DNA from: Thainema sp.
GTDB taxonomy: Bacteria > Cyanobacteriota > Cyanobacteriia > Phormidesmidales > Phormidesmidaceae
DNA: 64,000 bases
Assembly (NCBI GenBank): GCA_052168235.1
Contig: JBQLZK010000015.1
Location: 53,475-117,474 of the forward strand
Direction: 5' to 3'
How positions within the stretch are numbered: the stretch's first letter is position 1; each line of letters opens with the position of its first letter. The position numbers were made by a program, and so were the translations under genes. The notes below the pieces were generated by a model that was given only the letters and a program-made list of their open reading frames with translations, was not told the origin of the DNA and made no database searches. Shown here in pieces: positions 1 through 64,000 of this stretch.

Positions 1-400
1 AGGCACTACGCAAAAGATTCCTACAGAAGTTTATCTAGCGTCGTACCTCATGGATAAAGGGTTTCGACAGGAATTTCTGCGGCTGATGGGTACTGAGAAA
101 ATCTCTCCCGGCGTCTTACAGGGACGCATCAAATCCTCTGTGCGCTTCTTTGCAGTCTCTGATCCTCGCCAGGTCGGTGAGGGGCTTTGGGAAGTGGATA
201 TTGTGGCGACGCGTATTGAGCGTGACCGAAATCAGGAGGTCGCAGAGATCCCGATGAATCGAACCATCACGATGCAGGCTATTCCGCCCGTCGAGCCGGT
301 GTTTGATGACCTAGAACCCTTGGCCTGGCGCAAGCAGATGTATGACCTACTGACCAACGGCCTAATCATTGTCAAAGTTGAACCTCTGGAGGTGGATTAG
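1..400 (+). CDS. 5'-partial conjugation-associated protein (possibly VirB8-like) in the T4SS operon
   Basis: Frame is open from position 2 to the stop at 400 and directly abuts the VirB10-like gene. Function is inferred only from context. Confidence 0.45.
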   Translation, partial: GTTQKIPTEVYLASYLMDKGFRQEFLRLMGTEKISPGVLQGRIKSSVRFFAVSDPRQVGEGLWEVDIVATRIERDRNQEVAEIPMNRTITMQAIPPVEPVFDDLEPLAWRKQMYDLLTNGLIIVKVEPLEVD

Positions 401-2137
401 ATGGAGCAACATGATCAAACCCCCAATCTGTCCTCTTTCGCAAACAAGGAGACCGAATTCACTGGCAGCCGGATCGAAACGGCTCCGGTTGAACCTGCAA
501 CGGCACAAACCGAACACCAGCAAAACGGCAGCACAGAGGATGATATTTCCTATGAGGAGCGGGCTCAGTTTGCCGGAGTAGACACCGATTATGATGATGA
601 ACTTGTCACAACAGATGAACTGATTGATGGCCCCAGCACAGCTAGGGAGAGGGGTGTGGAAAACTCACCCCTCTCCAGACTGGGATTCGTTACGAGTGCG
701 TTGGGCGTGATCGTAATTATGATTTGGATATTCTCCGGCTTCTTTACTGGAAACAGCCAACAGGCTCAAGAGCAGGATAATGAACGCCCCCTCCCGTCAG
801 AATCCGCTGCTAGCTATGGCGCTGATGACCAGATGCGGGCAGAGCTGGCCCTAGTTGAGCAGGAGCGATCGCAACCTCAGCAACGGTTAGCAGAAACACC
901 GCAACAGCCCACACCAGAAGCAGAGGAATCCTCGCCAGAGGAATCTGAGCCACCTCCTACGACACCAACACGAGTTGTGCGATCGCAACCAACACCCGCA
1001 CCAACACCTGCACCCGCTCGGCCTATTGCCTCTCCGCCCAGAGAACGAGCGGTAGCATCACCAACCCTGAGCTCGTCACGGCCATCCGAAGACACGGTCG
1101 ATCCACTGGAGCGATGGACACGACTATCGACCGCTGGAGCATCGGGCGCGGAAGTGGCTCTGGGATCGGAACCTGCAATCGACGCATCAGAAGCAAATCG
1201 GACTCAGGCAACACTAAACAGATTAGAGGCTGAACAACAATCCGCATCCTTATCACTTCCAACAGATACGATAGGCGACGCCCCAATTCCATTACCAATC
1301 GGTGGAGACACTAGAGAGAATACGCCTACCCTTCGAATGGTCAGCCAGCAGCAACAAAACCCTAATCGAGATGTGCTAATTTCCTCGTCGACACCGGGAG
1401 CACAAGGCATTATCCAGCAGCGTCCGGTCACAGCAGCGGAGGAAGATGGGACAGATACGACAGAAATAACTCGCCGTCATCAAGTGGCCATCGGTACTTC
1501 AACGACAGGAGAGGTTATCGTTCCGGTAGTTTATGCTGGCGGAGAACTGTCTGCTCAAGGGCGATTTGCGATTGAGCTATCAGAACCACTGATGGATATT
1601 AACGGCCAAGTTGCCCTTGAAGCAGGCACAGTACTGATTACTCAGCTCACGGAGATTTTAGACGCCAACATTTTACGGCAGCAGGTGGTGGCGGTTATAT
1701 ATCGAGATGCCAAGGATCAAGTCAGACAGGAAACTGTTGAGCCAGGCGTACTGATGGTTCGCGGGAAGGATAATAGGCCCCTTGTGGCCCAGGTCAAAAA
1801 TGACGATGGTAGCCGCGATTTTGGGGAGGATCTGCTAGTCGGTACGCTATCGGCACTTGGCAATATTGGGGCGGTATTGAACGCGCCTGATGCCGTTACC
1901 ACCGCCACCTCAGAAACTGGAGAGAATACGACAACCAGTACAAGCACAACTGTCACGAGTGGTCAGGATGATAATGTGGTCGCCGCTGCGTTAGACGGCT
2001 TTTTCACACCAGTGAGTGAGCGGGTGATAAACCACATTGAGGGGCAAAACCAAACGTCATCCTCTCCCTACCTATTTGTTCCAGAAGGACAAGAGGTTTC
2101 AATTTTTGCGAACGGACTGCTGGAGGTGATTCGATAA
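401..2137 (+). CDS. TrbI/VirB10-like type IV secretion protein
   Basis: Acidic N-terminus, one TM helix (LGFVTSALGVIVIMIWIFSGF), Pro/Gln-rich linker, C-terminal domain with AIGT..GEV and LFVPEGQEVSIF. Lies upstream of a coupling protein. Confidence 0.65.
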   Translation: MEQHDQTPNLSSFANKETEFTGSRIETAPVEPATAQTEHQQNGSTEDDISYEERAQFAGVDTDYDDELVTTDELIDGPSTARERGVENSPLSRLGFVTSALGVIVIMIWIFSGFFTGNSQQAQEQDNERPLPSESAASYGADDQMRAELALVEQERSQPQQRLAETPQQPTPEAEESSPEESEPPPTTPTRVVRSQPTPAPTPAPARPIASPPRERAVASPTLSSSRPSEDTVDPLERWTRLSTAGASGAEVALGSEPAIDASEANRTQATLNRLEAEQQSASLSLPTDTIGDAPIPLPIGGDTRENTPTLRMVSQQQQNPNRDVLISSSTPGAQGIIQQRPVTAAEEDGTDTTEITRRHQVAIGTSTTGEVIVPVVYAGGELSAQGRFAIELSEPLMDINGQVALEAGTVLITQLTEILDANILRQQVVAVIYRDAKDQVRQETVEPGVLMVRGKDNRPLVAQVKNDDGSRDFGEDLLVGTLSALGNIGAVLNAPDAVTTATSETGENTTTSTSTTVTSGQDDNVVAAALDGFFTPVSERVINHIEGQNQTSSSPYLFVPEGQEVSIFANGLLEVIR

Positions 2138-2985
2138 TGCGTGCCTTTCAATTCATTCCCTGGCTGCTCCTAAGCGGCATCGTTTTGACAGCGACTGGTA
2201 GCAAAGCTCAAGCTCAGCAATTGGGTTCTCTACCGGATATCCCCATACCCAATCCGAGCGAAGCCATCCCAGCCACCAGCGTCGTGTCGCAAGAACAAGC
2301 CAGGAATTACGCCTCGCCAGTGATGCTCTATCCCGGTCGCAACAGTGTGATTGACTTCTCTAGCACGGGCGAAGTGATCACTTACATACAGCTCAGCGAC
2401 CTATCTCGGATTGTCTATGATACCAATGCTCCGATCGATAGTGGAGCTGCTCGCACAATCATTCTGCGCCCAATTCAGGCTCTCCACATCGACGGAACGT
2501 ATACTGCGGCCATTCCCAATCTAGTCGTAACGACTGTGGATGCAGCGGGCAAGACCTACACGTATCTGTTTGACCTCTACCGAAGCCCAGATCGCTTTCC
2601 TGAGCAAAATGAATCGAGCGGCATTGCGATCGCACCATCTGTAGAGATTAGAGAGATACAAGTCCTCAATGCAGAAACTATTCAACCCAACGTATTTAGC
2701 ACTGAGGCAGGTGAAGCCACCCTAGAGGATATTGAGCAGGGATTGACCGTTGCTATTGCAGAGAACTATACGCCATCCGATGATCCGATTGTCTTTGCAG
2801 TGCGGCAGGCCATTGCGATGGCCCGCAATGGCCTGCCACTGAGAACCGCAGCTCATCAGCTCCAGATCAATATGGCGGTTCTGTCATCTTTAGGAGAACT
2901 CGGTATTGAGGCCAATATTGAGGACGCGGCTGACGAGGTGCCAGAGTCTCAACCCTTAAATAGCAGGTGGAAGTCGAGGATCTAA
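2137..2985 (+). CDS. Secreted conjugation-associated protein (VirB9-like by position)
   Basis: Signal peptide (MRAFQFIPWLLLSG..AQA). Translationally coupled (TAATG) between the VirB10-like and VirD4-like genes. Confidence 0.5.
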   Translation: MRAFQFIPWLLLSGIVLTATGSKAQAQQLGSLPDIPIPNPSEAIPATSVVSQEQARNYASPVMLYPGRNSVIDFSSTGEVITYIQLSDLSRIVYDTNAPIDSGAARTIILRPIQALHIDGTYTAAIPNLVVTTVDAAGKTYTYLFDLYRSPDRFPEQNESSGIAIAPSVEIREIQVLNAETIQPNVFSTEAGEATLEDIEQGLTVAIAENYTPSDDPIVFAVRQAIAMARNGLPLRTAAHQLQINMAVLSSLGELGIEANIEDAADEVPESQPLNSRWKSRI

Positions 2986-2986
2986 T

Positions 2987-4789
2987 TTGATGCTATTGGC
3001 CAATGCATTTACCGAGCCCTTGATCGAAGCGTGGCAGGTGATTACCGATATCCTCTGGTCGCCTCGGGGACTGCTGATGATGGGGCTGGTGATTGGGGTT
3101 TATATTCTGACTGCGCTGACTCCTCGTAAGACTCACCTCACGTCTGGACGGTTTGCGGGACGAGGAGACAAATTGAAAGCGAGCAACACAGCCTACCGAC
3201 AGCTCAAAAATGATGATGTGGATGACGTCGTGCTCTGGTGTGGATCACCGCCCAACTGGTTACACAATGGCTGGATGGCAGGGCTAGCAACAACCATCAC
3301 TGGACAACCACCCACGGTCTATGTTCCAGAGGCAAATCGCAGTTCAGTGGTCATTGGCAAGGCCGGATCAGGCAAGACGTTTTCAGTGATTGATCCAATG
3401 GTTGCTTCGGCGGTGGAGCAAGGCCATCCCATTCTGCTCTACGACTACAAAGCGGATGAATATGGCAAAGGAGGACAGCTCAGCTATCTGGCCACTTTGG
3501 CCGCTCGGTATCAGTACAATGTCCAGGTCTTTGCACCGGGAAGGCCCTATAGCTGCATCATCAATCCTTTGGATTTCGTAAAAGATGCCAACGACAGCAC
3601 AACCGCTGGGGTACTAGCCGAGGTATTTCACCGCAATCTGACTCGTGGGGGCGGTAAAGCGGATGCGTTCTTTGGACCTGCGGGGCAGCGCCTGATTCAA
3701 GCCTTGCTTCAGTTTGCTAAGTCTACTCAGTATCCCGATTTGGCGATGGCGTTCTGCGTCGTGCAGTTGCCCAACTTAGTCAAGCGACTATCCTATGCAG
3801 CCAAAGAGGAACGGCTACCTTACTTTGTTCAGGTCAACTTTGCCCAGTTTATGAGCACGGGAGCCAGCGAAAAAACCGCTTCGGGTATTCTCGCTACCGC
3901 CAGCGATGTCCTGACCCGATTTATGTCACCCGATCTCTTGCGATCGCTGCTGGGCAGTACCAACGTTTCAGCCATCCTCGAACGTCGGGAAATCTTGGTC
4001 TTCCAGTCTGACATTTTCCGGCAAGATGTGATTAATCCGCTGTTAGCTGCCATCATCAATGTGGTCGTGAATCTCAATTGTTCTATACAGCGCCAGGCTC
4101 CGTTGATTTTCAGTGCGGATGAGTTTCCGACTATCTACATGCCTCAAGCTCCAAGCTGGCCCAATCAACATCGCTCTAAGGGCTTCACGGGCATCTTTGG
4201 CTTCCAGTCCTTTCCGCAGATTATTGAAACCTATGGGCAAGAGCAAGCCAAGGCACTCTTATCAGCCTGTAGTACCCGCTTCTGGTTTAATCCAGGGGAT
4301 GTCCAAACTGCCCAGCGATACAGCGATGAGATGGGGGAAACAGAAGTCACCTACCGAACCCGCTCCTATAGTCGCAGTCGAGGAGATGATTGGGGACGCA
4401 ATCGCTCTGTATCGGAGCAGATCCGCACCAAGAAGCTCATCACGCCAGATGAGGTCATGCGATTTGGAGTCGGGGAATGCCTCTACATCAATCCGGCTTA
4501 CAACCAGTGGCCAATCCACTACGACCGGATTCCGATTCCTAAAACCGACATCCAGCTCAAGAAAGAGTGCGAAGGGCTGTGGGAGACCATCCGCGATCGC
4601 ATGATTCGACGAGAGCAGAACCGCAGACCTAATCTCAATATGGAGGAACAAATTCGTATCCGGCTTCAGGAGGCAGATCGGTTACTGCCCATGCCGCCAG
4701 AGGACGAAGAGGTTGATAGCTACAGCACAGGACAACCAACGCAACCAACAACTGGCGTCATCAATCTGCCCGATGGGCAAGAGTTCTAG
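2987..4789 (+). CDS. virD4: Type IV secretion coupling protein (VirD4/TraG/TraD family)
   Basis: N-terminal TM, Walker A GKAGSGKT, Walker B-like FSADEFPT, FQSFPQI..YG motif, and a C-terminal LITPDEVMRF..GEC segment typical of coupling proteins. Confidence 0.85.
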   Translation: MMLLANAFTEPLIEAWQVITDILWSPRGLLMMGLVIGVYILTALTPRKTHLTSGRFAGRGDKLKASNTAYRQLKNDDVDDVVLWCGSPPNWLHNGWMAGLATTITGQPPTVYVPEANRSSVVIGKAGSGKTFSVIDPMVASAVEQGHPILLYDYKADEYGKGGQLSYLATLAARYQYNVQVFAPGRPYSCIINPLDFVKDANDSTTAGVLAEVFHRNLTRGGGKADAFFGPAGQRLIQALLQFAKSTQYPDLAMAFCVVQLPNLVKRLSYAAKEERLPYFVQVNFAQFMSTGASEKTASGILATASDVLTRFMSPDLLRSLLGSTNVSAILERREILVFQSDIFRQDVINPLLAAIINVVVNLNCSIQRQAPLIFSADEFPTIYMPQAPSWPNQHRSKGFTGIFGFQSFPQIIETYGQEQAKALLSACSTRFWFNPGDVQTAQRYSDEMGETEVTYRTRSYSRSRGDDWGRNRSVSEQIRTKKLITPDEVMRFGVGECLYINPAYNQWPIHYDRIPIPKTDIQLKKECEGLWETIRDRMIRREQNRRPNLNMEEQIRIRLQEADRLLPMPPEDEEVDSYSTGQPTQPTTGVINLPDGQEF

Positions 4790-4793
4790 CTAG

Positions 4794-5882
4794 CTAGTCC
4801 TGTTCCTGCAGAGCCTCAATGAGTTCATTCGCTAATGCCTGCAAGCGTTGAAACTTCTTCTTCAGCTTTGAATCTGCTTGAATACGATTCCATGCAGTCT
4901 TACTATAAAGCTGTTGAGCAGAGCGACGAAACTCCTGTGGGGGATCTATATCAGCGCCACAACTATCATCAAAGTTAGCCTGCTTTAGCTCTTTAACACG
5001 CTCTAGTAGCGCACGTTTAGCCAGACCCGCCTCGGCTTCTCGCAGCAAGTCAGCCTGAACGTCTGATGGCAAATTAGAGCGGCGAATCACATCTGCTTTA
5101 GAAAAAGCGACTCGCCCTTCTCGAACCGCATCTAACAACTGCTCAGGCATCTTTTGCACAGCAATCAGTCGATTGGTCACGAAACTTTCCAGTGTTAGAC
5201 CAAATTGGGTAAAGATTCGATCCAGTTGTGAGAGCACATCTAAGGTTATTATTCCGGAATAATAGTCACTCATTTCCTCGACAACTTGTTCATCATCCAG
5301 ACGACGAGCGCGGCGCAGATTTTTAATGCGAATCAGAGCCTGAGACAGGCTTTCGGTGTCTAGCTTAAACTTAAGGCCGATTAGCGCAATGATACTATCT
5401 GTCTCTTCAACAAGATTTAGGTTCTCGCGAATCAGGTTAGAGATCAGCGCAATTTCAAGTGCCTGTTCATCATTGAGGTCACTTTCAATCGCGGGTAATG
5501 TCTCTAACTTCAGGCTTTTACCACATCGCCAGCGGCTTTCACCCGAGACGATTTCAAGCTTACCGTCCGCTCCACGTCGCACCAGCAACGGTTCTCTGAC
5601 ACCCACTTTGGCAATAGATCGTTGTAGCTTTTCAAGTGCAGCCGGATCAAAATATTTACGCGGCTGAGTTAACCCATCGCCCAGTCGGAGGGGAACAAAA
5701 TCCTGAATGGGATAATGTGGAACTCCGCCTGCAGAGGAAGGAGCGTTTTGCAGATCTTCAAGCTGCTGTCGAAGCTGAGCGATCTCTTCATCACGCTGCT
5801 GAAGCTGCCCCATCTGGGCAACCCCGACCTGTTGAAACTTTTGCAAAATTGGCTGCTGAGTTGCCTGACGTTTTTGTGCCAT
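4794..5882 (-). CDS. parB: ParB/Spo0J family partition protein
   Basis: QPRKYFD, GVREPLLVR, IVSGESRWR (GxxR box) and ISNLIRENLN motifs. Lies directly downstream of parA. Confidence 0.9.
   Translation of the reverse strand: MAQKRQATQQPILQKFQQVGVAQMGQLQQRDEEIAQLRQQLEDLQNAPSSAGGVPHYPIQDFVPLRLGDGLTQPRKYFDPAALEKLQRSIAKVGVREPLLVRRGADGKLEIVSGESRWRCGKSLKLETLPAIESDLNDEQALEIALISNLIRENLNLVEETDSIIALIGLKFKLDTESLSQALIRIKNLRRARRLDDEQVVEEMSDYYSGIITLDVLSQLDRIFTQFGLTLESFVTNRLIAVQKMPEQLLDAVREGRVAFSKADVIRRSNLPSDVQADLLREAEAGLAKRALLERVKELKQANFDDSCGADIDPPQEFRRSAQQLYSKTAWNRIQADSKLKKKFQRLQALANELIEALQEQD
5246..5265. promoter_or_regulatory. Candidate parS palindrome (copy inside parB) TTATTATTCCGGAATAATAG
   Basis: Contains the perfect 18-bp palindrome TATTATTCCGGAATAATA. 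The identical 20-mer is at 6743-6762. Confidence 0.55.
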
Positions 5883-5899
5883 TGTCTTACCTATACGCT

Positions 5900-6721
5900 C
5901 TACCGCACAGCCATGAGGGCTTGGGCAATTTCTTTGAAGTTCTGATTTGCTTTATGGCTGGGTCGATGGGCCCGCAGGGGCAGCCCAGCAGCAGCGGCAT
6001 TGCTCACTTCAGCAGAATCCTTGATGTAGTTAAAGCAATGCACTCCAATCTGGCTTAACAAAGCCGGTAAGGTAGGAAAGCCATCCTCAGTAGGCTTCTC
6101 AGTCAAACCTAAATTATCTCGATGTAACGCTCGATCCTGGACTCGATTCGGGACAACACCCAGAATTCTGGGAGCCGGACGAAGCCTAAGTTTATCGGAC
6201 TTTTCCATCACCCAAGCTAGCAATGTTGCCGCGCTCATCATGTCTTTGGAGTCGGGTTGAATGGGAATGACAACGAAGTTGGCAGCCGTAAGTGCCATTT
6301 TATGGGCTAGATCGATCGTTCCAGGACAGTCAAAGATCAGATAATCATGGGGAAGGGGATAATCTTCCAACCGATCCTTCAAGATTTCCGTTTTTCGATC
6401 AGCCGTCGAAAGCCGTTCAATCAGCTCACTCAAGGATTCATCTCCCAGCAGAACTTGCATCCTATCTTTTTGCCAGCAGTTATAGAGAGGCCAATTTCCG
6501 TTAAAGTCATCTTCGAGAATGCAGTCAATTTTTTCATCTGGGCCTGGATTCTCGCCCCCCAAACCAACAAATGCCTTCAGTGATGCGTTGGGGTCAAGTC
6601 CGAATAGGCAGACCGAGAAACCTGCCAAAAAAAGTTCGTAGCCAACATTGACCGCAAGAGTGGTTTTACCTGACCCTCCAGCGTTACTCATCAAAGCGAC
6701 TCGGATCTGATTTTCATTCAT
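5900..6721 (-). CDS. parA: ParA family ATPase
   Basis: Deviant Walker A NAGGSGKTT, LDPNAS and DYLIFDCPG motifs. Confidence 0.92.
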   Translation of the reverse strand: MNENQIRVALMSNAGGSGKTTLAVNVGYELFLAGFSVCLFGLDPNASLKAFVGLGGENPGPDEKIDCILEDDFNGNWPLYNCWQKDRMQVLLGDESLSELIERLSTADRKTEILKDRLEDYPLPHDYLIFDCPGTIDLAHKMALTAANFVVIPIQPDSKDMMSAATLLAWVMEKSDKLRLRPAPRILGVVPNRVQDRALHRDNLGLTEKPTEDGFPTLPALLSQIGVHCFNYIKDSAEVSNAAAAGLPLRAHRPSHKANQNFKEIAQALMAVR

Positions 6722-6742
6722 ATTTTTGTCGTCGAGACTCGC

Positions 6743-6762
6743 TTATTATTCCGGAATAATAG
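6743..6762. promoter_or_regulatory. Candidate parS/operator palindrome upstream of parA
   Basis: Same 20-mer as 5246-5265, about 20 bp upstream of the parA start. Confidence 0.6.
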
Positions 6763-6872
6763 GTACGCTCATCCAAATAGATGTCCCAATAGTACGGCAA
6801 AACATCGAAATTGGAACAGCAGCTTAGCGCCCTTATCAACCATACGGATAAATTGATTGGAGCTGAACAGGC

Positions 6873-7955
6873 TCAATCAATGGTCTCAGTCGTATTAGTA
6901 GAAATCTGAGCTTCAATCTCTTGAATGGCGGTCTCCAATTCCACTTCCAACTGTTCTGCTGAAGGAAGCCGATCTCGCAATGTGGGTGGCAGTTCTTCCC
7001 GTAGTTTATAGGTCGAAACACCGATAGGATTTTGGACCGTTTCCAGCGCAAATTCTACCACTGTTCGCTTTTTGGAGCGACAGAGAACAATTCCAATCGT
7101 GGGATCATCGCGTTCGTCTCGCAGTAATCGGTTCACTGCAGTGACATAGAAGTTCATCTTGCCAGCATATTCCGGTTTAAATTCTGTCATCTTCAGGTCA
7201 ATCACGACATAGCAGTGCAGCTTCAGATGATAGAGCAACAAGTCAATGAAATACTCGTCGCCCTCCACATCAAGACGATACTGGCTACCGACAAATGCAA
7301 ACCCAACACCCAGCTCTAGCAAGAAATCACGTATCCGCTCAACTAAAGCACGCTCCAAGTCCCGTTCTTGAGCGGCTGCATCCAAAGTTAAGAACGAAAA
7401 ATTGTAGGGGTCTCTTAGGATCTGGCGGCTGAGGTCGGAGCGCTCAGGTGGCAAAGTTCGCTCAAAATTGGTAATGGCTTCGCCTTGGCGCTCATACAGT
7501 CCCGTCTCGATCTGCATCTCCAAAATATTGCGGCTCCAGCCATTTTGGAGCGTTTGCTGAACATACCACAATCGCGCCTGCGGGTCTTTGACCTGATCGA
7601 GCAGACGAACATTGTGCCCCCAGGGAATTTGTGCAACAAGCTGTTGCACAATTTGTTCGTCCGGATACGCTTCAGCAAATGCCCGCATATATTTCAGGTT
7701 GCGAGGGGAAAACCCTTTCATATCGGGAAACTCTCGCTTCAGATCCTTAGCCAGACGGTCAATGACTTTGCTTCCCCAACTCTGTTGTTGCTGCCGTTGG
7801 AGGATATCCTGACCAATGTGCCAGTAGAGCAACACAAGCTCGCGATTGACAGCCAGCGCGGCTTTGATCTGCGCCTGACGGATGCGCGTCTTCAGGTCAC
7901 TCAAAAAGGCAGCGTAATTTTCTTCTTCAGGAAACAGAGAGGGAGAGGTTGGCAT
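6873..7955 (-). CDS. DUF1016 / YhcG family PD-(D/E)XK nuclease domain protein
   Basis: AVNRELVLLYWHIG, GFSPRNLKYMRAFA, FLLELGVGFAFVGSQ, YFIDLLLYH and GKMNFY motifs. Confidence 0.92.
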   Translation of the reverse strand: MPTSPSLFPEEENYAAFLSDLKTRIRQAQIKAALAVNRELVLLYWHIGQDILQRQQQQSWGSKVIDRLAKDLKREFPDMKGFSPRNLKYMRAFAEAYPDEQIVQQLVAQIPWGHNVRLLDQVKDPQARLWYVQQTLQNGWSRNILEMQIETGLYERQGEAITNFERTLPPERSDLSRQILRDPYNFSFLTLDAAAQERDLERALVERIRDFLLELGVGFAFVGSQYRLDVEGDEYFIDLLLYHLKLHCYVVIDLKMTEFKPEYAGKMNFYVTAVNRLLRDERDDPTIGIVLCRSKKRTVVEFALETVQNPIGVSTYKLREELPPTLRDRLPSAEQLEVELETAIQEIEAQISTNTTETID

Positions 7956-8100
7956 ACAGCAACAGTGTTGTTCGTCAGTCTAATTAGATGATGGAGTTAG
8001 GAGCAATTACGTTTGCGCAAGTGTGTGCTCCATGTGATTCAGTAGTGTGCTCTCACTCCCAGCAAGACACTAAACTCATCACTAGCACAAGAGCGCCACC

Positions 8101-8323
8101 CTGCAACTTACGCATCGAGGCCAAGTTTACTACAACGCATCCAAATCTTGTCCACCATTATCGCTAGCAAAAACTTCTTAGTACCTATCGCGGTGTTCCT
8201 ACTACAACAACAAAGCACTATTAGTTTCAAATTCAGCCGCTGAAGACTCCCAACTGGCGCACCATGCGATTTTGCGGCAAACGATATATCGCTCAGCCAT
8301 CTTCCCTGTTCAGCATGGCTTAA
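8101..8323 (+). pseudogene. Degraded DUF4278-like small protein gene (paralog of 61028)
   Basis: Hand translation gives LQLTHRGQVY...TYRGVPTTTTKHY*FQIQPLKTPNWRTMRFCGKRY, matching MQLTYRGHAY...TYRGISTTTTQYRFK..ESPNWHTMRFMGKHY at 61028. It has a CTG start, frameshifts and an internal TAG. Confidence 0.7.
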
Positions 8324-8490
8324 TTTCCAACCTTATGAGAACCTGAAAGCCGCGGTGAGGTAGCGGAGTATCTACAGCGCTTTCAGCAGGTTCCCGACTG
8401 CTTGCCGTCTTCGATCCTCGTTGATGTATGGATCAAGACGAATGATTAATTTGGATATGTATAACAGAACCCGATCATTGGCAGTAGTCA

Positions 8491-8544
8491 ATGCTAGTTG
8501 ATGCTAGTTGATGCTAGTTGATAATTACACTAAACATTACACTA
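8491..8544. repeat. Direct repeats (ATGCTAGTTG)x3 and ATTACACTA x2
   Basis: Exact 10-bp tandem triplet at 8491-8520, then ATTACACTA at 8524 and 8536, in an AT-rich intergenic region. Confidence 0.85.
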
Positions 8545-8661
8545 CGTTTTCAAGCAACAGATTTCAGTGCCATTAACCCAGATATATCAACCATGCTGAT
8601 TCCACGTGGTGGGCACTTTTTATTGTTGAGTGCTACAAAGAGCCAGGTTCGTGTTTGCGTA

Positions 8662-8709
8662 CTTATTCGTGTTAGTTTAATAAATTGCCATAAAGAGGAC
8701 ACGAATGAA
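8662..8709. repeat. 48-bp palindromic site, copy A (degenerate)
   Basis: CTTATTCGTGTTAGTTTAA-taaattgcca-TAAAGAGGACACGAATGAA, with the same arm spacing as the sites at 11436 and 58062. Confidence 0.7.
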
Positions 8710-9118
8710 TGCGCAACAGTTGGGCATCCCCCCTCTTAGAATGGCCCACCTCTGCGATCGCATTACATGCTCAAGGTGAGATGAGCCATCTGCCTCCCTT
8801 AGGAATCGTAAACTTTGGTATCCGCCCTGCGGAATCCCCAACATCAACGGGGTAGTCTATTAGCAAGGAGCTAAAAAACTCCTCGTTCAAGGAACAATTC
8901 AATTGCTCAGTAAAAGGAGGTCAGTATCGATTTCCGATTGAATCTGTTTCACATCCAACTAACGGCATCCAACTCGGTTGTTGATATTTCCTAAACTTAA
9001 CGATAGAGAGTTTTGCTGCGCATTTGCAGCACTCTAGCTAGTCTCAACTCATGTAGGAAATCACTCAGCGTTGCCAGTCTGGATGCCGTTATTGTCATTT
9101 TTTTAGCATCAAAAATTA

Positions 9119-11338
9119 TCACAACTGATACTCGGAAATGTTGGCGTTGATGCGCCAGTCTAGCAGCGTATATCGCTGGCGATCGCGCACCTGTCCGACT
9201 GCGATCGCAACCGCTTTCTTGGGGCCAACAATAATCGCTAACTGCTTGGCGCGGGTGAGTCCGGTATAGAGCAGATTACGGGTCAGCATCAGGTAGTGCT
9301 GCGTAAACAGCGGCAGAATCACCACCGGATATTCACTGCCTTGCGACTTATGAATCGTGACCGCCCAGGCTAGGGTCAGTTCATTCAAATCGGCTGCGTC
9401 ATAGGTGACCCACCGCTGGTCGTACTGCACCGTCACTGCCTGCTCCTCGGCATCAATCTCGGCGACGGTACCTAAGTCGCCATTGAAGACATCTCGCTCA
9501 TAGTCATTCAACTGCTGCAACACCCGATCGCCCACCCGCAGGATTTGACTGCCGCGATTCAGCTCTGCGGCTTGGGGATGGGCCGGATTCAACCAGGTTT
9601 GCAGCACCTGATTAAGATTACGAGTGCCCATCGTTCCCCGGCGGGAGGGACAGAGGACTTGCACATCGCGGACGGGATTGAAGCCTAAGGTTGGAATCAG
9701 TTCCTGGATTAGGTCTTTCATGCCTTGAATACCTGGTTCCGGTTCCGGTGCTCCGAGCCAGAGGCAGTCGCTACGCGGTCGGGGAGAGACTGATTCCAGC
9801 TGAGGAAAGTCGCCGTGGTTAATTCGGTGGGCATTGACGACAATCTGACTGGCCTGAGCTTGCCGAAACACCTGCGTCAGTCGCACCACGGGAATGCAGC
9901 CGGAGTCGATCAGGTCGCGCAGCACGTTACCGGGGCCAACGCTGGGCAACTGGTCAATATCGCCCACCAGCAGTAAGTGCGCCTGGGTCGGAATCGCTTT
10001 GAGCAGGGCATTGGCCAAAAACAGATCCAGCATGGAGGCTTCATCAATCACGACGGCATCGGTATCTAAGGGGTTGGCTTCATGTCGCTGGAAGCTCAGG
10101 TGGCTGGGATCAAATTCCAAGAGGCGGTGAATGGTTTTAGCCTCTTTGCCCGTCATCTCACTCAGGCGCTGGGCCGCTCGACCGGTGGGAGCCGCCAGCA
10201 GTAGGCGTTTTCCCATCGCGTGCCAGAGGGCAACGATGGTGCGGGTGGTAAAGGTCTTACCGCAGCCGGGGCCGCCAGTCAGAATCAGCACCCGTTGGCT
10301 AGCGGCCATTTCCACGGCTTGCTGTTGTTCGAGGGAGAGCGGCAGACCCGTGGTGTCAATCACACGCTGAATCCAGCGCTGGACACGGGCTACATCGACT
10401 GCTACAGGGTGCGAGAGGAGCAGTTGCACCTGCTGGGCTAGGTGTTGCTCGGCGGCGTAGAAGGCGGGTTTGTAGCAGCAGGCTTGCTCATCGTGATGAT
10501 GCAGGATCAGCTCTTGTTCGCTGGCCATCTGCTCAATCAGCGGGTCTAGGACTTCGGGATGGGGCTGATGATCCTCAATCGTGAGCCGCTTCATCGCTGT
10601 CTGCACCAGTTCTGTTCTGGGCAGATAGCAGTGGCCTTGATCAGCGGCTTCACTCAGGACATGAACCAGTCCGGCCCGGTAGCGGAATTCGGAGTTGGGG
10701 GCAATGCCCAGGTTACGGGCAATCGCATCGGCGGTGACAAAGCCAATGCCGTAGACATCGGTGGCGAGACGATAGGGGTTATGGGTAACAACGGCGATGG
10801 CATCGTTGCCGTAGGTTTTATAGATTTTGACGGCATAGGTGGTGGAGACACCATGACCTTGCAGGAACAGCATCACCTCTTTAATCGCCTGCTGTTCGAT
10901 CCAAGCAGCTTGAATTAGCTCAATCCGTTTGCGCGCGATACCGGGCACTTCAATCAGTCGCTCGATATCCTGTTCAATCACATCCAGCGTTTCTAGGCCA
11001 AAGTGATTGACGATGCGACGAGCGGTGACGGGGCCAACGCCTTTGATTAAGCCGCTGCCGAGGTACTTTTCAATACCGGTCAGAGTGGCGGGTTTGGTTT
11101 CCTGGTAGTGCTTGACTTGAAATTGGCTGCCGTATTTGGGATGTTCTCGCCAGAAGCCGAACAGCTTGAGGGTTTGGCCGGGTTCGATATGGGCAAAGGT
11201 GCCGACAATGGTAATCAGCTCCGGTTCGCTGGTGACGTTGAGGCGAGCGACGGTATAGCCGGTATCATCGGCATGGAAGGTGAGGCGTTCGACAACGCCA
11301 TGCAGATGAATTAGGGCGGGCAGATCGGCAGCAGTCAT
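9119..11338 (-). CDS. recD2: ATP-dependent RecD-like DNA helicase (RecD2)
   Basis: YLGSGLIKGVGP HhH region, Walker A TGGPGCGKT, DEASM, VGDIDQLPSVGPG, TIHKSQGSE and LLYTGLTRAK motifs. Confidence 0.95.
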   Translation of the reverse strand: MTAADLPALIHLHGVVERLTFHADDTGYTVARLNVTSEPELITIVGTFAHIEPGQTLKLFGFWREHPKYGSQFQVKHYQETKPATLTGIEKYLGSGLIKGVGPVTARRIVNHFGLETLDVIEQDIERLIEVPGIARKRIELIQAAWIEQQAIKEVMLFLQGHGVSTTYAVKIYKTYGNDAIAVVTHNPYRLATDVYGIGFVTADAIARNLGIAPNSEFRYRAGLVHVLSEAADQGHCYLPRTELVQTAMKRLTIEDHQPHPEVLDPLIEQMASEQELILHHHDEQACCYKPAFYAAEQHLAQQVQLLLSHPVAVDVARVQRWIQRVIDTTGLPLSLEQQQAVEMAASQRVLILTGGPGCGKTFTTRTIVALWHAMGKRLLLAAPTGRAAQRLSEMTGKEAKTIHRLLEFDPSHLSFQRHEANPLDTDAVVIDEASMLDLFLANALLKAIPTQAHLLLVGDIDQLPSVGPGNVLRDLIDSGCIPVVRLTQVFRQAQASQIVVNAHRINHGDFPQLESVSPRPRSDCLWLGAPEPEPGIQGMKDLIQELIPTLGFNPVRDVQVLCPSRRGTMGTRNLNQVLQTWLNPAHPQAAELNRGSQILRVGDRVLQQLNDYERDVFNGDLGTVAEIDAEEQAVTVQYDQRWVTYDAADLNELTLAWAVTIHKSQGSEYPVVILPLFTQHYLMLTRNLLYTGLTRAKQLAIIVGPKKAVAIAVGQVRDRQRYTLLDWRINANISEYQL

Positions 11339-11435
11339 TAGGGCAGCAATCAGGCAAGAAATGGGGCTGGCTTAATCATAGCGAGGATGAATAAGGACAT
11401 TATCAAAGTGCGATCGCACTTTCAATGTCACAAAC

Positions 11436-11483
11436 TTTATTCGTGTTATTTTGGTTTCATGCAATTTAAGTAACACGAATAAA
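11436..11483. repeat. 48-bp palindromic site, copy B
   Basis: TTTATTCGTGTTATTTTGG-tttcatgcaa-TTTAAGTAACACGAATAAA, preceded by TCACAAAC as in copy C. Confidence 0.85.
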
Positions 11484-11523
11484 TTGTCAGGCGGGCAGTC
11501 ATGTGTAGAGATTGGTTGGAAGG

Positions 11524-11600
11524 TGAGATCGCAACTAAAAAGCCCAATCACGAAGACTAGGCTGAGGTGAGCTTGGTCATGGGGTGGAGTTGCGATCTCA
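11524..11600. repeat. About 77-bp hairpin element with 13-bp terminal inverted repeats; homolog at 58149-58234
   Basis: TGAGATCGCAACT ... AGTTGCGATCTCA. The core ATCACGAAGACTA..GAGGTGA.CTTGGTCATGGG is shared with 58171-58233. Confidence 0.75.
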
Positions 11601-11763
11601 ATTCACAAAGGCAGTGCCAAACTGTTCTACAAGAAAATGGCGCAAGCGCTGATATCCCAACCGAGAATGGCGAAGGGAAACCGCTCAACGTAGACGATCA
11701 GAAAGATGAGCTGCCTCTGGGAGTCCCCCAGCAGAGCTGGGGGTTTACCCGATTAAATTATCT

Positions 11764-13191
11764 TTAATTCCCTTCTGTATTCAGATTAACCATGCTCTGC
11801 TGTACAGCAGCAAGAATTTGCTGTAAATCCGCTTCAGTATGGACAGTCGAGAGAAACCCGCCACCACCCCGCAGTAAGATGCCTTGATGGAGCAAGTGAT
11901 AATAAATCAAATCCGGCTGAGGGACGGTGAGCGAGCCGCTGAAAATCCGAGGTGCTTCTGTCGCAACTGGGCCAAATAGAGAACCAAAATGAGCCATTCG
12001 TATCGGGATATTCTCGGCTGCAAAATAGGTATTCAGTTGCTTAACAAATTGAGCTGTTTTTTGATTCAGGCGTTCTTGTAGCGCTGGACCTTCATCAATG
12101 AGCCGCTGTAGCACAGCATGAGCGGCAGCCATTGCGAGGGGGTGTTTGCAGAAGGTACCTGCAAAAAAGGTAGGCTGGACAGTAGGAGCAGAGGCATCAC
12201 CATAGTTCCACCTGCCACCATCAATCTGATCGAGATATCGGGCTTGACCTGCGATCGCACCAATGGGCAATCCACCACCGATAATTTTTCCGTACGTGGC
12301 TAAATCTGCTTGTACGTCAAACCAGGCTTGTGCACCACCGGGATGAATCCGAAATCCGGTGATCATCTCATCAAAAATTAGGACAATGTCAGCATCACGA
12401 GTGATTTGGCGCAAATCGCGCAGAAAATCGGTGGGCTGGAGGTTAGGCCGAAATGTTTGCACGGGCACGACCAGAACTGCTGCCAGTTCTGAAGCCTGAG
12501 CCTGAATCTGTTCTAGAGCTTGAGGACTGCCGTAGTCCAAAACTAGTACATCTTGCACCATGTTGGTCGGAGTACCAGGTGAGATCGCAACGGTCTGAGG
12601 TTGACCATCAACAGTTTGCTGTTGCGCAAGGGTGCCGTCAAAGTGACCATGATACGAACCCGAAAAGAGGGCAATTTTCGAGCGACCTGTGGCAGCCCGA
12701 GCTAAACGAATCGCGGTCATGACAGCTTCAGTTCCGGTATTGCTGAAGGCGACGCGCTCCATACCAGTCAATTGAGTGATGGCAGTGGCAACGGCTCCAG
12801 CCAGCTCAGTTTGCGGCCCAAGCTGAATACCGCGATCCAGCTGTTCCATCAGAGCAGCTTTAATAAAGGGTGGATTGTGACCAAATAAGTTAACTCCCAT
12901 ACCCATCGTCACATCGATATATTCGTTTCCGTCAATGTCCCAAATCCGCGAACCTTGAGATCGCCCAGCCACAATGGGATAGGCCATTTCTTTAGTGAGC
13001 AAGTTAAAGCCCGATACTGCTCGCTGATCGGCCAGAACGGGACGATAGGTTTCTGCCCAAGCTTTGGAGCGGCGAGTTCGCTGGGTGTAGTCGGCGATCA
13101 GCGCCTCAAGGTGTTGGCGCTGTTGCGGAGACAGTGCTTCAGCCGCTGAGGAGGGGATGAGCTGGGGAGAAGAAAGAGGTGTTGTAGACAT
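11764..13191 (-). CDS. Class III PLP-dependent aminotransferase (PKS/NRPS AMT-domain-like, stand-alone)
   Basis: RIWDIDGNEYID..GVNLFGH, FSNTGTEA, GSYHG, FDEMITGFR and TYGKIIGGG motifs. The KEMAYPIV N-terminus resembles McyE/MycA-type AMT domains. Start placed at MSTTP. Confidence 0.88.
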   Translation of the reverse strand: MSTTPLSSPQLIPSSAAEALSPQQRQHLEALIADYTQRTRRSKAWAETYRPVLADQRAVSGFNLLTKEMAYPIVAGRSQGSRIWDIDGNEYIDVTMGMGVNLFGHNPPFIKAALMEQLDRGIQLGPQTELAGAVATAITQLTGMERVAFSNTGTEAVMTAIRLARAATGRSKIALFSGSYHGHFDGTLAQQQTVDGQPQTVAISPGTPTNMVQDVLVLDYGSPQALEQIQAQASELAAVLVVPVQTFRPNLQPTDFLRDLRQITRDADIVLIFDEMITGFRIHPGGAQAWFDVQADLATYGKIIGGGLPIGAIAGQARYLDQIDGGRWNYGDASAPTVQPTFFAGTFCKHPLAMAAAHAVLQRLIDEGPALQERLNQKTAQFVKQLNTYFAAENIPIRMAHFGSLFGPVATEAPRIFSGSLTVPQPDLIYYHLLHQGILLRGGGGFLSTVHTEADLQQILAAVQQSMVNLNTEGN

Positions 13192-13259
13192 AGAATTTGT
13201 TGGATAAAGGGCGAGTTGTAGGAGAGACGAATAGCGACTCGTCCTCACATGAAAATTTC

Positions 13260-16200
13260 CTAGACTGTTTGAGGCAAGTTAAAGAAGCCGCTGCGACTGA
13301 AATAGGTAAGATAGCGCTGCAACAGTGGCGGATCGATTGCCGGACAAGTGATTGCGCTGTCCATTAGTTCTGTGCAGGTCTTCTGACAGTCGAACTGCCG
13401 ATCGTCAGCATCGAGCGACTGGGCAACCGTGGCTGCTGTTGCTGAGTTCATGGCATTATCTACGGAAGTATCTGCAAACAGAATCATCAATGGATAGAGA
13501 GGATGATCCTGCACTCGATCATCGAGCGTTTTCAGGTGTGATTGCCACTGCTCGGTCAGGGTATGTTGCCACTGCTCATATGAAACAAGTCGTAGGGGAT
13601 AGCTAAGTGCCTGAATCTGCTGCACTAAGCTGCACCAAGAGATCGAGCGGGGGTTGCACAGATGGAATGCCTGCCCCCAAGTGGTTGAACGTTGAGAAAG
13701 ATGCACAATCGCCTGACTGATGTAGTCCACTGGCGTCATATCGACTTGGGTTTCAACTGCCGGAGCACAGCCCAAGTAGAGACAACCCCGCAACATCAGC
13801 GATAAGCGATCGCGCGTATTGCAAATGCCCGTCTGCTGATGACCCAGAATGCGTCCGGGTCGATAAACAGCGACGGGAACACCGCGATCGCAAGCCGTCC
13901 AAAGTAAGTTTTCCGCAACCCATTTACTGCGGGCATAGCCGCCAAGCGGGGGTGGCACTTGGGAAAGATTAGTCTCTTCGGTAATTGCACCTGCCGCAGA
14001 ATCCAATCCCGAAAAGACGCTGAGGGTGGAAACATAGGCAATTGGTTTGAGTTTGACTTGAGTTGCCAACCTGAGCAATGCTTGCGTTCCGAGTACATTG
14101 GCGGCTCGCACAGCGGTGTAGGGATAAGCTAAATTGACCGATGCTCCATTGTGATAAATGCGATCAACTTGATAGGCTAACGCTTGAAATTCTGCCTCGG
14201 TCAAACCTAAGTTAGGCTGCGATAAATCTCCCACCACAGGCGTGATCCGGTCGGCATAATCGTCTCGCCATAGCTGGTAGTGATGAAGATGCTGCCGAAG
14301 CCGCTGTTGAGCGCTGTCGTAATCTGCTGCTCGGATTAGACAGTGAATGTGAGCTGATGTTTGCTGAAGTAGCTCGTGCAGCAGAAACGCTCCCAGGAAT
14401 CCGGTAGCGCCTGTCAGCAGCACATGTTCAGGTTGGGCTGACGGTTCAATTAAATCGGGGGTTGGTTGAATCGTGGTATCTAACTGGAGGTCTTGATGCA
14501 GCAGATCATCACGCTGTTTGAAATCGCACTGTAATGTTCTACTTTGGCACTGATTAATCCGCGCTCTCAGTGCTGCAATAAAGGCTTGCGCCAGAGTGGC
14601 AATAGTTTGTTCGTGATGTTGATGGCGGCTGTACGTCCATTCAACATAGAGCTTGCCGTCAGCAACCAGTCCCACCACTTCAATGAGGTGTGTTCGATGA
14701 TTATGGGAACTGCGCGTCCGCCCTTGCGATTCTTCAGCGGGTTTGAACAGCTTGGACTGGGTAAAGACCTGATCAAACTGTCCCAAATAGTTGAACTTTA
14801 TCTGAGGTTGCGGCAGTTGCATAATCGGTTGCTCAGCAGCCAAATAGCGTAGGGCACCATAGCCAATGCCGCGATTGGGGATGTGCTGGAACTGCGTTTT
14901 GATGGTCTCTAAAGCTGCTTGCCAAGTAGCGATTTGCAGCGGTAAACAGACTGGATAAACCGACGTAAACCAGCCCAACGTGCGAGACAGATCGACCGAT
15001 GAGAACAATGGTTCTCGCCCGTGGCCTTCCAAGTCTACCAATACTGTAGGCTGATTGATCCAGGGCTGAAACGCTTGTGCTAGAGCCGTTAGCAGCACTT
15101 CATTAATATGAGCCTGATCGGCTTGAGGAACAGTCTGGAGTAGAACTTGAGTTTCCGCCGCTGTGAGTTCAACGGTAAACGTCTGAGTCGATGCGATCGC
15201 AGTTTGTTCCTCGGTCACATCCACTGGAATTGCCGTTACTCCAGCCTGTAAATTGGATTGCCAAATTGCTAATTCCTGCTGGAGTTCGGACGACTGAGCA
15301 TACTGCTGAAGCTGGTTTGCCCACTCTTGAAACGAAGTAGTTTTGGCAGGAAGCTGAGCGACTTGCCCCTGACTCAGCTGCCTATAAACCGTCTGAAAGT
15401 CCTCCAGCAGAATCCGCCACGACACCCCATCAATCACTAGATGGTGAACGATAATCAGCAACCGCTGCGGTTGATCTGCACCGAGATTAAACAGCGCGAC
15501 TCTCACTAAATCGCCAGAATCAAGATTGAGATTACCTTGTAAGCGATTGGCATGAGATTCAATGACAGCCGCCTGTTCAGCACCGGGGCAATCAGCCAAG
15601 TCAATGACTTCTAGAACTGGATGAACCCTTGAAGTGGGCAAAATTTCCTGCTGCCATCCGGATTCGGTGTGGACAAAGCGCGATCGCAAATTATCATGAT
15701 GCTCGATTAAATGCTCAATTGTCTGCTCTAAGAGTCCTGAGTCTAATGTTTGACGGCACTCTAGCAGCACGGCCTGATTCCAGTGATGCGGCTGAGCAAA
15801 CTCCTGCTCAAAGAACCAACGTTGAATTGGTGTCAGCGGCACGATTCCAGTTACGTCTCCCTGTTCCGCTTGTGCTTGGCTCTCAGTCCCCGCTACAGAT
15901 GCTAATCCTGCAATAGTCTGATGTTCGAACAGTTGCTTCGGCGTGAGACTCAGCCCAGCTTGATTGGCTTTGGCAATCACTTGAATGCTGAGAATTGAGT
16001 CACCACCGAGACTGAAGAAGTTGTCATGAATGCCAACCTGCTCCAGTCCTAATACGTCTGCCCAGATTTGCGCTAGTACTTGCTCAGCTTGAGTTGTAGG
16101 TGGAGCGTAGGATGACTGAGACTGCAAAGTTTCTGGCACTGGTAGCACTTGCCGATCTACTTTGCCATTGGGTGTGAGCGGTAGTGCATCAAGAACTGCG

Positions 16201-19022
16201 ATCGCACTTGGCACCATATAATCTGGTAACCGCTGGGCAAGATAGTCCTGAAGCGCTTGTGTGTCCTGAGTAGAATTGTTGACAACTACATAGGCGACCA
16301 GTCGCTTTTGCCCTGGTTGGTCTTCTCTTAGTACAACAACTGCACGCTGAACGACTGGATGTTGTTGGAGAACCGATTCAACTTCCCCTAACTCAATCCG
16401 ATAGCCGCGTAGCTTCACCTGATCGTCCATGCGTCCTCGGAACTCAATCGTTCCATCCGCTCGATATACAGCGCGGTCACCTGTTTTGTATAGACGTGAG
16501 GCGTGAGGCGTGAGGCGTGAGGCGTCTAATGGATTGGGAAGGAAGCGTTCGGTGGTCAGGTCAGGTCGATACCAGTAGCCGCGAGCAACCGTTGCACCGC
16601 CGATGTAGAGTTCTCCCGGTACTCCAATCGGCACAGGCTGCTGCTGTTGATCCAAGATATACACCTGGCTATAGGCCAAAGGTTGACCCAGGGGAACAAT
16701 ACCGGACTCCTCGATTGAATTAATCTCGTAGGCTAAAACACCGACAGTGGCTTCAGTGGGGCCATAGTGATTGAGAATGCGGCAGTTGGATAACTCACGG
16801 ATATTCCTAATCAATTCCCAATGTGCCGCTTCACCACCCAGGATGAGGCACTGTTTCGGCAGCACTTGAGCCGGATGAGCAGCGGATGAGATCAAAGCTT
16901 GCAGATGAGAGGGAACGATCTTCAAGCAATCAATTTGATGCTGCTGGTTATAGGCCGCCAGGGCATCGGGATTAGAAGCTCGCTCTGTGCTAATCAGATG
17001 CAAACAGCCACCCGTACAAAGGGCTGAAAAGATAGCTGTATTACCCAGGTCAGCCGCAATGGTAGATACAGAAGCGTAGCTGGCTGATGATGAGAGATTC
17101 AGCCGCTTTTGAATACCATCGAGATAGTTCAGCACATGCCGATGCTCGACGGCAACACCCTTGGGTTGTCCGGTCGAACCAGATGTGTAGATCAGATACG
17201 CCAGATGCTCCGGTTGAATTGAACTGTTAGGGTTTTCGGTGCTGTAACGTGCGATCTCACTCCAGTCTCGATCCAGACAAACCACCTGAGCCGTCGTCTC
17301 TGGTAGCGTGTCGAGTAAGGACGATTGCGTCACAATCACAGGCGCTTGAGCATCATTTAGCCGCTGCATAATTCCTGCTGATGGGAGAGCCGGATCAAGC
17401 GGTAGATAAGCTCCTCCAGCTTTGAGGATACCCAGCAGACCTACCATGAGGTTGCAGGAGCGCTCTAGATAAAGTACGACAGGTGTATCGGCAGTGACGC
17501 CCTGCTGCTGGAGGCAGTGAGCCAGTTGGTTAGCCTGTTGATTCAGTTGAGCATAGCTGAGGTGCTGGTTTTCGTAGACAACGGCTAGCGCATCTGGAAA
17601 TTGAGCGGCTTGAGCTTCAAAGTGCTGATGGATAAAGCCTTCTAGGATTTGTTCAGAAATAGAGGGATTGAACTCGACTAGTACCCGATGTCGCTCGGCA
17701 GCGCTCAGGATCTCCAACTCATCAATGGGACGATCTGGATCTGCGATCGCACTTGCTAAAAGAGTTTGATACTGGCTGGCTAAACGCTCAATCGCATCTG
17801 CCGCTAGGCAATTCGCATCATAATTAAACTCACAGGTGAGACCATTAGCTTGGTGGTGGCACACTAAATGCACCTGATAGCGCTCGATGCAGACCCAGGA
17901 CTGTTGGAGGCTAAATGTGGGACCTGATGCACTCTGAGCCAACGAGGTTTGCCGATAGTCAAACCCAAACGGGAAGAACGAAGGCTCAGGGTTCGGCTGC
18001 CAACCATCCCAGGTGAAGTAGTCCTGCCACTGAGCTACCGTCTCCAGTTGCGCTCTGACCTGCTGCCAAGCCTGATTGAACGAATGCTCTGGCTTCAGCG
18101 AAATGTGAATGGGCAGGTATCGGGTCAAAAGACCGACCGCTGTTTCGAGATCATCATAGTGACGCCCATCAAACGCGGTTCCTACGACTAACTCATATTT
18201 TCCAGAGAGCCGTCCAAGCAGAATCTGCCAAGCCGTCAGCAGAAAGCTTCGCAAATTAGCGTGTCCAGCACTAGCTTTAAGCGATTGAACCAAATCACTA
18301 GATAACTGGATCGAAACGGATTTAGGAAAGAAGGAAGAAATGGCCAAGTGCGATCGCAGATCCCAAGGTAAACGTACTGTCAAAGCATCACCTGGGATTA
18401 CCTGATGCCAATAGTTTCGACCGCTAGCAGTTTCTTCTGACTCCAAAAGTTCATGCTGCCATTCCGCCAAATCTGCATATTGAATTGGCTCATCTCCTGA
18501 TGCTTCCTTGTCGATAGCGTCATAATGGCGACTCAGTTCTTGAACCAATTGCTGAACAGTGGCAGCATCCGCACATAGGCCAGCCAACTTGAGGAGCAAT
18601 GAGGATTCTTGGCTCGACTGACGAATGAGGATAGCTTGCAGTGGTGCTTGCGAGTTCGAGCTGCTGGTGCGGTATAAATTCTGCCAGTACTGTTCAATAG
18701 CGGCTGTTTGTGCCGCTGGTTCTAGCACTTGTAGATCATGACACGAAAACCAATCAGGCTCCGCTGTTGGAGATAGTGGATTGTCAATTATTTGCAGCGG
18801 AATCGTCATGCCCGGTAAGCACTGAAAACTCGTCCGCAGGATTTCATGGCGGTTGATTACCTGACGCAAAGCGTTAATAAGCTTAGCCTGATCCAGATGG
18901 CCATTTAGATGAACTAGGGCTTGAACGTGATAGGGGGCCGCTGGATCAGCTTGTTGGAGACACCACAGGCGCTCTTGCTGGGGGGATAGCCGATATCCCT
19001 CAATCGTTTGGGGTTGCATCAT
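13260..19022 (-). CDS. Terminal NRPS: interface (I)-A(Asp)-T-E-thioester reductase (R)
   Basis: C-like domain lacks HHxxxDG (LAGLCAD). A code read by eye is DLTKIGHVGK (Asp-like). GGDSI T, HHLVIDGVSW E, TGATGFLG and YARSK R motifs. Start placed at MMQPQ rather than 19286. Confidence 0.9.
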   Translation of the reverse strand: MMQPQTIEGYRLSPQQERLWCLQQADPAAPYHVQALVHLNGHLDQAKLINALRQVINRHEILRTSFQCLPGMTIPLQIIDNPLSPTAEPDWFSCHDLQVLEPAAQTAAIEQYWQNLYRTSSSNSQAPLQAILIRQSSQESSLLLKLAGLCADAATVQQLVQELSRHYDAIDKEASGDEPIQYADLAEWQHELLESEETASGRNYWHQVIPGDALTVRLPWDLRSHLAISSFFPKSVSIQLSSDLVQSLKASAGHANLRSFLLTAWQILLGRLSGKYELVVGTAFDGRHYDDLETAVGLLTRYLPIHISLKPEHSFNQAWQQVRAQLETVAQWQDYFTWDGWQPNPEPSFFPFGFDYRQTSLAQSASGPTFSLQQSWVCIERYQVHLVCHHQANGLTCEFNYDANCLAADAIERLASQYQTLLASAIADPDRPIDELEILSAAERHRVLVEFNPSISEQILEGFIHQHFEAQAAQFPDALAVVYENQHLSYAQLNQQANQLAHCLQQQGVTADTPVVLYLERSCNLMVGLLGILKAGGAYLPLDPALPSAGIMQRLNDAQAPVIVTQSSLLDTLPETTAQVVCLDRDWSEIARYSTENPNSSIQPEHLAYLIYTSGSTGQPKGVAVEHRHVLNYLDGIQKRLNLSSSASYASVSTIAADLGNTAIFSALCTGGCLHLISTERASNPDALAAYNQQHQIDCLKIVPSHLQALISSAAHPAQVLPKQCLILGGEAAHWELIRNIRELSNCRILNHYGPTEATVGVLAYEINSIEESGIVPLGQPLAYSQVYILDQQQQPVPIGVPGELYIGGATVARGYWYRPDLTTERFLPNPLDASRLTPHASRLYKTGDRAVYRADGTIEFRGRMDDQVKLRGYRIELGEVESVLQQHPVVQRAVVVLREDQPGQKRLVAYVVVNNSTQDTQALQDYLAQRLPDYMVPSAIAVLDALPLTPNGKVDRQVLPVPETLQSQSSYAPPTTQAEQVLAQIWADVLGLEQVGIHDNFFSLGGDSILSIQVIAKANQAGLSLTPKQLFEHQTIAGLASVAGTESQAQAEQGDVTGIVPLTPIQRWFFEQEFAQPHHWNQAVLLECRQTLDSGLLEQTIEHLIEHHDNLRSRFVHTESGWQQEILPTSRVHPVLEVIDLADCPGAEQAAVIESHANRLQGNLNLDSGDLVRVALFNLGADQPQRLLIIVHHLVIDGVSWRILLEDFQTVYRQLSQGQVAQLPAKTTSFQEWANQLQQYAQSSELQQELAIWQSNLQAGVTAIPVDVTEEQTAIASTQTFTVELTAAETQVLLQTVPQADQAHINEVLLTALAQAFQPWINQPTVLVDLEGHGREPLFSSVDLSRTLGWFTSVYPVCLPLQIATWQAALETIKTQFQHIPNRGIGYGALRYLAAEQPIMQLPQPQIKFNYLGQFDQVFTQSKLFKPAEESQGRTRSSHNHRTHLIEVVGLVADGKLYVEWTYSRHQHHEQTIATLAQAFIAALRARINQCQSRTLQCDFKQRDDLLHQDLQLDTTIQPTPDLIEPSAQPEHVLLTGATGFLGAFLLHELLQQTSAHIHCLIRAADYDSAQQRLRQHLHHYQLWRDDYADRITPVVGDLSQPNLGLTEAEFQALAYQVDRIYHNGASVNLAYPYTAVRAANVLGTQALLRLATQVKLKPIAYVSTLSVFSGLDSAAGAITEETNLSQVPPPLGGYARSKWVAENLLWTACDRGVPVAVYRPGRILGHQQTGICNTRDRLSLMLRGCLYLGCAPAVETQVDMTPVDYISQAIVHLSQRSTTWGQAFHLCNPRSISWCSLVQQIQALSYPLRLVSYEQWQHTLTEQWQSHLKTLDDRVQDHPLYPLMILFADTSVDNAMNSATAATVAQSLDADDRQFDCQKTCTELMDSAITCPAIDPPLLQRYLTYFSRSGFFNLPQTV

Positions 19023-19062
19023 GACGGTTTTCGTGTCTACGTTTGTTTGTAGGATTTCAGTC

Positions 19063-20100
19063 CTATGAAAGGGGTGAAACGGGTTCTGCCATGCCGACCA
19101 GTACTGTGCGATTACCCTGAAAAGGGTCACGTCCGTGGGCTGCCAGCATGTTGTCCAGCAGCAGAATGTCCCCGGCTTGCCAGGGAAAACGAATGGTCTC
19201 GGCGGCGTAGGCTTGCCGAATGGCATCCAGAACGGTCGGTTCAATCTCCGAGCCGTCGCCATAGTAGGCATTGCGGGGTAAGACATCCCCCGACCGCAAA
19301 ACCGCTTGAACAGAGGGTTTCAGGCTAGAAATATGGAATAAATGAGCCTGATTAAACCAGACCGCTTCTCCCGTTTCAGGATGGGTTGCGATCGCTTGGC
19401 AGACTTGGCGAGTGGTCAAGCGATCATCCTGCCACTCCCATTCAATTTGAGCCTCCCGACAGTAGGCTTCGACTTGTACCTTATCCTGCGTCTGAAAGAC
19501 CTGCTGCCAGGATAGATCCAGCCCATCACCGTAGTTGCGGACGTACATGATCTGCCGTTCTTGTAAGCGATCGCGCAGCACAGGATTGAGTCGCTGGAAT
19601 ACACGGCGACTATCGGCAATCGGCGTAATTCCACCGGATGCGGCAGGCTGCACGCAGAAAAACGCAATTTTCATCGGCCAGTTGCGGCTATAGGCCATTT
19701 CATTGTGCAGGGGAATGGATTGATCGGCAGGATATTCTGTTGACGTGTAGATCTGGCCTTGCACCTGAGTTCGGGGAGTTGAGCCGTAGGAGTAGGTCAG
19801 CAATGGTCCCCCGATCGTTTGTATAAACTGCTCAAATTCTGTGGCTCCTTTAACCTGAAAGTTGCGAAACAGAAGGCCACCCACCTGTCGGAGATGCTGG
19901 GAAATTAAATCCCGGTGGTTCCCTGCCCAAGTGACAAAGTTGAGTTCTGCGATCGCAGGTTGGATAACCAGCGGCAAAGGCTGATTCGGAGCAAGAGAAT
20001 CGATTCGCACTAAATCGCTTTGGGTTAGGCTCATTGCCTTACGGCGCACAGCACCTAGCCGAGGTCTTGTAGGCGGAGTAGAGAAATCAGAGCGGGTCAT
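19063..20100 (-). CDS. Stand-alone TauD/TfdA Fe(II)/2-oxoglutarate dioxygenase (putative aspartyl beta-hydroxylase)
   Basis: IPLHNEMAY (HxE), WFNQAHLFH and LLDNMLAAHGR motifs. Immediately precedes an I-A(Asp) module. Start placed at MTRSD. Confidence 0.88.
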   Translation of the reverse strand: MTRSDFSTPPTRPRLGAVRRKAMSLTQSDLVRIDSLAPNQPLPLVIQPAIAELNFVTWAGNHRDLISQHLRQVGGLLFRNFQVKGATEFEQFIQTIGGPLLTYSYGSTPRTQVQGQIYTSTEYPADQSIPLHNEMAYSRNWPMKIAFFCVQPAASGGITPIADSRRVFQRLNPVLRDRLQERQIMYVRNYGDGLDLSWQQVFQTQDKVQVEAYCREAQIEWEWQDDRLTTRQVCQAIATHPETGEAVWFNQAHLFHISSLKPSVQAVLRSGDVLPRNAYYGDGSEIEPTVLDAIRQAYAAETIRFPWQAGDILLLDNMLAAHGRDPFQGNRTVLVGMAEPVSPLS

Positions 20101-20123
20101 AGGTCTAAATCGCGAATGGTATG

Positions 20124-23100
20124 TTATCCCCGTAGGGTCTTGCGTCGGGTCTGCTTCAATCGTTGTAAACCCGTCGATTGCAGCGCCTGGGCTTGCTGCT
20201 GCTGTTGCTGACAATGGTGTTCAGCCACCTGAGCTAAAGTCTCTGCCAGAGGTAAATCTGGGTTTCGGGCCAGCTTCTCCAGCAAGATCATGAAAGTGTT
20301 GGATAGGCGTTGAGTTGTTGCAGCCTCAAACAAATCGGCCTTGTAGTTCCAGAATCCAGCAATGCCCTCCGAGCCTTCCCAGAGGTTCAGCTTTAAGTCA
20401 TAGCGAGCCGTGCCGTGATCGACCTCAACCGATGAAAGGGTCAGACCGGGCAGCTCCAGATCTGGTGCGGGAGCATTTTGCAGCACAAACCAGACCTGAA
20501 ATAGAGGATTATGGCTCAAGGTGCGCTCCAGCTTTAGCTCATCAACTAGGCGCTCAACGGGCAAATCGGGATGAGCATAGGCTCCGAGAGTCGTTTCTCG
20601 CACCTGGCGCAGCAGCTCCCGGAAGCTCATCGTGCCCGACAGTTGAGATCGCAAGACCAGCGTATTCACAAAGAAGCCAATTAAGCCTTCCAGTTCAGCT
20701 TGGTTGCGATTGGCAATGGGCGACCCGACTAGAATATCCTCGGCCTGCGTGTAGTAATGCAGCAAGACATTGAATCCAGCCAGCAGTGTCATAAACAGTG
20801 TTGCCGATTCCTGATGGCTCAGGTCAGTGAGTGCCTGACTGAGTGCTGCGGTGAGTTGAATCGGCTGCTGGGCACCTCGAAAAGTTTGTACTAAAGGACG
20901 AGGGCGATCCGTCGGTAGCAGGAGAACGGTTGGCGCACCCTCAAGCTGGTGCAGCCAGTAGTCCAACTGTTTAGGTAGCCAATCGTCAGCCGTCTGCTGT
21001 TGCCACGCTGCAAAGTCAGCATACTGAACCGTCAATGGCGGCAGAGCGGGAGTTTGATGCTGAATTAACGCTTGATACAGACTCGCCAACTCTTCAATCA
21101 GAACGCCCATTGACCACCCGTCCGAGACAATATGGTGCATCGTCAACAGGACAATATGCTCCGTTTCCGCTAGCTTGAGGACTGTAATCCGGAATAACGG
21201 CCCCTGCTTGAGGTCAAAGGATTGCCGAACCTCCTTCAGACAAATTGCCTCGGCCTCAGACGTGCGATCGCAGTGATCCGACAAATCAATCACCGTGAGG
21301 GGAAGTTCTAGCTTGGGGGCAACTACTTGAACAGGCTGTCCCTCAACCTGATCAAACGTGGTGCGGAGAGTTTCATGCCGCTGCACGAGTCGCTGAAAGC
21401 TCTCTTTCAGTGCGGGCAGGTTAAGGTTCCCGGTTAGTCGTACGGCTGCCGGAATATTGTAGAACGCGCTGCCAGGTTCCAGTTGATCGAGTACCCAAAG
21501 TCGTCGCTGGGCAAAGGAAACGGGAAACGGTTGCCCAGTGCGAGGAACAGGTTGAATCGCAGCTTGAACGGATGGAGCGCTTGTCTCCTGAAGCTGAAAT
21601 TCAATCACAGCCGCTAGTGCAGCAACTGTCGGAGCCTCAAATAAACAGCGCATGGGTAACTCAATTTGACAGGTCTTGCGAATGCGAGTTACAGCCTGGG
21701 CCGCGAGTAGGGAATGACCACCAACCTCAAAAAAGTTGTCATGCAGACCAATAGACTCTAAACCCAGAAGCTGCGACCAAATCTCAGCTAAATACTTCTC
21801 CACCTGGGTTTGAGGGGCTGAGCTAACCCCTGACCGTTCTGATTGCTCTGACTGAGACAACACCTCTGATGGAGCAGGCAGTGCGTTGCGATCGAGCTTG
21901 CCATTTAGGGTCAATGGCAGCGCCTCCAGCAGAACAAACGCGGACGGCACCATGTAGTCAGGCAACTGACGACGCAGCAGGGTTCGCAGTTCGGCTGGCA
22001 GGTTGTTATATGGTTCACGCGGCACGACATAGGCAACTAGGCGCTGATCGCCGGGTTGATCTTCGCGTACCAAAACACTGGCCTCTTGAAGATTGGGATG
22101 CTGTCTTAAGACGGCTTCGATTTCACCGAGTTCAATCCGGAACCCTCGAAGTTTGACCTGCTGATCAATGCGACCGAGGTATTCAAGTTCACCGTTGGGG
22201 CAGTAGCGGACGAAGTCGCCTGTTTTGTAGAGGAGTGAGGAGTGAGGAGTGAGGGGTGAATGGGTGGATGGGTGGATGGGTGGATGGGTGAATGGGTGGA
22301 TGGGTGAATGGGTTGGGGATGAAGCGTTCGGTGGTGAGAGTGGGGTGGTTGAGGTAGCCGCGTGCAACGCCTGCGCCACCGATATAGAGTTCACCGGGTA
22401 CGCCGACGGGGACGGGCTGCTGATTGGTGTCTAGCACGTAGAGCTGTAGGTCAGGAATGGCTTGACCAATTAGGCTTCCGGCTGCGGCATGAATGTCCGC
22501 TTGGCTAATGGGGCGATAGGTGACATGCACGGTTGTCTCGGTGATGCCGTACATATTAATCAACTGTGGCGACTGATCGCCGTGGCGATCGCACCAGGGT
22601 TTGAGGCTGGCTAAATCGAGGGCTTCTCCGCCAAAAATGACGTACCGCAGTTTCAAGCAATCGGCATGAGTGCTAGCGATATCGGCTTGAATGAACTGCC
22701 GAAAGGCGGAGGGTGTCTGATTTAGAACCGTCACTCCTTCTTGGCAAACCCACTGATGAAATGTCTGGGGATCACGGCTGAGGCAGTAGGGCACAATTAA
22801 TAAGCGACCGCCATAGAGTAGAGCACCCCAGATTTCCCATACGGAAAAGTCGAACGCAAAGGAGTGAAAGAGCGCCCACACATCGCGATCGCAAAATTGG
22901 AACCATTGATCCGTTGCCGTAAATAAGCGGGTCACATTACCGTGCGTGACCATTACTCCCTTGGGTTTGCCCGTCGAGCCAGAAGTATAGATCACATAGG
23001 CTAGGCTTTCGGGAGTCGCTTGGCTCACTGGATTGGTCGTGGGAAAATGTGCGATCGCATCCCAGCCTGTATCTAGACAGAGAATTTGTACTCTATCCCG

Positions 23101-24861
23101 ATCCTGATGATCTGGATGGTCTGCCCCTAAAGCGGGTAAAGAATCCGTCAGATGAGCCTGGGTCAGAATCAGCTCAAGCTGGCTATCCTCGATCATGAAC
23201 GCTAATCGCTCAGGCGGTGCTGCCGGATCGAGCGGCACATAGGCTCCTCCGGCTTTGAGAATACCCAGTATTCCCACGAGTAAATCTAGCGATCGCTCAA
23301 CGCATAAACCGACTAAGCTGTTGGGCTGAATTCCTCGCTGCTGGAGCGCATGAGCTAGTTGATTAGCTCGCTGATTTAACCTGCGATAGGTGAGAGACTG
23401 TTCCTCATACACAACCGCAACGGCATTGGGGGTTTGTTTTGACTGGGCTTCAAACCACTGATCTAGCGTTTGGTGGCAGGCGTAATTGCCCTGGAGCTGA
23501 CTCCAGCCAATCAGTTGCTGCTGCTCCGCCTCGGTAAGCCAAGCTAGTTCTACCAGCCGCGAGTCAGGATTACGAACGATACTATCGAGGATCGTTTGAA
23601 AATGTCCCAACAGTCGAGTAATTGTTTCATCAGCAAAGCGCTGACGGTCATAGAGCAACCGTAGCTCTAGCGTTTCCCCTATTACGGCTAGGATAGTCAG
23701 CGGATAGTGGGTCTGCTCAAAGGTTTGCAGCGCACCAATCGTCAAATTACCGAGATGTGTACCCAAGGTTTTATCAACCGGATAATTCTGAAACAAAACC
23801 AAGCTCTCAAATAGCGGCAGTCCAGCCGGAACATCGCTCCACTGCTGCACTTGAGCCAGAGGGCTATATTCGTACTGACGCATCTCGGCTTGCTGCCGCT
23901 GAATCTGCTGTAGCCAGGGCACCAAAGGTGAATCGCACGGCACCTGAGATCGCAGCGGCAGCGTATTAATAAAGACACCTAGCATCGACTCAACACCTGC
24001 CAATTCCGGCGGACGACCGGAAGACGTGGTGCCAAAGACCAAATCAGTTGTCCCACTGTAGCGACTGAGCAAAATTGCCCAAGCGCCTTGAATCACAGTG
24101 TTTAGCGTGATCTGATGCTGCCGCGCAAACTGCTGTAAAGCATGCGTAAGCTGGGGTGAAAGATTCACCTGCTGTTTACCACGGTCGGGATCAAAAGGCG
24201 TATTACCGGACAGGCCATCAATGCGAAATTCTGTCGGTGCTGTGAATCCCTGAAGCTGCTGTTGCCAAAACCGTTGAGCAGCAGCGAGATCCTGCTGTTG
24301 CAGCCATACCAAATAGTCTCGATACGGACGGGGCTGCGGTCGTTCGAGCGATTGGCCCATCACATAGGCATGATACGCAGCAATCACATCTTGAAACAGC
24401 ACCGTCATTGACCAGCCATCCAGTAGCAGATGGTGATACGTCCAGAGGAACTGGTAGCCTTGCTCTGTCGTACGAATCAAGCTCAGGCGCATGAGCGGTG
24501 CTTGAGACAGCTTAAATCCCTGAGTGCGATCGCACTTGCGTAACTGCTCAAGCCTCTGAATTTGCTCCTGACCGTCAACGCTTCGCCAGTCCTGCACTTT
24601 CAGGGGCAAGCTGATCTGCCGCTGCACCACCTGCACGGGTTCTTTTAAGCCTTCCCAAACAAAGCGAGTTCGTAAGATGGGATGGCGCTCAATCGCATAT
24701 AGCCAGGCTTTTTCAAAAGCAATGGTATCCAATGAACCACTGAGCTGACACAGTAGCTGACCGCAGTAAGCATCGGCGTGCGGCTTATCCAGAGCATGAA
24801 CGAGAATCCCTTGCTGGATCGGGGACAGTGGATAAAAATCTGCAACGTTACCGTTAGGCAT
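20124..24861 (-). CDS. NRPS C(DCL-like)-A(Thr)-T-C, split by a frameshift in a repeat tract at 22235-22311
   Basis: ORF 22189-24894 holds C (HHLLLDGWS) and the A domain up to ERFIPNPF, code DFWNIGMVHK (Thr). ORF 20124-22394 continues in another frame with LYKTGD, T (GGHSL) and C (HHIVSDGWS). No stop codons otherwise. Confidence 0.85.
22235..22311 (-). repeat. Tandem repeat tract (CCAT[C/T]CAC)x7 + ([C/T]CCTCAC)x3 causing the NRPS frameshift
   Basis: Read directly on the minus strand between AAC (Asn) and CTCTACAAAACAGGCGAC (LYKTGD). Confidence 0.9.
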
Positions 24862-24862
24862 T

Positions 24863-27800
24863 CTAGTCATCTCCAATAGCAGCCATAATGTCATTCAGGT
24901 CGTCTTGGTTCCAGTTGCTCCACTGAAACTCGGCAAAGTCAGACGGGGTAAAATGTTTCGTCGCTGGCTCCTGGCTGCTCTGAATCAGCGATCGCAGCGC
25001 CACTAAAAAGTGTTGCGCCAGGGCCTCAATCGTTGCTGCATCGTGTAAATTCTGGCTATACAGCCATTCCAGCCGCAGACTACCCTCAGTGACATAGCCA
25101 ATGATTTCTAAAATATGACTGCGATGCCCGAAAGGACTACGGGTTGCTCCGTAGGATTCTGCCGCAGTCACAAATTCAGCAGTGGCGTTCATTCCCGGAT
25201 CGAATTGCCCTAAATAGTTAAACTTCACCTGCGGTCGGGGTAGGGACTGAAGTTGTGCGATCGCAGATTGATTACTGCCGTAACGCAACAGTCCATAGCC
25301 AATACCAGAATTGAGAATCTGCCGTAGTTGCTCTTTCACCTGCGGTCGGGCTAATCCGGATTCTGCTGAATCGACCGTCAGACAAACTGGATAGACTACT
25401 GTAAACCAGCCGACCGTTCGCGAGAGATTCACACCTGGAAAGAGATCTTCCCGTCCATGTCCTTCCAGATCAATCAGAATTGAAGACCGCCCGATCCAGC
25501 GCTGAAAACTCTGTGCCAAGGCCGTTAGCAGCACATCATTGATGTGGGTATTGTAAGCAGTTGGCACATCCTGAAGCAGAGTTTGGGTTTCTGACGGTGA
25601 GAGTTCAACCAGCACTGTTTGAGTCGAGGCCACCGTGTTAGGCTGGCCTTCGCGATCCACAGGAATTTGAGGAGTAGCCTGAGTGAGAAGAAATTGCCAT
25701 CTCTCAACCTCTGCCTGCCCGTCCAACGACTGAGCGTATTGTTGAAGCTGGTTTGCCCACTCTTGAAAGGAAGTGGTTTTGGCAGGAAGCTGAACTCTCT
25801 GACCCTGACTAAATTGCCCATAGACGGTCTGAAAGTCCTCCAGCAGAATCCGCCACGACACCCCATCAATCACCAGATGATGCACAATGATCAGCAATCG
25901 TTGTGGTTGGTCAGCACCTAAATCAAACAATGCAACTCGCACGAGATCACCAGAACCGAGATCCAAACTTTCTTGCAAGCAATTAGCATGAGATTCAAGC
26001 ACAGCCGCCTGTTCAGCACGGGGGCAGTCAGCTAAGTCAATGACTTCTAGAATTGGACGAACCCTTGAAGTCGGTAAGATATCCTGTTGCCATCCCGATT
26101 TGGTGTGGACAAAGTGCGATCGCAACTGATCATGATGCTCGATTAAATGCTCGATGGTTTGCTTTAAGAATCCTGCATCCAACATTTGGCGGCATTCCAG
26201 CAGTACCGCTTGATTCCAGTGATGCGGCTGAGCAAACTCCTGCTCAAAGAACCAGCGCTGAATCGGCGTCAGTGGCACGCTGCCCGTTACCTCTCCTTGC
26301 TCAGCTTGTACTTGACTCTCGGTTCCCGCTACCGCCGCTAATCCGACAATGGTCTGATGTTCAAATAGCTGCTTTGGCGTCAGATGTAATCCGGCTTGAT
26401 TCGCTTTGGCAATCACCTGAATGCTGAGAATCGAATCACCACCGAGACTGAAAAAGTTGTCATGAATGCCAACTTGCTCAAGGCCCAATACGTCTGCCCA
26501 GATTTGCGTCAAGATTTGCTCAGATTGAGTTGTCGGTGGAGTGTAGGATACCTGAGATTGAATCATCTCCGGTACTGGCAGCGCATGTCGATCCACTTTG
26601 CCATTGGGCGTGAGCGGGAGTGCGTCAAGAACTGCGATCGCACTTGGCACCATATAGTCCGGAAACCGCTGGGCAAGATAGTCCTGGAGCGCTTGAGTGT
26701 CCTGAGTACAATTGTTCACAACTACATAGGCGACCAGTCGCTTTTGTCCCGGTTGATCTTCCCTTAGTACAACAACAGCACGCTGGACGGCTGGATGTTG
26801 CTGGAGAACCGATTCAACTTCCCCTAACTCAATCCGATAACCGCGTAGCTTCACCTGATCGTCCACGCGTCCTCGGAACTCAATTGTTCCATCGGCTCGG
26901 TATATAGCGCGATCGCCTGTTTTGTAGAGGCGTGAGGCGTGAGGAAGTGGATGGGTAGATGAGTGGATGGGTGGATGGGTGGTTGAGGAATTGAAAGGAT
27001 GGGTGGATGGGTTAGCAAAAAGATTGAGGATAAAGCGTTCGGTAGTGAGGTCAGGGCGTTGCCAGTAGCCGCGAGCGACGGTTGCGCCGCCGATATAGAG
27101 TTCTCCCGGCACTTCAATTGGTACAAGCTGCTGCTGTTGATCCAGGATATAAACCTGACTATGGGCCAGCGGTTGACCTAGAGGAACGATGCCTTCATGG
27201 GCTATCTCATCAATTTCATAGGTCAAGACACCGACAGTGGCTTCAGTGGGGCCATAGTGATTAAGAATGCGGCAGTTGGATAACTCACGGATATTCCTAA
27301 TCAGCTCCCAACTAGCCGCTTCTCCACCCAGGATGAGGCACTGTTTCGGCAGGATATCCGCAGGATGAGCAGCAGAGGTAATCAGAACCTGAAGATGGGA
27401 TGGAACGATCTTTAGGCAATCAATTTGATATTGCTGGTTGTAAGCTGCCAGGGCATCGGGATTAGAGGCTCGCTCTGCGCTAATCAGATGCAAACAGCCA
27501 CCTGTGCAGAGTGCTGAAAAGATCGCTGTGTTACCCAAATCCGCCGCAATGGTAGATACAGAGGCGTAGCTGGCTCCTGGTGAAAGATTCAGCCGCTGTT
27601 GAATGCCATCGAGATAGTTCAGCACATGCCGATGCTCGACGGCGACACCTTTCGGTACTCCGGTCGAGCCAGAGGTGTAGATCAGATAGGCTAGGTTGTC
27701 AGGCTTAACGGAGCTATGAGGGTTTTCGGTGCTGTAATGTGAGATCGCACTCCAGTCTCGATCCAGACAAACCACCTGAGCTGTCGTCTCTGGTAGCGTG

Positions 27801-29494
27801 TTGAGTAAGGACGATTGCGTCACAATCACAGGTGCTTGGGCATCATTTAGCCGCTGCATAATTCCTGCTGACGGGAGAGCCGGATCGAGCGGCAGATAGG
27901 CTCCTCCGGCTTTGAGGATACCGAGCAGACCCACCATGAGGTTGCAGGAACGCTCTAGATAAAGTGCGACAGGTATATCGGTGGTGATGTCCTGCTGCTG
28001 GAGGCAGTGAGCCAGTTGGTTAGCCTGTTGATTCAGTTGAGCATAGCTGAGGTGCTGGTCTTCACAGACGACCGCTAGCGCATCTGGAAACTGAGCAGCT
28101 TGGACTTCAAAGTGCTGATGTAAACAGTCTTCTACGGTTTGTTCAGAGGGGACGGGATTAAACTCGGCTAGCACCCGATGTCGCTCGGCAGCACTGAGGA
28201 TTTCTAACTCACGAATGGGGCAATTTGGATTTGCTAAAGCATTGCTCAGCAAAACTCGAAACTGATCGGCTAATCGTTCGATTACACTTGCGTCTAAAAC
28301 CTGCGGATCATATTGAAACTGTAACAATAACCGACCAGAAATGCAATGGCAGGAAAGATTGAGATGAAAGCGTTCGATGCAGCTGAAAATATGATCTAAC
28401 GAAACAGTTAGATTCTGAACAGTGCAGGGCAGTAACCAATCAGTGTAATTAAAACTGACGGGCAAGTAATTTATTAATGTCTCAGCGCTCCAGTTTTGCC
28501 AAGTGAAGTATTCCTGCCATTGTGTAGCCATCTCACTCTGATCTTTTACCTGCTGTAGAGCCTGATCAAAAGACAGGTGGGTGTCTATAGCATAAAAAGG
28601 TAAATATGTTGTGAGTAGCCCTAACGCTGACGATAGTTCCTCGTAGCTTCGCCCATCAAAGGCGGCACTGATCAAGAAATTTTGATTGTCTACTAAGCGG
28701 CCTAATAAAGCTTGCCAGCAGGTTAACAAAATATGCCTTTTTTCAACACCCACTGATTGCGATAGCTGGCAAAAATTTTCTATTAGTTGTTGCTGTTCTT
28801 CTGGTAAATCAATTTGGAAAATAGCTGGTTGAAACTGATCAGATACACGATGTTCAAACGGCAAAGAAACTACTTGTTTTTGCTTCAGCTCTACCCTATT
28901 CCAGTAAGCTTGTCCAGCCTGATAATCTTCATCCTGAGTCGCTAATAGTTCATGTTGCCACTCGGAAATTTGGACATACTGGATGGATTCAGTTTCATAC
29001 TCTGCATCAGCGTAGTTGGCCAAGAGCGCATCAATTAGAATGCTTAGCGTCGCAGTATCGGCACAGAGTGCAGGCAGACTAATCAGCAGCCAGAACTGAG
29101 CTGGGGCAGATTGAATGAGGTAGACCTGGAGCGGAGCTTGAGATTCCAAATCGGTCTGGTTTCCAATCTGGTGCAGCAATTCAATGAGCTGTTTCTGTTG
29201 CTTCGTAAACGTAGTATGACTCCAATCGAGTTCAACCCAGCGGCCAACAGAATCTGATGACACGACCTGAAGCGGCCACTTCATGCCTGGTCGCCGGTGA
29301 AATGTAGTGCGTAGAATTTCATGCTGGTTAACTAGCTTTTGCAGTCCAGCCTTTAGGCGCAGCCGATCCAGTTCGCCCTCAAGCCGCAATACCCCTTGCA
29401 CTCGATATATGGAATTTTGCCGCTGCAACGACCACAGCCGCTCCTGTTGAGGCGAGAGCCGAAATCCAGTGATCACTCTATCGAGTTGCTGCAT
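24863..29494 (-). CDS. NRPS interface (I)-A(Asp)-T-E
   Basis: C-like domain with LPALCAD in place of HHxxxDG. A code DLTKIGHVGK. GGDSI T and HHLVIDGVSW E. Confidence 0.92.
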   Translation of the reverse strand: MQQLDRVITGFRLSPQQERLWSLQRQNSIYRVQGVLRLEGELDRLRLKAGLQKLVNQHEILRTTFHRRPGMKWPLQVVSSDSVGRWVELDWSHTTFTKQQKQLIELLHQIGNQTDLESQAPLQVYLIQSAPAQFWLLISLPALCADTATLSILIDALLANYADAEYETESIQYVQISEWQHELLATQDEDYQAGQAYWNRVELKQKQVVSLPFEHRVSDQFQPAIFQIDLPEEQQQLIENFCQLSQSVGVEKRHILLTCWQALLGRLVDNQNFLISAAFDGRSYEELSSALGLLTTYLPFYAIDTHLSFDQALQQVKDQSEMATQWQEYFTWQNWSAETLINYLPVSFNYTDWLLPCTVQNLTVSLDHIFSCIERFHLNLSCHCISGRLLLQFQYDPQVLDASVIERLADQFRVLLSNALANPNCPIRELEILSAAERHRVLAEFNPVPSEQTVEDCLHQHFEVQAAQFPDALAVVCEDQHLSYAQLNQQANQLAHCLQQQDITTDIPVALYLERSCNLMVGLLGILKAGGAYLPLDPALPSAGIMQRLNDAQAPVIVTQSSLLNTLPETTAQVVCLDRDWSAISHYSTENPHSSVKPDNLAYLIYTSGSTGVPKGVAVEHRHVLNYLDGIQQRLNLSPGASYASVSTIAADLGNTAIFSALCTGGCLHLISAERASNPDALAAYNQQYQIDCLKIVPSHLQVLITSAAHPADILPKQCLILGGEAASWELIRNIRELSNCRILNHYGPTEATVGVLTYEIDEIAHEGIVPLGQPLAHSQVYILDQQQQLVPIEVPGELYIGGATVARGYWQRPDLTTERFILNLFANPSTHPFNSSTTHPPIHSSTHPLPHASRLYKTGDRAIYRADGTIEFRGRVDDQVKLRGYRIELGEVESVLQQHPAVQRAVVVLREDQPGQKRLVAYVVVNNCTQDTQALQDYLAQRFPDYMVPSAIAVLDALPLTPNGKVDRHALPVPEMIQSQVSYTPPTTQSEQILTQIWADVLGLEQVGIHDNFFSLGGDSILSIQVIAKANQAGLHLTPKQLFEHQTIVGLAAVAGTESQVQAEQGEVTGSVPLTPIQRWFFEQEFAQPHHWNQAVLLECRQMLDAGFLKQTIEHLIEHHDQLRSHFVHTKSGWQQDILPTSRVRPILEVIDLADCPRAEQAAVLESHANCLQESLDLGSGDLVRVALFDLGADQPQRLLIIVHHLVIDGVSWRILLEDFQTVYGQFSQGQRVQLPAKTTSFQEWANQLQQYAQSLDGQAEVERWQFLLTQATPQIPVDREGQPNTVASTQTVLVELSPSETQTLLQDVPTAYNTHINDVLLTALAQSFQRWIGRSSILIDLEGHGREDLFPGVNLSRTVGWFTVVYPVCLTVDSAESGLARPQVKEQLRQILNSGIGYGLLRYGSNQSAIAQLQSLPRPQVKFNYLGQFDPGMNATAEFVTAAESYGATRSPFGHRSHILEIIGYVTEGSLRLEWLYSQNLHDAATIEALAQHFLVALRSLIQSSQEPATKHFTPSDFAEFQWSNWNQDDLNDIMAAIGDD

Positions 29495-32400
29495 GAGAAA
29501 CCTCCCCTACCTGTGAATTCTGTAAATCGCGATCGCAAATCATTTCGCCCATCGTTACGACAATCTTGCGGGAGCCAACAAAGGGATTACGACCGTGCGC
29601 CACGAGCATGTTATCCAGCATCAGCATGTCTTGCGCTTGCCAGGGAAACTGGACTTTAGCCTGTTCATAGACGGCATCAAGTTCAGCCAGCACTGATTCT
29701 TCAATCGGAGAACCATCCCCGTAGTAAACATTGCGCGGCAAGTTAGATTCACCGAAGAGGGAAAGCAGCGATTGCCGCACACTTGGCTCTAGGTAAGCAA
29801 TATGGTGAAGCTGGATCTGATTGAACAGTACCCAATCTCCCGTTTTGGGATGGGGCAACACAGCAGGACGAATTTGTCGCGTTCGTAATCCCTGATCGAT
29901 CCATTCCACCTGCATTTGATGACGACGACATTCTGCTTCTACCACAGTGCGATCGCAGGTTTGGAAAAAGCTCTGCCAGCTTACGTCTAGTCCGTCAGTA
30001 AAGTTACGAACATACATTAACCGCTTCTCTTGCAGGCGTTGCCGCAGGTTAGGACTAAGCAACTGATAGGCTTTACGGCAGTCAATGATTGGAGTTTCGC
30101 CCCCTTGCTGGGCAGCTTGGACACAGAAGAACCAAATCTTCATTGGCCAGCGATGAAGGTGAGAACTCTCGTTGTGGAAGCGGATGGCTTGCTCCGCTGG
30201 ATAAGGCGTTGATCCGTATACCTTACCACCCATACCTTCGCGAGGTAGATCGCCATAATCACCGAATAGAGAAGGACAGATAGCCTGAGCAACCTGCTCA
30301 AAATCGGTGGCTGACTGGAGGCCAAATCCTCGGAATAAAATCGCGCCGTGCTGTTGAAGCTGCTGCTCTAGCCAAGGACGATTATGTTCAGCCCAGTCAC
30401 TCAAATCCATTGCCTCATCTTTAGGCTGAATCACAAGCGGTAAGGATGATTCAGCGGACAGATAGCTGGTTTGAATTAACTCCTCCTCTACCCACTGAAC
30501 GGGTTTTGGTTGGACGGCTTTAAAGGACTTGATCTGCTTGAATTTACTGGATTTGCGGTGCGGTGCTGTCATAGCGTTTGAGGATATAGGTGAAAGACCA
30601 GCTAGCTCAGAAAGCGAAGCTTGAGGTTGATTCACAACCTGCTGTAAGAGTTTGATAAAGATTTGGGAGAATTGCGCCAGGGTTTCTGGCTTGAACAAAT
30701 CGCTGCGGTAGTTCCATAAACCCTGAATTCCTTGTTCTGTCTCAGTTAGGAATAAAGCTAGATCAAACTTCGCCGTACCGTTATCAACGTCTAGCGGCAC
30801 TACCTTCACATTACCCAGATCTAGGGCTGACATCGGCGCATTTTGCAGCACAAACAGCACCTGAAAGAGCGGCGTGTGATTTAACGATCTCGTAGGATTC
30901 AGAGCTTCTACTAGCTTGGCAAACGGTAAATCCTGGTAGGCATAGGCGTCTAAAGTCACGTCTCGCATGCGGCTCAGCAATTCCTGAAACGTAGGGTTGC
31001 CAGACAGATCCGTTCTAAGCACGAGGATATTCACCAAAAATCCGATCAGTGCCTCCGTTTCCGCTCGATTCCGATTCGCCACATCCGTGCCCACAACGAT
31101 GTCTTCCTGCTGCGTATAGCGATAGAGCAGAATCTGAAAAGCTGCCAAGAGTGTCATAAACAGAGAAACTCCCTGCTGCTGGCTAAACCGATTTAGCGAT
31201 CGCACGAGATCAGGAGGTAGCATAAAGGATTGCAAAGCTCCCTGATGACTCGGTTTAGCAGGCCGGGGAAAGTCGGTAGGCAATTGCAAGACGGGCAGTG
31301 GAGTTCTGAGCTGCTGCCGCCAATAGTCCAAATGCTGTTGCAGTGGTGATCGTCCAGTTGCATCAGCCGTCTGGAGCCACTGGCGCTGCCATACGGCGAA
31401 GTCGCCGTACTGAATCGGTAGTTCAGGTAAGGCAGGAGTTTTACCGTTGATTAATGCTTGATAGCACGTTGTCATTTCTTGCACCAAAACACCCATCGAC
31501 CAAGCATCTGCGATGATGTGATGGAGCGAGAACAGCAAAATATGTTTGCTCTTACCAAGGCAGAGAAGCTGTGCCCGTAGGAGCGGCCCCTGCGCTAAAT
31601 CGAAGGGTTGGCAGGCTTCTGACTGGATTAGCTGCTGGACGGTAAATGACTGTTGTTCGGGTGGCAGCTCGCTCAGATCGGTGTAGTTAATGCTGATAAA
31701 TAACTCAGATGCGATCGCCTGTACAGGAGAACCATCGACCATGACAAAGGTTGTTCGCAAACTCTCATGCCGCTGGATCACGATATTCAAGCTCTGCTCT
31801 AGGGCTAACAGGTTCAAGTCTCCCGTAAGTTCTACGGCAGTTGAGATGTTGTAGCTCGGATCGCCTGGTTGGAGCTGATCCAGTACCCACAGTCGTTCTT
31901 GGGCAAAGGATAGTGGCAGTGGCTGCATTCGGCCAGCGGGTTGAATTACCAGAGAGTTTGACTGTGCAGCGTTTAAAGGCTCCGATAACGGCTCGGCTAA
32001 AAACTCTTGCTCAATTTGTTGAGCCAGCACTGCAATGGTTGGCGCTTCAAATAAAAGTCGAATAGGAAACTCCTGTTGAAAGGCCTGCCGCAGTCGTGAA
32101 ATTACTTGGGTCGCTAATAAAGAATGCCCCCCTAGCTCAAAGAAATTGTCCTCTCTGCCAATGTGATCCAACTTCAAGACTTGTCGCCAGATAGCAGCAA
32201 TCTGTTGTTCAGACTCGGTTTGCGGCTCCGCATTGAGAGACAGTTCTGATGGCTGGCAATTAGGTTTAGGCAATGCTTTGCGATCAACCTTACCGTTGGG
32301 GGTCAGCGGCAGAGCGCCCAGAGCGACAAAAGCCGACGGTACCATATACTCTGGCAAGTGCGATCGCAGTTTCTTCTTCAGCTCCACTTGAGCTGGCTCA

Positions 32401-35400
32401 CCCGATAGCACCACATAGGCCACCAATCGCTGATCCCCTGGCTCATCTTCTCGAGCAACGACAACAGCTTCTTTGACCGCTGACAACTGCCGCAATACCG
32501 CTTCAATTTCGCCCAGCTCAATCCGATAGCCGCGCAGCTTAATCTGGTGATCCAGTCGGCCTAGATGTTCGAGTGTGCCGTCGGGGCGGTAGCGGGCGAG
32601 GTCGCCGGTTTTGTAGAGGCGTGAGGCGTGAGGGGTGAGGCGTGAGGCGTGGGGAAGTGGATGGGTGGATGGGTGGATGGGTGATGGAGGTTTGGGGGTA
32701 AATGTTGAGTGTTGAGTGTTGAGTTTTGAGTGCTGGGGGCTGAGTGTTGAGGGTTGAGGGCTGAGGGCTGAGAGGTTGGAATCAAAGGTGGCGAACGGGT
32801 TAGGGATGAAGCGCTCGGTGGTGAGGTCGGGGCGATGCCAGTAGCCACGGGCGAGTCCGGTTCCACCGATGTAGAGTTCAGCGGGAACGCCGATGGGTGC
32901 GGGCTGTAAGGACTCGTCCAGGAGATAAATCTGGGTGTTGTGAATGGGGCGACCAATGGGAATGCCGTTAGTTGTATCCGTAATGTGCTGGAGCGTAGAC
33001 CAGATGGTTGTTTCAGTCGGGCCATAGAGGTTCCATAGCGCTTGGCTACGGGTCAGTAACTGTTCGGCTAGATCGGTTGGTAATGCTTCACCTCCAGAGA
33101 GGATGGTTAGATCGGATTTACCTGACCAACCGGCATTGAGCAGCATTCGCCAGGTTGCTGGAGTAGCCTGCATGACGGTGGCCTGAGTCGTCTCTAATGC
33201 GGCAATCAACTGGAGTGCATCTTTGGTTGTGGAGTAAGGTGCGATCGCAACTTGAGCGCCCGTGACTAAAGGTAGTAAGAGTTCTAAGACGGCGATATCG
33301 AATGACAGTGTAGTGACAGCCAGCAGCCGATCCTGGGCAGTCAGATGCAGGTGGTGCTGGAGGGACAGGAGGAAGTTGACGACGGAGCGATGCTCAATCA
33401 TCACGCCTTTGGGTTTACCCGTCGAGCCAGAGGTATAGATCAGATAAGCCAGGTTAGACGCATCAACTTGAACATCAGGAGTGCTCTGAGGCTGCTGGGA
33501 TAATCGTTCTAAGGCTGTATCTAGACATAGAACCTGGGGCTGATAGGGCTGCTCCTCAACAGTTGCAAGCAACAGATCACTCAGGCTTGCTTGAGTGACG
33601 ATAAGAGCAATTTGGCTATCCTGCACCATGAAGTGCAGTCGTTCAGCGGGGAAGCTGGGATCAAGTGGCACATAGGCGGCTCCAGCCTTAAGAACAGCAA
33701 GGAGAGCAATCAGCATCAGGGGTGAACGCTCTAGACAGATGCCGACCAGCGTTTCAGAGCCAACACCCAGTGTTTGGAGGTAATGAGCTAGTTGGTTAGC
33801 CTGCTGATTCAGTTCTTGATAGGTGAGATATTGATCCTCAAATACTAAGGCTGTGGCAGCGGGAGTGCGTTTAACCTGCTGCTCGAACAGAGCATGGATG
33901 CTACAGTTGGGCAGTGGCATAGGAGTCTGATTCCACTCCACCAAGAGCTGCTGCCGTTCGGTCGGAGGTAATATAGCTAGCTCTGAGAGTCGCTGATTGG
34001 GATTCGTAACAATACTCTCTAGCAGAGTTTGGAAATGCTGCTGCAAGCGAATAATGGCTGCATCATCAATGCGATCGCAACAGTATTCCAGCATTCCAGT
34101 TAGCCCTTGCGCCGTTTCCTCCATCGCCAAGGTTAGATCAAATTTCGATGTTCCGGAATGCAGTTCAGTGACTTCTAGAGTCAGATCCGGCAGCTCCAAA
34201 TTGGCACGAGGAACATTCTGCAACGCAAACATCGCTTGAAATAGCGGCGTAGTGCTACGGTCGGGTTGAAGGCTTTCTACCAGTGCTTCAAACGGTAAAT
34301 CCGCATGGCTATAGACATCGGTTGCTGTTGCTCGTAAGCGATGGAGAAAGGCGCGGAAATTGGGGTTGCCAGACAGATTGCTCCGCAGCACCACTGGATT
34401 AATAAAACAGCCAATTAATGACTCAAGCTGGGGCTGAGAACGGCCAGCAGTAGGAGTGCCAACGCAGATATCAGTTTGACCACTGTAGCGATAGAGCAAC
34501 ACCTGGAACGCTGCTAGCAAGGTCATAAATAGGGTGACGCCCTCTTGCTGACTAAATTGCTGGAGTTGAGCGGTTAGTTTAGCCGATAGGCTAAATGTTT
34601 GAAGACGACCTAAATTTGCTTGAGGACGTTGAGCAGACTGGTTTATCGGCAGTTGCAGAATGGGCAAAGAATCTCCTAACTGCTGCCGCCAATAGGCTAG
34701 ATGAGCTTGAAATTCTGGGCTAGCCGCTTGTTGCTGCTGCCAAACCGCAAAATCTTTGTATTGAATAGATAATTCTCGCAGAGGAGACGGCTTACCTGCT
34801 AAAAAAGCTTGATACAGCGTCGCTACCTCTTGAATCAGCAGCCCCTTCGACCAACCATCACTGACAATATGATGCAGAACCACCAGCAGCAGGTGATCAT
34901 CGGCAGCTAGCCGCAGGAGCAGCATACGGACTGGAGCATCTTGACTGAGATCAAACGTATGTTTAGCGATCGCATCTGAGTAACGCTGGATCTCGGACTG
35001 TTGTACCTCCGTTGACAAGCTCTGCAAATCGATGAGCGGCAAGGTCACGGGTTGCCACAGCATGATTGCCTGTCGTGGCTCGCCCTCCACAGTGATGAAT
35101 CGACTGCGGAGAATGGTGTGTCGTTGCCGGACGGTATTTAAACTACGCTCTAAAATATCTGTCTGTAACTGACCACGTAGTCGAACCGCCGCCGCTAGAT
35201 TGTAGAGAGGGCTTTGGGGATCAAGCTGATGCAGAAACCAGAGCCGTTGCTGAGCAAACGAGAGCGGATAGGTGGTATCGGCTGCTACAACCGGAATCGA
35301 TGAGGGCGTAATATCCTGAGATTGTCGCTGTTTCAGCTTTTGTTCTAGCAGCGATCGCTGAGCTGGAGAGAGGGCGGCAATACGTTTAGACAGATCGTTC

Positions 35401-35402
35401 AT
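29478..35402 (-). CDS. NRPS C-A(Gly)-T-C with C-terminally fused TauD-type beta-hydroxylase
   Basis: HHIVSDGWS C, A code DILQLGLIWK (Gly), GGHSL T, HHIIADAWS C, then C-terminal FHNESS..LFNQIQLHH..LDNMLVAHGR dioxygenase. Confidence 0.92.
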   Translation of the reverse strand: MNDLSKRIAALSPAQRSLLEQKLKQRQSQDITPSSIPVVAADTTYPLSFAQQRLWFLHQLDPQSPLYNLAAAVRLRGQLQTDILERSLNTVRQRHTILRSRFITVEGEPRQAIMLWQPVTLPLIDLQSLSTEVQQSEIQRYSDAIAKHTFDLSQDAPVRMLLLRLAADDHLLLVVLHHIVSDGWSKGLLIQEVATLYQAFLAGKPSPLRELSIQYKDFAVWQQQQAASPEFQAHLAYWRQQLGDSLPILQLPINQSAQRPQANLGRLQTFSLSAKLTAQLQQFSQQEGVTLFMTLLAAFQVLLYRYSGQTDICVGTPTAGRSQPQLESLIGCFINPVVLRSNLSGNPNFRAFLHRLRATATDVYSHADLPFEALVESLQPDRSTTPLFQAMFALQNVPRANLELPDLTLEVTELHSGTSKFDLTLAMEETAQGLTGMLEYCCDRIDDAAIIRLQQHFQTLLESIVTNPNQRLSELAILPPTERQQLLVEWNQTPMPLPNCSIHALFEQQVKRTPAATALVFEDQYLTYQELNQQANQLAHYLQTLGVGSETLVGICLERSPLMLIALLAVLKAGAAYVPLDPSFPAERLHFMVQDSQIALIVTQASLSDLLLATVEEQPYQPQVLCLDTALERLSQQPQSTPDVQVDASNLAYLIYTSGSTGKPKGVMIEHRSVVNFLLSLQHHLHLTAQDRLLAVTTLSFDIAVLELLLPLVTGAQVAIAPYSTTKDALQLIAALETTQATVMQATPATWRMLLNAGWSGKSDLTILSGGEALPTDLAEQLLTRSQALWNLYGPTETTIWSTLQHITDTTNGIPIGRPIHNTQIYLLDESLQPAPIGVPAELYIGGTGLARGYWHRPDLTTERFIPNPFATFDSNLSALSPQPSTLSPQHSKLNTQHSTFTPKPPSPIHPSTHPLPHASRLTPHASRLYKTGDLARYRPDGTLEHLGRLDHQIKLRGYRIELGEIEAVLRQLSAVKEAVVVAREDEPGDQRLVAYVVLSGEPAQVELKKKLRSHLPEYMVPSAFVALGALPLTPNGKVDRKALPKPNCQPSELSLNAEPQTESEQQIAAIWRQVLKLDHIGREDNFFELGGHSLLATQVISRLRQAFQQEFPIRLLFEAPTIAVLAQQIEQEFLAEPLSEPLNAAQSNSLVIQPAGRMQPLPLSFAQERLWVLDQLQPGDPSYNISTAVELTGDLNLLALEQSLNIVIQRHESLRTTFVMVDGSPVQAIASELFISINYTDLSELPPEQQSFTVQQLIQSEACQPFDLAQGPLLRAQLLCLGKSKHILLFSLHHIIADAWSMGVLVQEMTTCYQALINGKTPALPELPIQYGDFAVWQRQWLQTADATGRSPLQQHLDYWRQQLRTPLPVLQLPTDFPRPAKPSHQGALQSFMLPPDLVRSLNRFSQQQGVSLFMTLLAAFQILLYRYTQQEDIVVGTDVANRNRAETEALIGFLVNILVLRTDLSGNPTFQELLSRMRDVTLDAYAYQDLPFAKLVEALNPTRSLNHTPLFQVLFVLQNAPMSALDLGNVKVVPLDVDNGTAKFDLALFLTETEQGIQGLWNYRSDLFKPETLAQFSQIFIKLLQQVVNQPQASLSELAGLSPISSNAMTAPHRKSSKFKQIKSFKAVQPKPVQWVEEELIQTSYLSAESSLPLVIQPKDEAMDLSDWAEHNRPWLEQQLQQHGAILFRGFGLQSATDFEQVAQAICPSLFGDYGDLPREGMGGKVYGSTPYPAEQAIRFHNESSHLHRWPMKIWFFCVQAAQQGGETPIIDCRKAYQLLSPNLRQRLQEKRLMYVRNFTDGLDVSWQSFFQTCDRTVVEAECRRHQMQVEWIDQGLRTRQIRPAVLPHPKTGDWVLFNQIQLHHIAYLEPSVRQSLLSLFGESNLPRNVYYGDGSPIEESVLAELDAVYEQAKVQFPWQAQDMLMLDNMLVAHGRNPFVGSRKIVVTMGEMICDRDLQNSQVGEVSHAATR

Positions 35403-38400
35403 GACTTTGCTAACAGTGCTTCAAGGTCTTCGGGAGACAGTCCCTCAAGGTCGTCTAAGATGTCTTGAACAGCATCCAGATCATCAGATGGCGACTGACT
35501 GGAATAATCGGTTGGAGATAGTTGATCTGCGATCGCAGTTGCTAAACCCGCAATCGTTGGTTGCTCAATTAACAGGATTCGCAGGGGCAGCTCAACCTGA
35601 AAAGCTTCCCGAATCCGAGACATCACCTGTACTGCTAACAGGGAATGACCACCGAGTTCAAAAAATGATGTGTGGATGCCGATAGTATCAATGCCGAGTA
35701 AGTCCTGCCAAATCGTTGCAACGGTTTTCTCAATTGCATTACGGGGTTGATCACCAGCTACACCATCCTCAGGAGAACCCCCAGCAGAGGCTTCAGTAGA
35801 GGCCGTGGGCGCTGATATACTCCGGCAGGCTTGCTGCTGAATGCGAGTAGCTAAGCTCGTCGTGGAGACCACAACTTGAGGGATGTTCCGTAGGGTGAGA
35901 ATTCGCTTGAATGTCTCAATTCCTTCATCAGGTGATAGCGTTGCTGTGGCTGTCAGCTCTTGAGCCGAACCCCCACTATGCTGCCAGAAGCGCCAACCTT
36001 CCCAATTCACACTGATCCAGGGAGTTGGCTGAAGCTGGTTGAGGGCTGGAACGAGAGCATCCATAAACCAATTGGCGGCAGCATGGGCAATAAAACCGCC
36101 CAGTTGAGACGCAATGGAAGACTGAACTACGCAAAAATCGAGATACTTGGGAGCTAGAACCTCAGCTAAAACCTGTAATCCTTTGATTTTCGGCGCAAAC
36201 TGCCACTCACTTTCCCGCCGTCCCGTTTGCCGAATCGGTCGAAAGGAAGCTTCTGCCGTCGTTTCTGCCGTATGCAGCACACCATGCAGGCTGCCCCAAC
36301 GGGCTTCAACTTGGGCAATGGCCGATTGCATTTGCTTTAAATGGCTAATGTCAGCCGTACAGACCAAAACTTCGGCTCCTAGCGATTCCAAATGCTTAAT
36401 ATGACGGATTTTGCGGCAAATAGGATGGGATTCGGGTTGGGCTACAAGCCATTGAGACCATTCAGCCCGAGGAGGCAGCGCTTCAAATTCAATAAATGCT
36501 AGTTTCGCCTGTACGGCTTGAGCTAGGTATTCTGCCAGCGCTGCGCCAATGCCAGCCAAACCGCCTGTGATTAAGTAAACACCTTGCGATCGCAACTGAC
36601 TTAATGGCTGCTCAGATGCCGGAACTTGCAGTGGCTCAAAGGTTTGAACCCATCGATGCTGACTGCGGTAGGCAATAACGCGGTCGGCGGTGGGATGCAT
36701 TAGCTCAGCCTGTAGGCAGGACACGATGCGGTTAGTTAGGTCAGTGGTGAGAATTTCTGGAACAGCGATGTCTAAGCTGCGGCATTGAATCGTGGGGCAT
36801 TCTTGAGCGATCACGGCATGGGTTCCCACAACCGTGGCTTGCTCAGGACGCAGCAGTTCAGCCCCTGTTACATCATGTACCTGATTAGTCAGAAGCCACA
36901 GCGTCAGAGGTCTTGAGGGTTCAGCCTGCTGAATTGCCTGAGCTAAGTACAGCACACTGTAGAAGCCCAGATCCTGAGCTGCATTAAACCGATCGATGTC
37001 AAATTGGTTAAAACCAAATGCCGCAGAGGATGCGGAAAGGCTCCAACCGTGAGCAATCACATCAGGAAACTGTCCGGCTTGGATCAGCGATCGCACCAGT
37101 AGCTGATAGTCCTCTGGCTGGCATGGATCGAGCCAGTAGCGGTTGTCCTGCTGCTGAAACTGCGTTCCAACCTGCACCGAAATAATCGTTTGATTCATTG
37201 CGCTGAGCCGCCGCGCCAGCCGTTCACCGATCCCTCGCTCATCCAAAAATAACAACCAGATTTGGCGCGAGGAGTCAGACGTTAGTGCATAGGGAATGTG
37301 CGATCGCACCCAGGTTGGTAAGTAGAACCACTGATCGATAGGTGCCCGGAGTTCCGGTGCTGCCGTGGATCTGATTGGCATAGAAGCAGGCTCAATCCAA
37401 TACCGCTGTCGTTCAAAGGGATAACTGGGCAGCAGCACCCGCTGTCGCTGCTCGTGGACATAGAACGTTGACCAGTCAACAGTTACACCCGCTAACCAAA
37501 GCTGGCCCATTGCGCGGAGCAAAAACGCTGTATCAGAGACGGAATCCTGGGGATGGCGCAGTGATGAGAGGATTTGAGTGTCACCTAAAGGCTGCTGTCG
37601 TGCCAGTGTTGCCAAGGTATGCCCAGGCCCCACTTCCAACAAGATACTGGGTTGTTGATGCAGCAGCTCACTCATACCTTGACTGAACTGTACAGGCTGC
37701 CGCAGGTGATTGACCCAGTAGTCTGAACTAGTGGCTTCCTCTGCTGTCAACCAAGTGCCCGTAATGTTTGAAATCAGGGGAATTTGCGGTGGATGCAGCC
37801 TCACTTGGCTGACAGCGCTGCGAAATGGTTCCAAAGCCCCGTCCATCAACGGAGAGTGGAACGCATGGGACGTTTTTAGCCGACGGCAGAAAATGCCATC
37901 CTGCTCTAAGCGTGTTTGCAAAGCTGCGATCGCAGTTGCAGTTCCGGAGACGACGCAAAGCTGCGGCGCATTGTTGGCGGCCAACCAAAGTTCATCACCT
38001 AAATAGGGCTGAATCTGATCGGCGGATAGGGCAACCGACAGCATTTGTCCCGCTGGCATCTGCTGCATCAGTTGTCCGCGTACGGCGACCAAGTGCAAAG
38101 CATCCGATAAAGAAAAGACACCTGCCAAACAGGCAGCAACATATTCCCCTAGGCTGTGACCCAGAAGCGCCTGGGGTTGAATTCCCCACTTGATCCAGAG
38201 CTGAGCTAAGGCGTACTCTACGACGAACAACGCCAGTTGGGCAGTTGCCGTTGCTTGTAGCTGTACCTGTGCAGATTCAAGCTGATCAGGATGCGGGTAG
38301 ATCTGCGATCGCAAATCCCAGTCGAGCTGTGATTTCAGAAGTTCCGAGCAGTGGTCAATGATTTGTCGGAAGTCTGGTTCGGTTTCATAAAGCTCCTGCG

Positions 38401-40018
38401 CCATCTGAACGTACTGCGTACCCTGGCCTGGGAACAGAAAGGCCACCGTTGGCTGCTCCTCAGCTTGGGCAGTTGGCTCCAATCGGCTAGCCTGCAGAGC
38501 CGCGATCGCGTCGCCGCGATTTTGACACACCACCATCCGTCGATGGGCAAAATCGACCCGTCCTACTTGCAGCGTATAAGCGACATCTGCCAAGTTGATA
38601 TCTGGTTGGGATTCAAGATGCTGCGCTAAATTATGAGCTGCCTGCTCCAATGCCTGGGCAGTCTTGGCCGATAGCATCAGCACCTGCCAGGATCGAGATG
38701 AATGAGATGAATTGGATTGAGATCGCACAGGTGCTTCTTCCAGCACCACATGGGCATTAGTGCCGCCGATACCCATGGCGCTCACCCCAGCTCGACGCGG
38801 TGCTGTCGCCTGCCAGTCTTGCAGTTGGGTATTAACGTAAAACGGGCTATTGACAAAGTCAATCTGGGGATTGGGTTGCTCGAAATGCAGACTAGGTGGA
38901 AGTTGGCGGTGATGGAGTGCCAGAACGGTTTTAATCAGTCCAGCAATCCCAGCCGCCGCATCTAAATGACCAATGTTGGATTTAACTGAACCAATGGCGC
39001 AAAACTGACGCTGTGAGGTGTTAAATGCTTGAGTCAAGGCTGCAATCTCAATCGGGTCGCCTAGAGCAGTGCCAGTACCGTGAGCCTCAATATAGGAAAG
39101 GGTTTCTGGCTCCACCTCGGCTAAAGCTAATGCTTCTGCGATCGCAGCTGCCTGTCCATCTACACTGGGCGCAGTGTAGCCCACTTTATCAGCTCCATCG
39201 TTATTGATGGCTGCACCACGAATCACAGCATAAATAAGATCTCGATCTGCGATCGCATCGTCTAAGCGCTTGAGAACGACTATGCCAACGCCATTGCCGC
39301 CGACCGTGCCCTGAGCTTGAGCATCGAAGGCGCGACAGTGGCCATCGGGTGAGAAAATGCCGCCAGCCTGATAGCGATAGCCTGCAGTTTGGGGCGTATG
39401 AATCGAAACGCCCCCAGCCAGTGCCATATCACACTGATACGTGAGAAGACTTTGGCAGGCTAGAGCTGTTGCTACCAGAGAGGTTGAGCAGGCTGTCTGC
39501 ACTGTCAAACTCGGACCTTTCAAATTTAACTTGTAGGAAACGCGGCTGCTGAGAAAATCTTTGTCGTTACCCAAAAGGGTTTGGTAGTTCCCCACAGTTG
39601 CCGTCAAATCAGGCCGAGCCTGTAAAACCTGCCAGTAGTCATTGCTGCTAACGCCAGCGTAGACCCCAACGCGATCGCGGCACTGGGTCGGTGCATAGCC
39701 TGCGCGTTCCAGAGCTTCCCAAGCACATTCTAGAAAAACGCGCTGCTGCGGATCCATTAAGGTAGCTTCCTTAGGGCTATAGCCGAAAAAGGCAGCATCG
39801 AAGCAATCAACATCTTCCAGAGGCGCTCCAGCCTTAACATAGTTTGGATCACGCAGACAGGCTGGATCAACGCCAGCAGTTAGCACCTCTGCATCGGTAA
39901 ACGTGCAGACGGATTCAATCCCAGCCGCAAGATTGTGCCAAAACTGTTCCACGCTGCCCGCTCCAGGAAAGCGCCCGGCCAAGCTGATGATGGCAATATC
40001 ATCGGGTCGATTAGTCAT
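35399..40018 (-). CDS. Type I PKS module KS-AT(malonyl)-KR(probably inactive)-ACP
   Basis: KS TACSTS/HGTGT/IGHL. AT GHSLG and HAFH (malonyl). KR ITGGLAGIG but AHAAAN where YAAAN is expected. ACP GGHSL. Confidence 0.92.
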   Translation of the reverse strand: MTNRPDDIAIISLAGRFPGAGSVEQFWHNLAAGIESVCTFTDAEVLTAGVDPACLRDPNYVKAGAPLEDVDCFDAAFFGYSPKEATLMDPQQRVFLECAWEALERAGYAPTQCRDRVGVYAGVSSNDYWQVLQARPDLTATVGNYQTLLGNDKDFLSSRVSYKLNLKGPSLTVQTACSTSLVATALACQSLLTYQCDMALAGGVSIHTPQTAGYRYQAGGIFSPDGHCRAFDAQAQGTVGGNGVGIVVLKRLDDAIADRDLIYAVIRGAAINNDGADKVGYTAPSVDGQAAAIAEALALAEVEPETLSYIEAHGTGTALGDPIEIAALTQAFNTSQRQFCAIGSVKSNIGHLDAAAGIAGLIKTVLALHHRQLPPSLHFEQPNPQIDFVNSPFYVNTQLQDWQATAPRRAGVSAMGIGGTNAHVVLEEAPVRSQSNSSHSSRSWQVLMLSAKTAQALEQAAHNLAQHLESQPDINLADVAYTLQVGRVDFAHRRMVVCQNRGDAIAALQASRLEPTAQAEEQPTVAFLFPGQGTQYVQMAQELYETEPDFRQIIDHCSELLKSQLDWDLRSQIYPHPDQLESAQVQLQATATAQLALFVVEYALAQLWIKWGIQPQALLGHSLGEYVAACLAGVFSLSDALHLVAVRGQLMQQMPAGQMLSVALSADQIQPYLGDELWLAANNAPQLCVVSGTATAIAALQTRLEQDGIFCRRLKTSHAFHSPLMDGALEPFRSAVSQVRLHPPQIPLISNITGTWLTAEEATSSDYWVNHLRQPVQFSQGMSELLHQQPSILLEVGPGHTLATLARQQPLGDTQILSSLRHPQDSVSDTAFLLRAMGQLWLAGVTVDWSTFYVHEQRQRVLLPSYPFERQRYWIEPASMPIRSTAAPELRAPIDQWFYLPTWVRSHIPYALTSDSSRQIWLLFLDERGIGERLARRLSAMNQTIISVQVGTQFQQQDNRYWLDPCQPEDYQLLVRSLIQAGQFPDVIAHGWSLSASSAAFGFNQFDIDRFNAAQDLGFYSVLYLAQAIQQAEPSRPLTLWLLTNQVHDVTGAELLRPEQATVVGTHAVIAQECPTIQCRSLDIAVPEILTTDLTNRIVSCLQAELMHPTADRVIAYRSQHRWVQTFEPLQVPASEQPLSQLRSQGVYLITGGLAGIGAALAEYLAQAVQAKLAFIEFEALPPRAEWSQWLVAQPESHPICRKIRHIKHLESLGAEVLVCTADISHLKQMQSAIAQVEARWGSLHGVLHTAETTAEASFRPIRQTGRRESEWQFAPKIKGLQVLAEVLAPKYLDFCVVQSSIASQLGGFIAHAAANWFMDALVPALNQLQPTPWISVNWEGWRFWQHSGGSAQELTATATLSPDEGIETFKRILTLRNIPQVVVSTTSLATRIQQQACRSISAPTASTEASAGGSPEDGVAGDQPRNAIEKTVATIWQDLLGIDTIGIHTSFFELGGHSLLAVQVMSRIREAFQVELPLRILLIEQPTIAGLATAIADQLSPTDYSSQSPSDDLDAVQDILDDLEGLSPEDLEALLAKS

Positions 40019-43000
40019 GGCGTCCTCCTTGTCTCTGAAGTCTACGCCGCTGTAGAGCAGCCTTCTGGCGTTCAGCCTGCGCTTGAGCCGTAGCCACTAA
40101 GGATTCAGCAGGTTGGTCAAGATAGGCTGCGATCGCATGAATCGTGGGATAGCGGAAGAGATCCACCAGGGAAACCTCACGGTTGAGCTGTGTCTGGAGC
40201 TGGCTCTGCACCTGCACCAGCAGAAGGGAGTGACCACCTAGATCAAAGAAATTATCGTGTAGTCCCACTCGATCCAGGTTGAGTACCGATTGCCAAATAT
40301 CTGCGATCGCGCGTTCCAGTTCAGCTTTAGGTGCAATATACGTATTGCCCAATTCAGGCCGATCCGTAGAGGGGGCGGGCAAGGCTTGGCGATCCACTTT
40401 GCCGTTAACCGTTAAGGGGAACTGATCCAGAATCACGAAGGCTGCAGGCACCATATAGTCAGGCAACTGTCGCCGCAGCCAATTCCGTAGTTCAGCGATT
40501 TGAATCGAGGGTCTATCCGTACCCTCTCGCTTGGAGCTTGAAACCCCTACTAGATAAGCCACTAAACGGTGTTGCTCGGGCTGATCCGTACGGGCAATCA
40601 CGACGGCTTCACGCACAGCGGGATGCTGGGTTAAAGCAGCTTCAATCTCACCCAGCTCAACTCGATAGCCGCGGATCTTGACTTGGTGGTCGATGCGGCC
40701 CAGAAACTCGATCGTGCCATCAGAACGATAGCGGGCAAGGTCTCCGGTTTTGTATAAGCGTGAGGTGTGAGGCGTGAGGTGTGAAGCATGGGTGTTGGAG
40801 GGTGAGCGCTGAGTGCTGAGTGCTGAGGAGTGAGGAAGTAGATGGGTGGATGGGTGGATGGGTGGATGAATGGTTGAGGAATTGAAAGTATGGGTGGGTG
40901 GGTTAGCGAAAGGGTTGGGGATAAAGCGTTCGCGGGTCAGGTCAGGCCGATTTAAGTAGCCACGGGCAACTCCCATACCGCCGATATAGAGTTCGCCGAC
41001 GACGCCAATGGGGACGGGCTGGAGCTGATCATCCAAAATATAAAGCTGGGTGTTGATAATCGGGCGACCGATGGGAATGGAGCCAGAGCGCGGATCGCCG
41101 GGTTGGACGGTGTGAACGCAGCAGCCGACAACGGTTTCGGTCGGGCCGTACTCATTGACCAGTTGCGTATGGGGAGCGCGATCGCGCCAGATATTGACCT
41201 GCTCAGCCGATAGGTTCTCGCCCCCGATAATAAAGGCATGGGTGCGTTCAGACAGTTCATCGGCAGCAAGCTGGTGGCTCAGTAGTTCAAGCTGAGCCGG
41301 GGTAATCTTGACCAAGCTGAAGTTAGAGCGGCGGCGTAGCCCAGTGGCCAAGGCTTCTAGACCCCAGGCTTCCGGCAATAGCTCCACGGTCTGACCCGCC
41401 AGCAGCGGCGAGAACAGACTGGTGATGGTCATGTCGAAAGAGATGGAGGAGTGGACGGGCGATCCCTGCCCAGCCTGAAGCGGATACGCCTGCTGACACC
41501 AGGTAAGGTAGTTTACCAGTCCCCGCTGTTCAATCATCACGCCTTTGGGTTTACCCGTTGAACCGGAGGTATAAATCACATAGGCTAGCTGATCAAGTGT
41601 GACAGTATGACCTAAATTGGTGGTGGGCTGCTGTGCGATCGCAATTGTCTGCGTATCCAGTTCAACTCGGTTCGGCGGCGTTTGGTCAGAGGTAAGCTCA
41701 AGCTGTGCCCAGGTCTCCGACTGGGTCAGCAGCACATCAAGCTGGCTGTCCTGCATCATGAAGGCCAACCGCTCTGGCGGATAGCTTGGATCAAGCGGTA
41801 CATAAGCGCCACCTGCTTTCAAGATGGCGAGGAGACTCACCAGCAACCGAGGCGTTCGCGGCAGGCAGACTCCCACCAACTGCTCAGAGGTGACACCCAT
41901 GCTTTGCAGATAGTGAGCCAGTTGATTAGCCTGCTGATTTAGTTCGCGGTAGGTCAGTTGCTGATCCATATAGCGAAGTGCGATCGCATCAGGCGTTCGT
42001 TCCACCTGATCCTCAAATAGCTGATGAAAAGCTCCATCGGGAATGGGAGCAGCAGTCTGATTCCAGTCCACTAAAATTTGTTGCCGTTCGGGAGCCGTGA
42101 GCAGCGGCAACGTAGCAAGGGGCTGATCTGGATCTGCCACAATCCCCGCCAGCAATTGCTGGAAATGCTGCATCATGCGGCGAATGGTTTCCGGTGCAAA
42201 TAGATCAGTATTGTATTCCCAATGTCCCTGTATTCCTTGCTCTGTCTCAATCAGCGACAAAGTGAGGTCAAATTTGGCTGTTCCCGTTTCGACTTCGGCT
42301 AGATCAACGGTAAGATTTGGCCAATCGAGGCGAGTTGGCAACTGCTGTAAATCAAGCATGACCTGAACCAGTGGGCTATAGCTCGGATCGCGCTGAGGCT
42401 GTAGGGTTTCGACCAGGGTTTGGAATGGGACTGCGGCATGACTGTAAGCATCTAGGGCAACACGACGCACCTGCTTTAGAAAGTTGCGGAATGATACCTG
42501 AGCAGACGGATGTGTGCGAAAGACCAGCGTATTAACCGAGCAGCCAATGGAGGCCGCCAAGCTGGGCTGAGGCCGCTGTGCCAGAGCTGAACCCACCAGC
42601 AGATCGGTTTGTCCCGTGTAGCGGTAGAGCCAGGTTTTGAACGCTGCCAGCAGCAGCATGAACAGCGTCGCCTGCTCCTGATGCGCCAGTGTTTTGAGCG
42701 AGTTCAAAAGACTCAGGGGTAACGTAAACCGTTCTCGTGCACCGTGGAATGTCTGAACCGCAGGCCGAGGATAGTCCGTTGGCAACTGGAGAATTGGTAG
42801 CTCACCCGCTAGCTGTTGCCGCCAGTAAGCGAGCTGCTGTGTCCAAATTTGGGGGGCGGATGGCTGTCTCCAGAATCCTTGATCTGGCTTGAAAACCCTT
42901 GCCGGATCTGTAACACAAGCTCGGTATTGAGCCGTTAATTCTCGGAAGAGGATCTTAGCTGAACTGCCATCAAAGATCAGGTGATGCACAACCAGCAGCA

Positions 43001-45506
43001 GCCGATAGTGTGTATCATGCAATCGACACAGCAGTAACCGGAACAGCGGATGCTGGCTCAGATCAAACGGTTGACGTGTGATCGCAGATGTCAACTGCTC
43101 AATCTCAGCGACCTGTCGATCCGCTTCCCAATCCCGCAGATCAACCTCAGTCCAGGGCAAATCAACGGTAGGAAACGTTGTCAGGGTTGGCTGTCCGCCC
43201 TGTAAGCTTACCTGACTCCGCAAAGCCGGATGGCGCTCCACTAGAATTTGTAAACTCTGACGCAGGGCATCAACGTTTAATTCGCCCTGACAATCGAGCG
43301 CGATCGCAATGTTATAGGCCGGACTCTGGGGCTGGAGCTTTTGTAGAAAAAAGATTTGGGTTTGACTGGGAGTGAGCTGAGTTGCGTCAGCGGTTGACGC
43401 TAGCTGCGCCAATGCCAGATCAGGATGCTGATTCGCGAACTGATCAAGAATTTGTTGGGCTAACCGTTCAGGCGTGATGCCATCAAAAAAGTCTGCGATC
43501 GCAATGTCTACGCCCAAGTCAGTCTCAAGTTGGCCTTTCAAGGTCATCACCCGCAACGAATCTAGTCCCAAGCTAGTTAGCGGCTGTTGAGGTTGAACTT
43601 GATCAGGAAAACACTGGAGCGACTGGGCAATCTGATGCTGCAAATAAGCGGCTAGCAACCCAGAGCGCTCGTGAGATGAAGCATTTCGTAGCTGAGCAGC
43701 ACTCAGATGGAGAGGGCCAGCAGTTGAATTCGCCACAGTCGCAGTCTGTGCAGCCAAGACGCTGTGTTTCACTAGAGATAACTGCTCAGCCAAATAAGCT
43801 TGCCGACAGGCGCGTCGCTGAATTTTACCGCTAGTAGTCTTAGGAATACTGCCCGGCTTAATCAAGGCGACGGCGTACACCTCAACGTCATGGGTTTCCG
43901 TCACAGTCTGCCGAATCGCTGTGGTCACCTCGTCTAGGTCAGGCTTTTGGCGGAACTCCAGTTCCTGCACAATCACCAGCCGTTCCTCGCCTTCAATCGT
44001 AACGGTGAAGGCAGCACTGCCGCTGATACGTAGTGCGGGATGGCTCGTTTCAGCAGTTTGCTCCAAGTCTTGCGGATACAGATTGCGTCCCCGCAAAATG
44101 ATCAAATCCTTCAAGCGCCCGGTAACAAACAGTTCTCCGTTGTGCAGAAAACCCAAATCCCCAGTTCGTAAAAAGGGGCCATCACCGCTGTCCTTGAGAT
44201 AGGCCCGAAAGGTTTCTGCCGTCGCTTGAGGATTTTGCCAATAGCCTTGCCCCACGCTGGGACTGCTGACCCAAATTTCGCCAATTTCCTGATCGCTACA
44301 GCGAGTTAAAGTATCTGGATCTGCGATCGCAATTTGCTGATCCGGCAGCGAATGACCGCTACTAACTAGAGTTTGGCGCGGCTGATTCGGCTTGACTGAC
44401 AAGGCAGATATTGCTTGCTTTTGAGCCAGATCAGTAGCTTGGAAGCTTTGAATAACCGGCACTTGAGTGACATGGCTACCCGACACCATCAGCGTTCCCT
44501 CAGCTAACCCATAGCAGGGATAGTGAGCCTCTGGATGAAAGCCACAGGCCGCAAACGCTTCTGTAAAGCGCTTCAGCGTCGCTGCCCGAATCGGTTCTGC
44601 GCCGTTAAAAGCCACCTGCCAACGACTCAGATCCAGCGTTTGTCGCTGCTCTGGCGTGATCTTGTCAACACACAAATCGTAGGCAAAGTTAGGCGCACCA
44701 CTGGTAGTCGCCCGATAGTCCGAAATGGCCTTCAGCCAGCGGTAAGGACGCTGGAGAAAGGAAACAGGTGACATTAACACGCAGGGAAATCCACCATAGA
44801 GCGGCTGCAAAATCCCGCCGATTAAGCCCATATCGTGATAGAGCGGTAGCCAGGATATGAAGCAGCTAGCGGGAGAATGCTCCATTAGCTGGTAGGTTGC
44901 TGCCGCATTGTGCAGCAGATTGCGGTGATTCAGCATCACGCCTTTGGGACTGCCCGTGGAGCCAGAAGTATATTGCAAAAAGGCCAGGGTGTCGCCGTTA
45001 ATCTCTGGCATTTGCCACTGGTCGGCCAGCGCCTGATTTAGCGCATCCGTTGCCAGCCATTGTAAAGGCTGCGCCCGAACTACCTGCCCCATCAGCGTTT
45101 GCAGCCTCGGCAGCATCGCTTCGGTGGTCAGGGCAATGGCGGCTTCAGCATCCTGGGCAATGGCTTGAATACGTGGTGTTTTCCGAGCATTCTGAGGCGG
45201 ATAGGCTGGCACCGCAATCACGCCAGCGTAGAGACACCCCAAGAATGCAGCGATGTAGTTCAAACCCGCAGGATACAAGAGCAGTGCCCGTTGGCCGGAC
45301 AGGTTCAAGGACTGCAATTGGGCTGCGATCGCACGGCTGCGCTGATCAAGTTCCCAATAGCTCCAGCGAGCCGCTTCTACTTCACCATCCTGGAGAAAGG
45401 TAAATGCAATTTGGTCAGGCTGCGTTTGCGATCGCAGGTGTAGCAGTTCAACCCAGGTTTGACCATGTTGAGTTAGTTGTGGCCAAGGCTGATAAAAGTC
45501 AGTCAT
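40011..45506 (-). CDS. Starter FAAL-ACP-C-A(Asn-like)-T hybrid NRPS
   Basis: FAAL motifs LAFLQYTSGSTG, WLPLYHDMGLIG, YGLAEGTL, IPKTTSGK. ACP GLDSL, C HHLIFDG, A code DMTKIGEVGK (close to Asn DLTKIGEVGK), T GGHSL. Confidence 0.92.
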   Translation of the reverse strand: MTDFYQPWPQLTQHGQTWVELLHLRSQTQPDQIAFTFLQDGEVEAARWSYWELDQRSRAIAAQLQSLNLSGQRALLLYPAGLNYIAAFLGCLYAGVIAVPAYPPQNARKTPRIQAIAQDAEAAIALTTEAMLPRLQTLMGQVVRAQPLQWLATDALNQALADQWQMPEINGDTLAFLQYTSGSTGSPKGVMLNHRNLLHNAAATYQLMEHSPASCFISWLPLYHDMGLIGGILQPLYGGFPCVLMSPVSFLQRPYRWLKAISDYRATTSGAPNFAYDLCVDKITPEQRQTLDLSRWQVAFNGAEPIRAATLKRFTEAFAACGFHPEAHYPCYGLAEGTLMVSGSHVTQVPVIQSFQATDLAQKQAISALSVKPNQPRQTLVSSGHSLPDQQIAIADPDTLTRCSDQEIGEIWVSSPSVGQGYWQNPQATAETFRAYLKDSGDGPFLRTGDLGFLHNGELFVTGRLKDLIILRGRNLYPQDLEQTAETSHPALRISGSAAFTVTIEGEERLVIVQELEFRQKPDLDEVTTAIRQTVTETHDVEVYAVALIKPGSIPKTTSGKIQRRACRQAYLAEQLSLVKHSVLAAQTATVANSTAGPLHLSAAQLRNASSHERSGLLAAYLQHQIAQSLQCFPDQVQPQQPLTSLGLDSLRVMTLKGQLETDLGVDIAIADFFDGITPERLAQQILDQFANQHPDLALAQLASTADATQLTPSQTQIFFLQKLQPQSPAYNIAIALDCQGELNVDALRQSLQILVERHPALRSQVSLQGGQPTLTTFPTVDLPWTEVDLRDWEADRQVAEIEQLTSAITRQPFDLSQHPLFRLLLCRLHDTHYRLLLVVHHLIFDGSSAKILFRELTAQYRACVTDPARVFKPDQGFWRQPSAPQIWTQQLAYWRQQLAGELPILQLPTDYPRPAVQTFHGARERFTLPLSLLNSLKTLAHQEQATLFMLLLAAFKTWLYRYTGQTDLLVGSALAQRPQPSLAASIGCSVNTLVFRTHPSAQVSFRNFLKQVRRVALDAYSHAAVPFQTLVETLQPQRDPSYSPLVQVMLDLQQLPTRLDWPNLTVDLAEVETGTAKFDLTLSLIETEQGIQGHWEYNTDLFAPETIRRMMQHFQQLLAGIVADPDQPLATLPLLTAPERQQILVDWNQTAAPIPDGAFHQLFEDQVERTPDAIALRYMDQQLTYRELNQQANQLAHYLQSMGVTSEQLVGVCLPRTPRLLVSLLAILKAGGAYVPLDPSYPPERLAFMMQDSQLDVLLTQSETWAQLELTSDQTPPNRVELDTQTIAIAQQPTTNLGHTVTLDQLAYVIYTSGSTGKPKGVMIEQRGLVNYLTWCQQAYPLQAGQGSPVHSSISFDMTITSLFSPLLAGQTVELLPEAWGLEALATGLRRRSNFSLVKITPAQLELLSHQLAADELSERTHAFIIGGENLSAEQVNIWRDRAPHTQLVNEYGPTETVVGCCVHTVQPGDPRSGSIPIGRPIINTQLYILDDQLQPVPIGVVGELYIGGMGVARGYLNRPDLTRERFIPNPFANPPTHTFNSSTIHPPIHPSTHLLPHSSALSTQRSPSNTHASHLTPHTSRLYKTGDLARYRSDGTIEFLGRIDHQVKIRGYRVELGEIEAALTQHPAVREAVVIARTDQPEQHRLVAYLVGVSSSKREGTDRPSIQIAELRNWLRRQLPDYMVPAAFVILDQFPLTVNGKVDRQALPAPSTDRPELGNTYIAPKAELERAIADIWQSVLNLDRVGLHDNFFDLGGHSLLLVQVQSQLQTQLNREVSLVDLFRYPTIHAIAAYLDQPAESLVATAQAQAERQKAALQRRRLQRQGGRHD

Positions 45507-45785
45507 GTGGATCAGTACTCATAAACGTTTCGGACTGCCATTTGAGCTATGGCTTGTTTGGCAAATCGCAGCAACATAGGCTGCTATGAATGGGCGGCAC
45601 AAAAATCTGTATATACTTAGGTGCCCCGCAAGCCATAAGCTAGTCGCTCTTTTTGCATTGATGCACTGCGCTTACCGACTAGATTTGGAGACTGTATTCC
45701 ATCTCGCGAGACGAGCACGTTACGCTGGCTAAACCTATGAAGCGTAATAACTTTGAGTGAGACTAGGAGAATTCAGGCAGACATC

Positions 45786-46064
45786 AAATGATATCTCTTC
45801 TCAATAAGAGTAAGACATAAAGCCTGGGGAATAGCAAGTACTTTTGAAAAGTGTTTTCAATTACTGTCTCAATGGGTTGAGCCGGATAACCAATTTCTAT
45901 ACGAGCATAATTTGTGGAATCTAAACGCGCTGAAAAATAAACGACTGAAAAAGCTTGACAAGGAAGCTCTCTCCTCTCTTAATGGTTATTGTTCTCATTT
46001 AGAAGTTAGCCAGTTTGAACAAGTGCCTTGGCCTGTTTGGCAGTTTAATGAGAATCTTTTCTTT
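45786..46064. promoter_or_regulatory. Divergent iron-regulated promoter region with several Fur-box-like sites
   Basis: AAATGATATCTCTTCTCAATA (45786), TTTGAAAAGTGTTTTCAATT (45843), TTAATGGTTATTGTTCTCATTTA (45979, overlapping the -10 after TTGACA at 45955) and TTAATGAGAATCTTTTCTTT (46045). Confidence 0.7.
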
Positions 46065-46327
46065 TAGCTTGGTGCCATTGTTTAGCTTAAATATCACTAT
46101 CGCTACAACCCCTGTAGCGATATAGGGTTCGGATCGTGGGTAATGTCAAAAATTCGCGGCGCTCGGTGCTATGAGTAATCTAGCCAATGCCGTTCGTCAG
46201 TAGGTTGGCATAAATAAACGCATCTAAGAAACCGGGGGAGTGCTCCTCCAGGGCACTTCCCCAGTTTTTAGATCTGCATTGACTTCTATGCAGCTGCTTA
46301 TAGCGCTTCTTGCGCTAATAAAGGGGG

Positions 46328-46374
46328 AGTTATTTTTTGGAAGCCGCGCTCCGCGCGGCTTCCAAAAAATAACT
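46328..46374. repeat. Perfect hairpin (22-bp arms) with GCCGCGC-TCC-GCGCGGC core
   Basis: AGTTATTTTTTGGAAGCCGCGC TCC GCGCGGCTTCCAAAAAATAACT. The same core occurs at 52453-52491. Confidence 0.85.
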
Positions 46375-46456
46375 TGTACCTCAGTAGCTCAGGAAAGGCT
46401 ATATCACGTTTCAACCTGTTTAATGACCTGATTTAGTGTGTGACGATGTGAGGATA

Positions 46457-49087
46457 ATGCAAAAACAACAACTTTGGACAGGATTTTGGATTGCGGGTAT
46501 GGCGGCTGCGGTTGTTAGTCAACCAGCTCAAGCCCAAGTTGCTCAAGTCACCGGAGTGCGCCTGAACCCTGTGGCAGATGGATTTGAAATTATTCTAGAA
46601 ACAACGGGTGAGGTCGCTCCTGACCAAATTTTCACCTTTCAAGAAGACGATACGTTAATTATCGACTTGCCTAATACTCAACTACAGTTACCGTCGGGGG
46701 AAGCGTTTCAGCAGGATAATCCAGCTGCCGGGATTACAACGGTTTTGGTTGATTCGTTAGAAGCCAACAGTGTTCAAATTGTTGTTGTGGGTGCCACAGT
46801 GGCTCCTGAGGGCATTGTCACTTCGACAGAATCCGGTCTAGTGGTGCAGATCCCTGCTGTTGAAACAGCCACTACTGAGCCAACTGAACCGTCTGAACTG
46901 GATGGTGAATCAGAATCTGCGATCGCACCTGAACCTGAACAACCAGATGATTCAATCGCTGAATCCGACATGCCAGCACCAGATGGTGAGGTAGCTCCAA
47001 CTCCAGACCCTTCTATAGATGCAGGGGAGCCGCTGCGGATTGTGGTAACGGCAACTCGGACAGAAGAAGATTCCACCGACGTACCGCGCTCGGTGACGGT
47101 TATTACTCGTGAACAGCTTGAGCAGCAAACCAACGTCAGCCGCAACTTGAATGATATTCTCGGTCGGTTGGTTCCGGGTTTAGGGCCATCATCGGATCGG
47201 GCGTTCACCGCTGCCTCTTTACGCGGTCGTAATGCGGCCATCCTGATTGACGGTGTCCCTCAAAACGTCAACAGTCGTGACTTTGATCGTGAGCTGCAAA
47301 CCATTGACCCCAGCGCCATTGAGCGCATTGAGGTGGTGCGAGGCCCCAGCGCCATCTACGGTGGTGAAGCCACGGGCGGCATTATTAACATCATCACTCG
47401 CCGCGCCACCGAAGATGAGGTGGTACTGCGCAGTGAAATCGGCGTCAGTGCGGCACTGGGCAATCTGGAAGGGGAAAGCTTTGGGACGTTTTTGAGTCAG
47501 TACCTCTCGGCTCGGCAAGGCATTGCTGATTTCACCTTTTCAGCCTCATTGAGTAATCCGGGTTTAGCCTATGATGCGGAGGGCGACCAAATTCCGATTA
47601 CTCAGGGCACCGATGGAGCAAATAACTTAAACTTTTTGGGCAAGTTCGGCTTAAACTTTGATGACGATCAGCGACTTCAGTTTTCAGCGAATCATTTCCA
47701 AGCTCGGCGGAATACAGGGATTATCTCCGATCCGATTGTGGATGAGATTCCCGGTGAGCAGAAAGCTCGCGCTCTAGACGTAGGTGAGCTGGAGTTTCCC
47801 ACTGGCGGTGGGTCTCAAACCGATCGCAATACGGTCATTAACCTCAGCTACAGCCATGAGGATTTATTCGGCAGCAGCGTCAATGCCCTAATCTACTACC
47901 GGGATAACTTTAGCCGCAGTGATCCGCGCGATCGCCGCCCTGGCCCCTTTGGCATCTTCCAGGGGGAATTAGATTCCGAAAACTGGGGCGCACGGTTGGG
48001 CATTGATACGCCCTTGAGTGACACACTCAGCCTGCTGTGGGGTGCAGATTACGATCAGGAAGAAACGGCAATTACCTTTAACCTCTTCGAGCCAGACGCT
48101 TTTGATGCCAGCAATGGTCGGGTGAATCGTCGCTTTGAATCTCGGGCGCTGGTTCCACCCTATGATCTGGATAGTCTGGGGATTTTTGCTCAGCTGCAGT
48201 GGGATGTTACAGAGCGGCTCCAGCTCAGTGGTGGAGCACGGTACGAGACGATTGGGGTTTCGGTCGATGACTACATCACCATCTTTGATGATTTCATTGA
48301 AGGCGGCAATCAAACGCTGGATGATTTGCTCTTCAATGTTGGAGCCATCTACGATGTCACCGATCAGGTCAGCATATTCGCCAACTTTGCTCAGGGTTTC
48401 TCGGTGCCTGATTTCGGTTTGGTTTTGGGATTTCCCGATCCTGGCTTTTCGGTGGGTTCTGATGTCGTAGCCAATCAGCCGCAAAAGGTGAATGAGTTTG
48501 AGGTGGGCATTCGCGGCGACTGGGATACAGTGCAAACATCACTGGCGGCGTTCTACAACGAATCCGACCTTGGATCAGCCTTTGAGTTTAATCCAGATAC
48601 GGGCTTTTTTGATATCCTCCGTGCGCCTGAGCGGGTGTATGGAATTGAAGCAACGCTGGATGCTCAAGTCAGCGAGGCATGGGGCTTGGGCGGCACAGTG
48701 AGCTGGTCAGAGGGTGAAGCGGATTTAGAAGACAACGGCGATTATCTACCGCTGAGTAGCGCTCGCATTCAGCCAATCAAGTTGACAGCTTACCTTGAGA
48801 ATCAAACCACACCGGGCTGGCGGAACCGTTTACAAGCCTTACTGATCGGAAGCCGCGATCGCGCATTTGAAGATGAGATTGATCCCAGTCCAATTAACAG
48901 TTACTTGGTGCTCGATTTTATCAGCAGTATTGACATTGGCGATGGCACGCTGCAAATCGGCATTGAGAATTTGCTGGATGAACAGTATTTTCCGGCCTAC
49001 TCACAGCGGACAGCTGGATTCTCCGAAACCTTCAACAGTGCGGGGCGGGGCCGCACCGTCAGCGTCAGCTATCAGTTCACCTGGTAA
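46457..49087 (+). CDS. TonB-dependent siderophore receptor with N-terminal AMIN domain
   Basis: Signal peptide, AMIN (VTGVRLNP..LIIDLPNTQL), TonB box IVVTATRTEE, plug IERIEVVRGPSAIYG, and C-terminal NLLDEQY..GRTVSVSYQFTW. Confidence 0.93.
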   Translation: MQKQQLWTGFWIAGMAAAVVSQPAQAQVAQVTGVRLNPVADGFEIILETTGEVAPDQIFTFQEDDTLIIDLPNTQLQLPSGEAFQQDNPAAGITTVLVDSLEANSVQIVVVGATVAPEGIVTSTESGLVVQIPAVETATTEPTEPSELDGESESAIAPEPEQPDDSIAESDMPAPDGEVAPTPDPSIDAGEPLRIVVTATRTEEDSTDVPRSVTVITREQLEQQTNVSRNLNDILGRLVPGLGPSSDRAFTAASLRGRNAAILIDGVPQNVNSRDFDRELQTIDPSAIERIEVVRGPSAIYGGEATGGIINIITRRATEDEVVLRSEIGVSAALGNLEGESFGTFLSQYLSARQGIADFTFSASLSNPGLAYDAEGDQIPITQGTDGANNLNFLGKFGLNFDDDQRLQFSANHFQARRNTGIISDPIVDEIPGEQKARALDVGELEFPTGGGSQTDRNTVINLSYSHEDLFGSSVNALIYYRDNFSRSDPRDRRPGPFGIFQGELDSENWGARLGIDTPLSDTLSLLWGADYDQEETAITFNLFEPDAFDASNGRVNRRFESRALVPPYDLDSLGIFAQLQWDVTERLQLSGGARYETIGVSVDDYITIFDDFIEGGNQTLDDLLFNVGAIYDVTDQVSIFANFAQGFSVPDFGLVLGFPDPGFSVGSDVVANQPQKVNEFEVGIRGDWDTVQTSLAAFYNESDLGSAFEFNPDTGFFDILRAPERVYGIEATLDAQVSEAWGLGGTVSWSEGEADLEDNGDYLPLSSARIQPIKLTAYLENQTTPGWRNRLQALLIGSRDRAFEDEIDPSPINSYLVLDFISSIDIGDGTLQIGIENLLDEQYFPAYSQRTAGFSETFNSAGRGRTVSVSYQFTW

Positions 49088-49125
49088 TTATCAGATGCCG
49101 TTCTCGGTCAGGTATCCGGAGATCT

Positions 49126-49266
49126 AGGGTTGTTTCATGTTGATCAGAGGGGATCTAAAACCCTTGACGTTACGTAGGGGCAAATGGCCATTTGCCCCTA
49201 CCAGATACGTAAAACGGGGACTTTGAAGCTTTCAGAAGCTTCATTTGACGATAAGAAAACCACCCT
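49126..49266. mobile_element. Possible MITE containing a GTAG-type REP palindrome
   Basis: Imperfect terminal IRs AGGGTTGTTTC / GAAAACCACCCT. Internal perfect 28-bp palindrome GTAGGGGCAAATGGCCATTTGCCCCTAC at 49174-49201. Confidence 0.45.
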
Positions 49267-49312
49267 GCTCAGTAACCCCATGCTTGTAGTTACCGCTAAG
49301 GATATATGCTCT

Positions 49313-50284
49313 ATGCTGCGATCGCACTGGTGGCAACGGCTCTGTTTATTGGGAATTACCCTGTGGCTTACGGTTGCCTGTGGCTCAGTGTCTCAGCCGT
49401 CGGGTCTAGGCAATTCCCAATCCTCACCTGCAAATTGCCGCCCAGTCAACCATGCGATGGGTGAAACCTGCGTTCCGGCGGAACCCCAGCGGGTGATCAC
49501 CCTCGATCCAGGCTCTCTAGGAAATACACTGGCTCTAGGTATCCAGCCCATCGGCGCGGCGACCCTAGATGCCCAGTTGCCTGACTATCTCCAGGAGCGA
49601 GTCAGTGATCTGGAACTGCTGGGGCATCCCAATCAGCCAAGCTTAGAGAAAATTACGCTGCTCAAGCCGGATTTGATTTTGACCGATACCCGCACGGATC
49701 TATACCAGCGGCTATCTGAGATCGCGCCGACAGTTGCCTCAGAAGACTGGATAGAGCCGGAGTCAGAACCCTTATGGAAGCGGGATTTGAAGCTGCATAT
49801 TCAGGCCGTGGGTCAAATAGAGCAAGGTGAGCAATTACTGAGTGACTATGACCGCCGAATTCAGGATTTCCAGCAGCAAATGGGTGATCGCTTGTCAAAT
49901 ACGCAAATATCCGTGGTCAACTTCCGCCCCGACCACGTTCGTATTTATCTCAAGGATTCCTTTGTCGGTACGATCCTCAAAGATGCGGGTCTACCGCGCC
50001 CTCCAGCCCAGGATCAAGCAGGTTTTATTGAACGGATTTCCCTGGAAGCTATTCCCCAACTGGATGCGGACGTGATGTTTCTGATTGTCTCTGATCCCGA
50101 GCAGACTAGTACCCTCGATCAGTTCACGCAAAGCCCGCTTTGGTCACAGCTCAATGTGGTGCAGCAGAATCGTGTTTACCCCGTATCCAGCGACGTTTGG
50201 ATTAACGGGTGGCATATGCTTGGCGCGCAGCAGGTACTTGACGATCTGTTTCAATATCTGATCTCAGAGACAGCGGGAGCTTAG
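49313..50284 (+). CDS. Iron-siderophore ABC transporter substrate-binding lipoprotein (FhuD/FecB-like)
   Basis: Lipobox LTVAC, HAMGETCVP..PQRVITL, PSLEKITLLKPDLIL and PLWSQLNVVQQNRVY. Start placed at MLRSH. Confidence 0.9.
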   Translation: MLRSHWWQRLCLLGITLWLTVACGSVSQPSGLGNSQSSPANCRPVNHAMGETCVPAEPQRVITLDPGSLGNTLALGIQPIGAATLDAQLPDYLQERVSDLELLGHPNQPSLEKITLLKPDLILTDTRTDLYQRLSEIAPTVASEDWIEPESEPLWKRDLKLHIQAVGQIEQGEQLLSDYDRRIQDFQQQMGDRLSNTQISVVNFRPDHVRIYLKDSFVGTILKDAGLPRPPAQDQAGFIERISLEAIPQLDADVMFLIVSDPEQTSTLDQFTQSPLWSQLNVVQQNRVYPVSSDVWINGWHMLGAQQVLDDLFQYLISETAGA

Positions 50285-50286
50285 CC

Positions 50287-51633
50287 ATGTCGTTTTTCTC
50301 CAATCTGCGCGCCGTTCGCCCTTTCCTCATGGTTTGGAGCGGTCAGACGGTGTCGCTCTTGGGTAGCCGCATGACCAGTTTTGCCACGCTGCTCTGGGCA
50401 TGGCAGATCACGGAACAGGCAACCGCATTGTCATTCCTCTGGTTTTTTATGCTGCTACCCCAGGTGCTGATCTCACCATTTGCTGGCGCGATTGTGGATC
50501 GCTGGAATCGCAAAACGCTGATGATGGTAGGCGATGCGATCGCAGCTTTATCGACGGTCGTGCTATTAGCCCTGCACCTGACGGGGCAGCTTCAGATTTG
50601 GCATTTTTACTTAACGGGCGCAGTGAATGCCACCTTTGCCCAAATTCAAGAGCTGGCCTATTCCGCATCGGTGGCGCTGATGGTGCCCAAGACCCAGTAC
50701 AGCCGCGCCAGTAGCCTAGAGTTTTTGGCCAGCTACGGATCGCGCATTTTAGCTCCTGCCGCAGCCGGAGTGCTATATCCCTTGGTGGGTTTGACGGGCA
50801 TCTTTCTGGTTGACCTCGCTACATTTGCGATCGCAGTAAGCACTATCCTATTCTCATCCATTCCCCAACCCGCGCGTTCCTCAGCGGAGGCTAACGCTGA
50901 TGCGGCTCTCGGCATCTGGCACAACATGCAGTTCGGCTTTCGCTACATTTTCGCCACCCCCGGTCTGTGGGGCTTTTTGCTGCTGGCGATGCTGTTTCAG
51001 TTGATTCACGATCTTGGTGATGCCGTCTATGCCCCGATGATCCTAGCTCGCAGCAGTAACGATGCCGCTGTTTTTGGGATCGTCGGAGCCGCTGCTGGCC
51101 TCGGCGGTGTCACTGGCGCTGTGATGATGACGGCTTGGGGTGGATTCAAAACCCGCATTCATGGCGTACTGCTCGGCATGATCGGCGCAGGACTCAGCAA
51201 AACGCTTCTTGCTTTGGGGCAAAGTCCCCTCGTCTGGTTACCCACCCAGTTCTGCTCCTCCTTCCATTTCCCGATATTAGGCAGTTCAGAACAAGCTATC
51301 TGGCTCTCCAAAGTGCCGCCCGATATCCAAGGTCGCGTCTTTGCCGCTCGCTGGATGCTGGTTCAGCTTGCTTCACCGCTGAGCTTCTTAATCGGCGGGC
51401 CTTTGGCCGACTGGATATTTGAACCCGCCATGCAGCCCGGCGGAACGCTAACCCCCTATTTAGGCAACATTTTCGGCACTGGTACTGGGGCAGGCATGGC
51501 AGTTTTGTATGCCTTAACCTCTGTTGCCCTCATTGGCCTTGGCCTAAGTGGATACGCGATTTCCACCCTGCGCCACATTGAACAAGTCGTGCCCGATCAC
51601 GATGCGATCGCACCCGCCCACCTCAAACCCTAA
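50287..51633 (+). CDS. MFS transporter (probable siderophore exporter)
   Basis: Multiple TM helices, WSGQTVSLLGS, GAIVDRWNRK motif A and QGRVFA. Confidence 0.88.
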   Translation: MSFFSNLRAVRPFLMVWSGQTVSLLGSRMTSFATLLWAWQITEQATALSFLWFFMLLPQVLISPFAGAIVDRWNRKTLMMVGDAIAALSTVVLLALHLTGQLQIWHFYLTGAVNATFAQIQELAYSASVALMVPKTQYSRASSLEFLASYGSRILAPAAAGVLYPLVGLTGIFLVDLATFAIAVSTILFSSIPQPARSSAEANADAALGIWHNMQFGFRYIFATPGLWGFLLLAMLFQLIHDLGDAVYAPMILARSSNDAAVFGIVGAAAGLGGVTGAVMMTAWGGFKTRIHGVLLGMIGAGLSKTLLALGQSPLVWLPTQFCSSFHFPILGSSEQAIWLSKVPPDIQGRVFAARWMLVQLASPLSFLIGGPLADWIFEPAMQPGGTLTPYLGNIFGTGTGAGMAVLYALTSVALIGLGLSGYAISTLRHIEQVVPDHDAIAPAHLKP

Positions 51634-51658
51634 ACTCAACACTCAACACTCAAAACCC

Positions 51659-52432
51659 ATGACTTCCACCTCCACCCCAACCCCTCGCTACTCCGACTAT
51701 GACATCTACGCTCGCATCTACAACGACGAGATCGGCAACCGCCTCAGTCGGTTAGCCTTGCCGCCCCTGGAACAATTACTCTTTCCAGTCGCTCCCCCTC
51801 CCGCTACTCTGCTCGACCTCTGCTGCGGAACGGGACACTTAGCCGCCGATCTAACCCGTCGCGGCTATACCGTGCAGGGGCTAGACGGTTCTGAGCAAAT
51901 GCTGCACTACGCGCGGCTAAATGCACCAGCAGCAACGTTTATATTGGCAGATGCCCGTTCGTTTTCCTTATCCCAACCGGTTCAGGCCGTCATCTCTACA
52001 TCCGATTCACTCAATCATATTTTGCAGCTTGATGAGCTGAGCCAGGTTTTCCAAAACGTGTATGCGGCCCTCTCCTCCCAGGGTTACTTCCTGTTCGATT
52101 TCAATCTAGAGAGCCGCTACCAAGCCGACACTTGGAACGGTTCTCTAGCAGGTGGAATTGCCGATGACTACGCCTGGGCTGCTCAGCGCGTATACGATAA
52201 CAACCTGGGGCAGGTACACCTAACCATTTTTCAGCGGGTTGAAAATGACCTCTGGCAGCGTTCCGATAGCTGCTTGACGGGCAGAAGTTACGACCTTTCA
52301 GACGTGCAGTTGGCCTTAACTCAAGCTGGCTTCACGGATATTCAAATCTATGACGCCCAAAACGACTTTAATATTCACGACTGGGGGCCAGGTAAGGTTT
52401 ACGTTTGGTGCCGTAAACAGGCCGAAGATTGA
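51659..52432 (+). CDS. Class I SAM-dependent methyltransferase
   Basis: LLDLCCGTG, GLDGSEQML, ADARSF and DSLNH motifs. Start placed at MTSTS, after a CTCAACA repeat. Confidence 0.88.
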   Translation: MTSTSTPTPRYSDYDIYARIYNDEIGNRLSRLALPPLEQLLFPVAPPPATLLDLCCGTGHLAADLTRRGYTVQGLDGSEQMLHYARLNAPAATFILADARSFSLSQPVQAVISTSDSLNHILQLDELSQVFQNVYAALSSQGYFLFDFNLESRYQADTWNGSLAGGIADDYAWAAQRVYDNNLGQVHLTIFQRVENDLWQRSDSCLTGRSYDLSDVQLALTQAGFTDIQIYDAQNDFNIHDWGPGKVYVWCRKQAED

Positions 52433-52452
52433 TTACTGTAAATCAAGTTTTG

Positions 52453-52491
52453 ATAGTTGAGGTGCCGCGCTCCGCGCGGCACCTCAACTAT
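52453..52491. terminator. Perfect hairpin (18-bp arms) between convergent genes; GCCGCGC-TCC-GCGCGGC core
   Basis: ATAGTTGAGGTGCCGCGC TCC GCGCGGCACCTCAACTAT. Confidence 0.7.
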
Positions 52492-52512
52492 TTATAGAAA
52501 ACCCAATTGATA

Positions 52513-53490
52513 TTACTCACCCCTAAGACCTTCACAGCCCTCTACCGCCCTAATATTCTTAACCAACGATGGAGCAAGTTCGGACGGTTGCTTGCTGTAA
52601 CAAGACACCTTGAGCTGCAATGTGCGATCGCAATCTTCTAATACGTCTCCCTGAAAGCGCTTCACCGTGCCATCAGCCGTTTGAAATTGCAGCTCAAAGC
52701 GATGAAATGTGCCAGCCTCATTGGCTTCAATCAGGTGGCACTCTACAGGATAATCTAACCAATCCCAACCATATTGCAGCATCAGCTCCCGCTCAAAAGG
52801 CTGTGCGTCGTAAGGCAACAGACCCCAGCCGCGATAGATTTCAGACATGACTTGAATCGATCCGGTGCGTGCCAGGAGAGCCGCGAATGAATCCGCCGTG
52901 AGCCGTCCATAATAGCGCCCTGACGGCAAATCAATCAGCGTTGGAGCAAAGCGATGGCAACCAATATGGCTCACCTGCCAAACCCTGACCTGCGGTAAAT
53001 TCAGTGCTTCAATAGCTTTGACTGCCTGATGAAAGAACGGCTTGCCATAGCGAGCACAGCAACGGTCGTGACTGCCGTGGGTACAGATCAAAATATCGCG
53101 CATTGGAGCCGGACAATTGCTTGCCTGGGGACGCGCCAACTGTCCTTTAAGCAGCGGGGCCACAGCCTCCAGGTTAGGAACCTGAAACTCTTGAGCATGG
53201 TAGCCAGTGGCTAAGCCGCTGGGCTGTCGGAAAATCATCACCCGCGTTTGATCGTCTTGCTGCAACTGGGGATTGTGAATCAGCAAAGGCCGCACAGCGC
53301 CGTGAGTCTGCTGATAGTCCTGCAAAACCACTTTCAGCTCAGCAGGCAAACCCTGAGAATCTAACGCATTAGCCGCCCACGGCGGCGGACATTCAATCAG
53401 CACGTACAGCGGCGTAGTCACCGCATAGCCAATCAGCTCCTCCCCCAGTTGAGCCGAGACATTAGCACAAAACGCTGGTTTTGCAGTCAT
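52513..53490 (-). CDS. Sucrase/ferredoxin-like (thioredoxin-fold [2Fe-2S]) protein
   Basis: YVLIECPPPW, ICTHGSHDRCC and SHIGCHRFAPT..GRYYG motifs. Confidence 0.85.
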   Translation of the reverse strand: MTAKPAFCANVSAQLGEELIGYAVTTPLYVLIECPPPWAANALDSQGLPAELKVVLQDYQQTHGAVRPLLIHNPQLQQDDQTRVMIFRQPSGLATGYHAQEFQVPNLEAVAPLLKGQLARPQASNCPAPMRDILICTHGSHDRCCARYGKPFFHQAVKAIEALNLPQVRVWQVSHIGCHRFAPTLIDLPSGRYYGRLTADSFAALLARTGSIQVMSEIYRGWGLLPYDAQPFERELMLQYGWDWLDYPVECHLIEANEAGTFHRFELQFQTADGTVKRFQGDVLEDCDRTLQLKVSCYSKQPSELAPSLVKNIRAVEGCEGLRGE

Positions 53491-53533
53491 TCCTCCTCAC
53501 TTCTCACTCCTCACTCCTCACTCCTCACTTCGC

Positions 53534-55690
53534 TCAAGGATTCACTGTTTCTTGAAAGACCAAATGAGCTTCAATTTCTGAGCGCGATCGCAAAACTGGA
53601 CGCATGGCTTGCTGGCTAAACTGCTGCAAAGCTTGATCCATAATCCCTGGAACGGCATGGGTTTGTGTGGCATTACTATAACTCATAGAGGCCATTGCCC
53701 GCACGGGATTCGAGAATTCAATTGCAGCCACATAGGAATCCCCACCATAGGCCACAAACTGGTTATCGTCAGTCGGCATAAACCAAACAGAGCGAAAGAC
53801 CCCTAGCGGTTCGTCGGCTCCATTGGCAGGCAGATCAACCTGTTCAGCTTGCAGCCGAAACACCTCACCCCAAGCTATATCCAGGCTGCCATAGGTGGTC
53901 TGGATATCTGCTGCCACTTCTTCTAAGACCGCAACAGCTTGAGCGGGATCAGCCAAGCCATCCGGCGTACTCAAGGGCTGATCAGCATCCCAGGGCTGAG
54001 CAAACAAATCGGCAACGCCCATCGCTTCTGCCCACCGCACAAATAGAACGGCTCCCTGGCTCTCTGCATCAGTTCGCCGATCCCACTGACTCAGTACCGA
54101 TACGGCCTGCTGTGCTAGCTCATTGCCCTGCTGCTGCGCCACAGGCAGTAAGTCATCCAGCAGCCGATCAGCCAGCATGATTCGAGTTGAATGCTTGTAT
54201 TCAATTAGCTCTGAAAATGCGATCGCATCATCCTGAAGCAGCATCTCTGCCGAGCGCTGTGCCCGCAGTGACATTGGTTCAGAGGGAGCCATATAGGCCG
54301 GATAATCATCAGCTGAAATCGCGAGTGGAAATGTTGTCGTCCAAGGCGGATCATTGGCATTTTGCAGCCATCCACTGACCGGATCGACGATGCGCGGTAA
54401 ATCCTCATAGGAATGCATCTCTGTCCACAACGTTGCGGCTGTATCACCAGGCTGCACCTCAGACCAGTCTTCAAAATCTCCCTGCGATCGCACCGGCACC
54501 TGTCCATTAAACAGATGCATAATATGCCCCTCGCGGTCGGCATACATCACCGTAAACATGGGCAGTTGCATTGGCTCTAGAGCCGCTTCAAACTCCCGTA
54601 AATTCGTAGCCCGTGCCATATTCCACCACTCTTCCATCGCGCCCGCTCGATCCAAACCGACGACTCGCAGAGCAATTGCTGTGTCTTCTGTCTCGCGCAC
54701 AACCGGGCCATGCACAGAGCGCTTAATGACCAGTGGTTCCTCCCGCCATGTCCCATCGGGCTGCTTGATCTTCAAGACTTGCTGCGTCACCTCAAAATCG
54801 CGGTGTTCTCCTTCCCAGCGATAGCCGTCGTCCACAAGCTCTAGACGATAAGCATCCCAGCCATCATGGGTATTGACTGTATGCGTCCAGCCCAAATGGT
54901 TATTAAACGCGATGCCTAATACGGGCATACCGACTAGAGTGGCACCGTAGGCATCGATTCCCGGTGCCGATAAATGCGCTTCATACCAGCGAAACAAGTC
55001 TGACCAAAATAAATGGGGATTGGCCAGCAGCATTGCGTGACCACTCTCGCTGCGAGCTGGCGCAATTGCCCAGGCATTTGAACCCGGTTGGTGCAACGGT
55101 TCCCAAGATCGAGCCGTGTCTTCACTGGTTGCCAGATCCAAATCGGCAATTTCGTCTGGATTCACCACAAATATGAAGTGCAGCACCCGCTGACCGTGAG
55201 CCAAAATATCTGTCGCGGTAACAGGTAAGACGACAGAAAAGGCCGGATCAATGCGATCGCGATGTGCCTCAGCATAGGCGTTAATCCCGGCGGCAAACGC
55301 ATCTAAGTAGCCCCGAAAGGCTGGACTTTGAGTAGTGTACCAGTCTGCTGCTCGCTCCGGAATGCCCATTGTTCGCACCCATTGATCCGAGTCCCGATAG
55401 TCTTCCCCCCAATACTCTGCTGCTCGTCCTCGCGCCTGACCGTAAAGCCGCAGCAGTAAATCAGCATGGCTCTGCATCTGTGCCCAACCAAAGGCGTAAA
55501 ACAATCCCTGAGCATCCCGGCTATAAAGATGCGGTACGCCGTAGGTATCCCAGAGAACTTCGGATGAGCTTTGGGCAATGCCAGGGGTATAGAATCCAGC
55601 GGTTGCAGTGATGATCAAACCCAGTAGCAGAGCAATTCCTCGACGCATCCAGCGGTAGCGATTGAATAATCGGGATCTGATTTTTGACAA
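53534..55690 (-). CDS. Penicillin acylase family Ntn-hydrolase (PvdQ-like acylase)
   Basis: Signal peptide, WDTYGVPH, GSNAWAIAP (nucleophile Ser), LLANPHL, GWTHTVN and QNANDPPW. Confidence 0.92.
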   Translation of the reverse strand: MSKIRSRLFNRYRWMRRGIALLLGLIITATAGFYTPGIAQSSSEVLWDTYGVPHLYSRDAQGLFYAFGWAQMQSHADLLLRLYGQARGRAAEYWGEDYRDSDQWVRTMGIPERAADWYTTQSPAFRGYLDAFAAGINAYAEAHRDRIDPAFSVVLPVTATDILAHGQRVLHFIFVVNPDEIADLDLATSEDTARSWEPLHQPGSNAWAIAPARSESGHAMLLANPHLFWSDLFRWYEAHLSAPGIDAYGATLVGMPVLGIAFNNHLGWTHTVNTHDGWDAYRLELVDDGYRWEGEHRDFEVTQQVLKIKQPDGTWREEPLVIKRSVHGPVVRETEDTAIALRVVGLDRAGAMEEWWNMARATNLREFEAALEPMQLPMFTVMYADREGHIMHLFNGQVPVRSQGDFEDWSEVQPGDTAATLWTEMHSYEDLPRIVDPVSGWLQNANDPPWTTTFPLAISADDYPAYMAPSEPMSLRAQRSAEMLLQDDAIAFSELIEYKHSTRIMLADRLLDDLLPVAQQQGNELAQQAVSVLSQWDRRTDAESQGAVLFVRWAEAMGVADLFAQPWDADQPLSTPDGLADPAQAVAVLEEVAADIQTTYGSLDIAWGEVFRLQAEQVDLPANGADEPLGVFRSVWFMPTDDNQFVAYGGDSYVAAIEFSNPVRAMASMSYSNATQTHAVPGIMDQALQQFSQQAMRPVLRSRSEIEAHLVFQETVNP

Positions 55691-55820
55691 TTCTCACCTC
55701 AACATCACTTCTAATTGCAACTCACAAATCACACCTTGCTCATTCCAAATTCAAAGCAGCAATTATGCCCCAGACATCACAGCGTTATCTGTGGTTTAGG
55801 CGCAGGATGTGAATGTAGCT

Positions 55821-55841
55821 AAATGAAAATAAATCTCAAAT
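55821..55841. promoter_or_regulatory. Fur-box-like site upstream of the acylase operon
   Basis: AAATGAAAATAAATCTCAAAT resembles the AATGATAAT-N-ATTATCATT consensus. Confidence 0.5.
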
Positions 55842-55987
55842 ATATTGAGCCTGATCGAGTCACTCATGTCAAGCAGCTTTAAACACAGCTTTAAACAATC
55901 GTTTGCCGTAAATTGATCTAAAGATCCCATGGCTGCACTAGCAACTCAGATAAACAGAATATTAGTTGAGAGCTATTTTCATCAAGG

Positions 55988-56179
55988 ATGGATGAGAAAA
56001 CGGGCAGTGCGATCGCATTTGGCTCACCGGGTGGTTCGACGATTATCACGACGGTTTTGGGTATTGCGGTCAATCTGATTAATTTTGATTTACCACTAGA
56101 ACAGGTAATTGCCGCTCCTCGGCTGTCGCAGCGCAATAATGGCATGACGTGGGTTGAACCCGGTTGTCAAGTAGATTGA
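55988..56179 (+). pseudogene. ggt: Gamma-glutamyltransferase C-terminal fragment
   Basis: AFGSPGGSTIITTVL..NLINFDL..AAPRLSQRN matches the GGT small-subunit motif. The rest of the gene is absent. Confidence 0.75.
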
Positions 56180-56233
56180 TAGCGGGGCTATGGTTGCAAT
56201 GCTTTTGATTCTGACTCTGACAGGAGCGATCGG

Positions 56234-57378
56234 ATGAACGCCCCAAAAACCTACACGATTGAAGAATTCCTAGGCACAACCAACTATCTGGGTGCCTCAT
56301 TCTCTCCGGATCAGCGCAACCTGTTGGTCAGTAGCGATCGCTCCGGAATCTACAATGCCTATCGTCTCCGCATCCGTGACGGCAGCACGATTCAGCTAAC
56401 CCACTCATCCACCGATTCAATTTTTGCGATCGCATATTTCCCCACGAATGAACGCTTCATATACCAGAGCGATTGCGGTGGCAACGAACTGAGTCATATT
56501 TATGTGCAAGCGCCCGATGGTACCGTAACTGATCTGATTCCCGGTGAGAACTTGAAGGCGGTGTTCCTGGGGTGGGCTAAAGACGATCAGTCGTTTTTTA
56601 TTGGGACAAATGAGCGAGATCCGCGCTTTTTTGATGTCTACGAGTACCAGGCTGCGTCCTATCAACGGCAGCTCATTTATGAAAACAATCAGGGGTTGGA
56701 CTTTGAAGACATCACCCCAGATCGTCGCATCATTGCCTTCGCAAAACATGACACCAATGCGAATAGCGATATTTATTTGTACGATTGCCACACTGGCCAG
56801 CTCAACAATATTACGGCTCACGGTGGCGATATTCATCATCGGCCCGCCGGATTCAGTCCCGCTGGTCAGTTTTTGTATTACCTCACCGATCGCGACAGAG
56901 AGTTTTTGTATCTGATGCGCTACAACCTGGCCAGCGGTAGTCATCAACAGCTCTTATCGGCAGACTGGGATATTTACAACGTGTCTCTATCCAAGCACGG
57001 CAAATATTTGGTGCTGAGTATCAACAATGATGCCCGGACTGAACTCCGAATATATGATGCGGTCAGCCTTTCACCTGTTGAGCTACCTCAGTTGCCTAAT
57101 GCTGAAATCAGCTCGGTTGCGATCGCACAAACTGAAGATCGGATGGCATTTTATGCCAGTAGCAGCAATATGCCTCACGATCTCTTTGTCTACGACTTTA
57201 ATGGTGACACACCAATCCGGCTAACTCATTCGCTCAATCCCAATATCAATCCTGATGATTTAGTGGACGGCAAAGTGGTTCGTTTTGCCTCCTATGATGA
57301 CTTGGAGATTCCTGGCATTCTCTATCTGCCGCATCAGGCCAATGAAGCGGCTCAAGTTCCGGCTTTAGTCTGGGTACT
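56234..57378 (+). pseudogene. S9 family peptidase, truncated before the catalytic domain
   Basis: TolB-like beta-propeller repeats, then RFASYDDLEIPGILY..VPALVWV, where HGGP is expected. The sequence then switches to IS DNA. Confidence 0.85.
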
Positions 57379-58052
57379 GCGACTTGGTCAAAGAGCGCTC
57401 GTTCGGAAGCATGACCATCTTCACAGGAGAAAATGTTGACCGCAAGATGAAGCATCGGGTCAAGCACGACCAAGGACTTACCTGGCATGGCCGCTTCCGA
57501 CAACGGTTGAAGCACCCCTAGGCGATGGTCGGTCGCTGAGAGGCAGTTGCCATCTAACACGCGCAGACGGTAGCGACCGTTCCAAGTCGTCGATAGACCG
57601 ATCAACTCGTTAATCAGGTTAGCCAGTTCAGTTGCCGTTTCTCGCAATAGGGCAGCCGTCACTTGCGGTTCAATGCCATTGAGCTTTGAGTAGAAGGCAC
57701 TGGCGCTCACTAGCACGATAGATGACTGAGCTCGATAGGCAGCATAAACCGATGGATAGATGCTACAGACGACGAGACTCATCAGCTCAACTACGCTGGA
57801 GAAGAGCAGTTCACGCTCATATTGCAGCTGGGCATAGTCATGGAACAGTCTATCGAGGCGATGGGGTATAAAGATGCGTTCCATCAGTCCCCTCAGCATG
57901 ACACTCACCGGGCTCTGTTTGACGAAATGCTCAAAAAGGGTGGGTAACATTGGACGACCCACAACGGAAGTAACGTCGTTACTTTGGTCTTGGCCCAGTG
58001 TCGTCCTTCTGGCATTATTCTTTTACCCGTTTTTAACACCTTGAAAGGGCTA
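57378..58052 (-). mobile_element. IS4-family element remnant (one end plus N-terminal part of the transposase)
   Basis: QYERELLFSSVVELMSLVV, RLRVLDGNCL..HRL, PGKSLVV and CEDGHASER resemble IS4 transposases. The C-terminal DDE part is missing. A candidate end TAGCCCTTTCAAGGTG lies at about 58052. Confidence 0.8.
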
Positions 58053-58061
58053 ATCACAAAC

Positions 58062-58109
58062 TTTATTCGTGTTACTTTAACCAATCAACATTAAAGTAAC
58101 ACGAATAAA
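58062..58109. repeat. 48-bp palindromic site, copy C (perfect 19-bp arms)
   Basis: TTTATTCGTGTTACTTTAA-ccaatcaaca-TTAAAGTAACACGAATAAA. Confidence 0.9.
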
Positions 58110-58148
58110 TGGTATAAATTGTCGGCTAGATAGTCATTTGGGTCTGTT

Positions 58149-58234
58149 GTGAGATTGCACCTTCCCAACGAAAAGTCTGATCACGAAGACTATGTCGAGG
58201 TGAACTTGGTCATGGGATGGGGTTGAGATCGCAC
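58149..58234. repeat. Second copy of the hairpin element at 11524-11600
   Basis: AAAAGTCTGATCACGAAGACTATGTCGAGGTGAACTTGGTCATGGGATGGGGTTGAGATC aligns with 11538-11597. Confidence 0.75.
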
Positions 58235-58350
58235 GATTAATGAAAAGCACCCTTAGAGGTAATGCGACGGTTAATAGATGGTGTCTACACTCGACCTACT
58301 TAATCTTCAAAACAAGATTGCGAGCAGGACGATGGAGTTTATCAGTGTCT

Positions 58351-58908
58351 ATGAAGCGAATTACTTTACTTATATGTTGTGCAATTTTGCCGCTGACGAA
58401 TTTACCTAGACAAGCACAAGCCAGTACAGAAATGTTCTACCCGGCTTCTATGTGTACTCCGCTAACGGCAGAAGATTTTGATACTGACAGTCGTCCCAAT
58501 GGTCTCTATTTAAGTAGTCCTCAGTCAGGCTGGCAGAATGATGCACAAACAGAACATAGAAAGTTGAGGTGTCCAATCCCGTATGAATTTAACCCTAACG
58601 ATGCCTCTTCCATTTCTGTCAGAGTACATCTGCGCGTTCTGACAGGTGACCGATTCTTTATACAGTTGACTGGCTATGATTCCGCGCTAGGAGTTACGGA
58701 ACGGGTAAATCTAGAGACCAATGCAACCAATGCATTAAGAGTAGATCGCAACGGATTTCAAGTTTATGAGCTCACGCTAGATAGGGACGATGTGCCCAAT
58801 ATACGCTTTTTAGAATTGGATGTAATAGTTCCCGACAAATCTGGAGAGGGACGCCATCAACGGGTAAACAGTGTTTTAGGTTATCGAGTGTTCCGTGGTT
58901 CACCCTAA
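58351..58908 (+). CDS. Hypothetical secreted protein
   Basis: Signal peptide MKRITLLICCAILP..AQA. FYPASMCTP and LRCPIPY give a Cys pair. No family recognised. Confidence 0.6.
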   Translation: MKRITLLICCAILPLTNLPRQAQASTEMFYPASMCTPLTAEDFDTDSRPNGLYLSSPQSGWQNDAQTEHRKLRCPIPYEFNPNDASSISVRVHLRVLTGDRFFIQLTGYDSALGVTERVNLETNATNALRVDRNGFQVYELTLDRDDVPNIRFLELDVIVPDKSGEGRHQRVNSVLGYRVFRGSP

Positions 58909-59360
58909 AGAAACGGACACGATAAGTCTATCCCCAAACTTTCTCACTGCGAGCTTGCTCAACACGCGCTATTCCCCTTTCGGTATCTTCAACAGCGACA
59001 AATGGCTCTTGGATAGAACATTGAACCCATTGAGTTTCCTGCTGTATACCAACTCCGCTGCGATTATTAAAAAGCTTGATTGCATAAAGCGTTTGTTCAT
59101 AACCATCAATTTGCCTTTGGTTTATTGTTTCCTGTTCCAACAGGTTCAGCTCCCAGCAACTCCCGATGCGACACCCTCTGGATAACGCCCTGCCTGTGTT
59201 ATGAAACTGAAGAAGGGTAGTGATTGAGACTGTCGAGCGATTGGGAGGCTCTACATTTATATCTGGATGGCAATTTGAGCCAGTAGCTTTTCAGGTTGAA
59301 CTAAGCCAGTGAAGGCTCACGGAATACAAGTTGCGATCGCAACTCCCCAGTGGCTAAATA

Positions 59361-59387
59361 AAAAGCCTGATCTTTGAGATCAGGCTA
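59361..59387 (-). terminator. Intrinsic terminator after the DUF4278 gene
   Basis: Minus strand AGCCTGATCT-CAA-AGATCAGGCT followed by a T-run. Confidence 0.7.
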
Positions 59388-59427
59388 ACAGGAGGAGAGT
59401 ATTGTCGGAGGGAGCAGGAGAGAAGGA

Positions 59428-59604
59428 TTAGCGCTGATAGTCTACGCCACGATAGCGAAGCCGTGCCGTTTCACGCCGTTGAGCAGATTTCTGAGTGAAT
59501 CGATAGGCCACACCGCGATACAGGCCAGAGCGTTCAACGGTTTCTATGTTGCCGATTTCAATTTGGGGCACGGTGTAAGGCTGGCCGAGGTAGGAGAGAG
59601 TCAT
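59428..59604 (-). CDS. DUF4278 small protein (58 aa; not in the ORF track)
   Basis: MTLSYLGQPY..SGLYRGVAYRF..RLRYRGVDYQR, three YRG-type repeats. AGGA RBS upstream and a terminator downstream. Confidence 0.85.
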   Translation of the reverse strand: MTLSYLGQPYTVPQIEIGNIETVERSGLYRGVAYRFTQKSAQRRETARLRYRGVDYQR

Positions 59605-60068
59605 TGGCTTGATTCCTGAAATGTAAGGGGGCTTTGTCTATAAAGGAATTCAGGCCCAATCCTTAGCATTTCAGGCTCAGTTGGGTGATGTGCCGCACCC
59701 GTCGAGGTGAGCTGGGTCATTTAGCAGGAGTGCAAGACCGAAAGGATTTATGACGTTGAGGGTATGAAGCATAAAACTGCACGGTTCAAGTTCAGCCCCG
59801 GCAAGAGCTGGGGCTGAACTTGCCCTTGGCTCTCGCACGGTCACGTCAATTGCCCCACCCCTCATCTCAGGCATACGACCCGGCACTATCGGCCTCGATA
59901 ACCACATTCATAACGATGCTTATGCTCCGTTAGCGGGCATCTCTGGATACGGTTAAACCAGTTGAAATAAACAAAGGAGAGCATATGAGTTGTGGTGGTT
60001 TTGGCGGATGCGGCTTTGCAACGGGTGCTAGCCGCGGCAGTACTGTAGACACCAAGCCCTGGAGCCAA

Positions 60069-60209
60069 ATGACGGATGGAGAGCGAGTCTTCTCAATGTT
60101 GATGACACTGCTGTTTTTCACTTTCTTGATCGGGGGCCTAGCTGCTGTTGCGAATGCAGAAACCGCTCCTCATCAGGCGTTGAGCAACCGTGTACAGGTA
60201 ACTGAATAG
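60069..60209 (+). CDS. Small hydrophobic protein (46 aa)
   Basis: GGAG RBS, then MTDGERVFSMLMTLLFFTFLIGGLAAVANA... with one TM or signal segment. A terminator-like hairpin follows at about 60268-60292. Confidence 0.5.
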   Translation: MTDGERVFSMLMTLLFFTFLIGGLAAVANAETAPHQALSNRVQVTE

Positions 60210-60438
60210 CCTTTTCGAGCTTGGGTCTACGCTGTTTCTGCTCCTATAACAAGCGATAGCACCCTTTCCCCGGCCAAGCGTCGGGGATTTTCTGTTTCAT
60301 GCCGAACAAAGGTGGTATGCTGCGATCGCAGATCAGCGATCAGCGTTAGCACAACAGAGCACCATGCGATTTGTGGGCAAGCGATATGTCGTTCCTGCAC
60401 TACGATTTGCATCTATCACCCATTAGAAATAGCTCCAA

Positions 60439-60482
60439 TAGAAAACACCTTGGCTATGAAGATCAAGCCAAGGTGTTTTCTA
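60439..60482. terminator. Hairpin with 17-bp arms (bidirectional terminator-like)
   Basis: TAGAAAACACCTTGGCT ... AGCCAAGGTGTTTTCTA. Confidence 0.6.
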
Positions 60483-61027
60483 GTATTTATTCACTGAAAA
60501 GTTAAACGTAAATCATTGCTCACAGCATTCAGTTTCGTCAGTCAAGAGACTTCCTCACATGATTGATACTGTGTAGAGATGCCTCGATACCGTCGTTTTT
60601 GCTTGTTGCGTCTCTGGGTATCTATCGCAGAGCTCTCTTATCGATTAGTCGAGGAATGATCAACAACGATGTAGAGTGCTGCTGTTTTTGGCGGATCAGA
60701 TTCAGTCGTTAAATCGATAGCAAACCTCCTATTTAACGTGAACTGAATTGTTTGAACCGAGGGAAGAAGTATTCACCTCTTGTTATTAGCATACTCCTAT
60801 CGTCATCAAATGCTGATACCTGATACCAAAGTTCATCTTTTCGCCCGATTGAGTCGCAGCGGCTGACGGGTTCATCCAATCTGAGTTTTGGCTGAAAATG
60901 GCACTCAGGTTTCTCATCAACCCCTTAAGTGAATTTCAGAACACGCTCAGAGGAGGTTCAGGTCCGTCTTGGACGATAGGCATCAACGGACAGTTACCCC
61001 TTTGATTTCATTTCAGGAGCCCCCACT

Positions 61028-61372
61028 ATGCAACTCACCTATCGTGGCCACGCTTACTCATCTGCTGCTGCAACTCTCCCCACCATCGTTGCGGAACAAA
61101 CCGTTGGGATGACCTATCGCGGCATATCCACGACCACCACGCAATACCGATTCAAAGCTACTACGCTTGAAAGCCCCAACTGGCACACCATGCGGTTTAT
61201 GGGCAAGCATTATGTAGCTCTGGGCTCTACACGGGGCTTAATCCCGTCACTTTTGGGTCAAATTTGTTGTTTACATGGTGAAATCAGCACCCATCCTCGC
61301 ATGGGTGTTTTTTCTTGCTTAGTTAGCCAGTTGCGATCGCACATTGGTTTCTTATCTACGGACTGGAGATGA
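61028..61372 (+). CDS. DUF4278-like small protein (3' end probably extended by a frameshift)
   Basis: MQLTYRGHAY..MTYRGIS..MRFMGKHY. The ORF runs through a terminator hairpin at about 61287-61313. An out-of-frame GGCTTAA at 61235-61241 matches the stop of the 8101 paralog. Confidence 0.75.
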   Translation: MQLTYRGHAYSSAAATLPTIVAEQTVGMTYRGISTTTTQYRFKATTLESPNWHTMRFMGKHYVALGSTRGLIPSLLGQICCLHGEISTHPRMGVFSCLVSQLRSHIGFLSTDWR

Positions 61373-61614
61373 CCTCAGCACGGTTGCGATCGCAGTTTTA
61401 TAGCCGAAGCGAATGAGTTGCACCTTTTTCCTTCGAACGCTCGTAACTTTTTCAAGGGAGTTCACGTCAACAGGGTTATCGGTCAGTACGTAAACAGCGG
61501 CCATCGCTGTGAAGTCTCCCATACTGGCCTCGCATCTGATAGACGGAAACCGATGTGATGATGCCATCCAGCGGTGCCGAGGCCGCATTACGTCTCTTTT
61601 TGAAGAACGAGTTT

Positions 61615-62238
61615 ATGAACATTCGAGTTGTCTTTGGCTCTGCCATTACAGCGTTCGCTGCCGCTACAATTCCAGTTGTCGCCCAGGCCGATACGGTTGA
61701 TGCTCGTTGTGATGTCTATCCTCTCGGTTCAGCGCAGGTCTCTGAAGTGATGGCCTGTACCTTCTCTCAGCGACAGGGGATCGTCGGCATCCAGCTCTCC
61801 AATGGTCGTCGCTACGACCTCATGCCCGTCGGCAACCAACCCGGAAACTATGTTGACCAAAATGGCAACGCCGCCTACCGTCAGGCTGGCTTGGCCGAGC
61901 GCGGCTTAATCTTCCAGACGGTGAGTGAGCGGATTTACGTGTACTGGGACACGGCTGGCATTCCAGGCTCTGATCCTTCCCCCATTGCTAATCGCCCATC
62001 CGGCAGCAGCGACAGGGTGACGCTCCGAGCCAGTGATCCCAATGCCCGCATCAATTTACGCCGTCAGGCCACGATTCATTCAGCCGCTACGGGATATGGC
62101 ATTCCAGGTGATCGCGTTCAGTTGCTCCAGTGTCTCCAGGATACGGATCAGCCCGAGAGTGAGTTGAGCTGGTGTCAGGTGCGCTTTCCTCGCTCACAAG
62201 CGGTCGGCTGGATCCGCAGCGATTTCATCCTCTTTTGA
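61615..62238 (+). CDS. Secreted protein with C-terminal bacterial SH3 domain
   Basis: Signal peptide, DARCD..CTFSQRQG N-domain, and INLRRQAT..GYGIPGDRV..WCQVRF..GWIRSDFI SH3b motif. Confidence 0.8.
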   Translation: MNIRVVFGSAITAFAAATIPVVAQADTVDARCDVYPLGSAQVSEVMACTFSQRQGIVGIQLSNGRRYDLMPVGNQPGNYVDQNGNAAYRQAGLAERGLIFQTVSERIYVYWDTAGIPGSDPSPIANRPSGSSDRVTLRASDPNARINLRRQATIHSAATGYGIPGDRVQLLQCLQDTDQPESELSWCQVRFPRSQAVGWIRSDFILF

Positions 62239-62384
62239 GCTTGGCTAAATCCGTTGACGGGGTGCATTGCGATTTGTCCTGATCCGTCTCCTTGTGCAAA
62301 CGAGGTGTCAGGGGAAGATGTCAAGTCACTCATCAGGACCATCTGAAATTCACGGTGAACTTTCTATCCACTCTAGAGAAACCT

Positions 62385-63767
62385 ATGGCGACGTTCTACG
62401 GGACTCCGAATCATGATGAATTGAAGTATCCCCTCAAAGGCACAACAGGGAACGATATCTACTATGCTGGCAGTGGCAACGACAGTATTGATGGTGGCCC
62501 TGGCAATGACACGATGTACGGCGGCCCAGGCGATGACGCCTACTTTGTGGACTCCAGCGGCGATCAGACAATTGAATACTGGAATGAGGGCACCGATACG
62601 GTGATCAGCTCGATCAACTTTAGCCTCAGAAATCACATTGAGAATCTCACGCTAACGGGCAGTGCCTATAGCGGGCTCGGGAACAGTCTCAATAACACCC
62701 TGCGAGGCAATCATCTTGCCAATGCCCTCTATGGGTATGACGGCAGTGACTCCCTCTATGGCTTTGACGGCAACGATACGCTCGATGGTGGCAATCACAG
62801 CGACTATCTCTATGGTGGTGGGGGGAATGATAGCCTCAACGGGGGCAATGGCGATGATTTCTTATTCGGTGGCGAGGGCGATGATTACCTCTTTGGGGGC
62901 GATGGATATGGCGATGATTATCTAATTGGAGATGCCGGGAATGACACCCTCAATGGAGGTAATGGCGACGACATCTTGTATGGTCTCGTCGGCAATGATT
63001 ACCTGATTGGTGGTGTCGGCAACGATACGATGTATGGCGGTGTCGGCAACGATACGTACTATGTAGACTCGACGGTTGACTTCATTAGCGAACGCTTGAA
63101 TCAGGGAACAGACATCGTCATCAGCTCTGTTAATTTTTCTCTTCCAGATCAGGTCGAGAATCTCACGTTAACGGGTACTGCAAGGAGCGGTGTTGGCAAT
63201 AGCCTCAACAATACTATTTACGGGAATTCCTCTGCCAATTCTCTCTATGGCAACGACGGCAATGATTACCTCAATGGTTATGGTGGTGATGATTGGCTCT
63301 CTGGAGGCAATGGCGATGATGCGATTGTCGGTGGCGCGGATCAGGACACCCTTTGGGGCAACTCTGGTAATGACACTTTAATCGGCGATGCAGGTGATGA
63401 CATTGTCCTAGGTGGCGATGGAAGCGACAACCTGGTCGGTGGCGATGGTAACGATGAACTCTTTGGCGAGGTGGGCTCTGACACGCTATTAGGCGGTTGG
63501 GGTGCCGATATATTTGCCCTTAGCTATGACCTTGATGGAGTCGATACCGTTCGAGACTTTAACTCAGCTCAAGGGGACAAGATTCATATTCCCGCTTTCC
63601 TCTTGGGTCAGGGAGCCACTCGACAGGACGGGTTCCGCTATAACAGCACAACTGGCAACTTGTTCTACGATCCAGATGGGGATGGCCCAGTTGCCGCCAT
63701 TCAGTTTGCCGTACTGGCCAACAAACCCGCTTCATTCAATCCCAATACAGACATTGTTCTGGTTTGA
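62385..63767 (+). CDS. RTX/hemolysin-type calcium-binding repeat protein
   Basis: Many GGxGNDxLx nonapeptides, two ENLTLTG blocks, and a C-terminal D..RDF..DKI..YNSTTGNLFYD..QFA type I secretion-like tail. Confidence 0.92.
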   Translation: MATFYGTPNHDELKYPLKGTTGNDIYYAGSGNDSIDGGPGNDTMYGGPGDDAYFVDSSGDQTIEYWNEGTDTVISSINFSLRNHIENLTLTGSAYSGLGNSLNNTLRGNHLANALYGYDGSDSLYGFDGNDTLDGGNHSDYLYGGGGNDSLNGGNGDDFLFGGEGDDYLFGGDGYGDDYLIGDAGNDTLNGGNGDDILYGLVGNDYLIGGVGNDTMYGGVGNDTYYVDSTVDFISERLNQGTDIVISSVNFSLPDQVENLTLTGTARSGVGNSLNNTIYGNSSANSLYGNDGNDYLNGYGGDDWLSGGNGDDAIVGGADQDTLWGNSGNDTLIGDAGDDIVLGGDGSDNLVGGDGNDELFGEVGSDTLLGGWGADIFALSYDLDGVDTVRDFNSAQGDKIHIPAFLLGQGATRQDGFRYNSTTGNLFYDPDGDGPVAAIQFAVLANKPASFNPNTDIVLV

Positions 63768-64000
63768 CATAGGGAGCCACCGACATTGGCTCAACGTTGG
63801 CACGCAGAACAGTCGGCATAAATTGCATTATGCCGATTGTTCTGAGTATAGGCCCTAATAGTTGGCTGCGGTCGCAGCCCCGAATTAATCGGATTCGGTT
63901 TCAGTTGCCTTAATCAGTCCAGCAAGTGAAGAGTGTAGATCCCGCAAGGGTATGTCAAATAGATTGTGTCAAAGCTAAAGACTAAGTTGGAAAGCGCTCG

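Follow-up and report, generated by a model that had tools for sequence, protein, structure and literature searches.

The three palindromes of the window (the whole 64,000-nt stretch analysed here), named A, B and C, are three of the 11 copies of a two-fold symmetric site in this genome, which is putatively bound by an uncharacterised basic protein of 115–122 aa; the probability of this reading is put at about one half. We infer both the binding of the small protein and its consequence: the protein would bind the sites as a dimer, would control its own gene through a site located directly upstream, and would also act at the remaining copies, scattered over plasmid-like contigs; for the window, this would mean an action of B on the promoter region of recD2. 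The scattered copies adjoin recurring genes of the plasmid backbone, including recD2, a prim-pol-like replication gene, a YhcG nuclease gene and the gene of a 723-aa HTH protein.

The sequence-only reading had described three intergenic 48-bp sites, and all of them are present, at 8662..8709 (A), 11436..11483 (B) and 58062..58109 (C), between genes and with the differing centres TAAATTGCCA, TTTCATGCAA and CCAATCAACA. The exact spacing is likewise borne out, since TTCGTGT-N26-ACACGAA occurs three times in the window and none of 100 dinucleotide-preserving shuffles contained any match. The 12-mer TTATTCGTGTTA has five exact occurrences in the window: four in the arms of B and C (two each) and one in a single arm of A. 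In A the left arm equals the consensus and the right arm is degenerate (TTCATTCGTGTCC on the opposite strand), B is imperfect past 13 bp, and the arms of C are perfect over 19 bp, as had been described.

A and B are separated by a recD2-type helicase gene (9119..11338, minus strand, 739 aa, with Pfam domains HHH_RecD2, OB_YrrC, SH3_13 and AAA_19), A being located ~410 nt past its stop and B 97 nt 5' of its ATG; a minus-strand promoter-like match over B (-35 at 11490-11485, -10 at 11468-11463) is not significant, with one found against 0.6 expected. Relatives of recD2 are common on cyanobacterial plasmids, and a paralog on contig C55, 98% identical (724/739 residues), has its own palindrome 109 nt upstream. 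Transcriptionally downstream of A, whose distance from the gene start is ~706 nt, is a gene for a YhcG/DUF1016 PD-(D/E)XK nuclease (6873..7955, minus strand), and YhcG-like genes again occur at most ~2 kb from palindromes in three other genomes (G001:C101, G195:C13 and G196:C85). On its other side B lies 280 nt past the stop of an aminotransferase gene, and the siderophore-type region (11764..55690) comprises aminotransferase, NRPS, TauD, TonB-dependent receptor, periplasmic binding protein, MFS transporter and penicillin amidase genes. C is found 130 nt before a plus-strand ORF of 222 aa and 99 nt before a minus-strand ORF of 238 aa (57246..57962), which has no Pfam match, shows a weak similarity to the N-terminal half of IS4-family transposases (NCBIfam NF033592, E 1.3e-8, a score of 34 bits where the cut-off is 115, over profile positions 2-170 of 332) and is probably a remnant.

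A scan of the genome and its relatives, suggested by the sequence-only reading, gave 11 copies in this genome (G000), on the five plasmid-like contigs C9, C15, C55, C64 and C66, and 49 family-like sites over related filamentous cyanobacteria. Sites were collected by an exact TTCGTGT core, the flanking bases not being part of the selection. The half-site consensus is approximately TTYATTCGTGTYRCTTT, the cores are 25–27 bp apart (N26 in ten of the G000 sites and N25 in one), and the centre is A+T-rich and devoid of conserved sequence. The core ATTCGTGT is invariant in its sequence itself, beyond mere pairing, its TTCGTGT part having been selected for. Agreement between the two arms at the inner positions 1–9 equals the shuffled expectation (e.g., 31/49 against 30.8 and 32/49 against 32.4); the arms therefore vary independently, as expected of half-sites read by a dimer and not of a selected hairpin stem. 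Behind a gene 63% identical between two genomes, orthologous places have kept the arms, and their centres are unrelated. Between G000 and G001, a genome of the same genus, the orthologue of A (on G001:C34) differs at 5 of 48 positions and that of B, whose right core is ACACGAAC, at 8 of 48, as read off alignments, with flanks 96% and 91.5% identical, respectively; the sites are thus conserved no better than their surroundings.

Many sites are located just 2–50 nt 3' of a stop codon, and by crude ORF calling 28 of 46 are between tandem ORFs and 11 of 46 between convergent ORFs, which argues against a plain promoter operator. The repressor operator, named at the outset as an alternative to a recombinase target, is consequently retained in part: it fits better than a recombinase, given the independent arms and the link to the small gene, and it fails as a simple promoter element. 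As about one quarter of the sites are between convergent ORFs, the role is probably wider than promoter repression, and by analogy with the KorB operators of IncP plasmids it may be global plasmid control, pairing or partition.

A search of 173 genomes of the order gave homologs of the gene of the small basic protein in 12, at a total of 13 loci; a palindrome is directly upstream in 12 of these loci, with a gap of -1 to 7 nt from the end of the core to the ATG in the 11 loci measured. The G000 copy is outside the window (G000:C64:3952-4314). Of the 12 gene-bearing genomes, eleven carry 2–15 sites; any site match is found in 8 of the 161 genomes that lack it, six of these eight being family-like by eye (Fisher p ~1e-11, uncorrected for relatedness among genomes), and a reversed-pattern control gave a single match each in 7 of the 173 genomes. 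A protein-profile search in five genomes with 1–4 family-like sites found the small protein in none of them; these genomes are 92–99% complete by marker genes, so that plasmid contigs may be missing from them. G012 has one site and lacks the gene, G008 has the gene and only a degenerate site, and in G001 the 74 nt of contig available before the gene hold a different motif in place of the palindrome. The confidently predicted structure of the protein (pLDDT 87.9) combines a helical hairpin with a small basic beta-sheet; the protein has a pI of 9.6 (10.1 for the core), and its invariant residues are for the most part Gly, Arg, Lys, Tyr and Ser. No match was found among Pfam, NCBIfam-type or PDB families, nor any relationship to ParB or KorA.

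Genes recurring beside the sites across genomes encode, in addition to RecD2, YhcG and KatG, a prim-pol-like protein, and its presence near sites in several genera makes it an alternative binder to the small protein. The palindromes would then be origin, priming or fork-control sites recognised by a plasmid replication protein of the prim-pol type, with the small protein as an accessory, a reading that we regard as unlikely. It is favoured by the order prim-pol-like gene, palindrome, small gene in five genomes of one genus (g18) and by a sixth locus where just the C-terminal part of the prim-pol-like gene is left, by prim-pol-like genes that G012 and G195 have at ~2 kb from sites, and by homologs in G000 on two contigs that carry sites, C9 (with two copies) and C66. 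The N-terminal domain resembles AEP prim-pols, the top structural match being 7nqd_A (Z 9.1, 154 aligned residues, rmsd 4.3) and the next four also AEP polymerases, and the protein has a primase match in PHROG (E 0.002); however, the predicted structure is of low confidence (pLDDT 57.6). The cumulative GC-skew minimum of C15 falls at window position ~9537, between A and B, and that of C64 ~400 nt from its site, whereas the minima of C9, C55 and C66 are away from sites. Moreover, the prim-pol genes of G000 are 7–23 kb from the nearest site, a search of C15 and C55, which carry five sites, found no homolog on either contig, eleven scattered sites are many for origins, and the arms lack the hairpin selection that a single-strand priming site needs.

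The palindromes had originally been taken for targets of a trans-acting site-specific recombinase, delimiting mobile cassettes (recD2 and the siderophore region), which now appears improbable. A recombinase-driven system moving the 46.6-kb siderophore region is not supported by G001, where the cluster is elsewhere and without palindromes at the two flanks scanned: the backbone continues from the orthologue of B (B') straight to window position 60359, the siderophore DNA is on C19 (from window position 11778) and C48 (window 33836-55899), and neither the 15.5 kb before the left end of the cluster (L096) nor the 3.1 kb after its right end (L097) contained a palindrome in a half-site scan. The shared right end, window position 55899, is 2.2 kb from C, which is part of a 4.4-kb segment (55900-60358) with a mosaic relationship to G001. 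Synteny breaks, which a cassette system would place at the sites, are 20–300 bp or 2.2 kb away and never within a palindrome; those near sites are at 8788, at 11600-11603 and 22 nt from the site C9:114173, and since surviving breakpoints in mosaic plasmids are mostly intergenic anyway, this nearness weighs little. No tyrosine or serine recombinase gene was found beside any of the 11 G000 sites, and of the five tyrosine matches and one serine match of the genome, C15 has a single one, broken and at a distance of 58 kb. Crossover regions of tyrosine recombinases are of 6–8 bp, shorter than the centres of 10–12 bp found here, which differ among all copies.

Some observations nevertheless speak for recombination. 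The left edge of a G000-specific 48.8-kb segment (window 11604-60358) is ~120 nt right of B; the recD2 duplication between C15 and C55 (window 8788-11600) ends 79 nt from A and ~117 nt past B; the homology of G000:C9 and G001:C50 begins at the break beside C9:114173; positions 8846 and 11515, on opposite strands, are fused in one metagenome contig; and two strong half-sites stand alone in G000 (C2:248862 and C55:51457). B and C are also direct repeats around the siderophore region, the palindrome and ~120–170 nt rightward being common to both in the same orientation: 58110..58234, next to C, is ~69–72% identical to the flank of B, and in alignment a stretch of ~80 nt next to B (11484..11563) is common to C, C55:45004 and B' of G001, and partly to C55:21949. 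Within this stretch, a terminator-like hairpin (11563-11541, minus strand) is flagged in the B and C55 copies. The breaks at 11600 and 11603, however, are both within a separate dispersed repeat of ~150 nt (11564..11714), which has partial copies on C117, C143 and C144 and is covered by metagenome contigs at high depth and with loose ends. To the left of C, at a distance of 8 nt, the motif AACACCTTGAAAGGGCTAA (58035..58053, plus strand) is present as a single copy in the genome (at most 2 mismatches); it is 9 nt left of a palindrome in G195:C504, and in G001:C87 and G001:C36 it occupies places where G000 has palindromes. The location of the sites at module borders thus stands for the backbone/accessory borders and for the edge of the 48.8-kb segment near B, and, taken descriptively, the sites are indeed linked to mosaic borders; movement of a cassette is not supported.

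There is equally little probability that the palindromes act as RNA or single-stranded DNA stem-loops like REP elements, with roles in mRNA stabilisation, termination or processing and spread passively or by a Y1 transposase. The positions shortly past stop codons and between convergent ORFs fit such hairpins, as do predicted stems of -20 to -29 kcal/mol and, in several sites (e.g., B, C55:21949 and C9:107145), transition mismatches that are all G-U on one strand. A terminator scan also flags C on the minus strand; yet C alone is terminator-like, with the tail GTTTGTGATT as a poor T-run, and the sites of B and C55:45004 are unflagged. The nine variable inner positions show no covariation between the arms, the invariance of the core in sequence counts against a hairpin, the number of copies (11) is low, and neither of the two Y1-transposase matches (C9:148984 and C2:257610) has sites flanking it. 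An Rfam search gave no match, and one metatranscriptome contained no RNA contig over A or B.

It is very improbable that ResT/TelK-like enzymes act on the palindromes, or that these are scars left by the fusion of hairpin telomeres, on replicons now or once linear, even though ResT/TelK genes are found in 64 of 173 genomes of the order, two of ten sites examined in G150 are beside such genes (41–46 nt past the stop and ~645 nt before the start), the ends of G150:C8 mirror each other and have sites located symmetrically to them, and the two ~24-bp halves of the site are near in size to the two 28-bp halves that a cyanobacterial protelomerase needs according to a preprint (bioRxiv 10.1101/2024.11.13.623437). 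Replicated telomeres are perfectly palindromic, unlike the centres of these sites, and no mirror symmetry relates the flanks of A, B and C to one another. The sites occur in 19/173 genomes, far fewer than have ResT/TelK genes; the search for ResT/TelK genes gave no match in G163, G172 and G181, which have the small gene and sites, and the sole copy in G000 is on C58, a contig without a site.

Known systems include the XerC/D dif sites, of 11-6-11 geometry, and the pdif modules of Acinetobacter plasmids. The sites described here resemble them as repeated inverted arms at plasmid module borders with centres varying by copy, and differ in their geometry (17–19/10–12/17–19), in having no linked recombinase and in that no module bounded by sites was found in a second context (G001 flanks scanned). 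The targets of protelomerases (telRL of phage N15, and the cyanobacterial TelT sites of bioRxiv 10.1101/2024.11.13.623437) are likewise palindromes of 40–56 bp recognised by a dimer, sometimes beside the gene of the enzyme, and such enzymes are common in the order that carries the sites. In contrast, the present sites are internal, with non-palindromic centres and unmirrored flanks, and do not track ResT/TelK genes across genomes. The CIRCE operator of HrcA, a 9-N9-9 inverted repeat, is a DNA operator also able to fold in mRNA; it shares conserved arms and a fixed-length spacer of variable sequence, whereas its sequence and gene set are different, the arms here are longer and the sites are often outside promoter regions. 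KorA and KorB of IncP-1 plasmids (RK2), small dimeric proteins encoded by the plasmid and regulating their own genes as well, bind short palindromes, present about a dozen times per plasmid beside replication, partition and transfer backbone genes, some of them far from promoters. Compared with those operators, the half-sites here are far longer (~17 bp) and split by an unconserved centre of 10–12 bp, the copies are spread over five contigs and the candidate protein is not a relative of ParB or KorA; the likeness is in sites that are also repeated about a dozen times beside backbone genes, with a binder that is here putative.

The three 48-bp palindromes A (8662-8709), B (11436-11483) and C (58062-58109) lie where the sequence-only reading had placed them, with differing centres and, in C, perfect 19-bp arms, and their intergenic position is borne out in all three cases. 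The pattern TTCGTGT-N26-ACACGAA has three matches in the window and none in 100 dinucleotide-preserving shuffles, and the window has five exact copies of the arm 12-mer TTATTCGTGTTA (in one arm of A and in both arms of B and C). A has the 3' end of recD2 (9119..11338, minus strand) on one side and a YhcG-type nuclease gene on the other, B precedes the start of recD2 by 97 nt, and C is flanked by a minus-strand ORF of 238 aa and a plus-strand ORF of 222 aa; the region from B to C contains NRPS genes, a TonB-dependent receptor and transport genes. The window looks plasmid-like, with a TraG/TrwB-type coupling protein, ParA, ParB and recD2. The best reading, held at roughly even odds, is that the palindrome is a dyad-symmetric protein-binding site whose cognate would be a small basic protein encoded behind one of the copies. 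Such a system would be of a known kind, in which an operator or centromere-like site recurs on a plasmid and has a small cognate protein; here the protein would act on plasmid-backbone genes, recD2 in the window included.

In the 7.54-Mb assembly of Thainema sp. (G000) the core pattern has 11 copies, four on contig C9, three on C15, which holds the window (C15:53475-117474), two on C55 and one each on C64 and C66, with a spacing of N26 in ten and N25 in one; a weight-matrix scan gave two more lone strong half-sites (C2:248862 and C55:51457). The half-site consensus is approximately TTYATTCGTGTYRCTTT, with the core ATTCGTGT. A stricter pattern matched 4 of 61 related genomes and its reversed control none, and a looser one matched 19 of the 173 genomes of the order, where the reversed-pattern control gave one match each in seven genomes. 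A wider scan, with a single genome for each bacterial or archaeal species, returned 41 loci with 40 distinct sites, about 34 matches being expected by chance; sorted by eye, 16 sites are family-like, six belong to an unrelated repeat and 18 are chance-like. The 16 family-like sites all come from cyanobacterial MAGs labelled Phormidesmis, Elainellaceae or 'Cyanobacteria bacterium', and the six sites, all of one 'Gemmata' MAG, were set aside as a different G+C-rich repeat having the core in common. The range of the palindrome family is narrow. The family-like set compiled from every locus in the analysis comprises 49 sites with cores 25-27 bp apart (N25 in 13, N26 in 30, N27 in 6), conserved arms of about 17-19 bp and an unconserved centre of about 10-12 bp, which is 70% A+T in comparison to a genome of 50% G+C. 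Upstream of the distant plasmid recD2 genes of Allocoleopsis pMIC7113.03 and Acaryochloris pREB1 no comparable palindrome is found, so the link with recD2 is lineage-specific. Rfam 15 has no match to the window at the gathering score and, for ten site loci at E up to 1, a single match to a spurious miRNA model. As for an IS origin of the arms, an inverted half-site pair at IS-like spacing is absent throughout the G000 genome; on one MAG contig (L037, 3001-5210) an IS605-type TnpB gene lies between two palindromes 2.2 kb apart, an arrangement unique among the sites.

The candidate cognate came from two MAG loci in which a site follows a gene of about 650 aa by 13-23 nt and is itself immediately followed by a 117-aa ORF, whose G000 homolog (C64:3952-4314, 120 aa) directly follows the C64 site. 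This small gene is present at 13 loci in 12 of the 173 genomes of the order, in four genera, and the palindrome is directly upstream of it at 12 of the 13, with a gap of -1 to 7 nt between the end of the core and the ATG (11 loci measured). The exception, on contig C87 of the same-genus sister genome G001, has a different motif before the gene and just 74 nt of upstream sequence on the contig. Sites are found in 11 of the 12 genomes with the gene (2-15 each) and any match in 8 of the 161 without it, a co-occurrence with a Fisher p of about 1e-11, uncorrected for relatedness. The link between gene and site is strong and incomplete, since a profile search with the small protein matched none of five site-bearing genomes lacking the gene. 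The family has 154 members in a collection of 5.8 billion proteins, all unnamed and all cyanobacterial where a source is given, and profile searches of Pfam and PDB returned coiled-coil noise only and no relative. The G000 protein has a pI of 9.6; its predicted structure (pLDDT 87.9) has an N-terminal and a long C-terminal helix that pair as a hairpin and are separated by a basic sheet of three strands. With this model Foldseek gave no PDB match reaching E 0.001, and release-factor GGQ domains headed the list at E 0.13; VIA matches with Z of 8-9 cover the helical hairpin only and were rejected as unconvincing. The ESM Atlas returned cyanobacterial clusters without names, in one of which 19% of the members carry DUF6788. 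The homodimer prediction scored 0.31 against a mark of 0.42, with one control at 0.70.

The core is invariant among sites, its inner seven bases being the search criterion; at each of the nine variable inner positions (1-9) the agreement between the two arms of the 49 sites equals that expected from shuffling, so the arms vary independently. Where two orthologous sites follow genes with 63% identity, the arms are kept and the centres have nothing in common, a pattern expected of half-sites read separately by a dimer. By crude ORF calls on both sides, 28 of 46 sites lie between tandem, 11 between convergent and 7 between divergent ORFs; this placement is close to random intergenic, which argues against a plain promoter operator. 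The repressor operator that had been offered as an alternative to a recombination site fits the symmetric half-sites and the copy at the candidate protein's own gene; with the 11 convergent cases, the sites are not confined to promoter regions. Promoter scans at B, C and C55:45004 gave matches at or below the chance rate. The palindrome stems are A+T-rich, and in a search for intrinsic terminators (a G+C-rich stem followed by a T-run) B and C55:45004 were unflagged, and C, the one site picked out, has a poor tail. The recurring neighbours across genomes are the small gene, a prim-pol-like gene, recD2, YhcG-like nucleases and KatG.

Other small features lie beside the sites. A 7-codon mini-ORF at 11541-11605 on the minus strand (MTKLTSA; MTKFTST in the copy beside C), conserved as read by eye, has its end inside a hairpin resembling a terminator, upstream of B and C; it could be fortuitous or form an attenuator-like leader. 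The motif AACACCTTGAAAGGGCTAA at 58035-58053, with further copies at G001:C87:34-52, at the end of G001:C36 and at G195:C504, is located 8-9 nt to the left of the palindrome in two genomes, and at two places in G001 it stands at the position of a G000 palindrome.

Of the rival explanations, one considers the palindromes as replication-linked sites of the protein of about 650 aa, which is unlikely. On a low-confidence model (pLDDT 57.6) this protein resembles AEP prim-pol enzymes: the best structural match has a Z of 9.1 and the next four are also AEP polymerases, a PHROG primase matches at E 0.002, and its invariant D-x-D and S..G.H motifs are presumably the AEP motifs. Homologs are found on the site-bearing contigs C9 (among them 94424-95983) and C66 (325-2478) of G000 and, in other genera, at about 2 kb or less from sites. 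The cumulative GC skew of C64 has its minimum near the site of that contig, and on C9, C55 and C66 the minimum is not at sites. On the 117-kb contig C15 the minimum falls at about 9537 of the window (C15:63011), inside recD2 and between A and B, and the genes on either side of it are both on the minus strand.

A plasmid system going beyond promoter repression appears doubtful. It would consist of a coiled-coil dimer that bridges the half-sites and organises, pairs or insulates modules, or works with prim-pol or telomere-resolvase enzymes, the bound sites becoming preferred borders of cargo exchange. The dimer would span a pair of 17-bp half-sites with a distance of three helical turns, each plasmid set having about a dozen such places, and the siderophore cluster would be an example of large cargo exchanged at bound sites.

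The sequence-only reading had proposed that a recombinase moves the siderophore region of about 46.6 kb as a cassette through the palindromes. That they are recombination sites is improbable, even with an enzyme acting in trans. Window 1-11603 has a collinear counterpart on G001:C34, 96% and 91.5% identical and with orthologs of both A and B; past this point C34 has about 500 nt of its own sequence and then resumes at 60359; therefore window 11604-60358 is missing from this G001 locus. The siderophore cluster of G001 is on other contigs: C19 from 65493 onward corresponds to the window from 11778 onward, and C48:1-21871 to 33836-55899, beyond which follows DNA that in G000 is found on C17. A half-site scan of its flanks, over 15.5 kb on the left (L096) and 3.1 kb on the right (L097), revealed no palindrome. 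In G000, C lies 2.2 kb past the end of the shared cluster, within a 4.4-kb mosaic that also carries an IS4-like transposase gene fragment, the ORF beside C. The recD2 paralog on C55 is 98% identical, and the C15/C55 duplication extends over window 8788-11600, stopping 79 nt short of A and about 117 nt past B; the homology between G000:C9 and G001:C50 begins 22 nt from the C9:114173 site. All these breakpoints (8788, 11600-11603, 55899, 60359 and the one 22 nt from the C9 site) fall outside the palindromes, and the recurrent break at 11600-11603 belongs to a distinct dispersed repeat, about 150 nt long (11564-11714). Contigs from three metagenomes and one metatranscriptome, all examined over window 7000-13500 and in which depth and absence carry no weight, have no joint inside a palindrome; one of them joins 8846 to 11515 on opposite strands, and the metatranscriptome has no RNA contig over A or B, an absence equally without weight. 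The breaks thus come close to the palindromes without entering them, and in G001, the other known location of the cargo, sites do not delimit it. The linked recombinase that was looked for is missing: the five PF00589 (tyrosine recombinase) matches of G000 (C67, C39, C15:4048, broken, C104 and C26) and its one PF00239 (serine recombinase) match (C24) are not beside any of the 11 sites. Judged by the condition that the sequence-only reading had set for its own refutation, cargo boundaries far from the sites, the cassette model fails at the right border and for the G001 copy; the left border alone is close to a site, B. The cluster has different places in G000 and G001, and the evidence does not show that the palindromes moved it, which corrects the cassette reading.

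In metagenome contigs the repeat at 11564-11714 shows loose ends and a very high depth, and G000 has partial copies of it on C117, C143 and C144; two independent synteny breaks (11600 and 11603) fall inside it, beside a GCGATC-type HIP1-like sequence. Within the siderophore region, a repeat about 105 nt long (46299-46403), palindromic and MITE-like, with 51-nt arms that are 78% complementary, has more than 25 copies in G001 at 84-98% identity. G-rich tandem repeats of 7-8 nt (GGATGGGT and GAGTG types) at 22227-22351, 26918-27026, 32616-32777 and 40783-40917 occupy the equivalent place in successive NRPS modules.

As improbable as recombination sites are structural hairpins: several sites fold better on one strand, with mismatches that are all transitions, and many are located just past stop codons, but the covariation expected between paired arms is absent across the 49 sites. 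Most improbable is a link with telomere resolvases. Two G150 sites do adjoin ResT/TelK-domain genes; such genes occur in 64 of the 173 genomes of the order against 19 with sites, and the single G000 copy (C58:15342-16382) is on a contig without a site. Genes with this domain are widespread across the order, with several copies in many genomes; many copies lie 1-3 kb from a contig end, which fits linear replicons with hairpin ends. Protelomerases and hairpin telomeres are reported in cyanobacteria by a preprint (bioRxiv 10.1101/2024.11.13.623437). In G150 the 156,025-nt contig C8 has mirrored ends, the sites at 3444 and 7714 having reverse-complement twins at equal distances from the opposite end, which suggests either terminal inverted repeats of great length or an assembly reading through a hairpin end.

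Siderophore synthesis is one of the traits carried on large cyanobacterial plasmids, whose control elements are, to our knowledge, little known. A conserved cis element is defined here with its consensus, spacing and genome distribution, together with a candidate cognate family of 154 unnamed members without a Pfam or PDB relative and with the element's backbone neighbours recD2, the prim-pol-like replication gene and the YhcG nuclease. These give a testable handle on the regulation or maintenance of such plasmids and could yield a new operator/repressor pair for cyanobacterial genetics. Palindrome and protein family appear undescribed in the literature searched on cyanobacterial protelomerases and linear plasmids and on CyRepA and plasmid replication origins.

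The core site of a recombinase of the dif/pdif, lox or FRT type consists of two inverted arms and a crossover region of 6-8 bp, whereas here a centre of about 10-12 bp separates arms of about 17-19 bp; partner sites of a recombinase have an identical crossover sequence, whereas the centres of A, B, C and all 49 sites differ. The target of a protelomerase is a perfect palindrome through its centre, while the present centres are not self-complementary. REP/RAYT-type hairpins show stem covariation, many copies and a Y1 transposase flanked by repeats; the palindromes lack arm covariation and have only 11 copies in G000, where neither of the Y1_Tnp matches (C9:148984, C2:257610) has a site alongside. 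From an autoregulated palindromic operator they depart in extending beyond promoter regions to the space between convergent ORFs, and they share with it a dyad of sequence-conserved, independently varying half-sites, a copy at the gene of the candidate regulator and the co-occurrence, with an imperfect fit, of protein and sites across genomes.
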